From assembly GCA_017415325.1 (NCBI GenBank), contig JAFQGY010000346.1, positions 1-48,495 on the forward strand: 48,495 nucleotides of DNA, given 5' to 3'. Shown here one piece after another: positions 1 through 48,495 of this stretch. The stretch is from Clostridia bacterium (GTDB taxonomy: Bacteria; Bacillota; Clostridia; Oscillospirales; CAG-272). Below the pieces are notes generated by a model. The model was not told where the DNA came from, did not search any database, and saw only the letters and a list, made by a program, of their open reading frames with translations. Positions within the stretch are counted from its first letter, which is position 1. Every line of letters starts with the position of its first letter. Both the position numbers and the translations under genes were made by a program.

Positions 1-74
1 AAGGTGCATTCAGAGAGCAAGAGATTGCCTCTGTTACAGTTGCAAGCTGCGGGGAACTGCAGATGCAGCAAAAA

Positions 75-190
<116 letters not shown>

Positions 191-192
191 AC

Positions 193-238
193 GAAACGAC
201 GGAGGTTAGACGAAAACGTTTGACCTCCGTTTGCTTTC
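193..238 (+). terminator. Hairpin downstream of 5S (terminator or processing stem)
   Basis: ACGGAGGTTAGACG-AAAA-CGTTTGACCTCCGT inverted repeat followed by TTGCTTT. Confidence 0.6.
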
Positions 239-275
239 GGAAACACAGCGGGTTGTTTGCCTTGCTGTTCCATAT

Positions 276-348
276 TCCTCCATAGCTCAGTCGGTAGAGC
301 ACCTGACTGTTAATCAGGGTGTCACTGGTTCGAGTCCAGTTGGGGGAG
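276..348 (+). tRNA. tRNA-Asn(GTT)
   Basis: Acceptor TCCTCCA/TGGGGGA, D-arm AGCTCAGTCGGTAGAGC, anticodon loop CTGTTAA, T-loop GGTTCGAGTCC; no encoded CCA. Confidence 0.96.
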
Positions 349-349
349 T

Positions 350-382
350 AAGAAGCTCTCAGGGTTTTCTGAGGGCTTTTTC
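350..382 (+). terminator. Intrinsic terminator after tRNA
   Basis: AGCTCTCAG-GGTTTT-CTGAGGGCT followed by TTTT. Confidence 0.7.
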
Positions 383-469
383 ATTGCAAAAACAGCGGGG
401 TCTGCGGAGATTTCTGCAAACAGCGGACTTTTCCACAGGATCTTTTTTCAGAAAGAAGGTACAACATCC

Positions 470-1012
470 ATGCCGCAGATGCTCATTGGGCAGATTCTTG
501 GAATTACAGCGACGCTTATTGCGTTTGTTTCGTATCAGTGCAGGGGACAGAAACAGCTGCTGCTCCTGCAGACTTTTTCCACAGCCTGCAACTGTCTCAG
601 TTACCTGTTCCTGGGGGCTTCCTCCGGCTTTGTGCTGAACATCGTCTGCATGGTGAGAAACGTAGTTTACTATATTTTCCGCTCCAATGCCAAGGTCAGC
701 ACCGTGTCCGGGTGGCTGCTGGCGGGGGTGATTGCGGTGTTGGGAGCATTTTCCTGGCAGGGGCCGGTTTCGCTGCTGATTATCGTGGCACTGGCGGCCA
801 ATACGGTGTTCATGTCCATGCGCAGTCCCCAGCTGCTGCGGATCAGCATCCTGTTTACCTGTTCGCTGATTCTGGTGTACAATATATTCGTGTTCTCCAT
901 CGGCGGGATCCTCAACGAAAGCGTTTCCATTGTTTCCGCAGCTATCGGGATTGTGCGTTTTGCGAAAAGCAGTGGTAAGAATGCCGAAAACGATGCGGCG
1001 GAGAAACCGTAA
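470..1012 (+). CDS. YgjV-like inner membrane protein
   Basis: 180 aa, multiple hydrophobic helices, pattern QILG...SYQ....K.LL.LQ.......SY..LGA.SG...N.....RN; RBS AGAAGG upstream. Confidence 0.75.
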   Translation: MPQMLIGQILGITATLIAFVSYQCRGQKQLLLLQTFSTACNCLSYLFLGASSGFVLNIVCMVRNVVYYIFRSNAKVSTVSGWLLAGVIAVLGAFSWQGPVSLLIIVALAANTVFMSMRSPQLLRISILFTCSLILVYNIFVFSIGGILNESVSIVSAAIGIVRFAKSSGKNAENDAAEKP

Positions 1013-1185
1013 GCGTCGGGTGTACATATAAAAATGAAGGAATATGGAGGAGTTCCTGCAAAAGCCTGTGTGAAAGCATGGGCTTTTTTCTGCGGAATGC
1101 AGAAAGACCTGCGGCAAAGATGTGCGGTGACATCGGATGCGGCAGGTCTTATTTGGTGTTTTATGATGGAATATGGTGGAACCGC

Positions 1186-3366
1186 TTATTCCTTGACGAA
1201 ATGCCAGAGCTTGGCGTCCCAGCCGGATGCGTCGGGGGTGAATTCTCCGATTTCGATACCGGTGCGGAGCTGTTCGCCGGTGACTGTCAGGCCGGTGCGG
1301 GTGTCACGGTAGGTGGCCTTCGGGTCGGCAGTGCGGACGGACAGCTTTCTGCAGGGTTTCTTTTTGCCGATGATGATTTTGCCGTCTGTCAGAACGGCGC
1401 TGAGCAGAATCTGGTTGTCCAGCTGGAAGTAATAGGCGGACACGTCGGATTCGTAGGGGGAAGAAATCCGGTAGTATTCCCCGTCGGTGATGACCCGGTC
1501 GAAGGTGCGGTATTCCTCTACCTGACGGCGGATCTCGTCCTTCACTTCGTCGGGGGTGTCCAGCACGTTGAATTCGTACCCCAGAACCCCGTTGACGGCC
1601 ACCTTGTATTTCAGATCCAGCTCGTGGAGGTTGCCGTGGGGGTTGGATACGTGGCAGCTCATGACGGAGGCCGGGTATGCCAGCATGGAGGAATACTGGA
1701 TCAGGGTCCGGTCGCGGGCATTGGTATTGTCGCTGGTCCAGATCTGGGAGCTGACGGACATCATGGCCAGGTCATACCGCCCGCCGCCGCCGGAGCAGTT
1801 TTCGATCATGGTGTCCGGGTAGGTTTCCATGAACCAGCGGAACAGGGAATATACCCCCTGCATGTAGCGGTATTCCATGGATCCCTGGTCTTCCGCCGCC
1901 AGATACGGGGAGCCGGGTTCGGAGATGTGGCGGTTCATGTCCCACTTGAAGTAGTCGATGGGCACATCCCGGAAGGTTTCGGTGAACATTTCCTTCAGGT
2001 ATTCGATGACGGCGGGGTTGGCCATGTCCAGCACATACTGGGAGCGGGAGTAGGACATGGGTCTGCCGGGACAGCGGATACACCAGTCGGGATGGGCACG
2101 GAACAGGTCGGAGTCGGGGTTCACCATTTCCGGTTCCACCCAGATACCGAACTTCACGCCGGTTTTCTTGACCCGGTCTACATAGGGAGCCAGACCGTCC
2201 TTGAAGCGGTTCCGGTTCACAAACCAGTCCCCCAGCCCTGCCTTGTCGTTGACCCGGGCGCCGAACCATCCGTCGTCCATGATGACCATGTCCATACCGC
2301 AGTCGGCAGCAGCGGCAGCAAAGTCCACCATCACGTCTTCGTTGATGTTGAAGAAGAAGGCTTCCCAGGAATTCAGCACCACGGGACGCCGTTCTTTGGC
2401 TTTGGCGGGGACGATGTGGTCATTGGTGAAGTGGTGGAAGTTCCGGGACATGGTGCCCAGCCCCTTGGCGGAGTAGGTCATGACGGCTTCGGGGCAGAAT
2501 ACGGTTTCGCCGTCCCGGAGGCGGTAGTTGAAGTTTTCGTCCCCCAGACCCATCTGGACCCGGGTTTTGCCGGTCTGATCCCCTTCCACTTCGTTCAGAA
2601 AGCTGCCGCTGTAGACAAAGTTGAAGCCGTAAACATCACCGTGGGTTTCGTCGGCCTTCCGGTCGCAGACGGCCATGAAGGGGTTCATCTGGTGGCTGGC
2701 AGCACCCCGGCGGCTGTGCATGGAAATGTTGCCCCGGAACACGGGAGTCCGTTCGTTGTAGACTCTCTCGAAGCAGTGGGAACCGGCCAGGGAGATCACG
2801 TCGTACTGGTTGTGAGGCAGATCCAGCGCAAGGCTCATCCATTTTTCGATGACCACATCGCCGCCGCTTTTGTTGGTGACGGAGGCGTACCGGGAGATCA
2901 CGTCGCAGTCGTAGAACACGGTGTAGTACAGGTGGAGCTCACAGCCGGAAGCGTCGTCCCGGAGGGTGATGTCCAGGGTCTGGGTGTGCTCATCCGCCCG
3001 GCCGCAGGGAATGGAAGGAATCTCCACCCGTCCGCTGCGGATCTTGTGGGAAACATAGGTGAAATCGGTGACGGAATTGCCGGCTCCGTTGCGGATGCGT
3101 AGGGCGGTGGTGCGGAAATCGCCGCTGCCGAAATACGAATATTCCAGAGGCTGGGTGTCCACGGAAAAATGGACTTCCCCTTCTTTGGCATAAGGGGCAA
3201 AGGACCACACTCTGCCGGGATCCTCGGCGTAGGTTTTTACGTCTGCGCCCAGCTTTTTGCCGTAGTAACGGTGGATCAGGCGGCCTTTTGCGATGTCGAA
3301 GGCGTAGAGGGTGTTTTTTGTGGTCAGCCGGAAGAGGCTGTTTTCTTTCTGGAAGGAAATGGGCAT
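1186..3366 (-). CDS. Alpha-galactosidase, GH36
   Basis: Motifs LNSWEAFFF, MDDGWFG, GLGDW, KFGIWVEPEMV, YFKWDMNR, ENCSGGGGRYD, QIWTSDNT. Start moved to MPISF after RBS AAAGGAG; no signal peptide or dockerin. Confidence 0.93.
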   Translation of the reverse strand: MPISFQKENSLFRLTTKNTLYAFDIAKGRLIHRYYGKKLGADVKTYAEDPGRVWSFAPYAKEGEVHFSVDTQPLEYSYFGSGDFRTTALRIRNGAGNSVTDFTYVSHKIRSGRVEIPSIPCGRADEHTQTLDITLRDDASGCELHLYYTVFYDCDVISRYASVTNKSGGDVVIEKWMSLALDLPHNQYDVISLAGSHCFERVYNERTPVFRGNISMHSRRGAASHQMNPFMAVCDRKADETHGDVYGFNFVYSGSFLNEVEGDQTGKTRVQMGLGDENFNYRLRDGETVFCPEAVMTYSAKGLGTMSRNFHHFTNDHIVPAKAKERRPVVLNSWEAFFFNINEDVMVDFAAAAADCGMDMVIMDDGWFGARVNDKAGLGDWFVNRNRFKDGLAPYVDRVKKTGVKFGIWVEPEMVNPDSDLFRAHPDWCIRCPGRPMSYSRSQYVLDMANPAVIEYLKEMFTETFRDVPIDYFKWDMNRHISEPGSPYLAAEDQGSMEYRYMQGVYSLFRWFMETYPDTMIENCSGGGGRYDLAMMSVSSQIWTSDNTNARDRTLIQYSSMLAYPASVMSCHVSNPHGNLHELDLKYKVAVNGVLGYEFNVLDTPDEVKDEIRRQVEEYRTFDRVITDGEYYRISSPYESDVSAYYFQLDNQILLSAVLTDGKIIIGKKKPCRKLSVRTADPKATYRDTRTGLTVTGEQLRTGIEIGEFTPDASGWDAKLWHFVKE

Positions 3367-3529
3367 ATTGATTCTCCTTTTCGGGTGGTGTTGGTATGGA
3401 GGTATTGTATCATATTGCAGGAAAAAATACAAGAGGCGTGGATAAATATACCGGAAGAGGGAGATGGACGGCAGGTGTCTTTGCGGAAAAAAAGAATGGT
3501 ATGAAGCATGAAATAATATTGGAAAACTA

Positions 3530-3558
3530 TTGCATTTATACTGTTTGTGTGATATAAT
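3530..3558 (+). promoter_or_regulatory. SigA-type promoter of scaffoldin operon
   Basis: TTGCAT-17 nt-TATAAT with extended -10 TG. Confidence 0.7.
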
Positions 3559-3644
3559 TACTACAATTCCGGATGGTATGTCCATAGTATGCCTGTTTGG
3601 AGATGGACTGCGTACGGACTTTCAGAAAAAAAGGAGAGGCAAAA

Positions 3645-4820
3645 ATGAAGAGAAGAATTTTCTGTGCTGTTATGACAGTGGTACTGGTGCTGACCATGCT
3701 GCCTGTCATCGTTGCTGCGGAAGGCGCCGTTGAAATCGCATTCACGCAGCGGGAAACCAAAGCAGGTGCCACACAGGTGCAGGTGGGCGTTGACATGAGC
3801 AACAACCCCGGTCTGGTTACCGCAACCATTCCCGTAACCTGGGACAATGATGTGCTGCATCTGGTGGATGTAATCCCGTCCGAAGACATTCTGTCCGCCG
3901 GTTGGATCGGCATGTCCATGGATGAATATGAATCCAACGGTACTTACTATCTGGCATGGGACAATGACCTGGCTGAAGCAGACTTCACCACGGAAGTAGG
4001 CTGTCTGGCTGAGCTGGTGTTTGATATTGTGGATCCTTCCAAGGATACCAATACCACTCTGGCGTTTGACATGGACGACCCCATTGCCAACGTGATGAAT
4101 TTTGATATGGAAGACCTGCGGGAAACCGTTACTGTGAATGCGGCAAACGGGACTGTTGCTGTTGCTGCGGAAGCAGGCGGGGATGATCCTGTGGTGGATC
4201 CGGAAAGTGCGCAGTTCTATATGCCTACTGTGGATAGAGTGCGGATGGGTGAACCCTTCTCTCTTCCTGTGGATCTTGTAAATAATGCAGGTCTGTCTTC
4301 TATCATCATTGATGTATACTACGATGCAGATGTTTTCAATTATGTTGATGCAGTATACGGAAGTGAGTTTTTGAAGCCGATTACGAATGCAATGACTGAC
4401 GCTGAAGGCAACCCATTCCTGAGATGTACGTGGGTTGATGGTCTCGAAAATATTGTTGGCGACAAAACTTTTGTAACACTGAATTTCCTTGTAAATGAAG
4501 GTGTTGAAGAAGGTTCTTACGAATTTGATATTGTATATGATCCTGACAATGTGTACATGGTAGAAGGTTATGATTACTATAATGTTGACATGGCTGTTGT
4601 AAAGGGTGTTGCGAATATTGTGGATTATATTCCCGGTGACATTGACGGTGACGGAAATGTAAACGCTAAGGACCAGGGGCGGCTGCTGCAGTATCTGGCA
4701 GGTCTGCCTGTAACTGTGGATGTAAAAGCACTTGATGTCAATGGTGACGGAAATGTAAACGCTAAGGACCAGGGGCGGTTGCTGCAGTATCTGGCAGGTC
4801 TGCCTGTGGAAATTTATTAA
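3645..4820 (+). CDS. Adaptor scaffoldin: signal peptide, cohesin A, cohesin B, dockerin
   Basis: RBS AAGGAGAGG; signal MKRRIFCAV. Two cohesin-like domains (VQVGVDMSNNPG..VTWDNDVL; LPVDLVNNAG..VYYDADVF). C-terminal duplicated dockerin GDIDGDGNVNAKD..LLQYLAG. Confidence 0.85.
   Translation: MKRRIFCAVMTVVLVLTMLPVIVAAEGAVEIAFTQRETKAGATQVQVGVDMSNNPGLVTATIPVTWDNDVLHLVDVIPSEDILSAGWIGMSMDEYESNGTYYLAWDNDLAEADFTTEVGCLAELVFDIVDPSKDTNTTLAFDMDDPIANVMNFDMEDLRETVTVNAANGTVAVAAEAGGDDPVVDPESAQFYMPTVDRVRMGEPFSLPVDLVNNAGLSSIIIDVYYDADVFNYVDAVYGSEFLKPITNAMTDAEGNPFLRCTWVDGLENIVGDKTFVTLNFLVNEGVEEGSYEFDIVYDPDNVYMVEGYDYYNVDMAVVKGVANIVDYIPGDIDGDGNVNAKDQGRLLQYLAGLPVTVDVKALDVNGDGNVNAKDQGRLLQYLAGLPVEIY
4647..4807 (+). 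repeat. 65-bp direct repeat (4647-4711, 4743-4807) encoding the two dockerin halves
   Basis: 64/65 nt identical; the only difference is CGGCTG vs CGGTTG. Confidence 0.95.
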
Positions 4821-4830
4821 GGAGTAAATA

Positions 4831-7800
4831 ATGAAAAAGAGTTTATCTGTTATTTTAGCAGTAATGCTCGTAATTTGTATGTTGCCTATCGGAGTATTGG
4901 CAGCTGGTGATCCTATTATGAATATCTCTGACGCTTCTGGTGAAAAAGGTCAGACGGTAAGCGTTAAGGTTGATCTGGAAAACAATCCTGGGATTGCTTC
5001 GTGCATTATTGATTTATATTATGATGGTACAGCATTTACATTTGATAGTGCTGAATATCACAGCAAGATTTCCAAGCCCATTACCAACGCCATGAATGAG
5101 AACGGAAAAAATTGGGTTCGGTTTACATGGGTAGATGGTATGGCAAATGTTACTGGCGATTTCACATTTGTGGATGTTAAATTTGTCATTAACGATGCAG
5201 CGGAATACAAGGAATATCCTCTGGATATCAAGTATAATCCGGAAGATGTATACATGGTTGAAGGATATGATTATTTCAATGTACCGTTCAGCATTGAAAA
5301 GGGTTCCATCACCGTAACCGAAAAGCCTAAGGCTGACTTCACTGAAGACATGTACCTCACTACCAACAAGACCAGCTACACCTATGGTGATACTGTTGCA
5401 GTATCCGTTGCCAATCTGGCTGACGGTGCTGATGTGAAGTACATTGTCAACGATGGCGAACCTGCCGATACCGTAAACATCAAGGATGCCGGTGAATACA
5501 CCATTTCCGCCGTTGTTTCCAAGGATGGTTACAATGATAAGGAACTGGATGCCATTACTGTAAAGATTGCCAAGAAGGACGTTACCATTTCCGGTATTAC
5601 TGCAGCAGACAAGACTTACGATGGTACTGCCAATGTTGATGTGGATACCACGAATGTGGTGATCAATGGAAAGGTTGAAGGGGATGATCTGGAGGCCGTG
5701 TTTCCTGAACCCTTCCAGCTCGACTCTGCCGATGCCGGTAATCGTTCTGTTGTGCTTGCTGGTACCAAGCTTGATGGTGATGCTGCTGATAATTATACGC
5801 TCACATCGGTCGAAGAAGTAACAATTGAAGTATCCAAGAGAGCAATCACTGTAAAGGCTGAAAATGATACCAAGAAAGTTGGAAACAGTGATCCCGATAA
5901 GTTCGTTGCGACTATCACAGAAGGTACTCTTGCTGATGGTCAGGATATCAAATATACTGTATCCAGAGAAGCAGGTGAAGAAGTTGGCAAGTATGCAATT
6001 ACACCTGTTGCTGAAATCACTGCCGATGATAAAGATGTAACGGCTAACTATGAGATTTCGTATCAGAACGGTATTTTTGAAATTATTGACAAGACGCTGA
6101 AGTCCATCGCAGTAACCACTCCTCCCACGGATGTTGAGTATGTTGTTGATGAAACACTGGATATTACCGGTATGGTTGTAACAGCTACATACGACAACGG
6201 TACTACTGATTCCGTGGACGCATATACTGTTCCTGAAAAGATTCAGTTCACAGAAGCTGATATCGGTGAAAAGGAAATTACTGTAAAGTACGGTGAAGCG
6301 ACAGCAACCTTTACAGTAACAGTTATCGCAAAGGAACTCCAGGGTATCACTGTGGATTCCTCCAAGGCAAAGACCGAATACATTGTTGGTCAGACCTTCT
6401 CTGCTGCAGGCCTGCTGGTATACCCTGTGTATAACAACAATGTAGAATATCCTGCGCTGGATTCTGCCGACTACACGGTGGAAGCCCCCGATATGGATAC
6501 TGTGGCAGATGACGCAGTTGCAACGGTTACTTACGAAGGTAAAACCCAGACATACAAGGTTGTTATCAAGGACAAGAGTCTGGAAAAGCAGCTGATTGTT
6601 ACTGAAAAGAACGCCGAAGACATCAAGAACGTTTATGTTGAAGGCAAGACATTCGATTCATCCAACCTGACTGTTACTGCAAAGTATAATAACGGTGATG
6701 AAGTTGTTGTAACCGACTTTACCGTAGAGCTCGCAGGCAGTCTGGCAGTTACAGATAAGTATGTAACTATCAGTTGGACTGATGAAGAACGTGGTCAGAC
6801 TGCTACTTACCAGTATGGCATTACTGTAAATGAAGCAGAAGTAGAGAGTTTCCTGTTTGTATCTTGGGAAAATGAATATATCGAAGATCAGGAATTTGAC
6901 GTTTCTTCTGTTGTTCTGGAAGTATTCTATAACAATGGAACTTCCAAAGAAGTAGTTAGTGGTTTTGCTGTTTCTCCGATGAGAATGACCACAGATATCA
7001 CTTATGTAACTGTTACATATGCTGGTATTTCCATGACAGCAGATGTTCAGGTTTCTGCCAAGGTTCTGGAAGACATTGCTGTTCCCGCAGCTGCTGCAAG
7101 ACAGTATGTTGAAGGCGACAGCTACAAGACTGCCTACATCAATTATATTGAAGCAACCTACAACAACGGTAAGACCTATATGCTGTCTCCTGCCAAGTAT
7201 ACGGTAGAACCGGAAATCATGGCAGTGGATACTACCGAACTGGTATTTACTTACACAGAAGGTGACGTTACCAAGACAGCGACACTGGCTGTAACTGTTC
7301 TGGAATGCGTAGCCACCAACGGTGACGACAGATACGCCAGCATCGTGGATGCTCTCAACGATGCAGAAGATGAAGATACCATCGACGTAATCGGTGAAGC
7401 TGTAATCGACGAAGATGTAATCATCAATGAAGACATCACTGTTGATGTTGATGAAGATGCTTCCCTTACCCAGGAAGAAGACACTGATATTACCGTTTCC
7501 GAAGGTTCTCTGACCATCGTGAACAACACCGAAGAAGATATTACTCTGACCATCAACGGTGAAGAAGTTACTATCGCTGCCGGTGAATCCTACACTGCTG
7601 AACCTGTTGTGGAAGAAGATGACGGCTTTGATGCTTACTATAGCTTCTACATGCAGATGCTCCAGTGGAGAAACCGTATCTTCAATATTAACTACAAGCA
7701 GACTGAAGGCGGTACCGTCTCCGGTCTGAAGAATGCCCGCATCGGCCAGACTGTAACTGTTACCATCACTCCCGACGAAGGCTATGCCATCGCAGATGTA

Positions 7801-8454
7801 CTGGTGAACGGCAAGTCTGTGGGTGCTGTGGAATCCTACAAGATTCGTAACATCAAGTCCAACCAGACCGTTTCCGCTGTATTCGAAAAGATCGCAGCAA
7901 CCAGTCCCTTCGTGGATGTTTCCGTAGACGCTCCTTACTTTGACGCTGTTCTGTACGTATACAACAACGGCATCATCAACGGCGTTTCCGAAACCGAAAT
8001 GGTATTCGCTCCCGACACCACCATGACCCGCGCTATGTTCGTTACCGTTCTGGGCAGAATGTCCGGCGTGAACATGGCTGACTACCCGGTTGTTACCTTT
8101 GCCGACTGCGAAGCCGGTTCCTGGTACGCTCCTTACGTAGAATGGGCCGCACAGGCTGGTATCGTGAAGGGCTACAGCGCAGAAGCCTTCGGTCCCATGG
8201 ACGAAATCACCGTGGAACAGGCTGCTGTAATCCTGTATCGCTACATTGCATACATGGGCTACAACACCGCTGCTGACGCTGATCTGGCGAACTACGCTGA
8301 CGGCGCACAGGTTTCCGAATGGGCTGCAGAACAGATGAAGTGGGCTCTGGCCAACAACATCTACGTTTCCGACACCACTCTGGATCCTCAGGCTCCCGCT
8401 GCACGTTCTCTGGTAGCCGAAATGCTGTACAACCTGTCCGTCTGGAGGGGCTGA
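4831..8454 (+). CDS. Anchor scaffoldin: cohesin B, YDG/MBG-like, five Ig-like repeats, SLH domains
   Basis: N-terminal cohesin (VKVDLENNPGIASCIIDLYYD); DKTYDG (YDG-like); KKVGNSDP..SREAGEEVGKY (MBG-like). Five repeats of Y..G.TF...G..V.A.YNNG. SLH motifs PFVDV, MTRAMFVTVLGR, ITVEQAAVILYR, RSLVAEMLYN. Confidence 0.87.
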   Translation: MKKSLSVILAVMLVICMLPIGVLAAGDPIMNISDASGEKGQTVSVKVDLENNPGIASCIIDLYYDGTAFTFDSAEYHSKISKPITNAMNENGKNWVRFTWVDGMANVTGDFTFVDVKFVINDAAEYKEYPLDIKYNPEDVYMVEGYDYFNVPFSIEKGSITVTEKPKADFTEDMYLTTNKTSYTYGDTVAVSVANLADGADVKYIVNDGEPADTVNIKDAGEYTISAVVSKDGYNDKELDAITVKIAKKDVTISGITAADKTYDGTANVDVDTTNVVINGKVEGDDLEAVFPEPFQLDSADAGNRSVVLAGTKLDGDAADNYTLTSVEEVTIEVSKRAITVKAENDTKKVGNSDPDKFVATITEGTLADGQDIKYTVSREAGEEVGKYAITPVAEITADDKDVTANYEISYQNGIFEIIDKTLKSIAVTTPPTDVEYVVDETLDITGMVVTATYDNGTTDSVDAYTVPEKIQFTEADIGEKEITVKYGEATATFTVTVIAKELQGITVDSSKAKTEYIVGQTFSAAGLLVYPVYNNNVEYPALDSADYTVEAPDMDTVADDAVATVTYEGKTQTYKVVIKDKSLEKQLIVTEKNAEDIKNVYVEGKTFDSSNLTVTAKYNNGDEVVVTDFTVELAGSLAVTDKYVTISWTDEERGQTATYQYGITVNEAEVESFLFVSWENEYIEDQEFDVSSVVLEVFYNNGTSKEVVSGFAVSPMRMTTDITYVTVTYAGISMTADVQVSAKVLEDIAVPAAAARQYVEGDSYKTAYINYIEATYNNGKTYMLSPAKYTVEPEIMAVDTTELVFTYTEGDVTKTATLAVTVLECVATNGDDRYASIVDALNDAEDEDTIDVIGEAVIDEDVIINEDITVDVDEDASLTQEEDTDITVSEGSLTIVNNTEEDITLTINGEEVTIAAGESYTAEPVVEEDDGFDAYYSFYMQMLQWRNRIFNINYKQTEGGTVSGLKNARIGQTVTVTITPDEGYAIADVLVNGKSVGAVESYKIRNIKSNQTVSAVFEKIAATSPFVDVSVDAPYFDAVLYVYNNGIINGVSETEMVFAPDTTMTRAMFVTVLGRMSGVNMADYPVVTFADCEAGSWYAPYVEWAAQAGIVKGYSAEAFGPMDEITVEQAAVILYRYIAYMGYNTAADADLANYADGAQVSEWAAEQMKWALANNIYVSDTTLDPQAPAARSLVAEMLYNLSVWRG

Positions 8455-8527
8455 GTCACAGCAATCCTGTAATGCAGTCTCCCGGAGCAATCCCGGGATG
8501 CGCTGCTGACATCAATATCTGAACCCG

Positions 8528-8574
8528 AAAAGCGGTCGTTTCCCATGAGACAATTGGTGGAATCGGCCGCTTTT
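8528..8574 (+). terminator. Stem-loop between scaffoldin genes and the dockerin array
   Basis: AAAAGCGGTCG...CGGCCGCTTTT; a second hairpin (TCCCGG-AGCAATC-CCGGGA) lies at ~8480-8498. Confidence 0.6.
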
Positions 8575-8626
8575 GTCGGATTTTTGTGTTTTCACAGAAC
8601 AAGCTCACAAGAAAAAGGATGACAAT

Positions 8627-10654
8627 ATGATGAAACTGACCAAATGGATCGGTGTGCTGGCAGGGCTGGCGGCAGGGACTGTCATGATCACCGGCGCCGC
8701 AGCGGAAACCGTTCCGGAAACATTGTCCCTCCTGTACAAAGGAGATCTGGTGCCTGTGTTTTTTGATGCAGACCGGCAGGAGGCATTTACAGAACCACAG
8801 GCAATTGTCTATGATGCACTTGCGGATGCCGTGAATTCCGGCGCAGAACGGGTGTCTGTAGCGGATGCGGCATATACGGATGTGGCGGAACTGCATGCTT
8901 TCGTGCAGGAAACGCTGAATGTGGAAGTGTACTGGCCCCATGTGGAACGGGAAGTGCAGTATAGTACCGATGACCAGACCGGCGTGGTGACAGAACTGCT
9001 TCTGACCTACTCTGCGGACGACCGGTACAGCTTTTCCGGGGAAACCAGTGCGGCCGCCGGCATCACCACCATCGAACAGGGTGTGGCACATGCCATGGCA
9101 GCCATCCGGGACGATATGACCGATCTGGAAAAGGTGCTGGCGATCCACGATTATCTGGTGCGGGAAGTGGATTACGATCCGGGGTATCCGGACAATATCA
9201 ATGAAGACTCCTACTGGCTCGAGGGCGTTTTCCTGAACCGGATTGCCGTGTGCAACGGGTATGCGCTGGCCTATTCCCATCTTCTGAGCCAGTGCGGCAT
9301 TGACTCCTATGTGGTTTCCTCCGACCCCATGAACCATGCCTGGAACCTGATTGAGCTGGACGGAACCTGGTACCATGCCGACGCCACCTGGGACGACCCC
9401 TCCAATCAGTGCGGCGGATTTGTGTACCATAAGTATTTCCTGAAAAGCGATGCGGAATTTGAAAACGAACTGGGGCATTACAGCTGGGTAATCCAGAACA
9501 GCGGCGGAACAGCGGCACCGGAAGCCACCGTCAGCGACAGCTTTGCCGGATATGCTTTCCGGGAAACGGCGGATGATGTGCGTCCCGGGATGCTGAACGA
9601 GCTGGACGGCACCTATTACTACCTGTCAAACGTGTGGGGCAGCAATACCATGTATGTTTCCGACATCTCCCGTACGGAGGTACAGCAGATCACCCTGCCG
9701 GTAACGGTGGAGTTTCTGTTCCTGTATGACGGGAAACTGTACGGAAATACCGCCAGCCGGGTCTACGAAATGGATCTGGCGGGGAATATCCTCCGTACGG
9801 TAGCGGCCTCTCCGGAGCAGATCGTCAATTTCTGGCTGAAGCTGGATACGCTGTCCTATTGTGTGCAGCATGGGGACGGAACCCAGTCCGTTCTGGATGT
9901 GGATCTGGTGAACGGCGCCACAAACCTGATTACGGAAAACGGCCTGACCTATATCATTAACGGCGGAAAGGCCACCCTGGTGGAAGCGGACGAAACCATC
10001 ATCGATCTGACAGTGCCGGCAGCGGTAAGCGGATACCCGGTGACGGCCATCGGTGCCTCTGCCCTGGAAGGAAACCGGAATCTGGTAACTGTGTTTCTCC
10101 CGGATGGACTGGAAACCATCGGAAACAGAGCGTTCATGCAGACCGGTCTGAGAAGGGTGGGCATCCCGGCTTCTGTAACCTATATCGGCGACATGGCGTT
10201 CTGGAACAACTATTCCATGACCATGATGACGATCGAAGGGAATCTGGACTATCTGGGCAATGAAGCGTTCAAATACTGTTACAGACTGGCGAATGTCTGG
10301 TTTGACGGAAATGCGCCCAGAACCGTGGGCACAAATGTATTTACGGAATGCGACGCTGATTTTACCATCTATTATAATGTAGGAACCACCGGCTGGAGCA
10401 CTCCCACCTGGTCCCCCAATGCCAATGAAAGCTACAACGCTGTCATGCTCACTCCCGTAGGGGATCTGACCGGTAATGGTACGGTGGATCAGGAGGACGT
10501 TTCCATGATCTCCGACTGGTTCGCCGGGAAGTATGCCGAAGTGCCCTTTGAAACCTACAAGGCCGACTTCAACGGCGACGGGAAGTTCAGCCGGGCGGAC
10601 GGTATGTATCTGGCAAGAGCACTGGCGGGCTGGGAAGGATACACCCTGAGCTGA
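8627..10654 (+). CDS. Secreted transglutaminase-like + LRR (BspA-type) + dockerin protein
   Basis: Signal peptide; AVCNGYALAY..HAWNLIELDGTWYHADATWDD; LRR IGNRAF/IGDMAF; C-terminal dockerin GDLTGNG..DFNGDGKFSRAD. Confidence 0.85.
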   Translation: MMKLTKWIGVLAGLAAGTVMITGAAAETVPETLSLLYKGDLVPVFFDADRQEAFTEPQAIVYDALADAVNSGAERVSVADAAYTDVAELHAFVQETLNVEVYWPHVEREVQYSTDDQTGVVTELLLTYSADDRYSFSGETSAAAGITTIEQGVAHAMAAIRDDMTDLEKVLAIHDYLVREVDYDPGYPDNINEDSYWLEGVFLNRIAVCNGYALAYSHLLSQCGIDSYVVSSDPMNHAWNLIELDGTWYHADATWDDPSNQCGGFVYHKYFLKSDAEFENELGHYSWVIQNSGGTAAPEATVSDSFAGYAFRETADDVRPGMLNELDGTYYYLSNVWGSNTMYVSDISRTEVQQITLPVTVEFLFLYDGKLYGNTASRVYEMDLAGNILRTVAASPEQIVNFWLKLDTLSYCVQHGDGTQSVLDVDLVNGATNLITENGLTYIINGGKATLVEADETIIDLTVPAAVSGYPVTAIGASALEGNRNLVTVFLPDGLETIGNRAFMQTGLRRVGIPASVTYIGDMAFWNNYSMTMMTIEGNLDYLGNEAFKYCYRLANVWFDGNAPRTVGTNVFTECDADFTIYYNVGTTGWSTPTWSPNANESYNAVMLTPVGDLTGNGTVDQEDVSMISDWFAGKYAEVPFETYKADFNGDGKFSRADGMYLARALAGWEGYTLS

Positions 10655-10718
10655 TCGACGCAGGAATGTTCTGCCGGAGAAACCGGTTTTATAACAGGAA
10701 TCACAGAGGAATAGTCAC

Positions 10719-12656
10719 ATGAAACTTCAGAAAACCATATCTGTCCTGACGGCGCTGTTGCTGACGATGCAGTGTGCTGTTCTGCCTGCATGGGCGGAAT
10801 CTGCAGAACCGGTACCGGCAGGCAGTTATCAGATCAACCCCATCGGCAGTGACCTTCTTCCGGAAGATCTGCCGGAACCCGAGGGGGAACAGGGCGAAAC
10901 GCTGTTTGTGGAGCAGGCAGCAGTATATTACACGACCGTGGAAGACGCAGCCGATGCGATCATGGATGCCATGAAGAGACGGGAAGCGGCCATTTCCGTA
11001 GGTGTCACCCGGGAAGTGTACGATATTCTGAACAGCACGGATGCGCATCCCCATAACGTCCTTTTTGACGCAGCCTGCGAGCACGATCCGGACGACCCCA
11101 CCGCCGGGGACTATACCGGTCAGCTGTACCACTACTGGCAATCCGATGCAACCAGCTGGAACGGAAACAACGCCACAATTGTCTATCATGTTATCTACCG
11201 CACAACGCTGGCGGAAGAACAGCTGGTGGATGCCGCCGTGGCTGAACTGGTGGCCCAATGGACTGCTGCAGACATGGAACCATACGATACCATCTGTACG
11301 ATCTATGACTACATTACCGAAAACGTGGTGTATGACTATGCCGGTCTGGATGCAGGGGATCTGCATGTCTATACGGCGTACAAGGGTCTGATCGAGGGTA
11401 CCGCCGTATGCATGGGGATTGCCAATCTGTTCTACCGGCTGGCCATGGAAATGGGGATTGACGCCCGGATGATCCACAGTATTGATCGGGAAAACCATAC
11501 CTGGAACATCGTGGAATTGGACGGGCTGTACTACAATCTGGACGCCACATGGGATCTGGGAACGAATCCTGTTGCGTACAATTATTTCCTCCTGAGCCCG
11601 GAAATCTTCGGTATCGGCCACAACCGCCGGAGTGATTACGACACAGCAGCATTCCATCAGGCGTATCCCATGGACACTGTGGGGTATCTGCCCTTTGAGG
11701 GATCTGATTCCGGTACCTGCGGGGAAAACCTGACCTGGACCCTGACGGACGAGGGGATTCTGTCCATCGAAGGCACCGGTGCCATGTACGACTACAATTT
11801 CCGCCGGAACGGAGAGAACTGTTCCCCCTGGAGCCCCTGGACGGCAAAAATCACCGGACTGAACATCGGTGAGGGCGTGTCCTATCTGGGAAACTGGGCA
11901 TTTATGGAGTGCGTTGGTCTGGATTCCATTGCGATTCCCGGCAGTGTTGAGAGAATCGGATCCGGCACCTTTGCGTTCTGTGAATGGTATACGGAACTGA
12001 CGCTGTCGGAAGGACTGCAGCATATCGGCGGCATGGCGTTTTACGGCTCCAAAATCGATACGCTGAACCTTCCTTCCACGCTGCAGACCATTGGCAGTCA
12101 GGCGTTTTCCTCCTGTCTCCGGATCACGGAGCTGACCATTCCGGAAAATGTGACAAACATCGGCGACATGGCCTTCTCCTATAATACCTCTCTGGAAACC
12201 CTGCGGATTCTGGGGGATCTGGACTATCTGGGCGTGCAGGCGTTCTCCTGGTGTTATCCCCTGACCCGTGTGGAATTCCATGGGGGTGTGCCGGGGACAT
12301 GGTGGTCAGGACTGTTCAGTGAAAACGACCAGGATCCCGTGATTTATGCCGCCCGCAGCGATGCGTGGACTCCCTATGAGGGGACGGACGGCAGCCTGCT
12401 GTGGAATGCACCGGACGGAACGGCATACAAGTTTGAGTGGCTGGACGGGGAGGAGACCCCCGGCGACCTGACCGGTGACGGAAAGACGGACGAAGACGAT
12501 GCCGCCATGATTTCCGCCTGGTTTGCCGGCATGTACGCGGAAATTCCCTTTGACCCCGAAATGGCCGACTGCAACGGTGACGGAAAATTCACCCGGGCGG
12601 ACGGTATGTATCTGGCAAGAGCACTGGCAGGCTGGGAAGGATATACCCTGCCGTGA
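10719..12656 (+). CDS. Secreted transglutaminase-like + LRR + dockerin protein
   Basis: AVCMGIANLF..HTWNIVELDGLYYNLDATWD; LRR cap GTCGENLTWTL; LRR repeats; dockerin GDLTGDG..DCNGDGKFTRAD. Confidence 0.85.
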   Translation: MKLQKTISVLTALLLTMQCAVLPAWAESAEPVPAGSYQINPIGSDLLPEDLPEPEGEQGETLFVEQAAVYYTTVEDAADAIMDAMKRREAAISVGVTREVYDILNSTDAHPHNVLFDAACEHDPDDPTAGDYTGQLYHYWQSDATSWNGNNATIVYHVIYRTTLAEEQLVDAAVAELVAQWTAADMEPYDTICTIYDYITENVVYDYAGLDAGDLHVYTAYKGLIEGTAVCMGIANLFYRLAMEMGIDARMIHSIDRENHTWNIVELDGLYYNLDATWDLGTNPVAYNYFLLSPEIFGIGHNRRSDYDTAAFHQAYPMDTVGYLPFEGSDSGTCGENLTWTLTDEGILSIEGTGAMYDYNFRRNGENCSPWSPWTAKITGLNIGEGVSYLGNWAFMECVGLDSIAIPGSVERIGSGTFAFCEWYTELTLSEGLQHIGGMAFYGSKIDTLNLPSTLQTIGSQAFSSCLRITELTIPENVTNIGDMAFSYNTSLETLRILGDLDYLGVQAFSWCYPLTRVEFHGGVPGTWWSGLFSENDQDPVIYAARSDAWTPYEGTDGSLLWNAPDGTAYKFEWLDGEETPGDLTGDGKTDEDDAAMISAWFAGMYAEIPFDPEMADCNGDGKFTRADGMYLARALAGWEGYTLP

Positions 12657-12760
12657 CCTTCTGCCATGCGGCTTCCCGCTAAAACGGACGCCGGAACGCA
12701 AACTCCCATGCAATGGACATCTGTATCTGTGGGTACGGAGGTCCGGAAAGGAAACATATC

Positions 12761-15700
12761 ATGCAAATCAAAAAATGGTTGTCCCTGTTCACGGCGCTGC
12801 TTCTGGTGGTCCAGAGTGCGGTGGTACTGACAGGGGCGGAAGAACCCGCTGTTTCTCTGACAGATGTTTCTGCTGATCCCGGAGCGGCGGTGGTATACGA
12901 AGCAGAAGAAACGGCGGCAGCAGAACCGGGGACTTCCTCCACAGCCAGTGCCATGGCAGCAGCGGCGGCATCCGGTCTGTATATCACCGATTCCTATGTG
13001 AACCCGCTGTATGAAGGGCTGACCATCGGCGAACTGCCTGCCGACACAGCAGAATCCGGTTTCCGGCTGATGACGGAAGAAGCGGACGTTGTGTTCCACG
13101 ATACCGCAGAAGAAGCGGCGGAGGTTCTGCTGGATGGGATGAAAGCCAGAGAATCTGTCATTGTTCTGGGGGTTACTGCGGAACTGTATGACCGGCTGGC
13201 GGCCATCACCTCTGCCCACAAGGAAATTTTCTATGCGGCGTATGCCCATGACCCGGCAGACCCCACCGGCGGGGACTATATCCGGTTCACCTTCGGCGGA
13301 TGGAACGGTGCCGGTGTCAAGTCGGACGAAGGCTGGACGCTGACCTACTACTTTGATTACTACACCACGCTGGCAGAAGAAGAAGCTGTGGACGCCAAAG
13401 TGGAAGAGCTGACTGCAGCATGGAAAGCCATGGACATGACGGAGTATCAGATTGTCCGCACCATTTATGAATATATCACCGAAAACGTAACCTATGACGA
13501 TGCCGGTCTGACTGCCTACAGGAATGCCGTCAGCAGCGATACCCTGACCATGAACCACTGCAAGATCTTTACGGCGTACAAGGCACTGATCAAAGGTACG
13601 GCTGTATGCCAGGGATTTGCGAATCTGTTCTACCGGCTGGCGCTGGAGATGGGTGTGGATGCCCGGATTATCGCCAGTGTCAAAGCGGAAAACCATGCAT
13701 GGAATATCGTGAAGCTGGGCAGATGGTACTACAATGTGGACGCCACCTGGGATGCCGAAAACGTGGAAACGGGGTATCTGTGGTTCCTGCTGAACGAGGA
13801 GGAATTTTCCGTCAAGCACACCCGCCGGGCGGAATTTGATACGGAAGCATTCCATGAAGCGTATCCCATGGGGGAAAGTATGTATGTGGGCATCGATGAA
13901 ACCATGACCGGTGCCTGCGGGGACGGTGTATACTGGACATTGACAGCCGATGGAAATCTCATTATTTCCGGGAACGGAAAAACGGATGCGTTTACGCTGG
14001 AAGGAACCGCACCATGGTATCCATACCGGGAAAGTATCCGGTGTCTCACTGTGGAAGAAGGGGTTACGGAGATCGGATATGCAGCATTCTGTGACTGCAC
14101 CAGTCTGGAAAGTCTGTCTTTACATGACGGCATTACAGATATGCACCCTTATGTATTTTATAACTGCAAATCTCTTACGTCTTTCTCTCTGCCGGCAAGT
14201 TCCCCCTGTGTGAATGCCAATGTGTTTGAAGGCTGTACTTCCCTCAGAGATGTGTATCTGCATGACAATACCTATGTTATTTATTTTGAGGCATTCAAAG
14301 GCTGTACGGCATTGACGGAAATTGCTGTGCCGCAGGATGTTTTTATGATCGGAACGGGTGCATTTGAAGACTGTACCAATCTGGAAGGCATCTATTTCTA
14401 TGGCAGTGATTTCTATTTTGAAGGGAATTATGATTTCCTTGTCAACGTCACACCGACACTGTATTATGTTGCCGGGACTGCACACTGGGAAAACTGGCCG
14501 AATGCGGTACCGTTCGAACCGGATATGTCTCATGTACAACTGCCGGTTTCCGGAAAGTGCGGAGAAAATGTCACATGGACACTGGATCAGTACGGTGTTC
14601 TGACACTGTCCGGCACAGGAGAGACTGCGTGGAGTACGTACTCCGGGAATGCTCCCTGGTACAGCTACCGTTCTCTGATTCGGAAATTGGTTGTGGAAGA
14701 GGGGATAACTGTACTCAGCGATAGACTTGTCGATGACTGTGTCCGTTTGGAAGAAATAGAAATCAGCAGTTCTGTGACCGGGATAAAGGGGAGATTCTAT
14801 GGCTGTACGGCTATGGAAACCTTTGAATGGCCAGTATCCGGTACATCTGATTTTGGGATCGAATGCTGGCATTCCCTGAAGGAACTTCATATTCCGGATA
14901 CGGTAACAGAGCTCGGCTATATTACCCATTGTACTTCACTGGAAGAACTGCATATCCCGGCTGGGATTACTGCACTGAAGGCATTCGGGATCAATAATAA
15001 CCCGAATCTTCAGAAAATCTATTTTTACAGTACAGAGGATCCCGCCGGCTATTTCAGTGAGAATGCAATATACAACACCAATGCAACCCTGTATTATCCT
15101 GTAGGTGCGAAAGGTTGGACAGAACCGGAATGGACTGCTCCGGACGGAAGTGTATACAGAACGGAGATGTATGTGCCTGAGGATCATACACATACATACG
15201 AAATTACTGTAAAGATTGATCCGACATGTACGGAAGCAGGCAGCATTACGTATACCTGCCCGGTATGTAAGGATACCTATACCGAAGAAATTTCTCCCAA
15301 GGGGCATGCCTACGGTACTCTGGTGGTTGTGGAGTCCGCTACTGTTCTGGAGGAAGGCCGCGGATATTACCAGTGCGGGAACTGCGGCATCAGGCAGGAA
15401 AAGACAATCGCAAAGCTTACTGTGGATGCAAATGATCCGAATTATGGAATCGCATACTTTACAGTAATAGATGCAAACACACTGGAACCGCTGGAAAATA
15501 TCCATATTCTGGTGGCAACGGCCAAAGATGGTGAATGCACACTGACAACGGATGCATACGGAAAAGCGGCTCAGATTCTTCCTGTCGGCAAACAGAACAT
15601 CTCCGTGTATGCCAAGGGGTATCTGACCAGAAATCTGACCATTACCGTTGCTCTCGGTGAAAACAGTCTGCCGTATATTGGTATGAGTACCAAACCTGTT

Positions 15701-18166
15701 GTGGAGTCGGAAATCATCATCACGGAAATGACCCTGGAAGAAATCATAGACGCGGGTATTGATGTAGCAGACCCGGATAATACCCATATTTTCAAACATT
15801 CCGTGAAAATTACCTTTACTCCGGAAATAGATGTCATCTCCCTGGATGCCTATTTTGACGATACCGGGAAATATAAAGGAGGTTCCTATACGCCGCCGAG
15901 TGGTCCCAACAATGAAGACGGAGGCGGCGGTGGAGATGATGACCCCTCAGATGACGGATCCGAAGAAGAGGACCCCGATTCTCCTTCCGAATCAACGCCG
16001 GTACATAAGGATTTCACCGACAATAAATTCACATATCCTCAGAAAGATGGAACCATCATTTCTGTATATCCTGTTTCCGAAAAGTTTTATCTGATTGTGT
16101 ACGGGGAAACCAAGTGGCTCAAGGAAATGTTTGATGTGGAAATGCTGATTGTGAACAATTCCGGTGTGGATGCCCTGTACGATCTGGAAGCGGAAATTTC
16201 TCTCCCGGATGGTCTTGCGCTGGCAGATTTGGTGTCCGGTCAGCAGTCTGCTCTGGTTCCCCTGTCTTTTGTGGGGGTAAAGAGCCAGACATCCGTACAC
16301 TGGTATGTGCGCGGGGACGAAGAAGGCACCTATACCATTGACGCTTCTTTGCGGGGGCTTATCGGAGCATATGCACAGGAATTTGCATATACCTATACGT
16401 CTGATGCCATTCATGTATATGCCGGGAACGCACTGCATATGAATGTGATCCTGCCCTATTCCACGTATTACGGAGATGACTACACTGTCCGGATTGAACT
16501 GGAAAATGTTTCTCCAAGAACCTTGTATGGTGTCCGGTATACCATTCCCGGTCTGGAACAGGGACAGGCAGTGTGGTATCATGACGGTTCTGTGAAAGAA
16601 ACGGTTCTGCTGACTGCCGGCAATGCGGAAGTCATTCAGGCGGATACTTTCCTGCCGGGTGACAAGATTGTGGTGGAAGTGTCCAGTAATATTCTGTTCC
16701 AGTCAGAAATGATGGAATACCAGAAACAGAAGCTGGGCGAACAAATCGGCAGAACCAAAGCTATGGTGGAGCTGTACGATTATGCTTCCAAACTCATGGA
16801 AGTTGCGGAATTTGTGATTTCATTCAGCAAAGGAGCACTGATTGCTATTGGAGAATTTGTGCTGGAAGAAATTGTGGAAGAAGCTATGAAACCGGACGCC
16901 GAACTGCTGACGGCTGCCATAGAAAATATCGTACGGATTGCATCGGAAGATGCCAGTGCAGCTTCTCTGGATACCATGATGCGTCTGCAGTCCAATGAAT
17001 TGTACGGTGGTCTGGCAGACAGTCTGGCAAGTCCGGAACAGTATACAGCATACCTGAATTCGCTGTCCGGTAACCATTTGAAAGCTCTTGCCGCCTCTGT
17101 TGCGGTGCTTAGCCTGCAGCTGGAAGCATCTGATGTGAGTGATATTCTGGATTCCATTCGTACTATGGTAGAAGCACTTCCCGTGGCATTCTTCGTGGAA
17201 GATGTGGTGGTATCTACGCTGGACGGATCTACAACGTCCATTCCGTACACCATTAGTCTGGACACTACCAAAAAAGTGCAGTATTTCGGAATCGACAGCA
17301 TGGACGATTACCTGCGCAGTATGCTGATTGCAGCGGTAGGGAAAACAAAGGAACCGTTGTATCAGAATATCCGGATTGAGTCGGATATCAAGGATTATAA
17401 GTCGGCCGAAAAATATCTGAAGATCCAGAAGGAACAGATTGCCGCATTCTCAGCAGCGGATGCTACCGGCGAAACCGAATTCAAAATGTATCTTGTATCG
17501 GAGGACGGGCAGAGATCGGCAGCAGAACTGACAGAACGGTTTACGGTTTCCTGTACCAACGATACAGCGGCATATTCCAACGGAGTGCTGTCCTTCACTG
17601 GCGGCGCCATGCTGGAACTGCTTCCTACAGGAGATATGGGCGGCACAGTATGTGTGACTGCCAACGATCAGGTGCTGCGTACCTATACTATCGAAGTGGT
17701 TGAAACCCATACCTGCACTTCTGATACATGGGTCATTGAACAGTGCCAGACAGAAAGTTATGCCGGTCTGCGGGCCAAATACTGCGATATCTGTGAGCAG
17801 ACAATTGTTCTGGAACCCATCGCCCCCTGTGAGGAGCATATCTGGGGAGAAACAGTTGTAGAAGTAAAAGCAGCAGAAGATATGGACGGAATTTCCTACC
17901 AGGCGTGCGAAACCTGCGGACACCGGACATATGCGTTTTATGCATACCAGCCGGAACCGGAAAGACCTGTGGGCGACTTCACCGGTGACGGAGAGGTCAC
18001 ACTGGAAGACGCCGACCTGCTTGCGGAGTATTTTGCCGGATATCCGGTACAGATTGACAAAGCGGCCGCTGACATCAACGGCGACGGCAAGCTGACCCGT
18101 GCGGATGCGATGATCCTGAAACGGTATCTGGCCGGCTGGGCGGGATATGACCGGTACTTCGGCTGA
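12761..18166 (+). CDS. Large secreted transglutaminase-like + 2 LRR blocks + Cys/His repeats + beta-sandwich region + dockerin protein
   Basis: RBS AAAGGA; AVCQGFANLF..HAWNIVKLGRWYYNVDATWD; two G.CG..V.W.L LRR caps; HTHTY..PTCTEAG..CPVC repeats; dockerin GDFTGDG..DINGDGKLTRAD. Confidence 0.85.
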   Translation: MQIKKWLSLFTALLLVVQSAVVLTGAEEPAVSLTDVSADPGAAVVYEAEETAAAEPGTSSTASAMAAAAASGLYITDSYVNPLYEGLTIGELPADTAESGFRLMTEEADVVFHDTAEEAAEVLLDGMKARESVIVLGVTAELYDRLAAITSAHKEIFYAAYAHDPADPTGGDYIRFTFGGWNGAGVKSDEGWTLTYYFDYYTTLAEEEAVDAKVEELTAAWKAMDMTEYQIVRTIYEYITENVTYDDAGLTAYRNAVSSDTLTMNHCKIFTAYKALIKGTAVCQGFANLFYRLALEMGVDARIIASVKAENHAWNIVKLGRWYYNVDATWDAENVETGYLWFLLNEEEFSVKHTRRAEFDTEAFHEAYPMGESMYVGIDETMTGACGDGVYWTLTADGNLIISGNGKTDAFTLEGTAPWYPYRESIRCLTVEEGVTEIGYAAFCDCTSLESLSLHDGITDMHPYVFYNCKSLTSFSLPASSPCVNANVFEGCTSLRDVYLHDNTYVIYFEAFKGCTALTEIAVPQDVFMIGTGAFEDCTNLEGIYFYGSDFYFEGNYDFLVNVTPTLYYVAGTAHWENWPNAVPFEPDMSHVQLPVSGKCGENVTWTLDQYGVLTLSGTGETAWSTYSGNAPWYSYRSLIRKLVVEEGITVLSDRLVDDCVRLEEIEISSSVTGIKGRFYGCTAMETFEWPVSGTSDFGIECWHSLKELHIPDTVTELGYITHCTSLEELHIPAGITALKAFGINNNPNLQKIYFYSTEDPAGYFSENAIYNTNATLYYPVGAKGWTEPEWTAPDGSVYRTEMYVPEDHTHTYEITVKIDPTCTEAGSITYTCPVCKDTYTEEISPKGHAYGTLVVVESATVLEEGRGYYQCGNCGIRQEKTIAKLTVDANDPNYGIAYFTVIDANTLEPLENIHILVATAKDGECTLTTDAYGKAAQILPVGKQNISVYAKGYLTRNLTITVALGENSLPYIGMSTKPVVESEIIITEMTLEEIIDAGIDVADPDNTHIFKHSVKITFTPEIDVISLDAYFDDTGKYKGGSYTPPSGPNNEDGGGGGDDDPSDDGSEEEDPDSPSESTPVHKDFTDNKFTYPQKDGTIISVYPVSEKFYLIVYGETKWLKEMFDVEMLIVNNSGVDALYDLEAEISLPDGLALADLVSGQQSALVPLSFVGVKSQTSVHWYVRGDEEGTYTIDASLRGLIGAYAQEFAYTYTSDAIHVYAGNALHMNVILPYSTYYGDDYTVRIELENVSPRTLYGVRYTIPGLEQGQAVWYHDGSVKETVLLTAGNAEVIQADTFLPGDKIVVEVSSNILFQSEMMEYQKQKLGEQIGRTKAMVELYDYASKLMEVAEFVISFSKGALIAIGEFVLEEIVEEAMKPDAELLTAAIENIVRIASEDASAASLDTMMRLQSNELYGGLADSLASPEQYTAYLNSLSGNHLKALAASVAVLSLQLEASDVSDILDSIRTMVEALPVAFFVEDVVVSTLDGSTTSIPYTISLDTTKKVQYFGIDSMDDYLRSMLIAAVGKTKEPLYQNIRIESDIKDYKSAEKYLKIQKEQIAAFSAADATGETEFKMYLVSEDGQRSAAELTERFTVSCTNDTAAYSNGVLSFTGGAMLELLPTGDMGGTVCVTANDQVLRTYTIEVVETHTCTSDTWVIEQCQTESYAGLRAKYCDICEQTIVLEPIAPCEEHIWGETVVEVKAAEDMDGISYQACETCGHRTYAFYAYQPEPERPVGDFTGDGEVTLEDADLLAEYFAGYPVQIDKAAADINGDGKLTRADAMILKRYLAGWAGYDRYFG

Positions 18167-18223
18167 AACAGGGATCGTGCCGCAGATTGTCCTGCATATT
18201 TGCAATTTTGTATATCCTTCCGA

Positions 18224-18270
18224 AACACCATGGGGGAGAAGGCCTCTCCTGTGGTGTTTTGTTTTTTGTT
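18224..18270 (+). terminator. Intrinsic terminator
   Basis: AACACCATGGGGGAG-AAGGC-CTCTCCTGTGGTGTT followed by T tract. Confidence 0.8.
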
Positions 18271-18400
18271 TTTCGGTAAACTGCCAAATTTTTCTATACC
18301 GGTATATGATGGACAGATGGTGTCCATGCAGAATGGTATAATAGAAACAACATCAGAATGCCGGACGTTCGGCTTTTGGAGAGGGAAGGAGAGTATTTGT

Positions 18401-21400
18401 ATGAGAAAATGCACATCTGCGGTTCTGTGTGCCATACTGCTGGCGGCCTGCCTGACTGCCGGAAACGCTGCGGTGTCTGCCGTGGTGCCGGAGGATGGGG
18501 TGATTCTGTCTGACAGCATGACAGGCGAGACTGCCGAAGCATCGTTTCCGTCGGATTTCCAGTGGAACTATGATGCGGACACGAAAACGCTGACGCTGTC
18601 CGGAACGGGGTATGTGAACGTAAATCCTTTGGCGGATATGCCGTGGGTGGACGTGAACAATGAGATTGAACATATCGTGCTGGAGGAAGGGATCACGGGG
18701 TACTATCAGTCCTTCAGCGGGGATACATCTGCTCCGACCATGTATAAGTCTGTGAAGACGCTTTCAGTGCCGTCAACCCTGAATAGTTTCAGTGTGTATA
18801 TTCCCACTCTGGAAAAATATACAGCAGCGGAAGGCGGATGTTTTTATTGTGCGGATGATGTTTTATACCGTAAAGACGGGGAGGAAACTGTGCTGGTCTC
18901 CTATCCGAGAGGGAAAAGCGATCTGACATCTTTTACCGTTCCGGAGGGAGTCACAACCATTCAGAACGGTGGTCTGCAGAATGAGTATCTGCGGGAGATT
19001 CTGCTGCCGGATACGCTTACTACACTGCAGAACCGTTCTTTGGGGATGATCAGTGCAGCCACCCTGCATATTCCCGCATCTGTCACGGAAATTGACCCAC
19101 AGGCATTTGCGGCAAATGGAAATATGATGGAATACACCGTGGCGGAGGACAACCCGTATTTCAAATCCGTGGACGGCTGTATCTATGACATCGATCAGAC
19201 CATTCTGTATGCCTATCCACTGAACAGCAGCCGGACGGAATACACTGTCTCCGAGGGTGTGACCCGGATTCCCGACGATATGCTCCGGTGGAAGAATGCA
19301 CTGGATGCCCTGTATCTGCCGACTACGCTGGAAACGGTGGTTGTGACCCATTGCAGCAACGGGAGATCCCCCGCTGTGGTGGAAATTGCGGAGGGAAATC
19401 CGTATCTGTGCTGTGTGGACAATATCCTGTACTCAGCCGATATGAAGACGATGGTTCACTATCCCAACGGAAAAACAGAGACGGAATTTACGATTCCCGA
19501 TACAGTGGAAACCTTTGCGGAACAGTGCTTTATGGGATGCCCCATCCGGAAACTGTACCTGGGCAGCGGCATCACGGACATGAATCTGGATCAGAACTGG
19601 TTCTATAACGCCAGCCGCCTATACTTCCAGACCGAACCGCCCGCATGGCTGCAGGAAGCGACGGAATACGATATGCAGAAGTTCTACCGTGACCTGTCCG
19701 GGCTGTATCTGTGCTATCCGGAAGGAACCGAAGGCTGGGAAACCCCCACATGGACCAGTGAAGCGGGCGTGACCTATAACACTGCCGTCATCGGCACGGA
19801 ACCGGAACCGGAAAGCGGCAGCAGCGGAAACAGCTGGATTGTTCTGGAGGAAGAAGACCGGGGCAATATCGCGTTCGGTGTCAAGCGCGCACAGACGGCA
19901 TGGTCGGCGGACGGCGTGTTCACCGAGGGAGAATACCATCTCATCGACGTACAGGATACCTGGATTTCTGCGGTCTCCGACAATGCGGAGGATGCCGAAA
20001 CTGCCAAGGCGCTGGACTTCACGCTGGCCATGTCCTGGGATGACCAGTACCTGTACAGCTGGATTTCCTATACGGATCCCGACGGAGAGTATGTGATTAC
20101 CCCTGAACTCTGGAACGGAAGCTGTGTGCAGTTCGGTGCAGCGGATGTGGGGGCGGCGGACAGCAATGACCGGCTGGAAATCGGGATTGCCATGGATGCC
20201 GGGACCGGGGAAGAATTCTCTCTGAACTGGTCAGACCGGATGGGCAGCGGGTTTATGGCGGACAACAGCAGCCCGGAAGATTTCTGCGTAACCGTGGACG
20301 GGGCTGCCGTTTCCTATGAACTGCGGGTGCCCTTTACAGCGATTTCCGAAAAAACACCGGAAGAAAATGCACAGTATGCACTGGCGTATGTGCTGTCCTG
20401 GGGCAACGGCGGCAGCAGCTTCAGCCACACCCAGCTGGCATCCGGGATCTCCGGCGGAAAGAACCCTGCGGACTTTGCCACGGTGACGCTGGAAGAAAAC
20501 TGGGAAGATTTTGAAAATGTACAGTGGCGCTTTGACAAGGAAGACGGTACCCTGTATGTGCGCGGGGACGGGGCTGTGCCTTCTCTCTCCAGAGGGGAAG
20601 ATTACCCATGGATCGGTCATGCCGCCGATATCAGGACGCTGGTGCTGCAGGAAGGGATCACCTCCTATCCGTATCTGGCATTCCGCCATTTGGCGAACGG
20701 CGAGTTCTTCTATGCCATCGAAACGGTATATCTGCCCTCCACACTGATACAGCACAGTGACGGAATCAACTCCGGCAACCATGTACTGCAGAATGTATTT
20801 GTGACACCGGGCGGAAAGTATTATGACATTGACGGTGTTCTCTTCTCCGAAACGGACGGTGAAGTTACGCTGGAAATCTACCCCAACGGCAGAACCAATG
20901 TGGAATCCTACACGGTTCCCGAAAATGTACAGCATCTGCAGGATATGTCCTTCTTTGCCACCGATGTGGCGGAGGTGATTCTGCAGGAAGGCCTGCTGAC
21001 CATCGGTGATTCTGCATTCTATTCCGCCAATATTGAAAAACTGGTTCTCCCTGCCAGCCTGACCACCATTGGACACAAGGGAATCCAGTACAACCGCCTG
21101 CTGGAAGAAATTGTTCTGGCGGAAGGCAGTGAATACTTCACGACGCTGGACGGTGTTCTCTATACCAAAGATATGAAGACTCTGGCGGCGTTCCCCTGCG
21201 GATGGCCGGGAGAAGAATTCACCATCCCGAATGGTGTGGAAACCATTCCTGCCAATATGTTCCGGTTTGCATTCCATGTGAAGAACCTGAACATCCCCGC
21301 ATCGGTTGTGAACATTGAAGATACCATGGACGGTGCCGGCTATACGGCTCTTGAAGCGTTCCATGTGGATGCCGATAACCCCAGCTGGTCCAGTGTGGAC

Positions 21401-22678
21401 GGTGTGCTGTTCAATAAGGATCAGACCCTGCTGTATTACTATCCCTCTTCCAGACCGGATACGGAATATATGGTTCCCGATACGGTGACGGAAATTGAAG
21501 AAACGGCGTTCTATATGATCCACAATCTGCAGAACCTGATTATGGGGAAGAATGTAGAAACGCTGGAATGGTACAGAACCTTCTATGCCGGAAATGCGCA
21601 GGCTCTCACCACAGTTACTTTCCAGAATGCTGAGGTTCCCGCATATATGCACGATGCCGATGCATTCTCCTATATCCGGGACAAAATGACGCTGTATGTG
21701 CCCGCTTCCTCTGCAGAATGGACGACCCCCACCTGGACGAACGATGCCGGTGTGACCTTCAACACTGCCCGATACAGCAGTTTTATGGCAGCGGAAGCAG
21801 ACCGGGGGATCAATATCCTCATCGACAAGGCACAGACCGCATGGACAGCCGACGGCATCTTCACTGCGGGCGAATATCACACCATTGACGTACAGAATTC
21901 CTGGGTATCCGGGGTAGCCAGCGCAGATCTGCTGGGACTGCAGGCCAAGAATCTGGATTTTGATCTGGCCATGTCCTGGGATGACACCTATCTGTACACC
22001 TGGATTTCCTATACCGATCCCAACGGATACCTGTTCACAGACGAAAATAACCCCTCTTTCTGGGATGGCAGTATCGTTCAGTTTGCCGGTGCGGAGTATT
22101 CTGTCGGTGAACAGTCTATGAACTTCTTAGAGGTAGGCTTCGGTGTGACTTCGGATACCGGTGAAGAACGGACCATCCGCTGGAACGATTATCTGGGCAG
22201 CAGCTTTATGGGGGCTAACAGTGATCTGGAAGATTTCTGTGCCGTAGTGGACGGAGATACGGTTTCTTATGAATTCCGTGTGCCGATCTCTGCCTTCTCG
22301 GAAAAGGATCCTGCCGTATATGCCCAGTATAAGGTGTCTTATGCGCTCTCCTGGGGGAACGGCGGCGGTGAATATGCCCTGACCCAGCTTGGCGATGGCA
22401 TCGCAGGCGGCCCCAAGGATCCCTCCCAGTATGCGGGCATCACGCTGATTGATACTGCCTCCGGTGCAGATATGCCTGTAAAGGGTGACATCACCGGCGA
22501 CGGTAAGGTGACAGCATCCGACCTGAGCCTTCTGCAGCAGTATTACGCCGGATACCCCACCGAAATCAATATATATGCCGTGGATTTCGACGGAAACGGG
22601 AAGCTGACCCGGAAGGATGTCATGATTCTCGCCCGGTATCTGGCCGGATGGGATGGGTATGACCAGTATTTCCGCTGA
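18401..22678 (+). CDS. Secreted (LRR + DOMON/CBM9-like) x2 + dockerin protein
   Basis: RBS AAGGAG; signal MRKCTSAVL; LRR with VDGVLF/Y motifs; two copies of DG.FT.GEY..LAMSWDD.YLY; dockerin GDITGDG..DFDGNGKLTRKD. Confidence 0.83.
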   Translation: MRKCTSAVLCAILLAACLTAGNAAVSAVVPEDGVILSDSMTGETAEASFPSDFQWNYDADTKTLTLSGTGYVNVNPLADMPWVDVNNEIEHIVLEEGITGYYQSFSGDTSAPTMYKSVKTLSVPSTLNSFSVYIPTLEKYTAAEGGCFYCADDVLYRKDGEETVLVSYPRGKSDLTSFTVPEGVTTIQNGGLQNEYLREILLPDTLTTLQNRSLGMISAATLHIPASVTEIDPQAFAANGNMMEYTVAEDNPYFKSVDGCIYDIDQTILYAYPLNSSRTEYTVSEGVTRIPDDMLRWKNALDALYLPTTLETVVVTHCSNGRSPAVVEIAEGNPYLCCVDNILYSADMKTMVHYPNGKTETEFTIPDTVETFAEQCFMGCPIRKLYLGSGITDMNLDQNWFYNASRLYFQTEPPAWLQEATEYDMQKFYRDLSGLYLCYPEGTEGWETPTWTSEAGVTYNTAVIGTEPEPESGSSGNSWIVLEEEDRGNIAFGVKRAQTAWSADGVFTEGEYHLIDVQDTWISAVSDNAEDAETAKALDFTLAMSWDDQYLYSWISYTDPDGEYVITPELWNGSCVQFGAADVGAADSNDRLEIGIAMDAGTGEEFSLNWSDRMGSGFMADNSSPEDFCVTVDGAAVSYELRVPFTAISEKTPEENAQYALAYVLSWGNGGSSFSHTQLASGISGGKNPADFATVTLEENWEDFENVQWRFDKEDGTLYVRGDGAVPSLSRGEDYPWIGHAADIRTLVLQEGITSYPYLAFRHLANGEFFYAIETVYLPSTLIQHSDGINSGNHVLQNVFVTPGGKYYDIDGVLFSETDGEVTLEIYPNGRTNVESYTVPENVQHLQDMSFFATDVAEVILQEGLLTIGDSAFYSANIEKLVLPASLTTIGHKGIQYNRLLEEIVLAEGSEYFTTLDGVLYTKDMKTLAAFPCGWPGEEFTIPNGVETIPANMFRFAFHVKNLNIPASVVNIEDTMDGAGYTALEAFHVDADNPSWSSVDGVLFNKDQTLLYYYPSSRPDTEYMVPDTVTEIEETAFYMIHNLQNLIMGKNVETLEWYRTFYAGNAQALTTVTFQNAEVPAYMHDADAFSYIRDKMTLYVPASSAEWTTPTWTNDAGVTFNTARYSSFMAAEADRGINILIDKAQTAWTADGIFTAGEYHTIDVQNSWVSGVASADLLGLQAKNLDFDLAMSWDDTYLYTWISYTDPNGYLFTDENNPSFWDGSIVQFAGAEYSVGEQSMNFLEVGFGVTSDTGEERTIRWNDYLGSSFMGANSDLEDFCAVVDGDTVSYEFRVPISAFSEKDPAVYAQYKVSYALSWGNGGGEYALTQLGDGIAGGPKDPSQYAGITLIDTASGADMPVKGDITGDGKVTASDLSLLQQYYAGYPTEINIYAVDFDGNGKLTRKDVMILARYLAGWDGYDQYFR

Positions 22679-22702
22679 ACTCCGATACAATCCAATACCC
22701 TG

Positions 22703-22743
22703 GCAGCACCTTCGGATCCTTTCTTCCGGAGGTGCTGTTTTTT
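22703..22743 (+). terminator. Intrinsic terminator
   Basis: GCAGCACCTTCGGA...TCCGGAGGTGCTGT followed by TTTTT. Confidence 0.8.
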
Positions 22744-22771
22744 AAAATGGCCATTAAATACCGAAATTCTC

Positions 22772-22800
22772 TTGAAAAATATAGGTGAATATGTTATACT
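22772..22800 (+). promoter_or_regulatory. SigA-type promoter
   Basis: TTGAAA-17 nt-TATACT with extended -10 TG. Confidence 0.7.
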
Positions 22801-22839
22801 GATTTCCGGAGAATTTTAATTCATAAGGAGAGGTTTGTT

Positions 22840-25800
22840 ATGAAAAAACTGTATGCTGCAATGGCGGCGGCCGGGCTTGCGGGGCTTCTTGCTCTGTCTG
22901 CCGGGGCTATGTACATTGGGGATGACCTGTCCGGGTTCACGGAAATCAGCGTGTATCCCATGCAGGCAGAGGCATGGATACCGGACGGTGTCTTTTCAGA
23001 AGGGGAATACCACGAGATTCACTACGAACGCGGATGGGTTTCTGCCAATACGACGCTGGATGAAGATGCACAGGCCGGGAAAGATCTGGATTTCACCCTC
23101 GCCATGAGCTGGGACGGTGATTATATCTATACATATGTACAGTATGTGGATGAAAACGGTTACGACAGCAGCTATGCTGCCAACCAGATGTATCTTGGGA
23201 ACATGCTGCAGCTGAACTTTGCGCTGGGAGACGCCGGCGGAGAAAATCTGTACAGTGTGGAAATGACCCGGTATGATCAGGGCGATCTGGGGGCATATTC
23301 CTGGTATGACTATCTGGTATCCGGATGGCTGCCCACGGCCGGTACGGATTATACCGTAATCGTGGAGGAGACTGCGGCCGGTAAGGATTTGGTGACTTAT
23401 GAAGCCCGGGTTCCCTTTGATGTTTTTTGTGAATTCGAACCGTCAAACGGCGAACGGTACAGCATGCTGCCCCTGATTTCCTGGGGGAGTGAAGGGGAAC
23501 TGATCCATACCCAGTTGGGCTGCGGCAGATCCGAGGGACTTTGGGTGTTCGGTTTTGTCAACTTCACCCTGCGTGACAGTGCGCCTGTACAGACAGAAAA
23601 TTACTGGCCCGAAGCGGAAGGGGCTTTCCAGAAGCTGGATCTCTGTGTACCCTACAGAGAAGCGGAATGGAATCCGGCCGACGGGGAGATGGGCGAAGGG
23701 GAATATTTCCTGATCGAAGAAGATTCCAGCTGGAACTCCGCCAGTGTGGGGGATCCCGCTCTGCTGGAAACGGCAAAGTATCTGGACTATACTCTCGGTA
23801 TGTCCTGGGATCAGGATTACCTGTATACCTATATGGAATTTATTGACCCCGACGGACATGTAAACGAAGGCGATGCGGAAAATATCTGGAACAACGGCGG
23901 TCTGCAGATCGGGCTGGCCTGCGGTGACCGGTCCGGCGGCGGTTTCCTGGAATACGGAATTTCCAGATCCACTGCGGATGACAGTCTGATGGCCCATCAG
24001 TGGAACGCCAATGAAGGCGGGGCGTATGATGCTTCCGGCAATTTCAACGTGGTTGTAACCGATCTGGAGAACGGAACATCCAAGGTTGTATATGAAGTAC
24101 GTACTCCCTTTGATGCATATACCGACTGGGGGGTACAGAGCGGCATGGTATCCAGCGTGGCATATGTGCTCTGCTGGGGGAACAATGCTGTTGCCCATAC
24201 CCAGATGTCCTCCGGGATCAGCGGCCAGATGGGGAAGGATGCAGCCTGCTTTGCGGATATTATTCTGACCGGCGGCCCTGCCAACTACATTGATGAAGAA
24301 GATGTGGGCAATGTTGCCTTCACGGTAGAACAGGCTACCGCAGCATGGGCAGCCGATGGTATGTACAGCGAAGGGGAATACTTCGATATCGACGTACAGA
24401 ACACCTGGATGTCTGCATTTTCCAGCGATCCTTTCCTGACGGAGGATGTTAAGAATCTGGACTTTGATCTGGCAATGTCCTGGGACGAAGATTACCTGTA
24501 CAGCTATGTGAAGTTCACTGCCCCCGGCGGATATGTACCGACTCCTGCAGGAAATCCGGGAGAGATGTGGGGATATACCTGTCTGCAGGTGGGCGCTGCG
24601 GATACCGACTGTACCGGCGGTAACCGACTGGAATACGGTCTGGCTACCGATACGGACGGAGATATGATCTCTGCCAACTGGAGTGATTACAGCTACAATC
24701 CCGAAGGAAATTACGGCGTATTTGTGGACGGCAGCACCGTTGTGTATGAACTGCGGACTCCCTTTACCGCTTTCTCCCGGTATCTGCCCTCCGACGGGAA
24801 CGAATACGGTATAGGCTATGTGATGAGCACCAGTATCGATACGGGTAATCTGCGGCATACCCAGCTGGCATCCGGTATCTCCGGTGACCCCGGCAAGGAT
24901 GCAGCCCGCTTTGCCACCATCACCCTGAACGGGGAAACCTATGATTACAGCGTTGCCTGGGAACTGTCCGATGACGGTACTCTTACTGTGTCCGGCAGCA
25001 ATCCGATCATGGGATACAACTCCGCTGACGAACAGCCCTGGGCAGAAGTGCGTGACCAGATCAAGGCCATCGTGATCGAAGGTTCCGTGGGCATTATCGG
25101 TACCAATGCGTTCCTGGACTGTGTGAATGCCGAAACCATCACCATCGGAGAGGGCATTGAAGAAATTGCCATTTTCGCCTTTGAACACTGTGCTGCCGTG
25201 AAGACCATTCACATTCCGGAAAGCGTGACCAACATTTCCGTGGGTGCCTTCAAGCGGTGCTATTCTCTGGAAGCCTTTACTGTGGATGCAGACAATGACA
25301 GTTATACTGCACAGGACGGTGTACTGTTTACAAAGGATATGATCCGTCTTCTGCGGTATCCTCTGAACAAGCAGGATACCTTCTACAAGGTGCCGGATTC
25401 CGTGGTGGTTCTGTCGGCTGCTGCCATGGAAGAACTGCAGAATCTGACCGATCTGACCCTGCCTGTGCATCTGGAATCCATTGAAAACTGGTGCTTCTAC
25501 GGCACAACAGGCCTGCAGGAAATCCGGATTCCCGCACGGCTGGAATTCCTGGACTCTTATGCATTCGGCGGCTGCACCAGTCTGACCGATGTATATTTCG
25601 CAGGCAGCAAGCCCTGGGTAAGATTTGCAGAAGATGCGTTTGCAGACACCACCGAAGGGATCACTCTGCACTACCACGCCGGTAAGGAAGGCTGGGATAC
25701 TGTGGAAGGATACAGAATGGACATGATGGGCTTCAGAGGGGACATCACCGGCGACGATGCTGTGACCGAAAACGACCTGTTGCTCCTGCAGCAGTATTAT

Positions 25801-25929
25801 TCCGGTTATCCCACCGAGATCAGCATGGATGCGGCGGATGTGGACGGCGACGGCAGACTGACCCGCAGAGATGTCATGATCTATGCCCGGTATATGGACA
25901 ACTGGGAAGCGTATGACCTGTACTTCTGA
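22840..25929 (+). CDS. Secreted 3x DOMON/CBM9-like + LRR + dockerin protein
   Basis: Signal peptide; three copies of DG...EGEY..L.MSWD..Y.Y..HTQ; one LRR block; dockerin GDITGDD..DVDGDGRLTRRD. Confidence 0.83.
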   Translation: MKKLYAAMAAAGLAGLLALSAGAMYIGDDLSGFTEISVYPMQAEAWIPDGVFSEGEYHEIHYERGWVSANTTLDEDAQAGKDLDFTLAMSWDGDYIYTYVQYVDENGYDSSYAANQMYLGNMLQLNFALGDAGGENLYSVEMTRYDQGDLGAYSWYDYLVSGWLPTAGTDYTVIVEETAAGKDLVTYEARVPFDVFCEFEPSNGERYSMLPLISWGSEGELIHTQLGCGRSEGLWVFGFVNFTLRDSAPVQTENYWPEAEGAFQKLDLCVPYREAEWNPADGEMGEGEYFLIEEDSSWNSASVGDPALLETAKYLDYTLGMSWDQDYLYTYMEFIDPDGHVNEGDAENIWNNGGLQIGLACGDRSGGGFLEYGISRSTADDSLMAHQWNANEGGAYDASGNFNVVVTDLENGTSKVVYEVRTPFDAYTDWGVQSGMVSSVAYVLCWGNNAVAHTQMSSGISGQMGKDAACFADIILTGGPANYIDEEDVGNVAFTVEQATAAWAADGMYSEGEYFDIDVQNTWMSAFSSDPFLTEDVKNLDFDLAMSWDEDYLYSYVKFTAPGGYVPTPAGNPGEMWGYTCLQVGAADTDCTGGNRLEYGLATDTDGDMISANWSDYSYNPEGNYGVFVDGSTVVYELRTPFTAFSRYLPSDGNEYGIGYVMSTSIDTGNLRHTQLASGISGDPGKDAARFATITLNGETYDYSVAWELSDDGTLTVSGSNPIMGYNSADEQPWAEVRDQIKAIVIEGSVGIIGTNAFLDCVNAETITIGEGIEEIAIFAFEHCAAVKTIHIPESVTNISVGAFKRCYSLEAFTVDADNDSYTAQDGVLFTKDMIRLLRYPLNKQDTFYKVPDSVVVLSAAAMEELQNLTDLTLPVHLESIENWCFYGTTGLQEIRIPARLEFLDSYAFGGCTSLTDVYFAGSKPWVRFAEDAFADTTEGITLHYHAGKEGWDTVEGYRMDMMGFRGDITGDDAVTENDLLLLQQYYSGYPTEISMDAADVDGDGRLTRRDVMIYARYMDNWEAYDLYF

Positions 25930-25964
25930 TTTGTACCGGATATCTGAATAAAACCGGAACAAAA

Positions 25965-26181
25965 CCGCTCCTGTGGGACAAACCTGCGGGGGCGGGTTTT
26001 GTTTGTGCAGATAAAATGTATTTTTTATCAAACAACTTGCGGAAAGAATAGTTTTGTGCTATACTGTTGGGGAACAACAATACAGGAGGACAACAGAGGG
26101 ATATGAAGACAATGAAAAAACTGCTGCTTGCGGCCGGGATGCTGGCACTGCTGATGCTGCCGGTGCAGGCGGAGGATGCTG
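25965..26181 (+). repeat. 217-bp repeat (terminator-promoter-RBS-signal peptide), copy 1; copy 2 at 28960-29176, partial copy at 32006-32047
   Basis: Near-identical sequence CCGCTCCTGTGGGACAAACCTGCG...GGAGGATGCTG on visual alignment. Confidence 0.92.
26037..26065 (+). promoter_or_regulatory. SigA-type promoter (duplicated at ~29032-29060)
   Basis: TTGCGG-17 nt-TATACT with extended -10 TG; the copy reads TTGCAG-17-TATACT. Confidence 0.65.
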
Positions 26182-28931
26182 TGACAGAACCGGTTCAGGA
26201 AGTGGAAATGACCGGCGAAACGCTGACAGCGGACTATCAGACATGGTATAATGTACAGTGGAAATTTGATTCTGCCACCGGAACGCTGTATATCGGCGGG
26301 GAAGGGGCACTGCTGCAGGGCGGCCCCAGCTTCTATCCGTGGTATTCCTATGCATCGCAGATCAAAAAGGTCGTGGTGGAAGAAGGAATTACGGATCTGG
26401 CATACTCTTCTGTACGGGCGGATACCATTTCCTATACCGAAATCCATCTGCCGTCCACGCTGACCGAAATGGACGCTGTTCTGCTGCATGGATACAATCT
26501 GAAAACCATCACTGTGGCCGACGGCGGGATGTTTTATGTACAGAACGGAATCCTGTTCAAGGACGACGGAACGGACGTTACTCTGGTGTGCCAGCCGGGC
26601 GGACTGGTTCTGCGTACCTATACGGTTCCTGAGGATGTAACAAAGATCGGGGATTATGCATTCATGTCCCAGACTCTTACAGAACTGACCCTGCCGGAAG
26701 GGCTTGTCAGCATCGGCAGTCAGGCGTTTTATGGATGCAATGTCCTGACCTCCCTGTACATCCCGGCGGCGGTGACGGACATTCATGAGGAAGCCTTTAC
26801 CTACTGCAATGCGCTGGAAACCATTACGGTGGATCCGGATAACACGGTGTACACGGCGCAGGACGGGGTTCTGTTCACAAAGGATATGAAGCTGCTGCAT
26901 ACCTATCCGGCAAGAAAAGCGGGGACAGAGTATATGGTACCCGACGGTGTGGAACAGATTGCCTCTACCGTAATGAAACACTCCCGGATTCTGGAAGAAC
27001 TGACACTTTCCGCAACGGTACGGGAAGTTGTGCAGGTTATGGGATCCCTGTCTCCCCTGCCGTTCCGGGCGGTGTATGTGGATGCGGACAACCCGTATCT
27101 GTGCAGCAAAGACGGTATTCTGTACAGCAAGGATATGACTGCCCTGGTGCACTATCCCATCGGTCATACGGCTGCGGTATATGTGATGCCGGATACACTG
27201 AAGACGATCGTGAACGATGCCATCTGGGCAGTTTCCAATCTGGAGACAGTATACTGGGGCAGCGGCGTGGAAACGGTGGAAAACCGGATATACTGGGGCG
27301 GCGGCGTAAAGAGTATGTATTTCCCCGGGGATGTACCGGTATGGATGACCAACGGCTGCCGCAATGTACGCACGCAGGCGACCATGTACTACCCCGCAGG
27401 CAATACCACCTGGACAGACGGAACCATGACCTACGATGGGAATACCTATACTACTGCGGCATATGAAGCGGAAGAAGACGTGCAGTGGAATACATGGGAA
27501 AATATTCTGTGGAGATATGATGAAGAAACCGGGACACTGCATATCTCCGGGGAAGGGACAATGCCGGATGTGGAAGCGGATCTGTGGCCGTGGTATTCCC
27601 TTGCGGAATCTGTACAGCATGTAGTGTTTTACGGATTTGAAGAACTGTTGTATGACGTGTTCGGCTGTGCATACGGTGAGGGGGAGGCATATCCGAATAT
27701 TGTTTCCGTGACTCTGCCCTCCTCCCTGACATATCTGAATCCGATTGTAACCGGGTATCTGCCGCTTCAGAATTATTATGCGGAAGAGGGCGGATTCTAT
27801 TTTACACAGGACGGTATTCTGTATTCCATGCAGAATGGTCTGAAGAATCTTATATCCTATCCGTCCGGGCGCGATGAACAGCAAATCGTCGTTCCGGAAG
27901 GTACCCAGCGGATCTGGCAGGAAGCCATACTGCAGTCAGAGGCCGAAGAAATTGTGCTGCCGGAGAGTCTGCTGGAGATACTCTCACTTTCCATAGACTC
28001 CAGAGTGATTACTACGATCCATATTCCGGCAGGTGTTGAATATGTGTATGAGGATGCCTTTGTATTGTGCAATGCTCTGCAGTCCATTACAGTGGATACG
28101 AAAAATACAGAGTATTCTGCAGTGGACGGCGTATTGTATACGAAAGATATGACCATTCTGGTGGAATATCCCGAAGGTCGGCCGGATGAGATCTATGCCG
28201 TACCGGAAGGAGTGGAAAAGATCAATTCCTCTGTCATGACTACCCCGCAGTATATGAAAAGACTGGAACTTCCTGCATCTCTGATAAACATCGGAAATGT
28301 CGGGATATGGATGATGAATTGTTCTTTGGAAGAAATCAATGTTGATCCGGACAATACCGTATATGCTTCTGTGGATGGTGTGTTGTATGATAAGGATGTC
28401 ACAACAATGTATGTGTATCCTGTGGGTAAGCAGAATACAGTCTTCCGGATTCCGGATACGGTATCTGTATTGTATACAAGTAGCATGAATTTTAACAGGT
28501 ATCTGACAGATCTGTATATGAATAATGTGGAAACTGTAGGGATGTTTGCGTTAAGCGAAATTCCGGAACTGCGTAATGTGTATTTCTCCGGTGCGGTACC
28601 GGCATATCTGAATACGGCTTTTTCAGAATACGGAACTGCAATTACACTGCGGTATCTGCAGAGTGCAGAAGGCTGGAGCAGTCCCACAATGACCGTGGAG
28701 GGTGTGACATACAATACGGCTGTATATTCGATTGCAGGTGACATCACCGGCGACGGAAAAACCGACGAAACCGACCTGTCTCTCCTGACCCAGTATTTTT
28801 CCGGCTACCCCACAGAAATCGATGAATCTGCCGTGGATCTGGACGGAAACGGGAAGTTGACCCGGAAGGATGTCATGATTCTCGCCCGGTATCTGGCCGG
28901 ATGGGATGGGTATGACCAGTATTTCAGCTGA
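26103..28931 (+). CDS. Secreted 2x LRR (BspA-type) + dockerin protein
   Basis: Signal MKTMKKLLLAAG; two modules starting W.(F/Y)D..TGTL.I.GEG; many DGVL(F/Y).KD..L..YP units; C-terminal dockerin. Confidence 0.85.
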   Translation: MKTMKKLLLAAGMLALLMLPVQAEDAVTEPVQEVEMTGETLTADYQTWYNVQWKFDSATGTLYIGGEGALLQGGPSFYPWYSYASQIKKVVVEEGITDLAYSSVRADTISYTEIHLPSTLTEMDAVLLHGYNLKTITVADGGMFYVQNGILFKDDGTDVTLVCQPGGLVLRTYTVPEDVTKIGDYAFMSQTLTELTLPEGLVSIGSQAFYGCNVLTSLYIPAAVTDIHEEAFTYCNALETITVDPDNTVYTAQDGVLFTKDMKLLHTYPARKAGTEYMVPDGVEQIASTVMKHSRILEELTLSATVREVVQVMGSLSPLPFRAVYVDADNPYLCSKDGILYSKDMTALVHYPIGHTAAVYVMPDTLKTIVNDAIWAVSNLETVYWGSGVETVENRIYWGGGVKSMYFPGDVPVWMTNGCRNVRTQATMYYPAGNTTWTDGTMTYDGNTYTTAAYEAEEDVQWNTWENILWRYDEETGTLHISGEGTMPDVEADLWPWYSLAESVQHVVFYGFEELLYDVFGCAYGEGEAYPNIVSVTLPSSLTYLNPIVTGYLPLQNYYAEEGGFYFTQDGILYSMQNGLKNLISYPSGRDEQQIVVPEGTQRIWQEAILQSEAEEIVLPESLLEILSLSIDSRVITTIHIPAGVEYVYEDAFVLCNALQSITVDTKNTEYSAVDGVLYTKDMTILVEYPEGRPDEIYAVPEGVEKINSSVMTTPQYMKRLELPASLINIGNVGIWMMNCSLEEINVDPDNTVYASVDGVLYDKDVTTMYVYPVGKQNTVFRIPDTVSVLYTSSMNFNRYLTDLYMNNVETVGMFALSEIPELRNVYFSGAVPAYLNTAFSEYGTAITLRYLQSAEGWSSPTMTVEGVTYNTAVYSIAGDITGDGKTDETDLSLLTQYFSGYPTEIDESAVDLDGNGKLTRKDVMILARYLAGWDGYDQYFS

Positions 28932-29001
28932 GGAAAAACCAATACAGCCAAAACCAAATCCGCTCCTGTGGGACAAACCTGCGAGGGCGGGTTTTGTTTG
29001 T
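28734..29001 (+). repeat. 268-bp repeat (dockerin + terminator), copy 1; copy 2 at 31780-32047; related dockerin 3' half at ~22590-22678
   Basis: Long identical runs such as CCCGGAAGGATGTCATGATTCTCGCCCGGTATCTGGCCGGATGGGATGGGTATGACCAGTA in three genes. Confidence 0.92.
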
Positions 29002-29097
29002 GCAGATAAAATGTATTTTTCATCAAACAACTTGCAGGAAGAATAGTTTTGTGCTATACTATTGGGGAACAACAATACAGGAGGACAACAGAGGATT

Positions 29098-31977
29098 ATG
29101 AAGACAATGAAAAAACTGCTGCTTACGGCTGGAATGCTGGCACTGCTGATGCTGCCGGTACAGGCGGAGGATGCTGAGCCGGTGTATATGCCTGCCCATG
29201 CACCTGCCGGAGCAGAGGAAGAAATGACCGGTTCATCCGGTTTCGGGGAAACATCCGCAGCATTCCAGGAGTGGAACAATATCCAGTGGGAATTCGATGA
29301 AACCACAGGGACACTGACGATCACAGGGCAGGGGAAAATGCCTGGATGGAGTTTCAGAGATGCCCCATGGGTCGGACATGCTGCTCAGGTAAAGACGGTA
29401 ATTGTAGGAGAAGGTATTACCTATATCGACAGCTGGGTACTTTCTTGCAGAGATATGCCGTATACTGCCCTCCATCTGCCGTCAACGCTGGAATATATAG
29501 ATGTAAACATGCTGGAGAACACTTCTCTGAATACCATTACGGTTGCAGAGGGCGGTATGTATTATGTAGAAGATAATGTTCTTTTCTGTAAAGATGGAAA
29601 TATGGTGACACTGAGCTTTTATCCGGGCGGTCTGACGAATACGGAATATACCGTTCCTGAGGGTGTTTCACATATTGGCAGATCTGCATTCGTCAATCGG
29701 AATCTGAAGAAGGTAACTCTGCCGGAAAGTCTTGTGGGAATCGGATATGTGGCGTTCGATGGTGCATACAGTCTTACGGAAATAACAATTCCGGCAGGGG
29801 TATCGGAGATTGATCTTGCAGCATTTGTGTATAGTGGTCTGCAAAATATTTATGTGGATCCAGACAACACCTGCTATACTTCTGTGGACGGCGTTCTGTT
29901 TACAAAGGATATGTCTATGCTGCATACCTATCCGGAGCGTAAAGAAGGGAACGGAGAATATACGGTGCCGGACGGAGTAACCGATGTGGTTTCAACCATA
30001 ATGTCTCTGAGCTATATTCGAAAGCTGTATCTGCCGGCTTCCGTGGAACGGCTGGTATCTGCTGGTACAGGGGCTTCCTCCTCTGCCTGGCTTCGTGAAA
30101 TCTATGTTGCGGAGGACAATCCGTACATGACGAGCGTGGATGGTATTCTGTACAGCAAGGATGTGACAGAACTGCTGTGGTATCCCAACAATCATTCCAA
30201 TATAGAATATACGGTACCGGATACGGTAGAACATATATACAGTTCTTCTTTCTGGTGGATCACCAATCTGCAGACAGTAATTTTCAACGATAAGGTATCT
30301 GTTGACGGATTTCTGCAGTGGGGAAACACCCTGACAGCGATGTACTTCCCTGGGAATGTTCCGGCCTGGCTGAATGATGCATGCAGGAGTGTGAAGGATC
30401 AGGCTATCCTGTACTATCCCAATGGAAACCCCACCTGGACGGACGGCTCCATGACAGTGGATGGGTATACCTATACCACAGCGGCATACGGAGAAGGGGT
30501 AGAAGACAGCACTGTATGGAACACATGGGAGAATATCGAGTGGTTCTATTACGATGTTACAGGCATCCTGAAGGTTCGCGGAACGGGTACCATCCCCGAT
30601 GTGGAATATGCAGAATATCCGTGGAATTCCTACAGATTCAACATCAAAAACCTGACTGTGGAAGCCGGCATCACCGATATTCCCTGGGGGGCATTTTATG
30701 GGTGTTATAATATGCTGTCCGTAAATCTCCCTGCTACGCTGGAAAGTATGAATACGGAATTTCTCATAAATGCATATAGCTTAAGAAGTCTTCAGGTAGA
30801 AGAAGGCGGTACCATATATACAGAGGACGGCGTGCTGTTTTCTGCGAAAGATAAGTCGCTGCTTCTGTATCCGCGATATCTGCAGAATGCATCGTATACT
30901 GTACCGGAAGGGACTATACGCATTGCATACAACGCTATAAACGGAAACGGTTCGCTGAAAGAACTGATTCTTCCGGAATCTCTTGAAGAAATCATGGGAA
31001 GGGCGCTGCAGATATCCGGTCTGGAGAGTCTGTACATTCCCAAAAATGTCCGGTATATTGATATGAACGGGATCCGTTTCTGTGATTATCTGACGGAAAT
31101 CACGGTGGATGCCGATAATCCCTATTATAAATCTGTGGACGGTATTCTTTTCACGGAAGATATGACAGTACTGCATACCTATCCGATGGGTCGTACGGCG
31201 GCTGAATACACGGTGCCGGATACGGTTGTGATAATGCCTGCTGCTGTATATACACAGGTACGGCAGCTGAAAAAACTGAATATTCCCGCTTCTGTGGAAG
31301 AGATCTGTGCGGCTACCGGCTGGTCTGGCGGATGCGTACTGGAAGAAATCGTGGTGGATCCGGACAATGCATATTTCTGTTCCGAAGACGGCGTGCTGTA
31401 CAGCAAGGACAAGACCGTACTGTACCATTATCCTGCCTGTAAAGAAGAGAAAGAATACCATATACCGGATTCGGTAACCACAACGATGTCTTTATGTATC
31501 TATGATGCGGATTATCTGGAAACACTGTATGTCGGGAAGAATATTGCCGATGTTCGGGATGCTATATTAGGCGGAACCTTCCCCCGACTCACCGGGGTCT
31601 ATTTCCAGGGGGATTTCCCGGACTATTTCTGGAAGGCATTCAACAATCTGCTCTACAGAGGAACAAAGTGTACATTCTATTATCCGGAAGGTGCCGAAGG
31701 ATGGAGCAGCCCCACCATGGAGATCAATGGATTTACATTCACCACTGCGGCATACACCCCCGACACTGCTGACATTCCCGCAGGTGACATCACCGGCGAC
31801 GGAACCACCGACCAGAATGACCTGTCTCTCCTGACCCAGTATTTCTCCGGCTACCCCACCGAAATCGATGAATCTGCTGTGGATCTGGACGGAAACGGGA
31901 AGCTGACCCGGAAGGATGTCATGATTCTCGCCCGGTATCTGGCCGGATGGGATGGGTATGACCAGTACTTCAGCTGA
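29098..31977 (+). CDS. Secreted 2x LRR + dockerin protein (paralog of 26103-28931)
   Basis: Same signal peptide, architecture and dockerin as the upstream gene; LRR payload clearly diverged. Confidence 0.85.
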   Translation: MKTMKKLLLTAGMLALLMLPVQAEDAEPVYMPAHAPAGAEEEMTGSSGFGETSAAFQEWNNIQWEFDETTGTLTITGQGKMPGWSFRDAPWVGHAAQVKTVIVGEGITYIDSWVLSCRDMPYTALHLPSTLEYIDVNMLENTSLNTITVAEGGMYYVEDNVLFCKDGNMVTLSFYPGGLTNTEYTVPEGVSHIGRSAFVNRNLKKVTLPESLVGIGYVAFDGAYSLTEITIPAGVSEIDLAAFVYSGLQNIYVDPDNTCYTSVDGVLFTKDMSMLHTYPERKEGNGEYTVPDGVTDVVSTIMSLSYIRKLYLPASVERLVSAGTGASSSAWLREIYVAEDNPYMTSVDGILYSKDVTELLWYPNNHSNIEYTVPDTVEHIYSSSFWWITNLQTVIFNDKVSVDGFLQWGNTLTAMYFPGNVPAWLNDACRSVKDQAILYYPNGNPTWTDGSMTVDGYTYTTAAYGEGVEDSTVWNTWENIEWFYYDVTGILKVRGTGTIPDVEYAEYPWNSYRFNIKNLTVEAGITDIPWGAFYGCYNMLSVNLPATLESMNTEFLINAYSLRSLQVEEGGTIYTEDGVLFSAKDKSLLLYPRYLQNASYTVPEGTIRIAYNAINGNGSLKELILPESLEEIMGRALQISGLESLYIPKNVRYIDMNGIRFCDYLTEITVDADNPYYKSVDGILFTEDMTVLHTYPMGRTAAEYTVPDTVVIMPAAVYTQVRQLKKLNIPASVEEICAATGWSGGCVLEEIVVDPDNAYFCSEDGVLYSKDKTVLYHYPACKEEKEYHIPDSVTTTMSLCIYDADYLETLYVGKNIADVRDAILGGTFPRLTGVYFQGDFPDYFWKAFNNLLYRGTKCTFYYPEGAEGWSSPTMEINGFTFTTAAYTPDTADIPAGDITGDGTTDQNDLSLLTQYFSGYPTEIDESAVDLDGNGKLTRKDVMILARYLAGWDGYDQYFS

Positions 31978-32111
31978 GGAAAACCCTATACAGCCATAAC
32001 CGAATCCGCTCCTGTGGGACAAACCTGCGGGGGCGGGTTTTGTTTGTTTTTGGGAGTAATTAATCTGCCTTTAAAAAATCATGGCCAAAGGGATTTTTCT
32101 GATAAAATCGC

Positions 32112-32140
32112 TTGCAATTTGCATTCTTTGGTGTTATACT
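32112..32140 (+). promoter_or_regulatory. SigA-type promoter
   Basis: TTGCAA-17 nt-TATACT with extended -10 TG. Confidence 0.7.
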
Positions 32141-32193
32141 TATACATGGACAAATATTGTCATGGCAAAATTTTCTAAGAGGAGAGAGAACCA

Positions 32194-35100
32194 ATGAAAC
32201 GCAAACTTTGGACAGCGCTGCTTCTGGCGGCCCTGACGACGACCCTGCTTTCCACGGCTGCGGCTGCGGAAGACTGGGGAAGCGGCGGATGGGAAGTGGC
32301 CAAGCGGAAAGCGGACTGGAATCCGGACGGTATCTGGGCAGAAGGGGAATACTATTCCGTTGACCCGGCCTATGATACGGAAAACTATCAGGCTGCCAAC
32401 GATGAACTGTACGAACGGGCAGAAAATCTGAACTACATGATGGCGATGTCCTGGGACGAAGACTACCTGTACACGTACATTTCCTATCAGGCACCCGCCG
32501 AACCGGTTGTTTCCGCAGACCTGTGGGACGGCCATGTGATTCAGTTCTCCGGGACAGATGTGGGGAACGAAACCATTTATAATGAAAATGGGGAAGTAAC
32601 AGATGACCCCCGCCTGGAAATCGGGATTACCAGAAATTTTGAAACCGACGAGAAGATCAGTACCAACTGGTGCACCTGGCTGGATTCTGACTATGGCTTC
32701 GATTCCAACTGTACGGACGACTTCGAAGCGTTCTTCTGCGACGGTTGGGTGACTTACGAATTCCGCGTGCCCTTTGCCGCATTCTCGGAGATTACCCCTG
32801 CGGTGAACGAACAGGTCGGCGTGGCGTATGTGATTGCCGTTGGGGACGGGGACTGGAATTATTCCCATGTCCAGATCGGGCAGGGCGTCACCGGCGGGAA
32901 GCATGCGGAACTGCATTCTGTGATCACCCTGACGGATACATTTGAGTTTCCGGAACGGGACGGCAATGCGTACTATATCCTGTTCCATAATATCGGGAAC
33001 AACAATCCCCACAGCGAATATTTCTCATACTATGAAAGCGGTGACAGCCTGCAGTATTACGGTACGGACGGCGCTGAAGATACCGCATATGCAGACGACC
33101 TGCTTGCCCTTCTGCCGGAAGAAAAACGGGAAGAAATGCAGAACGTGGAAGGGTATGATTTTATCAACTTCCGTCTTGCATACTGGAACGAGACAGACGG
33201 TGTCGGCTCCGTGGTGGAAAACCGGCAATTCAAGCTGACGGACAAGGTTTCTCTTGCGGATGTACAGGACTATGCGTTCTACGACGGGTACAACTGGTGC
33301 ATCATGTTCACCGCCTGCTATGACCCGGAAATGTACACCGTAAAGTTCAACAACATCGGGAACGTGAATCCGGGCGACTACTGGTCGGCACAGAAGATGG
33401 ATGTTGTTCCCTTTGACACCAACTTCTACGATATTTTCCCGTATGAATGGGACTACCCGACTCTGTTTGACGTACCCGGGTTCCGGTTCGACCGCTGGCG
33501 TGTGCTGGACTTCACCAATGAAGTGGAAAATCCCGGATATGAAGAACAGTACATGAGCGGCGGCGCCATGTATTACGGCGGTGCTGCTACAGAAGACGGG
33601 AGATACCCGCTGGACGGCTTCATTGCCGGATTTGCTTCCGAAATGGAAAGTGACGAATATCCGGTCATTACCCTCCGTGCGGTGTATTATCCCATCGACT
33701 ACACCATCCGCTTTGTGGACGATGACGGCGTGACGGAACTGCGGGATTCTGTGGTTCTGCACATCGGTGACGGGATCCGTGACCACTTCCCGGAAATCCC
33801 CGAGAAGGACTACGGTACCTTTACCCACTGGAAGCTGGACTGGGTGAACGGGGAAGACGGCTTCTATACCATGCCGTATGACGACGCAGACAACCCGGGA
33901 TACCCCATTGACGAAAACCTGATCGAAAAGTGTGCCGTGGATACCGATGATGACGGGTTCGGCGACACCATCACCCTCGTGGCGGAATACGAGCTGAACG
34001 AAGATGCCGGGGATCTGCGTGCATCCGGTATCATCGAAACCGAAAACGGCGATATCCAGTGGGAAGTACACTGGAACGGCCTGCTGTTTGTGGGCAACCA
34101 TGACCTGATAAACGGGCTTGTGATTCCGGATTATGAGATCTGGGAGGGCGTTTATGCACCGTGGCATCCCTACAGAAACTACATCACCGAACTGGAAATC
34201 GGCAGTGAAATTGGCGTGATCGGTAAAAATGCCTTTGCGGAACTGCAGAGAGTGGACTATCTCTTTATTCCCGGCAACGTAAAGGAAATCCGCGAAAATG
34301 CATTTATTGACTGCTGGAATGTAGGCTATATCGAACTGGATTACGGTATCGAAAAGATCGGCCGGGACGCATTCTGCGGCTGCAATACCGGCGATCTCTG
34401 GATTCCCGAAACTGTGACCGAAATGGACAGAGCTTCCTTCGCCCATCTGGGTACCAACTGGTACGGTGTGGACGGGAATAACCCTGTGTTCCATGCAGTA
34501 GACGGCGTCCTGTTCTATGAAGCAGACGGCCGGTACATCCTTTGGGCATATCCCAAGTGGGATGGACGACCTTCCTATGCAGTGCCGGAGGGTGTGGATA
34601 CCATCGGCGCCTGTGCATTCAAATGGGCAGAAAACGTAAAATCTGTGATTCTGCCGGATTCTCTGAAGTCTATCGAAGACGCTGCATTCTCCCGCTCCGG
34701 TGTGGAAACCATTCAGATTCCCGCCGGTGTGGTATTCCTGGACAACGGGGCATTTGAAGGTACGAATTCCCTGTCTTCCGTATACTTCTACGGCCCTGTT
34801 CCGACAGACTATGTAGGGTATGAGGTATTTACGGAAAACACCGACGACTTTACCATCTACTATCTCGAAGGTCAGGAAGGCTGGACGGAAGGTACATGGG
34901 ACAACCCCTATACGGAAGATGCAGCGGAAGCATATCCCACCGCCACCTTCTCCGCAGATGTCAACTTTGCGGAAGGTTCCATTGAAGGGTATGACATCAC
35001 ATGGTACATCACCATGGACGGCAGGCTGTATGTAAACGGCTCCGGCGAAATCCCGGACTATATCTGGGAGTACGGCTACAGCTGGTATGACCATATGAAT

Positions 35101-36945
35101 TCCATCCGGGAAATCCATATCGGCGACGACATCACCCGGATCGGGAACCATGCCTTTGACTGCGCATGCTATGTATCTGCTCTGACCCTGCCGAAGAATC
35201 TGGTGGAAGTCGGCGCACATGCATTCAATGGACAGTACAACAATGTGGGTACTCTGGTACTGCCCTATCAGGTGGAAACACTGGATTACAGCGCGTTCTG
35301 GGATATGGGTATCACCAAGGTAACCATTCCCGCATCCACCACCCTGATCGTCGGCAACGTATTTGCAGGCTGTCCCGTGGAAGAATACGTGGTGGAAAGC
35401 GGTAACCCTGTACACATGGCAGATGAATACGGTGTACTGTATTACTTGGAAAACGGTAAAGTGGCGGCAATTACCGCATATCCCATGGCCTCCGAACTGA
35501 CCGAATACACCATTCCCGAAGGGGAAGTGGAAATCGACGGCGTAACCTACGACTTTGCCGTAACCGACATCGACGACAGAGCGATTCACTGCACATGGAA
35601 TCTGGAAAAGATCACACTGCCGGAAACCCTGTGTGTGATCAAGGAACACAGTCTGAGCTACAACAACAATCTGTGGGAACTGACCATTCCTGCTTCCGTA
35701 TGCGAACTGTATCGGGATGCCCTGGCCTACAACTGGAACCTGCCCTCCATCCTCTTTGAAGGGAACAAGCCCGATATGCATGATGAGGAAGAAGGAACCC
35801 AGTTTAGGGAAAGCGGCGGCTATTGCGATACAGAATTCACCATCTACTACTACGAAGGTGCCGAAGGCTGGGCGGACTACACTCTGTACAAAACCGTGGC
35901 CATCGGTGAAGACGGTGTGATGTACAGCGGTACCATTGACGATACTATCACATGGTACATCACTGCGGACGGCAAGCTGTATGTAAACGGTTCCGGTTCC
36001 ATCCCGAACGATGTAGGAGATTATGAATACAGCTGGCATAACCACAAGGATTTTGTAAAAGAAATCCACATCGGCGAAGGCATCAAGGTGATCGGAAACA
36101 ACGCATTCTCCGGCTTCGGCAATGCGACTGTGCTGACTCTGCCGGATTCTCTGGAAGAAATCTGGACTGGCGCATTCCATGATACGGGCATCACCCATGT
36201 GACCATTCCTGCGGCTACATGGCAGATCATTGACAATGTATTCGGCGGCAGCCCTGTGGAAGAAATCACAGTGGAAGAAGGCAACCTCTGGCATGCAGTG
36301 GACGAATACGGTGCGCTGTATTATATGGAAGATGAAAACTATGGCTATCTGCTGTCCTATCCTGCCGCATCTGAGGGTACGGAACTGACAGTACAGGAAG
36401 GCACACACCACATCGGCAACCATGCTATTTACGGAACTTCTCTGACCTCCATTACCCTGCCCGGTTCTCTGCAGCATATCGGTTACGCCGGGATCTGCCT
36501 TAACGAAGGTCTGACCTCCCTGACCATTCCCGCTTCTGTGGGAGAGGTGGAAGAACGGGCTCTGGCATACAACAGGAATCTCAGTGCCATTACCTTTGAA
36601 GGCGACAAGCCCAATCTGTGGAGTGAAGAAGAAGGACTGCAGTTCGAACAGAACGCCGAAGACTTCACCATCTACTACTACGAAGGTGCCGAAGGCTGGG
36701 TGGACTATACTCTGTATCCCACCGTGGCGCTGCGGCGTACTTCCAAGGGGGACGTTACCGGGGACGGCAAGGTGACAGAAAACGACCTTGCTCTCCTGAC
36801 CCAGTACTTCGCAGGCTATCCTGTGGAAGTGGATGTATCCGTCATCGACATCGACGGTGAAAACGGCCTGACCCGGAAGGATGTCATGATCCTGAAACGG
36901 TACATCGCCGGCTGGGAAGGCTACGACCAGTACTTCGCAGAATAA
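32194..36945 (+). CDS. Secreted DOMON/CBM9-like + B-repeat-like + 3x LRR + dockerin protein
   Basis: RBS AAGGAG; WNPDGIWAEGEY..MAMSWDEDYLY; Y.I.F..PGF.F..W..L.A.Y repeats; three LRR modules; dockerin GDVTGDG..DIDGENGLTRKD. Confidence 0.83.
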   Translation: MKRKLWTALLLAALTTTLLSTAAAAEDWGSGGWEVAKRKADWNPDGIWAEGEYYSVDPAYDTENYQAANDELYERAENLNYMMAMSWDEDYLYTYISYQAPAEPVVSADLWDGHVIQFSGTDVGNETIYNENGEVTDDPRLEIGITRNFETDEKISTNWCTWLDSDYGFDSNCTDDFEAFFCDGWVTYEFRVPFAAFSEITPAVNEQVGVAYVIAVGDGDWNYSHVQIGQGVTGGKHAELHSVITLTDTFEFPERDGNAYYILFHNIGNNNPHSEYFSYYESGDSLQYYGTDGAEDTAYADDLLALLPEEKREEMQNVEGYDFINFRLAYWNETDGVGSVVENRQFKLTDKVSLADVQDYAFYDGYNWCIMFTACYDPEMYTVKFNNIGNVNPGDYWSAQKMDVVPFDTNFYDIFPYEWDYPTLFDVPGFRFDRWRVLDFTNEVENPGYEEQYMSGGAMYYGGAATEDGRYPLDGFIAGFASEMESDEYPVITLRAVYYPIDYTIRFVDDDGVTELRDSVVLHIGDGIRDHFPEIPEKDYGTFTHWKLDWVNGEDGFYTMPYDDADNPGYPIDENLIEKCAVDTDDDGFGDTITLVAEYELNEDAGDLRASGIIETENGDIQWEVHWNGLLFVGNHDLINGLVIPDYEIWEGVYAPWHPYRNYITELEIGSEIGVIGKNAFAELQRVDYLFIPGNVKEIRENAFIDCWNVGYIELDYGIEKIGRDAFCGCNTGDLWIPETVTEMDRASFAHLGTNWYGVDGNNPVFHAVDGVLFYEADGRYILWAYPKWDGRPSYAVPEGVDTIGACAFKWAENVKSVILPDSLKSIEDAAFSRSGVETIQIPAGVVFLDNGAFEGTNSLSSVYFYGPVPTDYVGYEVFTENTDDFTIYYLEGQEGWTEGTWDNPYTEDAAEAYPTATFSADVNFAEGSIEGYDITWYITMDGRLYVNGSGEIPDYIWEYGYSWYDHMNSIREIHIGDDITRIGNHAFDCACYVSALTLPKNLVEVGAHAFNGQYNNVGTLVLPYQVETLDYSAFWDMGITKVTIPASTTLIVGNVFAGCPVEEYVVESGNPVHMADEYGVLYYLENGKVAAITAYPMASELTEYTIPEGEVEIDGVTYDFAVTDIDDRAIHCTWNLEKITLPETLCVIKEHSLSYNNNLWELTIPASVCELYRDALAYNWNLPSILFEGNKPDMHDEEEGTQFRESGGYCDTEFTIYYYEGAEGWADYTLYKTVAIGEDGVMYSGTIDDTITWYITADGKLYVNGSGSIPNDVGDYEYSWHNHKDFVKEIHIGEGIKVIGNNAFSGFGNATVLTLPDSLEEIWTGAFHDTGITHVTIPAATWQIIDNVFGGSPVEEITVEEGNLWHAVDEYGALYYMEDENYGYLLSYPAASEGTELTVQEGTHHIGNHAIYGTSLTSITLPGSLQHIGYAGICLNEGLTSLTIPASVGEVEERALAYNRNLSAITFEGDKPNLWSEEEGLQFEQNAEDFTIYYYEGAEGWVDYTLYPTVALRRTSKGDVTGDGKVTENDLALLTQYFAGYPVEVDVSVIDIDGENGLTRKDVMILKRYIAGWEGYDQYFAE

Positions 36946-36961
36946 CCCGAATCCCAAACAA

Positions 36962-36991
36962 AGACCACCTCACATCATGGGGTGGTTTTTT
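36962..36991 (+). terminator. Intrinsic terminator ending the array
   Basis: AGACCACCTCA-CATCA-TGGGGTGGTT followed by TTTT. Confidence 0.75.
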
Positions 36992-37000
36992 GTGCGGATA

Positions 37001-37029
37001 TTGACTTCAATGCGGGGCTGTGCTATAAT
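37001..37029 (+). promoter_or_regulatory. SigA-type promoter of sugar kinase gene
   Basis: TTGACT-17 nt-TATAAT with extended -10 TG. Confidence 0.8.
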
Positions 37030-37144
37030 ATGTTAGATATAAGAAGTCAGAAATAAGAAGTGTTGCCCATGGCAGGCAGCGAAAAAGCCGTTTTGTATTT
37101 CTGATATCTTATTTCTTACTTCTTCTTTTTCACGGGGGGTGCGT

Positions 37145-38155
37145 ATGCAGAATCAGAACGGAATCACCTTCGCAGGAAATATACTGGTGGATGTGGTCAA
37201 AACCATCACGGGCTATCCCGAACCGGGGATGCTGGCGAATATCACCGCTGTGTCCCAGGCTGTGGGCGGATGCGTGCCCAATACGGCCATCGATGTGGCG
37301 AAAATGGATCAAAATGTGCCCATCAGAGCCCTCGGACGGGTGGGGGACGACGCCTACGGCCGCTATGTCACCGGGCAGATGCAGAAATACGGCATCGATA
37401 CCGCCGGCGTGATCGTCACCGAAGACGTGCCCACCAGCTTTTCCGATGTGATGAGCGACGTTTCTTCCGGGGAAAGAACATTCTTCCATGCCAGAGGCGC
37501 CAATGCCCTGTTCTCCCCTGACGACGTGGACGTGGATGCACTGGACTGCCGGATCTTCCATATCGGCTATATCCTGCTGCTGGATAAAATGGACGAAGCG
37601 GACGAAACCTTCGGCACAAAGCTGGCGGCCCTGCTGAAACGGGTGCAGGAGAGGGGCATCAGAACCTCCATCGACGTGGTCAGCGACTCCACCGGCCGGT
37701 TCCGGGAAAAGGTCGCTCCGGCACTGCGGTATGCCGACTATGCCATCATGAACGAAATCGAAGGCTGCGGCGTGTCCGGTCTGAACCCCAGAAAGGCAGA
37801 CGGCAGCATCGATGTGGAAAATATGCGCCAAACCATGCAGATCATGCTGGATATGGGCGTCCGTGACCGGGTGATCCTCCACAGCAAGGAGGCAGGATTC
37901 ATGCTCACAAAGGACGGTCAGTTCCGCATGGCCGATGCCGTGGATATTGACCCCAGTGAAATCGCCGGAAAGGTAGGTGCCGGAGATGCTTTCTGTGCCG
38001 GATGCCTGTACGGCCTGTACACCGGAATCCCGGACGAAAAACTGCTGGACTACGCTTCCGCCGCCGCCGTATGCAACCTCACCGCAGCCGACTCCATCAG
38101 CGGGATGAAGAGCGCAGAGGAAATCTGGCGGATTGTGGAGAGAAATCAGAAGTAA
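37145..38155 (+). CDS. PfkB/ribokinase-family carbohydrate kinase
   Basis: GNILVD, GGCVPN, GRVGDD..G, NE.E and VGAGDAF motifs. Confidence 0.9.
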   Translation: MQNQNGITFAGNILVDVVKTITGYPEPGMLANITAVSQAVGGCVPNTAIDVAKMDQNVPIRALGRVGDDAYGRYVTGQMQKYGIDTAGVIVTEDVPTSFSDVMSDVSSGERTFFHARGANALFSPDDVDVDALDCRIFHIGYILLLDKMDEADETFGTKLAALLKRVQERGIRTSIDVVSDSTGRFREKVAPALRYADYAIMNEIEGCGVSGLNPRKADGSIDVENMRQTMQIMLDMGVRDRVILHSKEAGFMLTKDGQFRMADAVDIDPSEIAGKVGAGDAFCAGCLYGLYTGIPDEKLLDYASAAAVCNLTAADSISGMKSAEEIWRIVERNQK

Positions 38156-38495
38156 GAAATCAGAGATAAGAAATAGAGGGAAAGAGAATTCAGAAATCAG
38201 AATTGAATAAGGCAAAACGAAAAACTACAGCAAAAAACGAAAAACAAAAAAATATCAGCCCCAAACGAAATCAAGCAATCGGAAACGATCTGTGGCGAAC
38301 GGGCTTGGTCCCCGTGAGCTCGCTTAACTATTCCGTCGGCCTTTGGACTGAATATAGTCCTGTGCAGATGGAATTGCAGAAACTCCACTCAGCTGGAACC
38401 CATGTTTAAAGTTTTTTGCCAAGCTTTTTTTCAAAAAAGCGTCTCGCGTCCCCCTAACCAAACAGTTTAGATACTCAATATTCTGGAGGATACAT

Positions 38496-39341
38496 ATGTT
38501 AGCCAATTTGAATGACGTGCTGATTCCCGCACGGAAGAACCACTACGGGGTGGGGCTGTTCAATGCCACCGACTCCGATGCACTGGAAGCAGTGATTGCT
38601 GCGGCAGAAGAACTGCGGGCTCCTGTCATCATCGGGACGGCGGAAGTGCTGCTGCCTTATGGGGAACTGCAGCTGATCGCCCCCGGGATGCTCCATGCGG
38701 CCAAGAGAGCCAGCGTGCCGGTGGTGCTGCACTACGACCATGGCCTGACCTTTGATAAGTGCATGGAAGCCCTGTCTCTGGGGTTCTCCAGCGTGATGTT
38801 CGACGGCAGCGCCCATCCCTATGAAGAAAACCTGAAGCAGACTGTCGAAATGGTCAAGATCTGCCATTCCCTTGGCGTTACCGTGGAAGGGGAAATCGGT
38901 CATGTGGGGCTGGCTGCCACCGAAGACAACGCCGCCGAAGACCGGTATACCACCACCGACGAAGCAAGAGAATTCTACGAAGCTACCGGCGTGGACGCAC
39001 TGGCAATCGCCATCGGGACTGCACACGGCGCATACAAGTCCAAGCCCAGGCTGGATCTGGAACGGCTGAAGGCTATCCGGGATACCATCGACGTACCCCT
39101 GGTGCTCCACGGAGGCTCCGGCCTGTCCGACGACGACTTCCGCAACACCATCCGTGACGGGATCTCCAAGGTCAATATCCACACCGACCTGTGCATCGCC
39201 GGGATCGAAGGCATGAAGGCAGGCCTGGCAGAAGGTCTGGAATACCTCCCCCTGCGGAATAAGAAGGTGGAATACATCAAGAACGCCGTCAAGGAAAAGA
39301 TGCTGCTGTTTGGCTGCGACGGGAAAGCAGACGTGAAGTAA
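38496..39341 (+). CDS. Class II fructose/tagatose-bisphosphate aldolase
   Basis: LHYDHG, SSVMFDGS, VEGEIGHVG, AIAIGTAHG, LVLHGGSG, KVNI.T motifs. Confidence 0.92.
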   Translation: MLANLNDVLIPARKNHYGVGLFNATDSDALEAVIAAAEELRAPVIIGTAEVLLPYGELQLIAPGMLHAAKRASVPVVLHYDHGLTFDKCMEALSLGFSSVMFDGSAHPYEENLKQTVEMVKICHSLGVTVEGEIGHVGLAATEDNAAEDRYTTTDEAREFYEATGVDALAIAIGTAHGAYKSKPRLDLERLKAIRDTIDVPLVLHGGSGLSDDDFRNTIRDGISKVNIHTDLCIAGIEGMKAGLAEGLEYLPLRNKKVEYIKNAVKEKMLLFGCDGKADVK

Positions 39342-39379
39342 GATAAGAAATAAGAGATAAGAAGTAAGAAATAGGGTGC

Positions 39380-39419
39380 AAAGCGTTTCTTCGGTTACCA
39401 GACTGGGGGAACGCTTTTT
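39380..39419 (+). terminator. Terminator of recurring AAAGCGTTTCT...ACGCTTTTT family
   Basis: Related hairpins at ~40126-40162 (+), ~43582-43617 (-) and ~45071-45106 (-). Confidence 0.7.
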
Positions 39420-39457
39420 GACAGGATACATAAAATTTTGCAGTTTACAAAAAACAG

Positions 39458-39487
39458 TTGACACCATATATGACACCATGGTATACT
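39458..39487 (+). promoter_or_regulatory. hicAB promoter with TGACACCAT direct repeat (candidate operator)
   Basis: TTGACA...TGGTATACT; TGACACCAT at 39459 and 39471. Confidence 0.6.
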
Positions 39488-39507
39488 ATATATAAGTGGT
39501 GGGAATC

Positions 39508-39758
39508 ATGTCAAAATGGGATAAACTGTTGTCTCGAATTTGTTCATTGGATAAAGGAATGCGATTTGAGGAACTGCGTAAGGTTCTTGAAAGTTATGGG
39601 TATGAAATGAAACGCCCTTCCGGCGGCAGCAGCCACTGTACGTTTCGGAAAGCAGGCCGTAGTCCCATCACCTTCCTCTGCATGAGCCGATCAAAACCGT
39701 GTATGTACAGATGGTCAAAGAGGTAATAGAAACGGAGGAACAACATGAAAACGATTGA
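39508..39758 (+). pseudogene. hicA: HicA mRNA interferase toxin with 1-nt frameshift at ~39672
   Basis: MSKWDKL..FEELRKVLESYGY..GSSHCTFRK.G..PIT. The expected tail (I)PLHEPIKTVYVQMVKEVIE continues in another frame to TGA 39756-39758. Confidence 0.75.
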
Positions 39759-40110
39759 GGAATATATGCGTTTGCCGTATCGTATGGAAATTCTTCCGGA
39801 TCCGGTGGAAGGAGGATATGCCGTACGTTTTCCGGAACTTCCGGGGTGTATGACCTGCGGTGATACACTGGAAGAAGCCCTTCGCAATGTTGACGACTGC
39901 CGGAGAGAATGGATCAACGCAGCATTGGAAGAAGGAATAGAGATTCCCGAACCTGTATCCGAAGAAGAATATTCCGGTCAGTTCAAGCTGCGGATTCCGA
40001 AATCCCTGCATAAATCTCTGGCAGAACACTCCAGAGCGGAAGGAATCAGTATGAACCAGTATTGTCTGTATCTGCTGGCAAAAAACGATGGGATGTATGG
40101 GAGAAAATAA
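39745..40110 (+). CDS. hicB: HicB antitoxin
   Basis: Y.MEI.PD..EGGY..FPELPGC.T.G.T.EEA..IPEP and C-terminal YSGQFKLRIPKSLH RHH-type domain. Confidence 0.92.
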   Translation: MKTIEEYMRLPYRMEILPDPVEGGYAVRFPELPGCMTCGDTLEEALRNVDDCRREWINAALEEGIEIPEPVSEEEYSGQFKLRIPKSLHKSLAEHSRAEGISMNQYCLYLLAKNDGMYGRK

Positions 40111-40246
40111 GATATCAGAATTGGGAAAAGCGTTTCTCTGGAAAAACAGGGAGACGCTTTTTATATACACAAAAACGCCCCCCTGTCAGCCAGAGAGGCG
40201 TTCTGTACATATTTCTTACTTCTTATCTCTTACTTCTTACTTTTCC

Positions 40247-41734
40247 TCACCATTCCATGCCGGAGAACTGTTCGTATGCTTCCAGGATTTCGGTGAAGCG
40301 CTTTTCCATGGGCTGGGCCAGCTTTTCCAGAGAAGATACGATCTGGCCGCCGGAGGACTTCAGGTGACGGTAGATGGCCCATACATAGGTGGAGTCGCCG
40401 CCGCTGAAGGAGTAGCCGATGTCCCATCTTCTGCCGGCGCCGATGTATTCGATCATTTCCACGGTTTCGGCGTCTCTGGCGTACCGGGAGTTCTGGATGG
40501 AGTCGGTGTATACCGGCAGGGTGTCATAATAGCTTGCGCAGGACTGGGCTTCCAGAATCAGGCCCACGTTGGAAATGGTTTCCGGGTCTGCGTCAATCGG
40601 AATGGCCAGAGAACCGGCACGGGCGTCCACGTAGGTGTAGTACTTGTCCTGTCCTTCGTCAAACTTGGCGTAGGGCAGCACACCGTAGTCGGATTCGCAT
40701 TCACGGAATCTTTCCAGGTCTGCCAGCCAGATGGCCTGAATGAATACCCGGTTTTCGTCCCACTTGATGTCGCATTCCTTGTCCCAGCCGATCTCAAAGG
40801 TCAGGTTGCTGCCGCCGTACAGGATGTCATACAGCCAGACACAGGTGTCATAGAACCGTTCGTTGCCCCAGCCCAGCTTCACCGGCGTGTCGGCCTCGGG
40901 ATCCAGATGAACGGATACGTTCCCGGCCGCGTAGCCCCAGGTGATGGCGTGGTAGCCCATGTTGGAGGCAAAGCCGTAGGTGTCGTTTACGGTGAAAGCG
41001 CCGTCCCCGTCAGAGTCACTCGTGAACTGGGAGATGAGCTCTTCAAAGGCGTCAAAGGTCCAGGTGCCTTCTCTGACCATGGCGTACAGATCACCGGCGG
41101 ACATGCCGTGGTCAATGGCCATCTGCTTGTTGAAGATCAGGGCGTTGGAGTACTGGTAGGAGCTGATGAGGTAGTCGGAGGACACGAAGGGCAGGTAGTC
41201 GTACAGGGTGTACTGGTTGTTCATGTCCGTGTGCCACCAGGGCTTTTCAAAGTTGATGTGGTCTACTTCCAGCATGTTGTAGAGCACACCGTCCATGATG
41301 ACAGAGCCGTTGGAAGCGAAGGGCAGCAGGAAGCAGACGTCATAGTCCCGGGAGCCGGCCTTTACGCTGTTGGTGAGCATGGGGATGTCCGCTGCCCAGG
41401 AGCCGCCGGTGACGATGGAAAAGTCACAGTTGAACCGTTCCTTGGTGGCGATGTCCCGCTGGTACATGGCGTCGTTCACCACTTCCCCGGTGAGTTCGTA
41501 GGCATAGAAGGTGTCTTCGGTGGAAAGGTGGTCTGCGTGGGACAGGAACCGCATGGTCCAGCCGCCAAGGTCGGTTTCCGGCAGATCGTCGGACAGGCGT
41601 TCCGGTTCGGTTTCCACGGGTGTTGTATCCGCTGCAGTATCCGCCGCATCGGTTTCGGCATCCGCACCGCCGCAGGAAGCCAGCAGAGGCAGGGAAACCA
41701 GCATGGCGATGAGCAGGGAGAGGGTACGTTTCAT
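40247..41734 (-). CDS. Extracellular solute-binding lipoprotein (sugar ABC type)
   Basis: Lipobox LASC, acidic Thr-rich linker, GEVVNDAMY.R, INFEKPWW, GTWTFD, DYGVLPY.K; RBS AAAGGAG. Confidence 0.8.
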   Translation of the reverse strand: MKRTLSLLIAMLVSLPLLASCGGADAETDAADTAADTTPVETEPERLSDDLPETDLGGWTMRFLSHADHLSTEDTFYAYELTGEVVNDAMYQRDIATKERFNCDFSIVTGGSWAADIPMLTNSVKAGSRDYDVCFLLPFASNGSVIMDGVLYNMLEVDHINFEKPWWHTDMNNQYTLYDYLPFVSSDYLISSYQYSNALIFNKQMAIDHGMSAGDLYAMVREGTWTFDAFEELISQFTSDSDGDGAFTVNDTYGFASNMGYHAITWGYAAGNVSVHLDPEADTPVKLGWGNERFYDTCVWLYDILYGGSNLTFEIGWDKECDIKWDENRVFIQAIWLADLERFRECESDYGVLPYAKFDEGQDKYYTYVDARAGSLAIPIDADPETISNVGLILEAQSCASYYDTLPVYTDSIQNSRYARDAETVEMIEYIGAGRRWDIGYSFSGGDSTYVWAIYRHLKSSGGQIVSSLEKLAQPMEKRFTEILEAYEQFSGMEW

Positions 41735-41901
41735 ATGTTGTCTCCTTTGGTGAGGATTTTTAGGGTGTATGTCAGTTGTATTATAACACAAATACGGCAG
41801 AAAGTAAAGGGAGATGCGTAATTATGGACGGAATTCGAAATATGGGACAGAAAAACGCCCTGCCCATAGGTGAGGGAAGAGCGTTTTGTGCGGTGCGTGG
41901 T

Positions 41902-43500
41902 TTACTGTGCGGCAAGGTCAATGTCCACGACCAGTCCGTCCACCACCAGAACGGATACCTGCTGCATCAGGTAATTGTCCAGTTCTGCAGCGATCAGATC
42001 CCGGAAGGCGGTACTGTTGTCTCCCCGCAGGAGTGTGGTGCCTGGCAATGTGTCATAACCGTAGGCATATTTCATACCGTCGATGGTCACTGTGGTACCG
42101 GAGGTGGAGTATGCCTGCAGGACCCCGGTGAACCGGTAAGAATCTACGTCGCCGCCGGTGCCATTGGTGGGAATGTATTTGAAAATGGACAGTTCCCCTG
42201 TGGTTTTGTCGTAATTGTAGAGCACTGTGCCGTTGTTATAGGAACCGTCGTCATTCATAAATCCGGGAACGGTTGTCGGAGTGCTGATCCAGGCAAAACC
42301 ATCGGTACCGCGATCACAGTTCTGGTGGCCGTTTTCTGTAAAGACATCCAGCAATGTATTGCCTTCCAGGTGGGATATGGTATATGTGGGCATCACTCTG
42401 CCGCAGGAGGAACACTTTTTGGCGCGCTGTGACAGAATGCCGATGGCGTAGGTGTCATACAGCCCGATGTCCCCTGTCCGATCCCCATCCAGATCAAACA
42501 GCCGGAGCTGGGCATAGGCCGAAGGGGCAGAGAGAATGCTGTTGTCTGTGAGGGCGTATTCTGTTTGTTCACCAATTTCAACAGCTGTAACATGTTTATA
42601 CCATGCGGCATATTTTTCTTCGGACATCCTGTTGATATAGGTTATTTCGTCCCCATCTTCAAAAATGTAATAATAATACTCGTCATCTGCGGCATTATAA
42701 TACCATCCGATGTACCATGCCTGTGCTGCTTCATCCCAATACAGGATGTTTCCGGTTTCTTCATCCGTTTTCACCAGAGAGGGATCTTCTTCCGTAATGG
42801 AAACGACGGATTTTGTGTACAGCTGCAGGGTTTCCGGATTGGCGAAGCTGCCGGAGGCGATTGTCAGCTGGATAGGGAGCTTGGAAAATGCAATGCCGTC
42901 ATTATCGGTGCGGCCGGTATTCATGAGCGTGACAAAATTCATGGGAGCGGAAACATCCATAACAGCTTTGTCCCCTTCTGTGGTAAAGGCTGCGGTATAC
43001 ACAAATCCCAGTACCTGTTCCTCCATGTGTCCATACAGACCAAGATCCGCTGCATTGGTGTAATAGACTGTGGAATCCAGCGAGCCATCATCCTGTACAA
43101 TTCTGAATCCGACGGTACTGGCAGGGCTACGCAGACCATTGCAGCCCACACTGCCTTCGTCGGTGGCAACGATCATGATATTCCGGAATTTCTGGTCGGA
43201 AACCGGGTGGCCGATGAAGTTGCCGTATCCGGGGTGCCCTGCAAAATACCGGCTGAGATCCTCGGCATCGTCTGCTGCATACAGGCCGTCTGCATTGATG
43301 TCCATTGTAAATTCCTGCACCAACGCATCGTATCCTTCCCATCCGGCATGATACCGCCGCAAAATCATGGCGTCTTTCCGGGTGACAGAACCGTCTCCGT
43401 CAACATCTCCCAGAGGCAGCGTCAGCGCAGATACAGAAGAAGCCAGCAGAATCCCTGCCAGTACAGCGGAGGCCCATTTTTCAAATCGTTTCATACACAT
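41902..43500 (-). CDS. Secreted protein with N-terminal dockerin and uncharacterised (S-layer-like) body
   Basis: Signal peptide, then GDVDGDGSVTRKDAMILRRYHAGWEGY..DINADGLYAADDAEDLSRYFAG; remainder not recognised. Confidence 0.75.
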   Translation of the reverse strand: MCMKRFEKWASAVLAGILLASSVSALTLPLGDVDGDGSVTRKDAMILRRYHAGWEGYDALVQEFTMDINADGLYAADDAEDLSRYFAGHPGYGNFIGHPVSDQKFRNIMIVATDEGSVGCNGLRSPASTVGFRIVQDDGSLDSTVYYTNAADLGLYGHMEEQVLGFVYTAAFTTEGDKAVMDVSAPMNFVTLMNTGRTDNDGIAFSKLPIQLTIASGSFANPETLQLYTKSVVSITEEDPSLVKTDEETGNILYWDEAAQAWYIGWYYNAADDEYYYYIFEDGDEITYINRMSEEKYAAWYKHVTAVEIGEQTEYALTDNSILSAPSAYAQLRLFDLDGDRTGDIGLYDTYAIGILSQRAKKCSSCGRVMPTYTISHLEGNTLLDVFTENGHQNCDRGTDGFAWISTPTTVPGFMNDDGSYNNGTVLYNYDKTTGELSIFKYIPTNGTGGDVDSYRFTGVLQAYSTSGTTVTIDGMKYAYGYDTLPGTTLLRGDNSTAFRDLIAAELDNYLMQQVSVLVVDGLVVDIDLAAQ

Positions 43501-43628
43501 ATACTTCCTGTCTTGTGATAATACCAATAGTATATCACATCCCCAGGAGGAATGCAACCGGTACAGAGACAGTTTCTATAGAAAAAGCGTCTCTCACCCC
43601 CAAGAAGAAACGCTTTTCCGGATTTTCT

Positions 43629-44990
43629 TCAGTCCGCCTGTACCACATAGGTGATCTGTCCGTCCCGGATGACCAGATGGTTCGCATCGTATCTGTCCAC
43701 CTCCACCCGGGCAAGCTCCCTGTCCAGATCGGGGGAATAGATGGAGATGACTTCCGGCAGATCCCGGATTTCTCTGTCGGTCATTCCTGTGGTGTCAGCA
43801 GAAACAGGCGCAATTTCATACCAATAGGGCTGTGTGAATACCGGCCCGGAGGAATACCATGTTTCGCCGAAGGACAGCCAGTATACACCGTCCTCTTTTT
43901 CCCAGGAAGCCAGCAGTGTCCGTTTGCCTTCCGGGGTGGTTTTGTAGATGTGGGTCACCCGGTACTGCTCATGGGACCGGTTTTCCGTCAGATAAATCTG
44001 CCCCTCGTGGATCCCTCGTACGTTTCCGTCAAAGGTTTGGGTCGTCCCGGTCATCAGATCAAAGATGCCGTATCCCACTGTCCATTCCCAGCCGCCGATG
44101 GTGTATACAAACCGGGTGTCGTCCAGAAATCCCACGGGACTGTATCCCCGTACGTCTCCGATGTCGGCCTGTTTTCCGTTCGGGAGGGTATCCCAGATGG
44201 TGACGTTTTCAAACAACCGCAGGGAGGAGCCGTCCGGATAGAACAGATCCAGCCCTCCATGCCCCATGCCGTCCTCCTGGACAGAGGCAACCCGGAATCG
44301 GCCGTCCGGGGAAGTGACAGAGGCATACTCTCTGGGATACGGTGCAAATTCCATCACCGGAGGAAATGAAGTGGAGTTCGTCACCGACCGCATATCCAGT
44401 GCCCCGGCATCCGGCGTATAGAGGATCTGCAGCGGATTGTCCGCATGGTATTCGCTGTTTTCCTCGTCCAGCCGGAAATGGCACAGCACCACCGCCCCGT
44501 TCCGGTATATGGCGTCATTCCAGATGGAGTCCCCCGGAACTGTCGTGTCCGCCGCAATGGTGCCTGTGGTCAGATCCACCAGATACAGATGCTTGTCCCG
44601 GTTGGCCAGTTCCCGGTTCTTTTCATCCGCAATGTATGTGTAGGTCATGTACAGCACATGGTTTTCGTCATACGCCCACCAGCGCAGATTCTCTCCCGGC
44701 AGGGTCAGCATGGTACAGGAAAAATGTTCTTCCCCGGACAGCATCCGGATATACGGTTCCGGACGGGAAGGGGGAGCAGACAGTTCTTCCTCCGGCATAT
44801 CCGACAGTTCCGCCGCAGGTTCCGTTCCCTGCACCATATCCGGCGGTATTGCTTTTTCGGATACCGTTTCCATGTCCGGCAGATTTTCTTCCGCCGGCAG
44901 GGGGAGGGTCTGTTCTGTCTCCGGCATATCTTTCCCGCACCCGTTCAGGCAAAACACCAGCAGCAGCAGCCAGATACAGATTTTTTTCAT
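43629..44990 (-). CDS. Hypothetical lipoprotein (possible beta-propeller)
   Basis: Lipobox LNGC after MKKICIWLLLL; Pro/Glu linker; repeated blade-like SPDG..V and Y.I.D..TG motifs. Confidence 0.65.
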   Translation of the reverse strand: MKKICIWLLLLVFCLNGCGKDMPETEQTLPLPAEENLPDMETVSEKAIPPDMVQGTEPAAELSDMPEEELSAPPSRPEPYIRMLSGEEHFSCTMLTLPGENLRWWAYDENHVLYMTYTYIADEKNRELANRDKHLYLVDLTTGTIAADTTVPGDSIWNDAIYRNGAVVLCHFRLDEENSEYHADNPLQILYTPDAGALDMRSVTNSTSFPPVMEFAPYPREYASVTSPDGRFRVASVQEDGMGHGGLDLFYPDGSSLRLFENVTIWDTLPNGKQADIGDVRGYSPVGFLDDTRFVYTIGGWEWTVGYGIFDLMTGTTQTFDGNVRGIHEGQIYLTENRSHEQYRVTHIYKTTPEGKRTLLASWEKEDGVYWLSFGETWYSSGPVFTQPYWYEIAPVSADTTGMTDREIRDLPEVISIYSPDLDRELARVEVDRYDANHLVIRDGQITYVVQAD

Positions 44991-45143
44991 GAGAGGATGC
45001 TCCTTTCTGTGTATACATGTGTATATTCCATAGGACGTCATAAACAGAAAAAAGTTCCGGAAAAATACAGAAAAAGCGTCCCTTCCCCCAAAGAAGAAAC
45101 GCTTTTGCAATCTACTTCTTATTTCTTACTTCTTACCTCTTAC

Positions 45144-46085
45144 TTATATCGTCACCAGCCACGCCGCATAGGAGATCACCGGCACCAGTGTGGCCGTACA
45201 CAGAACCGACGTGCTGCCTACAAATTCCGCCGCAAGACCGGGCTGGATGTCGTACATCTCCCCGAACATGGTCGCAACTGCCGCCGTGGGCATGGCAGAC
45301 ATGACGCAGCCGAATACCACAAAGTTGTCCGGGATTCCCACAAGCCACAGCACCGTGGTCACCACCATGGGAATGATCACCAGCCGCCACAGATTCACGT
45401 AGTACACCAGCGGAGAGGTCAGCATCTTCTTCAGACTCCGGCGGGCCAGGTTGGAGCCGGTGATGATGACGGCAATGGGGGTACACAGGGAGGCCAGATA
45501 GGCGGAGAAGTCCGTAAACGCCTCCGGCAGAGGGATCCGGGAAACAAACAGCAGAAGCCCGATGAGACTGGGGACGGTGCCGAAGTTGACCAGGGCTTTC
45601 CGGATGGTCAGGCGGATGTCGTCACGCTTCCGGGCCAGGATCGCAATGCCCCAGGTCCAGGTGAACAGGTGGAAGCTGATGATGAAAAACGCCCCGTAAA
45701 ACAGCCCTTCCGCTCCGAAAATGGACTCCAGAATGGGGAACCCGATGAACCCGCAGTTGGTGAACACCATGGAGAATTCTCCTAGCTTCCGTTCGTCCAG
45801 CCCCTTGATGGGCAGTGCCCCCAGAAACGCCAGCGCCGCCAGCAGGACATGCATCCCCAGACCCAGCAGCAGCACCAGCAGCCCGGTTTTGAGATTTTCG
45901 GGAGAGAATTCCAGCCCGATGAGGGAATTGATGATCAGAAATGGCTGCCCTACCTTGACGATCAGGGTGGAAAGATTTTTGGAAGCCACTTCATCCACGA
46001 TTTTCAGCCGCCCGCAGAGATACCCCGCCGCCAGCAGCAGGAACAGGGTGACAATGGTGGACAGAAGGGAAGTAAACGAAAACAT
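45144..46085 (-). CDS. AEC (auxin efflux carrier/malate permease) family transporter
   Basis: About 10 TM helices, F.NCGFIGFP and AMPTA motifs. Confidence 0.88.
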   Translation of the reverse strand: MFSFTSLLSTIVTLFLLLAAGYLCGRLKIVDEVASKNLSTLIVKVGQPFLIINSLIGLEFSPENLKTGLLVLLLGLGMHVLLAALAFLGALPIKGLDERKLGEFSMVFTNCGFIGFPILESIFGAEGLFYGAFFIISFHLFTWTWGIAILARKRDDIRLTIRKALVNFGTVPSLIGLLLFVSRIPLPEAFTDFSAYLASLCTPIAVIITGSNLARRSLKKMLTSPLVYYVNLWRLVIIPMVVTTVLWLVGIPDNFVVFGCVMSAMPTAAVATMFGEMYDIQPGLAAEFVGSTSVLCTATLVPVISYAAWLVTI

Positions 46086-46181
46086 AGATAACCTCAGTGA
46101 AAGAATGGGATTTTGGATACCTTTATTGTACCACAGGAGAGGGGAAAATACAAGTGGGACAGGGGGGTTTTGGCTTTTCGG

Positions 46182-46210
46182 TTGACAGAATCTGACATTT
46201 ATGATATACT
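46182..46210 (+). promoter_or_regulatory. SigA promoter of candidate toxin mRNA
   Basis: TTGACA-17 nt-TATACT with extended -10 TG. Confidence 0.8.
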
Positions 46211-46387
46211 ATTCTGCGGAAACCGATTGAGATTCGCTGTACGAACTCAACAAGACGGCTGCCTGACACCCGCATTGAGCGGGAAGGAGGGCGAATGTTT
46301 CAGCTCCTGCGGGAATATTCCTGAAAGGAGGCTTGATACACCGAGATTGGCGCAGCCAACTCGACGAGTTCCCTCCGGGAACCTCGG

Positions 46388-46507
46388 ATGGAAGCTGTTC
46401 TCTTTGTATGTACCCTGATCGGCGGGATTGCTGGGATGATTCAGATTGGTGAATCTATCTATACGCTGTACCGTTTCATGCAGGAAAAAAATACAAAGAA
46501 AAAGTGA
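46388..46507 (+). CDS. 39-aa hydrophobic peptide, candidate type I toxin (below ORF-track length cut-off)
   Basis: MEAVLFVCTLIGGIAGMIQIGESIYTLYRFMQEKNTKKK: hydrophobic N-terminal stretch plus Lys-rich tail. Confidence 0.6.
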   Translation: MEAVLFVCTLIGGIAGMIQIGESIYTLYRFMQEKNTKKK

Positions 46508-46610
46508 GCCGTCTGTTGCAACCAGATTGGCTCACATGTGGGTTGAGGGCGCAAACCTCAATTCATTAATGTGACGTATCATCTGTGGCAGCCGTCTTAC
46601 CGGTTTCCAC
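46495..46610 (-). ncRNA. Candidate antisense antitoxin sRNA (~115 nt)
   Basis: Starts after a consensus minus-strand promoter and ends in hairpin 46504-46535 followed by a U tract; overlaps the peptide stop codon. Confidence 0.6.
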
Positions 46611-46616
46611 ATTTTT

Positions 46617-46645
46617 ATTATAGCATATCTTTCTCAGTCTGTCAA
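46617..46645 (-). promoter_or_regulatory. Consensus SigA promoter, minus strand
   Basis: Reverse complement reads TTGACA-GACTGAGAAAGATATGC(17 nt)-TATAAT. Confidence 0.85.
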
Positions 46646-46751
46646 CTGTACCGTTCGATATTTCCCGAAAACCAAAAGGTACGTCTCCCAAAGCCGGAAA
46701 GACGTACCTGTACTATTTCTTATCTCTGATCTCTTATTTCTTGCTTTTCGT

Positions 46752-48236
46752 TCATTCCAGTTCCGAATAGGATTCGATCAGTGTGTCCAGAGCGGATTCC
46801 GCCTTGGTCTGGATCTTTGCCCACTGGGACGCAATATTCCCGGACTTGGCGTCGATGAGGGAACGGTGCATATATCCGGCGGATTCCGTCATGGAGGCGT
46901 AAGCGTAGCCGGTTTCCGTGTAGGCCAGGTCGTGAATATGGTCGATCAGGGCGGCGGCAGTGTCGGTGGAATCACGCATGTACTTGCCCTTCAGCACGAT
47001 GTCGTAGTAGGCGGGGGAGGTGGACTTGTATCCCTGGAACGCCAGCTCTTCCATCACGGCACAGACTCTGTCCACATCGGGGCAGGTCACCGGCAGGGCG
47101 CAGAGGGCCACGTCGTTGTGTACCAGCGCCCGGTAGGATTCCACGGTTTCGTCAAACTTCGGGTAGGGGATAACGCCGTAATCGCTTTCCATATCCCGCA
47201 GGAAGTCAGAGGTGAAGAAATAGCCGAACAGGAACAGCATCTCGTCCTGGGCAAACTTGGCGGTGATGTCGTTGTTGAAGACATCCCAGGTGGTGGGCTC
47301 GTATACACAGCAGGCCGGATTGGTATAGTAAATGTCGTACAGCCCTTCCATGGCGGATACGTTCAGCTCGGACAGGGGATCCAGCACCGGCATCCCGTCG
47401 GCGTCACGGGTCATGTAGTGAATCCCGCTGTTGATGTACAGGGAGTCGGTCAGCGCAGATTTGATAAGCCCGTAGCCCAGCATATCTTCCGGGTCGGTCT
47501 TGCCGTTCATGTTGTTGTCCACATACAGGGTTTCCGTCAGCTCGAACAGCTTGTCATAGGTCCACTGGCCTTCCGTCACCAGATCATACATGGCGGCGGG
47601 GTCCCCGTAGTTGTTTTCGTAAACGGTCTTGTTGAAATAGCAGCAGGAAATCCAGCGCAGGAACAGGGGCGTGATATCCCCGGTCAGGAAGTACAGCCGG
47701 TCGTTGCCGATATTGATGTTTTCGATGTATTCGCCCGCCCACCAGGGACTTGCGGTGTCGATATAGGGGGCGTCGATGAGGTTCAGATACAGCCCGTCGT
47801 TGATCATCTTCACCAGCTGGTACTGGGGCCCGGTGATCATGTCGAAGGTGTTGTCGGCGGCCTGGACGGAGTTGCGGACAAAGTTCAGAATGTCGCTCAC
47901 GGTGGTCATATTGAACTGGATTTCCACCGCCAGCTTGTCCATGACCGTCAGATTCCGGCGGTATACCTCGTCGTTCAGCACATCCCCGGTTTCCTCTTCG
48001 GCGGCAAACAGAATTTCGTCCCCGGTCTGGGTGGGGCAGTACAGGATTTTGTGCAGTGCACCGTCAAAGGTCACATCCGCCGGCACCCCGGAGGTCACCT
48101 CGGTTTCGGTTTCCGCGACTGTTTCGGTATTCACTTCGGTACCGGCCGTTTCCGCAGGATCCCCCGCATTGCCGCAGGAGGACACCAGCAGGGCGGACAG
48201 CAGGATCAGCAGGACAGAACGTATGGATTTATGCAT
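46752..48236 (-). CDS. Extracellular solute-binding lipoprotein (paralog of 40247-41734)
   Basis: Lipobox VSSC, GDVLNDEVY.RN, IDTASPWW, GQWTYD, DYGVIPYPKFD; promoter TTGACA-17-TATAAC upstream. Confidence 0.8.
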   Translation of the reverse strand: MHKSIRSVLLILLSALLVSSCGNAGDPAETAGTEVNTETVAETETEVTSGVPADVTFDGALHKILYCPTQTGDEILFAAEEETGDVLNDEVYRRNLTVMDKLAVEIQFNMTTVSDILNFVRNSVQAADNTFDMITGPQYQLVKMINDGLYLNLIDAPYIDTASPWWAGEYIENINIGNDRLYFLTGDITPLFLRWISCCYFNKTVYENNYGDPAAMYDLVTEGQWTYDKLFELTETLYVDNNMNGKTDPEDMLGYGLIKSALTDSLYINSGIHYMTRDADGMPVLDPLSELNVSAMEGLYDIYYTNPACCVYEPTTWDVFNNDITAKFAQDEMLFLFGYFFTSDFLRDMESDYGVIPYPKFDETVESYRALVHNDVALCALPVTCPDVDRVCAVMEELAFQGYKSTSPAYYDIVLKGKYMRDSTDTAAALIDHIHDLAYTETGYAYASMTESAGYMHRSLIDAKSGNIASQWAKIQTKAESALDTLIESYSELE

Positions 48237-48495
48237 AAAGAAACTCCTTTCGGGGTGGTATGATATAGTTATACCATATAAAATCCGTGGTGTCAAGTGG
48301 GGTGGTATTTTCTATGATATTTGTTGAGGGAGGGATTTCGTACTGGCGTACAGCGGGGTGGTTTCTCGAAGATGTTTGAGGGGATTTTCTTTTACTTCTG
48401 CTTACAGCGGTTTATTTTTTCTATGACCATAGAAGGGGTGTCCTTCCGGACGGGACTCAGAGGATAGGGGAGGGAGGAAATCGGTGCTCAAACGC

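What the first reader, a model, noticed from the sequence alone, without database searches (positions are those of the whole stretch)
3645..36945. Non-cellulolytic cellulosome-like locus displaying LRR receptors and transglutaminase-like enzymes
Seen: two cohesin proteins (adaptor, SLH anchor) are followed by eight co-oriented secreted proteins. Each ends in a related dockerin and carries BspA-type LRRs, and none has a recognisable GH, PL or CE catalytic domain. Known: cohesin-dockerin pairs with SLH anchors assemble cellulosomes (cip-cel type layout of scaffoldin then dockerin enzymes), and BspA LRRs mediate protein binding and adhesion. Inference: a modular surface-display complex for interchangeable binding proteins and proteases, possibly for adhesion, protein capture, phage or host interaction rather than polysaccharide breakdown.
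Basis: partly seen in the sequence, partly recalled or inferred. Interest (0 to 1): 0.92.

Follow-up and report, generated by a model that had tools for sequence, protein, structure and literature searches.

The report
Cellulosome-like display of adhesin-type proteins
A gut Ruminococcus-like bacterium carries a small cellulosome-style docking system whose cargo is binding proteins and protease-like enzymes instead of cellulases, and the joint that ties it to the cell differs sharply between close relatives.

Summary
Window 3645-36945 encodes ten co-oriented secreted proteins. They are a two-cohesin adaptor with a dockerin, an SLH anchor with one N-terminal cohesin, and eight cargo proteins with BspA-type LRRs and a C-terminal dockerin. 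Three cargo proteins carry transglutaminase-like cores with an intact Cys-His-Asp triad. No GH, PL or CE domain was found on any of the 17 dockerin reading frames scanned; an 18th is a 69-aa fragment that was not scanned. These three cohesins are the only ones found by sequence in the genome.

It also missed an eleventh dockerin gene on the minus strand, and terminators that split the locus into several transcription units.

The kind is known: R. flavefaciens has a transglutaminase/LRR dockerin operon, and non-cellulolytic cohesin-dockerin systems are described.

One result is new. Among 17 adaptor homologues the first cohesin is conserved, while the second cohesin and the dockerin behave as a swapped cassette. 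That second cohesin matches the same genome's anchor cohesin in 5 of 6 genomes.

Binding and function are untested.

The parts
3645..4820 (+). p1, adaptor scaffoldin (391 aa): signal peptide, Coh1 (about 3726-4166), linker, Coh2 (about 4203-4619), symmetrical dockerin (about 4629-4817)
   Evidence: Pfam Cohesin in 2 stretches plus Dockerin_1. Six-frame cohesin matches at 3741-4058 and 4224-4520. Coh1 compared with the Coh2/anchor profile: hhalign 97.2 %. Start codon and RBS.
4831..8454 (+). p2, SLH anchor (1207 aa): signal peptide, cohesin (4921-5226), YDG, MBG_2, Big_3 repeats, Flg_new_2, SLH repeats (7906-8034 and 8098-8226, possibly one more)
   Evidence: The profile of Coh2 plus anchor cohesins hits solved cohesins at E 1.2e-14.
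8627..10654 (+). p3 cargo: signal peptide, transglutaminase-like core, LRR_5, dockerin (subtype A)
   Evidence: Cys-His-Asp triad invariant.
10719..12656 (+). p4 cargo: signal peptide, transglutaminase-like core, LRR_5, dockerin (subtype A)
12761..18166 (+). p5 cargo: transglutaminase-like core, two LRR_5 regions, Cys-rich ribbons, CarboxypepD_reg-like sandwich, conserved unnamed module of about 555 aa (16010-17707), dockerin (subtype B)
18401..22678 (+). p6 cargo: LRR_5 regions alternating with two CBM9-like modules (19832-20509 and 21782-22459), dockerin (subtype B)
22840..25929 (+). p7 cargo: three CBM9-like modules (22927-24939), LRR_5, dockerin (subtype B)
26103..28931 (+). p8 cargo: LRR_5 arrays, dockerin (subtype B)
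   Evidence: Ends about 94 % identical to p9 in DNA, body about 64 %.
29098..31977 (+). p9 cargo: LRR_5 arrays, dockerin (subtype B); tandem paralogue of p8
32194..36945 (+). p10 cargo: one CBM9-like module (32257-32979), unassigned segment (aa 256-615), six LRR_5 stretches, dockerin (subtype B)
18221..18261 (+). terminator-like hairpin after p5; similar ones at 25965-25995, 28975-28994 and 32002-32040 after p7, p8 and p9
   Evidence: These are pattern matches; total counts are not above shuffled sequence, but the sites fall in the gaps between genes.
41902..43557 (-). p11: secreted protein with an N-terminal dockerin (aa 49-105) and about 430 unassigned residues, lying between predicted lipoprotein genes. 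It is outside the finding but belongs to the same dockerin set.

Best explanation
The locus encodes a small cohesin-dockerin display system on the cell surface. It is built like a cellulosome but carries no glycoside hydrolases.

Shown from sequence:
- An SLH anchor with one cohesin.
- An adaptor with two cohesins and a symmetrical dockerin.
- Eight secreted cargo proteins with BspA-type LRR arrays and a conserved dockerin type.
- Three cargo proteins with a transglutaminase-like core and an intact Cys-His-Asp triad.
- Three cargo proteins with CBM9-like modules.

Inferred:
- The adaptor's dockerin plugs into the anchor's cohesin.
- The cargo dockerins (16 of this type in the genome, plus p11) compete for the adaptor, most likely for its conserved first cohesin.
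- The cell therefore shows an exchangeable set of binding proteins, and a few cysteine-protease or transglutaminase-like enzymes, on a long Ig-like stalk.
- The likely job is attachment to glycans or proteins of food particles, other microbes or host mucus, not depolymerisation.
For: Domain content of all ten proteins.

The only three cohesins found in the 3.87-Mb genome are in p1 and p2. This holds with Pfam and with HMMs built from the locus.

Pfam and a custom HMM find the same 18 dockerin reading frames. 16 are of the cargo type. The adaptor's dockerin scores lowest against the cargo model (42.8 bits against 62-120).

12 of the 18 carry LRR_5. 0 of the 17 scanned carry a GH, PL or CE domain. 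The rest comprise one subtilase, one protein with a weak CBM9_1 match, two unassigned proteins (C138 and p11), and one unscanned 69-aa fragment.

The triad C/H/D is invariant in p3, p4, p5 and an orthologue from G005.

The CBM9-like fold model has pLDDT 82.8. Foldseek matches CBM9 structures 7nwn and 1i82 at E about 1e-7, TM 0.56-0.67.

SLH is used by 10 reading frames in the genome.

An adaptor-anchor-cargo order recurs in two congeners, G005 and G067.

Coh1 and the cargo dockerin are conserved where Coh2 and the adaptor dockerin are not. Adaptor P0273 has Coh1 95 %, Coh2 18 % and dockerin 46 % identical to the window's. A cargo homologue recorded on a contig of the same length and source has a dockerin 66 of 66 identical to p4's.

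GH9 gave 0 matches. GH5 gave 4 matches over the cut-off, none on a dockerin reading frame.
Against: No binding was measured or credibly predicted.

In R. flavefaciens FD-1 most dockerins from LRR parent proteins bound none of the tested cohesins (passages).

A 2026 preprint shows that many ruminococcal cohesins are invisible to sequence methods, so 3 cohesins is a lower bound.

The genome is a 433-contig assembly, 92 % complete. One dockerin frame is a 69-aa fragment at a contig start and another is cut by a contig end.

The GH48 search rang in no control genome, so its blank says nothing.

Several cargo segments remain unassigned: p10 aa 256-615, p5 aa 835-1100, the N-termini of p3 to p5, and p11.

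The CBM9-like modules and the neighbouring GH36 gene leave room for a role in carbohydrate use.

The contig identity of P0273 and P0001 is inferred from equal length only.
Confidence: 0.62

Rival explanations
1. The locus is only the visible part of a larger CAZyme-bearing cellulosome or amylosome. Further cohesins are too divergent for sequence methods, and dockerin-borne GH genes lie in unassembled or fragmented parts of the genome.
For: The preprint 10.64898/2026.02.05.704116 reports whole ruminococcal scaffoldin sets that are detectable only by structure. The assembly has 433 contigs and is 92 % complete. The dockerin frame on C230 lacks its N-terminal part. The GH48 search is uninformative.
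Against: 0 of 17 scanned dockerin frames has a GH, PL or CE domain. GH9 gave 0 matches, and the 4 GH5 genes carry no dockerin. A dockerin HMM built from the locus finds no further dockerins.
Confidence: 0.12
2. The cargo dockerins do not bind the local cohesins. As with most LRR dockerins of R. flavefaciens, their partner is something else, such as the cell wall, another organism's cohesin or a non-cohesin target. On this view the adaptor and anchor serve only each other, or p11.
For: Israeli-Ruimy 2017 reports that most dockerins from LRR parent proteins did not interact with the tested cohesins. Here there are 17 dockerin proteins for 3 cohesins.
Against: The cargo genes directly follow the only cohesin genes in three genomes. 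Coh1 and the cargo dockerins are conserved together across close relatives.
Confidence: 0.15
3. The complex is mainly an enzyme machine for proteins. The transglutaminase-like cores and the dockerin-borne subtilase cleave or cross-link proteins, and the LRR arrays only position the substrate.
For: The Cys-His-Asp triad is intact in 3 cargo proteins. C272 encodes a dockerin fused to Peptidase_S8. The rumen dockerin survey notes functions related to protein catabolism among non-CAZyme dockerin proteins.
Against: 5 of 8 locus cargo proteins, and 9 of the 12 LRR dockerin proteins in the genome, have no recognised catalytic domain. No activity has been tested.
Confidence: 0.1

Closest known systems
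R. flavefaciens FD-1 operon ORF01263-01267 (four SIGN-transglutaminase-like-Doc proteins plus one SIGN-LRR-Doc, group 4b dockerins; Rincon 2010, PMC2930009, passages read)
   Same: Head-to-tail genes for secreted transglutaminase-like and LRR proteins that share a conserved C-terminal part with the dockerin and have variable N-terminal parts. FD-1 has 28 LRR and 10 transglutaminase modules among its dockerin proteins.
   Different: FD-1 is cellulolytic, has many dockerin-borne GH enzymes and a sortase-linked ScaE anchor. Here the cargo genes sit next to the only cohesin genes, the anchor is SLH, and transglutaminase core and LRR occur in one protein. Whether the dockerins belong to group 4b was not tested, because no FD-1 sequences were in hand.
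Ruminococcus bromii and R. difficilis amylosome-type systems, and the 'scaffoldin-containing' presumably non-cellulolytic microbes (abstract of PMC4611034 seen in the listing; passages of the preprint; passages of PMC11557425)
   Same: Cohesin-dockerin assemblies in organisms that do not rely on dockerin-borne cellulases. R. difficilis scaffoldins carry LRR and Ig-like binding domains.
   Different: Those systems still carry dockerin-borne amylases or at least one dockerin-borne GH. Here none was found among the 17 scanned frames.
SLH-anchoring scaffoldins of Acetivibrio and Clostridium thermocellum type (as described in PMC11557425; the names SdbA and OlpB are recalled)
   Same: A cohesin on an SLH-bearing protein receives the dockerin of a scaffoldin. 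The nearest solved cohesins by profile are clostridial and Acetivibrio ones.
   Different: Ruminococcus anchors are usually sortase-linked. This anchor has a stalk of YDG, MBG, Big_3 and Flg_new_2 domains, and there is no CBM3 anywhere.
BspA-type and HupY/LrrG-type LRR adhesins
   Same: LRR_5 arrays are present. There are partial NCBIfam matches to adhesin_HupY.
   Different: Scores are far below the family cut-off (at most 104 against 1250 bits), so these proteins are not members. No ligand is known.

Membership tests
Cellulosome in the strict sense | A scaffoldin with cohesins, and subunits with dockerins | tested here: met
Cellulosome in the strict sense | Dockerin-borne cellulases or hemicellulases (GH5, GH9, GH48 and the like) | tested here: not met
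   0 of 17 scanned dockerin frames has a GH, PL or CE domain. GH9 gave 0 matches; the 4 GH5 genes have no dockerin. The GH48 search is uninformative.
Cellulosome in the strict sense | A cellulose-binding module (CBM3) on a scaffoldin | tested here: not met
   No CBM family was listed for p1 or p2.
Cellulosome in the strict sense | Ca2+-dependent binding between cohesin and dockerin | not testable with these tools
   This needs ELISA, ITC or native gels.
Cohesin (PF00963) | Score above Pfam's gathering cut-off | tested here: met
   Anchor cohesin 45.7 bits; adaptor 52.1 bits over two stretches. Coh1 alone scores 22.6 against 24.1 bits, but hhalign to the Coh2/anchor profile gives 97.2 %, E 2.9e-11. 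No fold model of the cohesins was made.
Dockerin_1 (PF00404) | Two EF-hand-like Ca2+ loops, and a score above the cut-off | tested here: met
   9 of 9 locus dockerins, and p11, are over the cut-off. The Asp/Asn loop positions are conserved in A6 and A7.
Transglutaminase-like superfamily (PF01841) | Cys-His-Asp catalytic triad | tested here: met
   Scores of 37.6-38.4 bits against a cut-off of 23. C, H and D are invariant in 4 of 4 aligned sequences. Activity was not tested.
CBM9 | CBM9 beta-sandwich fold | tested here: met
   AF2 pLDDT 82.8. Foldseek matches 7nwn and 1i82 at E about 1e-7, TM 0.56-0.67. Atlas score 0.94 to CBM9_1 clusters.
CBM9 | Sequence membership (Pfam CBM9_1 cut-off) and sugar-binding residues | tested here: inconclusive
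   12.6 bits against a cut-off of 23.4. Ligand-contact residues were not compared.
Amylosome | Dockerin-borne GH13 amylases | tested here: not met
   No alpha-amylase family appears on any of the 17 scanned dockerin frames. GH13 was not searched genome-wide.

The most novel reading that the evidence does not exclude
The joint between adaptor and anchor is a hypervariable, recombining specificity cassette. It consists of the adaptor's second cohesin, the adaptor's dockerin and the anchor's cohesin, which lie next to one another in the DNA.

Close relatives share a 95-97 % identical first cohesin and identical cargo dockerins. They nevertheless carry unrelated cassettes, and the same cassette type turns up on distant backgrounds.

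If this reading is right, each strain has a private code for tying its display complex to its own surface. Because Coh2 copies the anchor cohesin, adaptors could also plug into each other and build a chain that shows one cargo protein per link on Coh1.
Probability: 0.35. Interest if true: 0.8.

Novelty: new variant of a known kind. Interest (0 to 1): 0.6.

Why it matters
What LRR- and transglutaminase-bearing dockerin proteins do, and which cohesins they bind, has been open since the R. flavefaciens FD-1 genome was read. Most LRR dockerins there bound none of the tested cohesins.

This genome reduces the problem to three cohesins and about 17 dockerins with no cellulases in the way, so a small binding matrix could settle it.

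The swapped Coh2-dockerin cassette, if functional, would be a natural set of orthogonal cohesin-dockerin pairs. It would also be a case of strain-level self-recognition in surface assembly, and would be useful for designer scaffolds as well.

Tried and rejected
Complex prediction. I sent the adaptor Coh1-Coh2 (alignment A4) with a cargo dockerin (A7). The score was 0.07 against a mark of 0.32. The verdict was 'no answer', so I use it neither for nor against binding.

The protein-atlas search on p5 aa 830-1745 gave no usable hit.

PDB sequence searches of p5 aa 830-1746 and p10 aa 263-620 gave only chance-level rows.

Foldseek of the p5 module model (pLDDT 72.8) gave only low-TM matches (about 0.14) to tandem beta-sandwich proteins. 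No family could be assigned.

By eye, p10 aa 256-615 looked like Flg_new-type repeats. BLAST of the region against itself, and against the anchor's Flg_new_2 stretch, gave nothing. I dropped the idea and the segment stays unassigned.

NCBIfam gave only partial matches far below cut-off: MAG6410 transglutaminase-related lipoprotein, adhesin HupY and Gli349.

The anchor homologue search (252 proteins at E <= 1e-20, 120 listed) did not return the anchors of the close relatives. I therefore could not check whether the anchor cohesin co-varies with the swapped adaptor cassette in those strains. Comparing seven anchor-like cohesins with the 17 adaptor Coh2 sequences gave no informative pairs.

The metagenome-contig scan with the adaptor alignment found no relative. 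I did not use the second scan.

The family-level search with Coh1 gave 3 of 300 other genomes, all weak at 27-34 % identity.

RNA libraries. Short contigs of 150-515 nt, 95-99 % alike, from 4 runs of 3 studies of animal gut samples cover pieces of p1 to p5. The tool states that this does not show transcription. Parts without cover say nothing.

Promoter and terminator counts were not above shuffled sequence. I use only the placement of the strongest hairpins.

Literature searches for a hypervariable cohesin-dockerin cassette listed nothing on it, but they were not exhaustive. Supplementary tables of the cited papers could not be seen. They may list dockerin groups and cohesin partners that bear on the comparison with FD-1.


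Full report
WHAT IS THERE

The window is one whole contig (C320, 48,495 bases) of a 3.87-Mb assembly in 433 contigs, 92 % complete. Ten genes lie head to tail on the + strand between 3645 and 36945.

p1 (3645-4820) has two cohesin stretches and a C-terminal Dockerin_1.

p2 (4831-8454) starts 10 bases after p1. It has YDG, MBG_2, Big_3, Flg_new_2 and SLH domains. Its N-terminal cohesin shows only when the N-terminus is scanned alone (45.7 bits) or in the six-frame search.

p3 to p10 all have LRR_5 and a C-terminal Dockerin_1 above cut-off, which is 8 of 8. p3, p4 and p5 also have Transglut_core.

All ten proteins begin with signal-peptide-like sequences behind purine-rich ribosome-binding-like sites. 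This is read from the sequence.

No GH, PL or CE family appeared in any scan.

A module of about 220 aa occurs six times: twice in p6, three times in p7 and once in p10.
- Pfam sees it only faintly as CBM9_1 (E 0.13).
- The protein atlas places it with CBM9_1 clusters (score 0.94).
- An AF2 model from the six copies has pLDDT 82.8 and pTM 0.85. Foldseek matches solved CBM9 modules 7nwn, 7nwo and 1i82 at E 1e-7 to 4e-7, TM 0.56-0.67.
- It is a non-catalytic fold. Whether it binds sugar was not tested.

p5 aa 1100-1665 is a conserved module without a name.
- It has 755 cluster representatives at E <= 1e-3 and 194 at <= 1e-30.
- In 30 aligned members it travels with CarboxypepD_reg (13), Dockerin_1 (8), LRR_5 (7) and SLH (5).
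- Its model (pLDDT 72.8) shows two beta-sandwiches, a poorly defined helical part and a last beta-sandwich. It resembles no solved enzyme fold.

An eleventh dockerin gene, p11, lies on the minus strand at 41902-43557.

Strong terminator-like hairpins follow p5, p7, p8 and p9, and promoter-like sites precede p7 and p10. The locus is therefore probably several transcription units.

p8 and p9 are about 94 % identical in DNA over 222 nt at the 5' end (leader and signal peptide) and over 268 nt at the 3' end (dockerin and terminator). Their bodies are only about 64 % alike.

THE ENZYMES

The transglutaminase-like cores of p3, p4, p5 and of an orthologue in genome G005 keep the Cys, His and Asp of the fold's triad in all 4 of 4 sequences. 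The nearest solved relative by sequence is weak: 9crn, E 0.023. Activity as protease, deamidase or transglutaminase is inferred only.

GENOME CENSUS

Pfam finds 18 dockerin reading frames, 10 of them in this window. An HMM built from the locus's own cargo dockerins finds the same 18 and no more. The adaptor's dockerin scores lowest against it.

Pfam finds 3 cohesins, all in p1 and p2. HMMs of Coh1 and of Coh2 plus anchor cohesins find nothing else.

The eight dockerin frames outside the window are:
- four LRR_5 proteins (C21, two on C83, C330);
- one protein with a dockerin and Peptidase_S8 (C272, cut by the contig end);
- one protein with a weak CBM9_1 match (C133);
- one unassigned protein (C138);
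- one 69-aa fragment (C230, not scanned).

So 12 of 18 dockerin frames carry LRR_5. Conversely, 12 of the 18 LRR_5 frames in the genome carry a dockerin. None of the 17 scanned frames has a GH, PL or CE domain.

GH9 gave no match. GH5 gave 4 matches over cut-off, none on a dockerin frame. The GH48 search rang in no control genome and says nothing.

SLH occurs in 10 reading frames on 10 contigs, so SLH anchoring is in general use here.

ARE THE COHESINS REAL?

The profile of Coh2 plus anchor cohesins from three genomes hits solved cohesins of clostridial and Acetivibrio scaffoldins at E 1.2e-14 and below.

The Coh1 profile is weak against PDB. Its best three rows are all cohesins, at E 0.18-0.67. 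It aligns to the Coh2/anchor profile with 97.2 % probability, E 2.9e-11.

I made no fold model of the cohesins.

RELATIVES

Two other species of the same genus have an orthologous adaptor directly followed by an anchor and cargo genes. They are G005 and G067, and both records are titled 'uncultured Ruminococcus sp.'.
- G005 has one transglutaminase/LRR cargo gene and one p10-like gene.
- G067 has a p9-like and a p10-like gene.

Cohesins at E <= 1e-3 occur in 29 of 53 genomes of the genus. Coh1-type sequences are rare in the wider family: 3 of 300 other genomes, all weak.

The architecture of transglutaminase core, LRR_5 and dockerin is common in metagenomes. At least 10 of the 120 listed relatives of p4 have it, and where named they are called 'leucine-rich repeat protein'.

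The adaptor has 38 relatives at E <= 1e-5, about 16 of them full-length and none named.

THE ADAPTOR IS A MOSAIC

I aligned 17 adaptors: 15, plus G005 and G067.

Six of them, including the window's, share a first cohesin at >= 80 % identity; four of these are 95-97 % identical to the window's. Each of the six carries a different second cohesin (16-31 % identity among them) and a different dockerin (32-54 %).

The break lies at the linker between the two cohesins.

The same cassette type recurs on distant backgrounds:
| Pair | Coh1 | Coh2 | Dockerin |
|---|---|---|---|
| G067 and P0279 | 55 % | 81 % | 90 % |
| P0276 and P0280 | 66 % | 48 % | 73 % |
| P0273 and G005 | 46 % | 39 % | 70 % |

Pairwise distances of Coh2 and dockerin correlate at r = 0.84. 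The partial r given Coh1 is 0.83, and the observed value was reached in about 1 of 2000 label permutations. Coh1 correlates with neither (r 0.13-0.14).

Because Coh2 and the dockerin are neighbours in one gene, block recombination alone could give this correlation.

A second observation does not follow from linkage. In 5 of 6 genomes with an adaptor-anchor pair (G000, G005, G067, G054 and G062, but not G068), the adaptor's dockerin-proximal cohesin and the anchor's cohesin are each other's best match. They are 42-50 % identical, which is closer than to any cohesin of the other genomes. The possible causes are tracking of a shared ligand or gene conversion.

Each adaptor dockerin is internally symmetrical.

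The cargo dockerins are conserved across the three genomes (11 invariant positions in A7). A p3/p4-chimera homologue, P0001, has a dockerin 66 of 66 identical to p4's. P0001 is recorded on a 9,972-base contig from the same source as swapped-cassette adaptor P0273. Equal length suggests one contig but does not prove it.

HOW IT MOST LIKELY WORKS

Shown: the parts, their order, and their conservation pattern.

Inferred:
- The anchor is held in the wall by SLH and raises one cohesin on a long stalk.
- The adaptor's dockerin binds that cohesin.
- Cargo dockerins bind the conserved Coh1.
- Coh2 shares the anchor cohesin's specificity, so adaptors could chain.
- About 17 cargo proteins compete for few sites, which gives an exchangeable surface coat of LRR and CBM9-like binders with a few cysteine-enzyme heads.

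COMPARISON WITH WHAT IS KNOWN

R. flavefaciens FD-1 has an operon of four transglutaminase-like dockerin proteins and one LRR dockerin protein, with conserved C-terminal and variable N-terminal parts. Among its dockerin proteins it has 28 LRR and 10 transglutaminase modules (passages).

Its LRR dockerins mostly bound none of the tested cohesins, and its group-4 dockerins bind the anchor ScaE (passages).

Non-cellulolytic cohesin-dockerin systems are described. Ruminococcus anchors are usually sortase-linked, not SLH.

This locus therefore works like a cellulosome scaffold but fails the defining test for one, which is dockerin-borne cellulases. It is a new variant of a known kind.

The cassette polymorphism did not turn up in my searches, but those searches were not exhaustive.

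LIMITS
- No binding or activity data exist.
- The cohesin count is a lower bound.
- The assembly is fragmented.
- Several segments remain unassigned.

Noticed in passing
window 41902-43557 (-), with 40247-41791 (-), 43629-45110 (-) and 46752-48296 (-): A secreted protein has an N-terminal dockerin whose two repeats stand in the reverse order compared with the cargo dockerins. It lies between three genes for predicted lipoproteins (Cys after the signal sequence). Two of these are paralogues of about 514 aa. None has a Pfam match.
   Followed up: partly
window 16010-17707 (p5 aa 1100-1665): A conserved unnamed module of about 555 aa, made of two beta-sandwiches, a helical part and a further beta-sandwich. 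It has 755 cluster representatives at E <= 1e-3. It sits in large surface proteins that end in either a dockerin or SLH.
   Followed up: partly
window 25960-26181 / 28955-29176 and 28734-29001 / 31780-32047: p8 and p9 share leader-plus-signal-peptide and dockerin-plus-terminator DNA at about 94 % identity, while their LRR bodies have diverged to about 64 %. The terminator after p7 is also 97.8 % identical (45 nt) to the one after p9. This looks like cassette exchange or homogenised ends.
   Followed up: partly
protein P0001 (relative of p3 and p4): In a close relative the N-terminus of p3 is fused to the body of p4, giving one 681-aa protein. The cargo set therefore changes by recombination between paralogues.
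   Followed up: no
window 15215-15412 and 17705-17947 (p5 aa 835-900 and 1665-1745): Two Cys- and His-rich segments of about 70 aa with weak zinc-ribbon matches (Zn_ribbon_SprT, E 0.001) flank the middle part of p5.
   Followed up: no
window 1186-3585 (-), 37139-38155 (+), 38496-39341 (+): The locus is flanked by a GH36 alpha-galactosidase gene upstream on the opposite strand, and by PfkB kinase and class II fructose-bisphosphate aldolase genes downstream. These are ordinary sugar-metabolism genes without dockerins.
   Followed up: partly
G068:C128 (locus L024): One congener has a 915-aa protein with cohesin and dockerin, followed by a 1172-aa cohesin protein. The second protein ends in a hydrophobic tail instead of SLH, and its two cohesins are not each other's best match.
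   Followed up: no

What the first reader, a model, noticed from the sequence alone, without database searches (positions are those of the whole stretch)
3645..5320. Adaptor scaffoldin may polymerise head-to-tail
Seen: adaptor cohesin 2 closely matches the single anchor cohesin (KPITNAM, TWVDG..N..GD.TFV, VYMVEGYDY.NV shared), while cohesin 1 is a different type. The adaptor dockerin (AK/AK at positions 10-11) differs from all effector dockerins. Inference: only two cohesin types are encoded locally and the adaptor carries both. Whichever its dockerin binds, it can also bind another adaptor. If it binds type B, a chain could grow from the anchor with one cohesin-A slot per subunit, giving variable valency from a 391-aa protein.
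Basis: partly seen in the sequence, partly recalled or inferred. Interest (0 to 1): 0.82.

Follow-up and report, generated by a model that had tools for sequence, protein, structure and literature searches.

The report
Self-linking scaffoldin with a swappable cassette
A small secreted adaptor protein of an animal-gut bacterium carries both a plug and a matching socket, so it can probably chain onto itself from a cell-wall anchor, and the matching parts are exchanged between strains as one block.

Summary
The window encodes a 391-aa adaptor (signal peptide, Coh1, Coh2, symmetric dockerin). Ten bases downstream lies a 1207-aa SLH anchor with one N-terminal cohesin. Coh2 and the anchor cohesin are 49% identical (E 7e-34). 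Coh1 is a separate type. These are the only three cohesins found in the 92%-complete genome. The adaptor dockerin is unlike the other 17 dockerins.

In near-identical strains Coh1 and the SLH end stay 93-100% identical. A 3451-base block (window 4193-7643: Coh2, dockerin, anchor cohesin and stalk) is replaced by unrelated alleles. Within each allele Coh2 resembles its own anchor cohesin, most strongly on the dockerin-binding strands (64% vs 27% in the window). Across alleles those strands are the least alike (14% vs 21%). A cargo dockerin is unchanged in a strain with a different allele.

So cargo most likely docks on Coh1, and the adaptor dockerin on the anchor cohesin and on Coh2, which permits head-to-tail chains. 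Binding itself is untested: the one complex prediction gave no verdict. Self-recognising cohesin-dockerin proteins are already known (R. bromii Amy4). This is a new variant of that kind.

The parts
3530..3558 (+). Possible promoter: TTGCAT, 17 nt, then TGaTATAAT (extended -10)
   Evidence: Read by eye. The consensus scan did NOT list it, because the -35 hexamer matches only 3 of 6. Weak.
3645..4820 (+). Adaptor scaffoldin gene, 391 aa; Shine-Dalgarno AGGAGAGG 6 nt upstream
   Evidence: The same protein lies on a second contig of 49,108 nt (P0002).
3645..3722 (+). Signal peptide (aa 1-26, ...VIVAA/EG)
   Evidence: Sequence reading and helix 2-17 in the model. No signal-peptide predictor was run.
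3723..4169 (+). Coh1 (type A), the conserved cargo port
   Evidence: PF00963 22.6 bits, under the cut-off. Cohesin fold by Foldseek. 93-100% identical in strains P0003-P0006. Face strands 70% vs back strands 53% mean identity among 14 adaptors.
4170..4211 (+). Coh1-Coh2 linker (EAGGDDPVVDPES...); the left cassette boundary lies at 4192/4193
   Evidence: pLDDT <50 at aa 177-183. Joint in an X5 contig. Boundary maps to aa 183.
4212..4622 (+). Coh2 (type B), the proposed socket for the adaptor's own dockerin
   Evidence: PF00963 34.3 bits. pLDDT 83-93. 49% identical to the anchor cohesin. Sister to it in the tree, 99/95.
4632..4817 (+). Adaptor dockerin: two near-identical repeats, A-K at positions 10-11, about 4-5 residues after Coh2 strand 9
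4831..8454 (+). Anchoring scaffoldin gene, 1207 aa; starts 10 nt after the adaptor stop, with AAGGAG upstream
4903..5310 (+). Anchor cohesin (type B')
   Evidence: PF00963 45.2 bits. Custom HMM E 1.2e-39.
4193..7643 (.). Strain-variable cassette: Coh2 + dockerin + intergenic spacer + anchor signal peptide, cohesin and YDG/MBG/Big_3 stalk
   Evidence: An X5 contig joins window 4192 to 7644 with 3998 other letters in place of 3451. Protein identity falls to 20-40% inside the block. GC is 0.36-0.51 inside and 0.52-0.59 in the flanks.
7900..8451 (+). SLH cell-wall binding region of the anchor (conserved)
   Evidence: PF00395 with 2 stretches, the best at aa 1091-1132. 98-100% identical in P0043 and P0044. 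The start coordinate is approximate.
8563..8579 (+). Terminator-like hairpin after the anchor gene
   Evidence: The number of such sites in the region is not above shuffles (3 vs 4.0).
8627..36945 (+). Eight consecutive cargo genes, each ending in an asymmetric dockerin (BspA-type LRR, some with a transglutaminase-like core)
   Evidence: The gene at 29062-31977 was not scanned against Pfam.
41902..43557 (-). Ninth cargo gene in the window, with an N-terminal dockerin

Best explanation
This is a two-gene, apparently co-transcribed surface-display system of an uncultured gut Oscillospiraceae bacterium. It is not a cellulosome.

Proposed mechanism:
- Seventeen cargo proteins carry asymmetric dockerins. 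Those scanned are BspA-type LRR proteins, some with transglutaminase-like cores. They plug into the conserved Coh1 of the adaptor.
- The adaptor's own symmetric dockerin plugs into type-B cohesins. There are two of these: the cohesin at the tip of the SLH anchor, and the adaptor's own Coh2.
- Adaptors can therefore concatenate head-to-tail from one anchor. Each added unit offers one more Coh1 slot.

The interface that builds the chain (Coh2, dockerin, anchor cohesin) lies with the anchor stalk in one 3.45-kb block. Strains exchange this block as a unit between the conserved Coh1 and SLH flanks.

Shown: the domain architecture, the cassette and its boundaries, the within-cassette likeness of Coh2 and the anchor cohesin, and the constancy of Coh1 and of one cargo dockerin. 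Inferred: who binds whom, and polymerisation itself.
For: 1. Only three cohesins and one odd dockerin are found in G000. The congener G382 likewise has exactly three cohesins.

2. Adaptors P0003-P0006 are 93-100% identical to the window's over aa 1-180 and 20-40% after that. Anchors P0043 and P0044 are 20-40% identical over about aa 1-900 and 98-100% at the SLH end.

3. One X5 contig joins window 4192 to 7644 with 3998 foreign letters in between. X15 contigs break at 4216 and 7644.

4. All 4 of 4 same-locus pairs fall in the same cohesin-type clade, and the window pair are sisters at 99/95. The labels Coh2 and anchor are interleaved on the tree: 9 and 8 changes, no better than shuffled.

5. 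Identity on the 8-3-6-5 strands versus the other strands in same-locus pairs is 64/27 (p=0.0004), 44/32, 49/28 and 44/40. In 156 non-same-locus pairs it is 13.8/21.0. That sheet is the dockerin-interacting plateau (PMC5934362 passages).

6. Among 14 adaptors the Coh1 face strands are 70% identical and the back strands 53%. For Coh2 the figures are 14% and 25%.

7. P0180 lies on the same 9972-nt contig as the P0003/P0043 cassette. It is 91.6% identical to window cargo e2, and its last 80 aa, dockerin included, are identical. 1 of 1 cargo compared.

8. Six of 7 G382 dockerins are of the same cargo type.

9. In 16 of 16 adaptors the two dockerin repeats are 61-96% alike. Between adaptors the dockerins average 32% identity.

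10. Cohesins that cluster together on different scaffoldins share a dockerin group in R. flavefaciens (PMC5301203 passages).
Against: - No binding or oligomer data exist.
- 16 of 45 face-strand positions differ between Coh2 and the anchor cohesin, so the dockerin could tell them apart.
- The face/back contrast is significant only in the window pair (p=0.0004). The other three give p=0.28, 0.07 and 0.83.
- Two of the four pairs are matched only by equal contig length.
- Coh2, the dockerin and the anchor cohesin are physically contiguous, so they would be inherited together with or without a shared function.
- The stalk varies too, so the variation could be driven by surface exposure (phage, host) rather than by binding specificity.
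- Only one cargo dockerin, of the GYTLP/S subgroup, was compared across cassettes within the species. The GYDQYF subgroup was not.
- Strand numbers come from DSSP order on an AF2 model. Sheet membership was not checked on coordinates.
- G000 is 92% complete. Divergent ruminococcal cohesins are reported to escape sequence searches (PMC13463774, abstract start in the listing).
Confidence: 0.55

Rival explanations
1. Classical two-tier system without polymerisation. The adaptor dockerin binds only the anchor cohesin. Coh2 has drifted to another specificity and holds a subset of the cargo, for example one of the two cargo-dockerin subgroups.
For: This is the usual arrangement for polyvalent adaptors (PMC11557425 passages). 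The cargo dockerins fall into at least two sequence subgroups, with ...GYTLP/S and ...GYDQYF tails, and the adaptor has two cohesin types. 16 of 45 face-strand positions differ between Coh2 and the anchor cohesin.
Against: Coh2 is replaced between strains while a cargo dockerin stays identical. The Coh2 face is its least conserved part between adaptors (14%), whereas cargo dockerins are of one family in both G000 and G382. Coh2 is closest to its own anchor cohesin in 4 of 4 loci.
Confidence: 0.2
2. The dockerin binds Coh2, but the product is closed: an intramolecular fold-back or a reciprocal dimer or ring. This would cap or store the adaptor rather than build open chains from the anchor.
For: The same evidence that Coh2 and the dockerin match. 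The symmetric dockerin could dock in either orientation (PMC12484212 passages). Nothing here excludes rings.
Against: The spacer between Coh2 strand 9 and the first Ca loop is only about 4-5 residues and has the same length in all 15 aligned adaptors. By inference, not by modelling, this makes a fold-back onto the same domain's face hard. An anchor carrying the same cohesin type would have no role if all dockerins were consumed in closed forms.
Confidence: 0.12
3. The Coh2/anchor-cohesin likeness is a by-product of repeated duplication or gene conversion between neighbouring genes inside a fast-evolving, surface-exposed block. Coh2 would then be vestigial or bind something unrelated.
For: The two cohesins lie about 300 bp apart. 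The whole exposed part of the anchor varies, not only the cohesin. The block has lower GC and mosaic boundaries: 7306 in X4 and X8, 7644 in X5 and X15.
Against: Conversion would homogenise all strands alike. Instead the likeness is concentrated on the binding face in the window pair (64 vs 27, p=0.0004). In the beta type the Coh2s and the anchor cohesins form separate sub-clades, so the likeness is old and has been maintained. Coh2 is kept in 16 of 16 adaptors.
Confidence: 0.06
4. The adaptor dockerin binds Coh1 (type A) and cargo binds the type-B cohesins.
For: In beta-type cassettes the adaptor dockerin resembles the second repeat of cargo dockerins.
Against: Coh1 is nearly invariant while the adaptor dockerin is hypervariable. 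Type-B cohesins are hypervariable while cargo dockerins are conserved. The adaptor would also have no link to the anchor.
Confidence: 0.03

Closest known systems
Ruminococcus bromii Amy4 (Sca1) of the amylosome
   Same: One polypeptide carries a cohesin and a C-terminal dockerin. The cohesin was shown to bind Amy4's own dockerin, and multimerisation was proposed (PMC4611034 passages). The protein aggregated in SEC unless the dockerin was deleted (PMC12663171 passages).
   Different: Amy4 is a GH13 amylase with a single cohesin that also takes other enzymes' dockerins. Here the protein has no enzyme domain. It has a second, orthogonal cohesin reserved (by inference) for cargo, a dedicated SLH anchor with the same socket to seed the chain, and a strain-variable interface. 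Sequence relation is limited to the dockerin family: R. bromii Amy12 chain 9qfa_A matches the adaptor dockerin at E 2.6e-6.
Ruminococcus flavefaciens ScaA-ScaB assembly
   Same: A scaffoldin's unique dockerin (lone member of its group) binds only scaffoldin cohesins (PMC5934362 passages). ScaB carries two cohesin types, one of them shared in sequence and specificity with ScaA (PMC5301203 passages). Strain plasticity of the sca cluster is noted (PMC4081043 passages).
   Different: The ScaA dockerin is asymmetric and binds in a single mode, and ScaA does not carry the cohesin type that its own dockerin binds. Anchoring there is by sortase (ScaE), the cargo is glycoside hydrolases, and there are many cohesins per scaffoldin.
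Clostridial adaptor and SLH-anchoring scaffoldins (Acetivibrio and Pseudobacteroides types)
   Same: A polyvalent adaptor (cohesins plus a dockerin) docks on an SLH-anchored cohesin (PMC11557425 passages). The cohesin fold is closest to type I cohesins: 6kgf_A, 3ul4_A and 4ums, TM 0.76-0.79 on the target. The dockerin is closest in sequence to symmetric type I dockerins: 6kg9_A E 4.7e-8, 5nrk_B.
   Different: There are only two scaffoldin genes and three cohesins. No glycoside hydrolase was found in the 8 of 9 window cargo proteins scanned. The adaptor carries the anchor's own cohesin type.
Archaeoglobus fulgidus cohesin-dockerin proteins
   Same: Ze et al. cite them as non-cellulosomal cohesin-dockerin pairs presumed to multimerise (reference list seen; the statement). 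The A. fulgidus cohesin 2xdh is a structural match, TM 0.78 on the target.
   Different: Archaeal, with no anchor/adaptor pair. The details are recalled; I did not read them here.

Membership tests
Cohesin-dockerin scaffoldin system (adaptor plus anchoring scaffoldin) | Cohesin modules (nine-strand beta-sandwich) | tested here: met
   PF00963: 45.2 bits (anchor), 34.3 bits (Coh2), 22.6 bits (Coh1, under the 24.1 cut-off). Foldseek gives type I and II cohesins at prob 1.00. DSSP shows nine strands in Coh2.
Cohesin-dockerin scaffoldin system (adaptor plus anchoring scaffoldin) | Dockerin with two Ca-binding repeats on the adaptor and on the cargo | tested here: met
   PF00404 matches 18 of 96 candidate places. 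The sequences show D-x-D/N-x-D...D loops.
Cohesin-dockerin scaffoldin system (adaptor plus anchoring scaffoldin) | Cell-wall anchoring module on a cohesin-bearing protein | tested here: met
   PF00395 SLH, E 2.4e-13, two stretches at the C-terminus of the anchor.
Cohesin-dockerin scaffoldin system (adaptor plus anchoring scaffoldin) | Specific Ca-dependent cohesin-dockerin binding | not testable with these tools
   The only complex job gave no verdict. This needs ELISA, ITC or native PAGE.
Cellulosome in the strict sense | Dockerin-borne plant-cell-wall glycoside hydrolases | tested here: not met
   Of the 9 window cargo proteins, the 8 scanned show LRR_5, Transglut_core and Dockerin_1 only. 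The 8 dockerin proteins on other contigs and the gene at 29062-31977 were not scanned.
Self-recognising cohesin-dockerin proteins (Amy4-like homo-polymerisers) | Cohesin and dockerin on one polypeptide | tested here: met
   (15 of 15 aligned adaptors) and the adaptor in L034.
Self-recognising cohesin-dockerin proteins (Amy4-like homo-polymerisers) | The protein's cohesin binds its own dockerin in trans | not testable with these tools
   Supported only indirectly, by cassette co-variation and face identity.
Self-recognising cohesin-dockerin proteins (Amy4-like homo-polymerisers) | Homology to Amy4 (GH13 catalytic module) | tested here: not met
   No catalytic domain in the 391-aa adaptor. It works like Amy4 at most; it is not a member of that family.
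Dual-binding-mode (symmetric) dockerins | Two repeats with the same recognition residues | tested here: met
   23/27 identical in the window, 61-96% in 16 of 16 adaptors, against 26-48% in the G000 cargo dockerins. The criterion is from PMC12484212 and PMC5934362 passages.
Dual-binding-mode (symmetric) dockerins | Binding in two orientations 180 degrees apart | not testable with these tools
   Needs structures or mutants.

The most novel reading that the evidence does not exclude
Gut Oscillospiraceae of this genus hold a natural library of mutually orthogonal, self-polymerising cohesin-dockerin cassettes. Each cassette comprises Coh2, a symmetric dockerin and the anchor cohesin. Cassettes are exchanged by recombination at the conserved Coh1 and SLH flanks. 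Every strain would then build a private, variable-length scaffold filament from two genes while keeping one universal cargo port. A strain's secreted, cargo-loaded adaptors could not be captured by a neighbour's anchors.
Probability: 0.3. Interest if true: 0.8.

Novelty: new variant of a known kind. Interest (0 to 1): 0.62.

Why it matters
If the chain model holds, valency is set by polymerising a 391-aa unit, not by stringing many cohesins on one giant scaffoldin. That would be a compact solution to displaying 17 or more large adhesin-like proteins.

The strain-variable cassettes would be ready-made orthogonal cohesin-dockerin pairs, and at least four types are seen here. Designer-scaffold work needs such pairs.

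The pattern of a conserved cargo port next to a swapped assembly interface also gives a sequence-only way to assign cohesin-dockerin partners in uncultured organisms.

If the model fails, this is an ordinary two-tier, non-cellulolytic cohesin-dockerin system with a hypervariable surface stalk.

Tried and rejected
- Complex prediction. Chains were Coh1 27-170, Coh2 174-325 (made the longest so that the control would replace it) and the dockerin 326-391 as partner. Scores were 0.12 and 0.14 against a mark of 0.34. The result was no verdict and the controls were not run, so it counts neither for nor against binding.
- The search for related loci in metagenome contigs with A1: 186 pattern matches, none confirmed. 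In genome contigs: only L034 and L035.
- Family-wide genome search with Coh1: 34 of 401 genomes matched at E<=1e-5. Only G382 is a close relative (49%). The other matches have different architectures and were not followed.
- Promoter scan: the by-eye promoter at 3530-3558 was not listed, and site counts are not above shuffles.
- Pfam on the N-terminal cargo module and on the body of the 41902-43557 protein: no family at E<=1.
- Coverage gaps in the laid runs are not used as evidence of absence. Only the X5 joint and the loose ends are used.
- X15 is an RNA library, and its contigs cover the Coh1 and SLH flanks at 90-99% likeness. The tool warns that this does not show transcription. I treat it as a hint only.
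- Literature. Searches found no paper describing an enzyme-free polymerising adaptor or strain-swapped cohesin-dockerin cassettes. That holds only for those term sets and for the held library. PMC13463774 had none of the six terms I asked for.
- I considered folding the Coh2-dockerin fragment alone. I dropped it because the tool returns no coordinates or contacts, so it could not separate cis from trans.


Full report
WHAT IS THERE

The finding's coordinates hold two adjacent genes on the + strand.
- Gene 3645-4820 encodes a 391-aa protein. It has a signal-peptide-like N-terminus, two cohesins and a C-terminal dockerin (Pfam).
- Gene 4831-8454 starts 10 nt after the first gene's stop, behind its own AAGGAG. 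It encodes a 1207-aa protein with an N-terminal cohesin, then YDG, MBG_2, Big_3 and Flg_new_2 modules, then C-terminal SLH repeats.

hmmscan of the whole anchor did not list Cohesin. The six-frame search did, at 45.2 bits, and a custom HMM gave E 1.2e-39. An AF2 model of the adaptor (mean pLDDT 78.7, pTM 0.47) matches solved type I and II cohesins at Foldseek probability 1.00. By sequence, only the dockerin finds solved relatives, and these are symmetric type I dockerins.

THE OBSERVATION

Coh2 and the anchor cohesin are 49% identical over 122 aa (E 6.6e-34). Coh1 has no BLAST match to either. The quoted shared motifs and the A-K at positions 10-11 of both dockerin repeats are in the sequence.

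In the whole assembly (3.87 Mb, 433 contigs, 92% complete) these are the only cohesins found. Pfam matched 3 of 5 candidates. tblastn and two custom HMMs over 16,302 ORFs found no more.

Pfam finds 18 dockerins among 96 candidates: ten in the window and eight elsewhere. Seventeen are an asymmetric type whose second repeat ends in AGW(D/E)GY-like tails. The adaptor's is the only symmetric one, with repeats 23/27 identical against 26-48% for the others.

Cargo proteins are BspA-type LRR proteins, some with a transglutaminase-like core. No glycoside hydrolase was found in the 8 of 9 window cargo proteins scanned.

THE NEW FACT: A STRAIN-VARIABLE CASSETTE

Fourteen full-length relatives of the adaptor exist in public assemblies, and all keep Coh1-Coh2-dockerin. 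Four of them (P0003-P0006) are 93-100% identical to the window protein over aa 1-180. They then drop abruptly to 20-40%.

Anchor relatives show the mirror image. P0043 and P0044 are 20-40% identical over about 900 residues and 98-100% over the SLH end.

At DNA level, one contig of run X5 (5241 nt) matches window 3600-4192 and 7644-7797, and carries 3998 other letters where the window has 3451. Contigs of X15 break at 4216 and 7644. Contigs of X4 and X8 break at 7306.

The block 4193-7643 has GC 0.36-0.51 against 0.52-0.59 in the flanks. Its left edge falls in the Coh1-Coh2 linker (aa 183) and its right edge at anchor aa 938.

So Coh2, the dockerin, the anchor cohesin and the stalk are exchanged as one unit, while Coh1 and the SLH region stay fixed.

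WHO BINDS WHOM (INFERENCE)

(a) Within a cassette, Coh2 resembles its own anchor cohesin. Four same-locus pairs are available:
- the window;
- P0003/P0043 and P0006/P0044, paired by equal contig lengths of 9972 and 48906;
- L034, where both genes are on one locus and the adaptor gene recurs letter for letter in G382:C19.

In the first three pairs the best anchor hit of Coh2 among 10 anchors was its own, a tie in the case of P0003. In a tree of 27 cohesins all four pairs fall in the same type clade. P0014 was dropped from the tree as identical to P0013, and two Coh1 sequences were added. The window pair are sisters (99/95). Coh2s and anchor cohesins are fully interleaved, with 9 and 8 label changes, no better than shuffled.

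(b) The likeness sits on the binding face. I numbered strands by DSSP on the model. I took the 8-3-6-5 sheet as the dockerin plateau (PMC5934362 passages). Same-locus pairs are 64/27, 44/32, 49/28 and 44/40% identical on face versus back strands. The 156 other Coh2-by-anchor pairs average 13.8/21.0. Only the window pair is individually significant (p=0.0004).

(c) Coh1 behaves the opposite way. Among 14 adaptors its face strands are 70% identical and its back strands 53%. For Coh2 the figures are 14% and 25%.

(d) Cargo dockerins follow Coh1, not Coh2. P0180 lies on the contig that carries the P0003/P0043 cassette. It is 91.6% identical to window cargo e2, and its last 80 residues, dockerin included, are identical. 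G382 has another cassette type, yet 6 of its 7 Pfam-detected dockerins are of the same cargo type. It also has exactly three cohesins.

(e) The only dockerin that varies with the cassette is the adaptor's. It stays internally symmetric in 16 of 16 adaptors.

The simplest reading is that cargo docks on Coh1, and that the adaptor dockerin docks on the anchor cohesin and equally on Coh2.

The 4-5-residue spacer between Coh2 and the dockerin has a constant length in 15 of 15 aligned adaptors. By inference this makes trans docking more likely than fold-back.

WHAT IS NOT SHOWN

No binding, stoichiometry or oligomer was observed. The complex prediction gave no verdict.

The three swapped modules are contiguous, so co-inheritance alone needs no function. 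The stalk varies as well, so exposure to phage or host could drive the diversity. Only one cargo dockerin was compared within the species. A fourth, divergent cohesin could hide in the missing 8% of the genome, or beyond sequence detection (PMC13463774, abstract start only).

COMPARISON WITH WHAT IS KNOWN

Self-recognising cohesin-dockerin proteins are in print. The R. bromii Amy4 cohesin binds Amy4's own dockerin (PMC4611034 passages). Amy4 aggregated in SEC unless its dockerin was removed (PMC12663171 passages). Ze et al. also cite archaeal cases.

Other parallels:
- A scaffoldin with a unique dockerin that binds only scaffoldin cohesins, and an adaptor carrying two cohesin types, are known in R. 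flavefaciens (PMC5934362; PMC5301203).
- Strain plasticity of the R. flavefaciens sca cluster is noted (PMC4081043 passages).
- Symmetric dockerins are associated with dual binding (PMC12484212 passages).

What differs here:
- an enzyme-free adaptor that carries both the anchor's socket and an orthogonal cargo port;
- a minimal three-cohesin system;
- adhesin-like rather than glycoside-hydrolase cargo;
- an assembly interface packaged in a recombining cassette with at least four types.

Searches found no description of such a cassette. That holds only within those terms and the held library, and supplements were closed.

VERDICT

It is a new variant of a known kind. Confidence in the full chain model is about 0.55. 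Interest is 0.62.

Noticed in passing
window 18200-22678, 22840-25929, 32194-36945: Cargo proteins carry repeated modules of about 170-240 aa (W..DG...EGEY...MSWD.DYLYTY). They have no Pfam match at E<=1. A language-model look-up places them nearest CBM9-like clusters: score 0.95, 25 of 30 hits. This is a lead only. The cargo may be glycan-binding adhesins.
   Followed up: partly
window 41902-43557 (-): The ninth cargo protein has its dockerin at the N-terminus. The repeat order is inverted relative to the others: the TRKDAMILRRYHAGWEGY-type repeat comes first. The rest of the protein has no Pfam family.
   Followed up: partly
P0003 and L034 10001-11224 (beta-type cassettes): Their adaptor dockerins have a 13-residue first loop (GDG..ATP.D) and helices (DAMYLARYIAGW.GYDE) that look like a duplicated second repeat of cargo dockerins. 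The Pfam search of G382 did not list this dockerin at E<=0.01. In the tree the beta-type cohesins sit next to the Coh1 clade (83/91).
   Followed up: partly
P0008: This adaptor's Coh2 groups with Coh1 (97/94; 31-33% identity), and its dockerin has W..Y tails like cargo dockerins. In this lineage the cargo port and the chain socket may not be orthogonal.
   Followed up: no
window 6291-7306 in runs X4 and X8: The right cassette boundary differs between strains: 7306 in X4 and X8, 7644 in X5 and X15. X4 also holds short pieces matching 6291-6619 and 7059-7229. The stalk appears to be mosaic.
   Followed up: no
L035 10001-10795: In a more distant genome, a 264-aa protein has a Coh1-like cohesin (39% identity) and no dockerin. 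Its relatives carry PF13620. The next ORF of at least 150 aa on the same strand (10956-14609) shows no cohesin or SLH motifs by eye in the stretches printed (N-terminal 200 aa and last 90 aa).
   Followed up: no
window 275-349 (+): tRNA-Asn (GTT) near the start of the window.
   Followed up: yes
window 4831-8451: hmmscan of the full-length anchor did not report its cohesin at E<=0.01. The six-frame search with the same family scored it at 45.2 bits. This is a reminder that whole-protein scans of long repetitive proteins can drop a domain.
   Followed up: yes

Follow-up and report, generated by a model that had tools for sequence, protein, structure and literature searches.

How do two neighbouring genes come to share nearly identical ends, regulatory DNA included, around bodies that have diverged to saturation? 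The question is raised by g7 and g8, which lie side by side in a 48,495-nt stretch of DNA from an uncultured gut Clostridia bacterium (this whole stretch is hereafter called the window, and all coordinates are positions on its forward strand). The answer that we consider likely is that g7 and g8 are old tandem duplicates in a cohesin-dockerin surface-display locus, that their ends have been converted, and that LRR modules of g8 have been replaced by homologous recombination.

Layout of the locus

The array comprises eight genes on the same strand (g2 to g9), each with a signal peptide, BspA-type LRRs, with or without transglutaminase-like or CBM9-like modules, and a dockerin. It lies directly downstream of two cohesin proteins, the only ones that were detected in the genome; an SLH anchor is present in one of them. 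The first, an adaptor scaffoldin-like protein (3597..4820, plus strand, as are all genes described below), contains two cohesins and a C-terminal dockerin (Pfam Cohesin, 1.1e-13, in two stretches; Dockerin_1, 5.6e-12); a whole-genome search placed the cohesin matches at 3741-4058 and 4224-4520, and the halves of its dockerin are nearly identical, with a 65-nt direct repeat (4647-4711 vs 4743-4807, 98.5% by self-BLAST). The second, an anchoring scaffoldin-like protein (4831..8454), is composed of an N-terminal cohesin (match at 4921-5226, 45.2 bits), YDG, MBG, Big_3 and InlB-B-repeat modules, and a C-terminal SLH region (Pfam SLH, 2.4e-13, as well as YDG, Big_3, MBG_2 and Flg_new_2). The three cohesin matches of the genome, two of them above the cut-off, all fall in the window, as do 10 of its 18 dockerin matches. 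Pfam identified no glycoside-hydrolase family in these 10 dockerin proteins of the window.

All eight array genes exceed the Pfam cut-offs for type I dockerin (PF00404; 22.9 bits, E 1e-5 to 4.6e-13) and for BspA-type LRR (PF13306, LRR_5; E 4.3e-18 to 2.1e-72), their aligned dockerins contain paired D-x-[DN]-x-[DN]-G loops, and every gene has its own hairpin terminator. According to Pfam, g2 (8573..10654, with a likely start near 8627), g3 (10719..12656) and g4 (12713..18166, a 1817-aa ORF with a terminator-like hairpin downstream at 18221-18261) combine a transglutaminase-like core with LRR_5 and a dockerin; the dockerin DNA of g2 and g3 is 85.6% identical over 146 nt (self-BLAST). In g5 (18401..22678, Pfam; start position taken from the orthologue P0011), two LRR_5 modules alternate with two CBM9-like modules and are followed by the dockerin, and g6 (22840..25929) contains three CBM9-like modules, LRR_5 and a dockerin (Pfam and module alignment A2). 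The CBM9-like assignment of this repeated module of ~210 aa is a fold match to CBM9 obtained by fold search; the Pfam scan found no family for it. The next gene, g7 (26103..28931), encodes a signal peptide, two LRR_5 modules and a dockerin, and g8 (29098..31977) is its old tandem paralogue, with about 50% amino acid identity. Finally, g9 (32194..36945) comprises a CBM9-like module, six LRR_5 stretches and a dockerin (Pfam) and has a separate promoter-like site at 32112-32140 (promoter scan); its internal repeats are arranged differently in two runs, X3 and X17, in which 36725/36728 is joined to 35011.

We read this locus as a cohesin-dockerin display locus for binding proteins. To judge from what is established for both families, the array dockerins probably bind the upstream cohesins, and the predicted location of the array proteins is the cell surface.

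Shared ends and diverged bodies of g7 and g8

Two near-identical repeats, found by repeat search and self-BLAST, link the two genes. The 5′ repeat (25960-26181 vs 28955-29176) is 94.6% identical over 222 nt, slightly longer than the 217 bp from 25965 and 28960 given in the initial annotation, and the 3′ repeat (28734-29001 vs 31780-32047) is 94.0% identical over 268 nt. The first copy of the 5′ module (25960..26181) holds a terminator hairpin (-30.4 kcal/mol, z -5.0), a promoter-like site, a ribosome-binding site and the g7 signal peptide. The g7/g8 junction (28734..29176) consists of a 3′ module (28734-29001) and a 5′ module (28955-29176) that overlap in the terminator, and the second copy of the 3′ module (31780..32047) contains the g8 dockerin and its terminator (hairpin of -29.5 kcal/mol, z -5.5). 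The content that had been ascribed to the repeats was confirmed: they include the dockerin (PF00404), a strong hairpin with a T run behind it, a ribosome-binding site and a TG-extended -10-like site (both read by eye), and the signal peptide as far as ..QAEDA. The dockerin part also has weaker copies at 22481-22748 (69%) and 25735-26002 (60%), and the start-to-start spacings of the copies are 3254, 2999 and 3046 nt.

The abrupt loss of similarity towards strongly diverged LRR bodies, also described at the outset, was found again in the alignment: g7/g8 identity drops within one 30-codon window at each inner border, and identical columns amount to 210/222 and 252/268 in the ends vs 1387/2633 in the body (Fisher p = 5e-81). 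Of the 12 longest exact g7/g8 runs, 11 fall in the ends, and a 64-nt identical run common to both genes lies in the dockerin. The end modules are absent elsewhere in the 433-contig genome, save for one 38-nt dockerin match. Rfam identified no element in the junctions and only a 5S rRNA and a tRNA in the whole window, so that no known leader or riboswitch accounts for the 5′ module. When the first 40 residues were searched against 5.8 billion proteins, the signal peptide was found on 4 of 10 candidates, all of them g8 alleles or members of the g7 cluster.

This sharp break extends to synonymous and non-coding sites. Between g7 and g8, dS is 0.17 in the signal peptide and 0.21 in the dockerin, and ranges from 1.09 to 2.99, which is saturated, over nine body blocks. 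Four-fold sites are identical at 12/15 and 29/31 positions in the ends and at 90/207 in the body, and the non-coding DNA from terminator to ribosome-binding site is about 95% identical. The ends of g7 and g8 are young and their bodies are saturated, which fits the recombination or gene conversion at constant ends that had been proposed initially. The ends still differ by 5-6%; thus, the last exchange in this lineage was not very recent.

A DNA search of 40 relatives returned short matches only (85 nt or less, in 7 of the 40), a protein search of 52 other genomes of the genus returned two matches at E <= 1e-50 (44-47% identical), and searches of genome contigs and metagenome contigs returned 35 and 22 loci, respectively, with best segments 22-41% identical. 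Because the matches are only short or distant, array content is not comparable across species. Three further species of the genus (G067, G005 and G004) have dockerin-LRR loci in which no homogenised junction repeats were found, which indicates that the pattern is not general to dockerin-LRR arrays.

Mosaic alleles and competing explanations

All allele comparisons were made at the protein level. The g7 protein is 98.6% identical to its orthologue in a public assembly (P0007), whereas g8 has mosaic alleles that are 80% (P0002), 76% (P0003) and 58% (P0004) identical to it, in which module-sized blocks of about 100% stand beside blocks of 35-65%. In the module 1 block, g8 is 77% identical to P0004, 64% to P0002 and 48% to g7; in the module 2 block, the corresponding values are 35%, 88% and 37%. 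Between P0002 and P0003, identity is 99% in module 1 and 76% in module 2, and three g8 alleles agree at 100% in the inter-module linker (g8 residues 451-480). In the signal-peptide block, identity is 86% between g7 and g8 and 69% between g8 and P0004, and in the dockerin block g8, P0003 and P0007 are 100% identical, with g7 at 95% and P0004 at 75%. Trees of the g7/g8-type proteins conflict between blocks: the protein block matrices, in which only two genomes hold both g7 and g8, are compatible with ends that cluster by genome or species and bodies that cluster by gene. P0007, P0003 and P0011 are each on record with a longest contig of 48906 nt and probably sit on one NCBI contig; the length on record for P0002 is 36,835 nt.

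The same kind of change is found in g5, which differs from P0011 at residues about 80-400 (35-77% identity, compared with 90-100% elsewhere), and a 4831-nt contig of the independent run X17 (depth 161) spans the block of the first g5 LRR module, 18720-19542, as unlike sequence. The first LRR module of g5 (about residues 80-400) has been replaced between strains, as in g8. Pieces of g8 in X3 differ unevenly from the window, by 3/426, 52/595 and 39/639 letters. The strain-variable repertoire anticipated by the initial annotation is therefore real, with g8 and one g5 module as mosaics and g7 conserved. The swapping of whole cassettes, which it had also put forward, was not borne out, since the signal peptide was found only on g7/g8-type bodies and the variable unit is the LRR module inside the gene. 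Furthermore, the outer repeat borders match one tandem duplication of a terminator-to-terminator unit; hence "cassette array" is an overstatement for a two-gene pair within a looser family.

The deletion of a cassette of ~3.0 kb, likewise envisaged, finds a faint trace in a single X5 contig lacking g8 (375 nt, depth 5.35), which joins 28946 to 32005 and so links g7 with the upstream region of g9. This joint extends only about 10 letters past the shared terminator, and X5 also contains g8 pieces; a graph mis-join is possible because g7 and g8 have the 64-nt identical dockerin run in common. In X17, depth is about 145-165x on g5, g6, g7 and g9, contigs end at 28784 and restart at 32006, and a loose end just before 32008 is unlike the window. 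The low depth of X17 (0-6) over 29067-31670 was considered as absence or replacement of g8 and dropped, as the gap is not crossed by any contig and a gap in contig data is no proof. Three further X17 joints (18720 to 25305, 25338 to 29886 and 25585 to 26803) were taken as cross-matches; their sides measure 22-36 letters and lie on LRR repeat family D3.

An explanation has to cover the anatomy of the locus, the age contrast between ends and bodies, the mosaic alleles and the fact that no dedicated machinery was found. The likely model is that two scaffoldin-like genes, of which one encodes an SLH cell-wall anchor, head a locus of eight separately terminated genes, each encoding a binding body between a signal peptide and a C-terminal dockerin, and that an old tandem duplication of a ~3.0-kb terminator-to-terminator unit gave rise to g7 and g8. 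Gene conversion between these neighbours, by general RecA-type homologous recombination, would hold nearly identical both the export end (terminator, promoter, ribosome-binding site and signal peptide) and the docking end (dockerin and terminator). Recombination with diverged alleles of the population, anchored in the conserved ends and the inter-module linker, would replace whole LRR modules and make g8 and the first g5 module strain-variable mosaics, and unequal crossing-over at the g7/g8 repeats could add or delete a whole gene. Gene conversion and homologous recombination at the conserved ends and linkers are well supported; the conversion tracts themselves are suggested by clustered residues.

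Alternatively, the g7/g8 duplication may be as young as the ends (about 5%), one body having later been swapped for a diverged allele in the absence of repeated conversion. This explanation is unlikely, even though replacement of modules by diverged alleles is demonstrable at g8 and g5, the outer repeat borders (25960 and 32047) coincide with the edges of a terminator-to-terminator duplication unit, and a recent duplication with one replaced body would be expected to give the same picture in a single genome. Identity to g7 in both modules is much the same for every g8-type allele, the distant P0004 among them (34-48%), and the ends of P0004 are less similar to those of g8 (69% and 75%) than are the ends of g7 (86% and 95%). 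Since P0004 is far from g7 in the body and its ends are less g8-like, the bodies of g7 and g8 are older than the similarity of their ends. In addition, the dockerin of P0007 is 100% identical to that of g8 and of the g8 orthologue, whereas the g7 of the window differs from it at three clustered residues, which points to exchange after the strains split and agrees with recombination or gene conversion at the constant ends.

An assembly artefact, in which repeat collapse or strain chimerism in a metagenome-assembled genome would have produced the junctions or the mosaic g8, is very improbable. The assembly does consist of 433 contigs with 4.56% contamination, and the repeats are long enough to confuse short-read graphs. 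However, the collapse against which the initial annotation had cautioned did not take place, as the repeat copies are 5-6% apart, and contigs from X2, X3 and X17 support the window. Contigs of the second sample X2 cover all 30 bins, 36 of the 42 pieces reaching at least 99%; an X3 contig, which comes from a different study, bridges the g8 body, dockerin, terminator and the start of g9 (31572-32210); and positions 22634-25994 are spanned by an X17 contig. Two contigs are on record for the exact g8 protein, and full-length orthologues of g7 and g8 with the same ends apparently occur together on the independent 48906-nt contig. Among the listed pieces none spans the whole g7/g8 junction, so that this join is less well checked.

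There is equally little probability that the junctions are recognition sites of a programmed system, such as integron-like cassettes, a shufflon or invertible promoter, a diversity-generating retroelement or antigenic variation from silent cassettes, as might be supposed from the regular 3.0-kb spacing, the sharp borders and the conserved hairpin at every junction. As initially remarked for recombinases and reverse transcriptases, no integrase, invertase, transposase or reverse transcriptase family was found on either strand in the Pfam scan, which covered 31 larger ORFs or ORF parts of the window, 14 of which matched no family. No inverted repeats surround the promoters beyond the terminator stems, and the junction hairpin is terminator-like, being placed after stop codons and leading into a T run. 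None of the copies is silent, since all have a promoter-like site, a ribosome-binding site and a signal peptide. The variant blocks of the alleles match no stretch of the window or the genome, which means that their donors are not stored there, and the signal-peptide module was found only on g7/g8-type proteins.

That purifying selection on the regulatory DNA, the export signal and the dockerin acts alone, while the copies exchange nothing, is scarcely credible: the signal peptide and dockerin are functional modules and the dockerins of g4-g9 are all related by alignment, but synonymous, four-fold and non-coding spacer sites are as conserved as the protein, and the dockerins of g6 and g9, under the same expected constraint, are only 73-76% identical to those of g7/g8 in DNA.

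Known systems and biological meaning

The conversion of ends and replacement of modules proposed here requires no new mechanism, as recombination-driven reshuffling of middles is a familiar mode of evolution for such gene families. Plant NLR/R-gene clusters and TLR1/TLR6 are tandem LRR genes that evolve by unequal crossing-over and gene conversion. They share with the present locus homogenised conserved parts, diversified repeat cores and the gain or loss of copies through general homologous recombination; unlike these eukaryotic receptors, the conserved ends here would be the export and docking modules of a cohesin-dockerin scaffold. The babA/babB adhesin genes of Helicobacter pylori are paralogues that diverge in the middle, are nearly identical at the 5′ and 3′ ends and undergo gene conversion, but their loci are dispersed rather than tandem and they encode outer-membrane proteins, not LRR proteins.

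The LRRs of internalins are of another type and these proteins are attached through LPXTG or other anchors, whereas dockerin-cohesin attachment is predicted here, and the present organism is a commensal-type gut Clostridia bacterium rather than a pathogen. In Listeria monocytogenes, comparison of inlG-C2-D-E with inlG-H-E indicates that recombination between neighbours removes a gene in a strain-dependent manner (PMC3977354). Neighbour recombination, strain difference and possibly gene loss are common to both clusters as far as that account of the internalins goes; in the present locus, however, module replacement by diverged alleles outweighs neighbour fusion. A similar arrangement is that of ORF01263-ORF01267 in Ruminococcus flavefaciens FD-1, a head-to-tail array of group 4b dockerins comprising five same-strand genes with the order signal peptide, transglutaminase-like or LRR module, and dockerin, in a strain whose dockerin proteins were counted to hold 28 LRR modules (Rincon et al., 2010; PMC2930009). 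The gene architecture is the same here. By contrast, the shared DNA of our locus also spans the terminator, promoter-like site, ribosome-binding site and signal peptide, the cohesin genes are in the same cluster, no dockerin-bearing glycoside hydrolase is present in the window, and alleles are mosaic at the strain level, while the passages of that paper on the array describe neither gene conversion nor strain variation. Gut ruminococci have adhesion-type cellulosome-like assemblies (bioRxiv 10.64898/2026.02.05.704116) that, as presented in the relevant part of the preprint, resemble the present locus in using a cohesin-dockerin system for binding and not for cellulose breakdown. In those assemblies the binding domains are on scaffoldins, as opposed to separate, tandem, dockerin-bearing cargo genes, and that part of the preprint does not deal with recombination.

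It is also tempting to speculate, although we regard it as doubtful, that the locus is a self-contained "adhesin display" machine, in which a wall-anchored cohesin scaffold carries exchangeable LRR modules, the ends and linker are kept partly as recombination anchors, and the population trades specificities. If so, the trade in binding specificities would proceed one module at a time, with phages, host antibodies or changing substrates as the source of pressure, and the locus would be the cohesin-dockerin counterpart of adhesin or antigen variation in pathogens.

Irrespective of that idea, the contrast between g7 (98.6%) and the mosaic g8 (58-80%) places dockerin-borne LRR proteins among the most strain-variable genes of this uncultured gut Clostridia bacterium. 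The variation is probably driven by selection on what the LRR modules bind, and it makes these proteins likely points of contact with a variable partner, be it host, phage, other microbes or substrate. Consequently, g8 and the first module of g5 are concrete targets for binding studies, and the g7/g8 pair offers a clean worked example of functional ends, an export signal and a dockerin, that would double as homology anchors for module exchange.

Array Genes and Their Cohesin Setting

Eight consecutive plus-strand genes (g2–g9, positions 8573 to 36945) all encode BspA-type leucine-rich repeats (LRR; PF13306) and a C-terminal dockerin (PF00404) according to Pfam, and the first three additionally carry a transglutaminase-like core. 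Two cohesin genes, also assigned by Pfam, lie directly upstream: a cohesin-cohesin-dockerin protein (the adaptor, 3597–4820) and a protein combining a cohesin, Ig-like modules, and SLH (the anchor, 4831–8454). In a whole-genome scan, all three cohesin matches and 10 of the 18 dockerin matches fell inside the window. They are the only cohesins of the genome that could be detected; according to a 2026 preprint (bioRxiv 10.64898/2026.02.05.704116), many ruminococcal cohesins are missed by sequence models. Since every cohesin match lies in the two genes adjoining the array, the locus looks like a self-contained cohesin-dockerin set, the cargo of which would be binding proteins and not enzymes. The nearest described case (PMC2930009) comes from R. 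flavefaciens FD-1, in which group 4b dockerin genes form a head-to-tail array; the bodies there are transglutaminase-like and LRR, the C-terminal parts are conserved, and the N-terminal parts vary.

A module of ~210 residues occurs in six copies (19862–20509, 21812–22459, 22957–24939, and 32269–32943) spread over g5 (18401–22678), g6 (22840–25929), and g9 (32194–36945). No Pfam family matched it in the two stretches scanned. Its AlphaFold model (pLDDT 82.8, pTM 0.85) matches family-9 carbohydrate-binding modules in Foldseek (7nwn, E 7.9e-7, TM 0.57/0.61; 1i82_A), and this predicted fold suggests that the module is a divergent CBM9-like family that has become fused to LRR-dockerin proteins.

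Several further features of the locus were observed. A 5S rRNA (75–191) and a tRNA (276–348) open the contig, and the locus therefore lies just downstream of the end of an rRNA operon. The G+C content is 0.42–0.47 over 4001–8000, compared with ~0.52 in the remainder of the window. The two halves of the adaptor dockerin (4647–4711 and 4743–4807) show 98.5% DNA identity across 65 nt, and their translations are nearly identical; such an unusually symmetric dockerin might bind in either orientation. In a minus-strand ORF of 551 aa (41902–43557), the sole Pfam family is a dockerin close to the N-terminus (residues 49–105). The aldolase in the window shares 91% identity with a protein carrying the label “MAG: Clostridia bacterium” and 72–74% with “Ruminococcaceae bacterium” proteins, and the sequencing runs containing the window DNA are labelled gut metagenome.

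Young Ends on Old Bodies in g7 and g8

The g7 (26103–28931) and g8 (29098–31977) products are full-length paralogues (48.4% identity over 987 columns), each made up of two homologous LRR modules of ~420 residues apiece. Repeat search and self-BLAST of the window recovered both near-identical repeats reported in the initial annotation, namely 28734–29001 vs. 31780–32047 (94.0% over 268 nt) and 25960–26181 vs. 28955–29176 (94.6% over 222 nt), together with weaker copies of the dockerin part at 22481–22748 and 25735–26002; the spacings are 3254, 2999, and 3046 nt. Apart from one 38-nt dockerin match, these modules are confined to the window in a BLAST search covering the whole 433-contig genome. 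When the g7 unit (25960–29001) was aligned with the g8 unit (28955–32047), identical columns amounted to 210/222 and 252/268 in the ends, whereas the LRR body between them had 1387/2633 (Fisher p = 5e-81), and 11 of the 12 longest exact runs fell in the ends. The abrupt drop in similarity noticed earlier was equally evident in a codon-wise sliding window, in which nucleotide identity was 0.94 in the first window, 0.37–0.76 in the body, and 0.90–0.96 in the last two.

The terminator is present in three copies across these units. Each junction contains a strong hairpin (−30.4, −24.0, and −29.5 kcal/mol; z −3.2 to −5.5) followed by a T run, and 3′ of each hairpin is a TTGxxx-17-TGnTATACT site, then an RBS; the promoter-like site in the shared 5′ module was read by eye and lies below the threshold of the promoter tool, which listed those before g6 and g9. 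Both outer borders (25960 and 32047) are the expected remains of a tandem duplication of a terminator-to-terminator unit. It is the inner pair, following ..QAEDA and preceding GDITGDG, that requires explanation.

By the Nei-Gojobori method, dS between g7 and g8 comes to 0.17 for the signal peptide and 0.21 for the dockerin, compared with 1.09–2.99 in nine body blocks, and four-fold sites are identical at 12/15 and 29/31 positions in the ends compared with 90/207 in the body. Both measures mark the ends as younger than the bodies. Protein-level selection is ruled out as the cause, because synonymous sites in the ends are also alike and the non-coding terminator-to-RBS stretch is as similar as the coding ends.

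Protein block matrices that include alleles from a protein search point to exchange. The dockerins of g8, P0003 (a g8-type allele), and P0007 (the g7 orthologue) are 100% identical, compared with 95% for the window g7 and 75% for P0004 (another g8-type allele); signal-peptide identity is 86% for g7/g8 and 69% for g8/P0004; and the g7 body is 34–48% identical to every g8-type allele. Ends thus appear to cluster by genome and bodies by gene. Three clustered residues (KTDETD vs. TTDQND) separate the window g7 dockerin from that of its 98.6%-identical orthologue, which has the g8 version, and this cluster is a putative footprint of a short conversion tract, as judged from protein alone. Young ends on old bodies and the g8-like dockerin of P0007 support the recombination or gene conversion at the junctions originally proposed. 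The dockerins of the transglutaminase-like pair g2/g3 are 85.6% identical in DNA (10503–10648 vs. 12505–12650), with whole proteins at ~30%; the pair would be a second, older instance of neighbours sharing a docking end.

Mosaic Alleles Among Strains

With g8 as the query, a search of 5.8 billion proteins yielded 2551 matches among 8000 scored candidates, and the 120 matches listed include the g8-type alleles P0002 (959 aa, 80% identical to g8), P0003 (960 aa, 76%), and P0004 (949 aa, 58%), as well as P0007. P0003, P0007, and P0011 (the g5 orthologue) share a longest-contig record of 48,906 nt, without contig ids, and were taken as probably belonging to one NCBI contig. While g7 and P0007 are 90–100% identical in each 30-residue block, g8 and P0002 are 39–71% identical over residues 61–390 and mostly 83–100% beyond. 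Module 1 is 99% and module 2 76% identical between P0002 and P0003, and the corresponding values for g8 and P0004 are 77 and 35%; the linker at 451–480 is 100% identical across g8, P0002, and P0003. On these comparisons g8 is a mosaic. In g5, residues ~80–400 are 35–77% identical to P0011 and other residues 90–100%, a pattern like that of g8, with a variable block amid conserved flanks. The strain-variable repertoire envisaged in the initial annotation is thus seen within genes.

Logan contigs are consistent with the protein alleles. A 4831-nt contig of run X17, from another study (depth 161), covers 18004–18720 and 19542–20568, and the ~824 unlike letters between coincide exactly with the variable g5 block. 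The g8 pieces in run X3 depart from the window sequence at 3/426, 52/595, and 39/639 letters, and a joint inside g9 (36725/36728 back to 35011) is seen in both X3 and X17. Contigs of X2, a second sample of the source study, depart from the window at 21147, 21183, 25900, and 28146 (255-letter loose ends), a hint that g5, g6, and g7 may have further structural variants.

Gene Loss, Cassette Swapping, and Mechanism

The swapping of whole expression cassettes, also proposed initially, did not find support. Residues 1–40 of g8 matched only four proteins among 10 candidates (g8, P0003, P0002, and the g7 cluster); over the range of protein lengths searched (527–1679 aa), this export module is therefore not known to precede any other body. 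Gene expansion or deletion likewise lacks firm support, the one direct sign of whole-gene (g8) loss being a 375-nt contig of run X5 (depth 5.35) that runs from 28631 in the g7 body via the dockerin to 28946 and, after six other letters, continues with 32005–32057. This joint may be an assembly mis-join, because g7 and g8 share an identical run of 64 nt and Logan contigs are built from a k = 31 graph; moreover, the contig extends just ~10 letters past the shared terminator, and pieces of g8 are present in the same run.

As the initial annotation had stated for the window, Pfam scans of its larger ORFs on both strands, several of which matched no family, revealed no recombinase or reverse transcriptase. 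Neither inverted repeats round the promoters, nor stored donor sequences in the window or genome, nor any Rfam family in the junctions was found, and such junctions are absent from the dockerin-LRR loci in three further species of this genus. A relative of the same genus carries, at 6186–6787 of a locus on its contig C13 (G067:C13), a 297-nt direct tandem duplication (99.7% identical) unrelated to LRR genes.

General homologous recombination is probably the mechanism of g7/g8 conversion, module replacement, and possible gene gain or loss. The export and docking ends of g7 and g8 would be kept alike by gene conversion between the two genes, LRR modules would be replaced when diverged alleles recombine with the locus using the ends and the linker as anchors, and gain or loss of a gene may follow from unequal crossing-over. 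The nearest mechanistic parallel (PMC3977354) is the recombination of Listeria inlC2-inlD to inlH. Among the open-access papers listed in literature searches, none had a title or abstract dealing with gene conversion or with mosaicism among strains in dockerin-LRR arrays. Overall, the observation holds and is well documented, yet it is ordinary in mechanism. By analogy with established knowledge of the cohesin, dockerin, and SLH families, the exported array proteins would dock onto the upstream cohesins, one cohesin protein being fixed to the wall by SLH, and the LRR and CBM9-like modules would face outward as binding parts.
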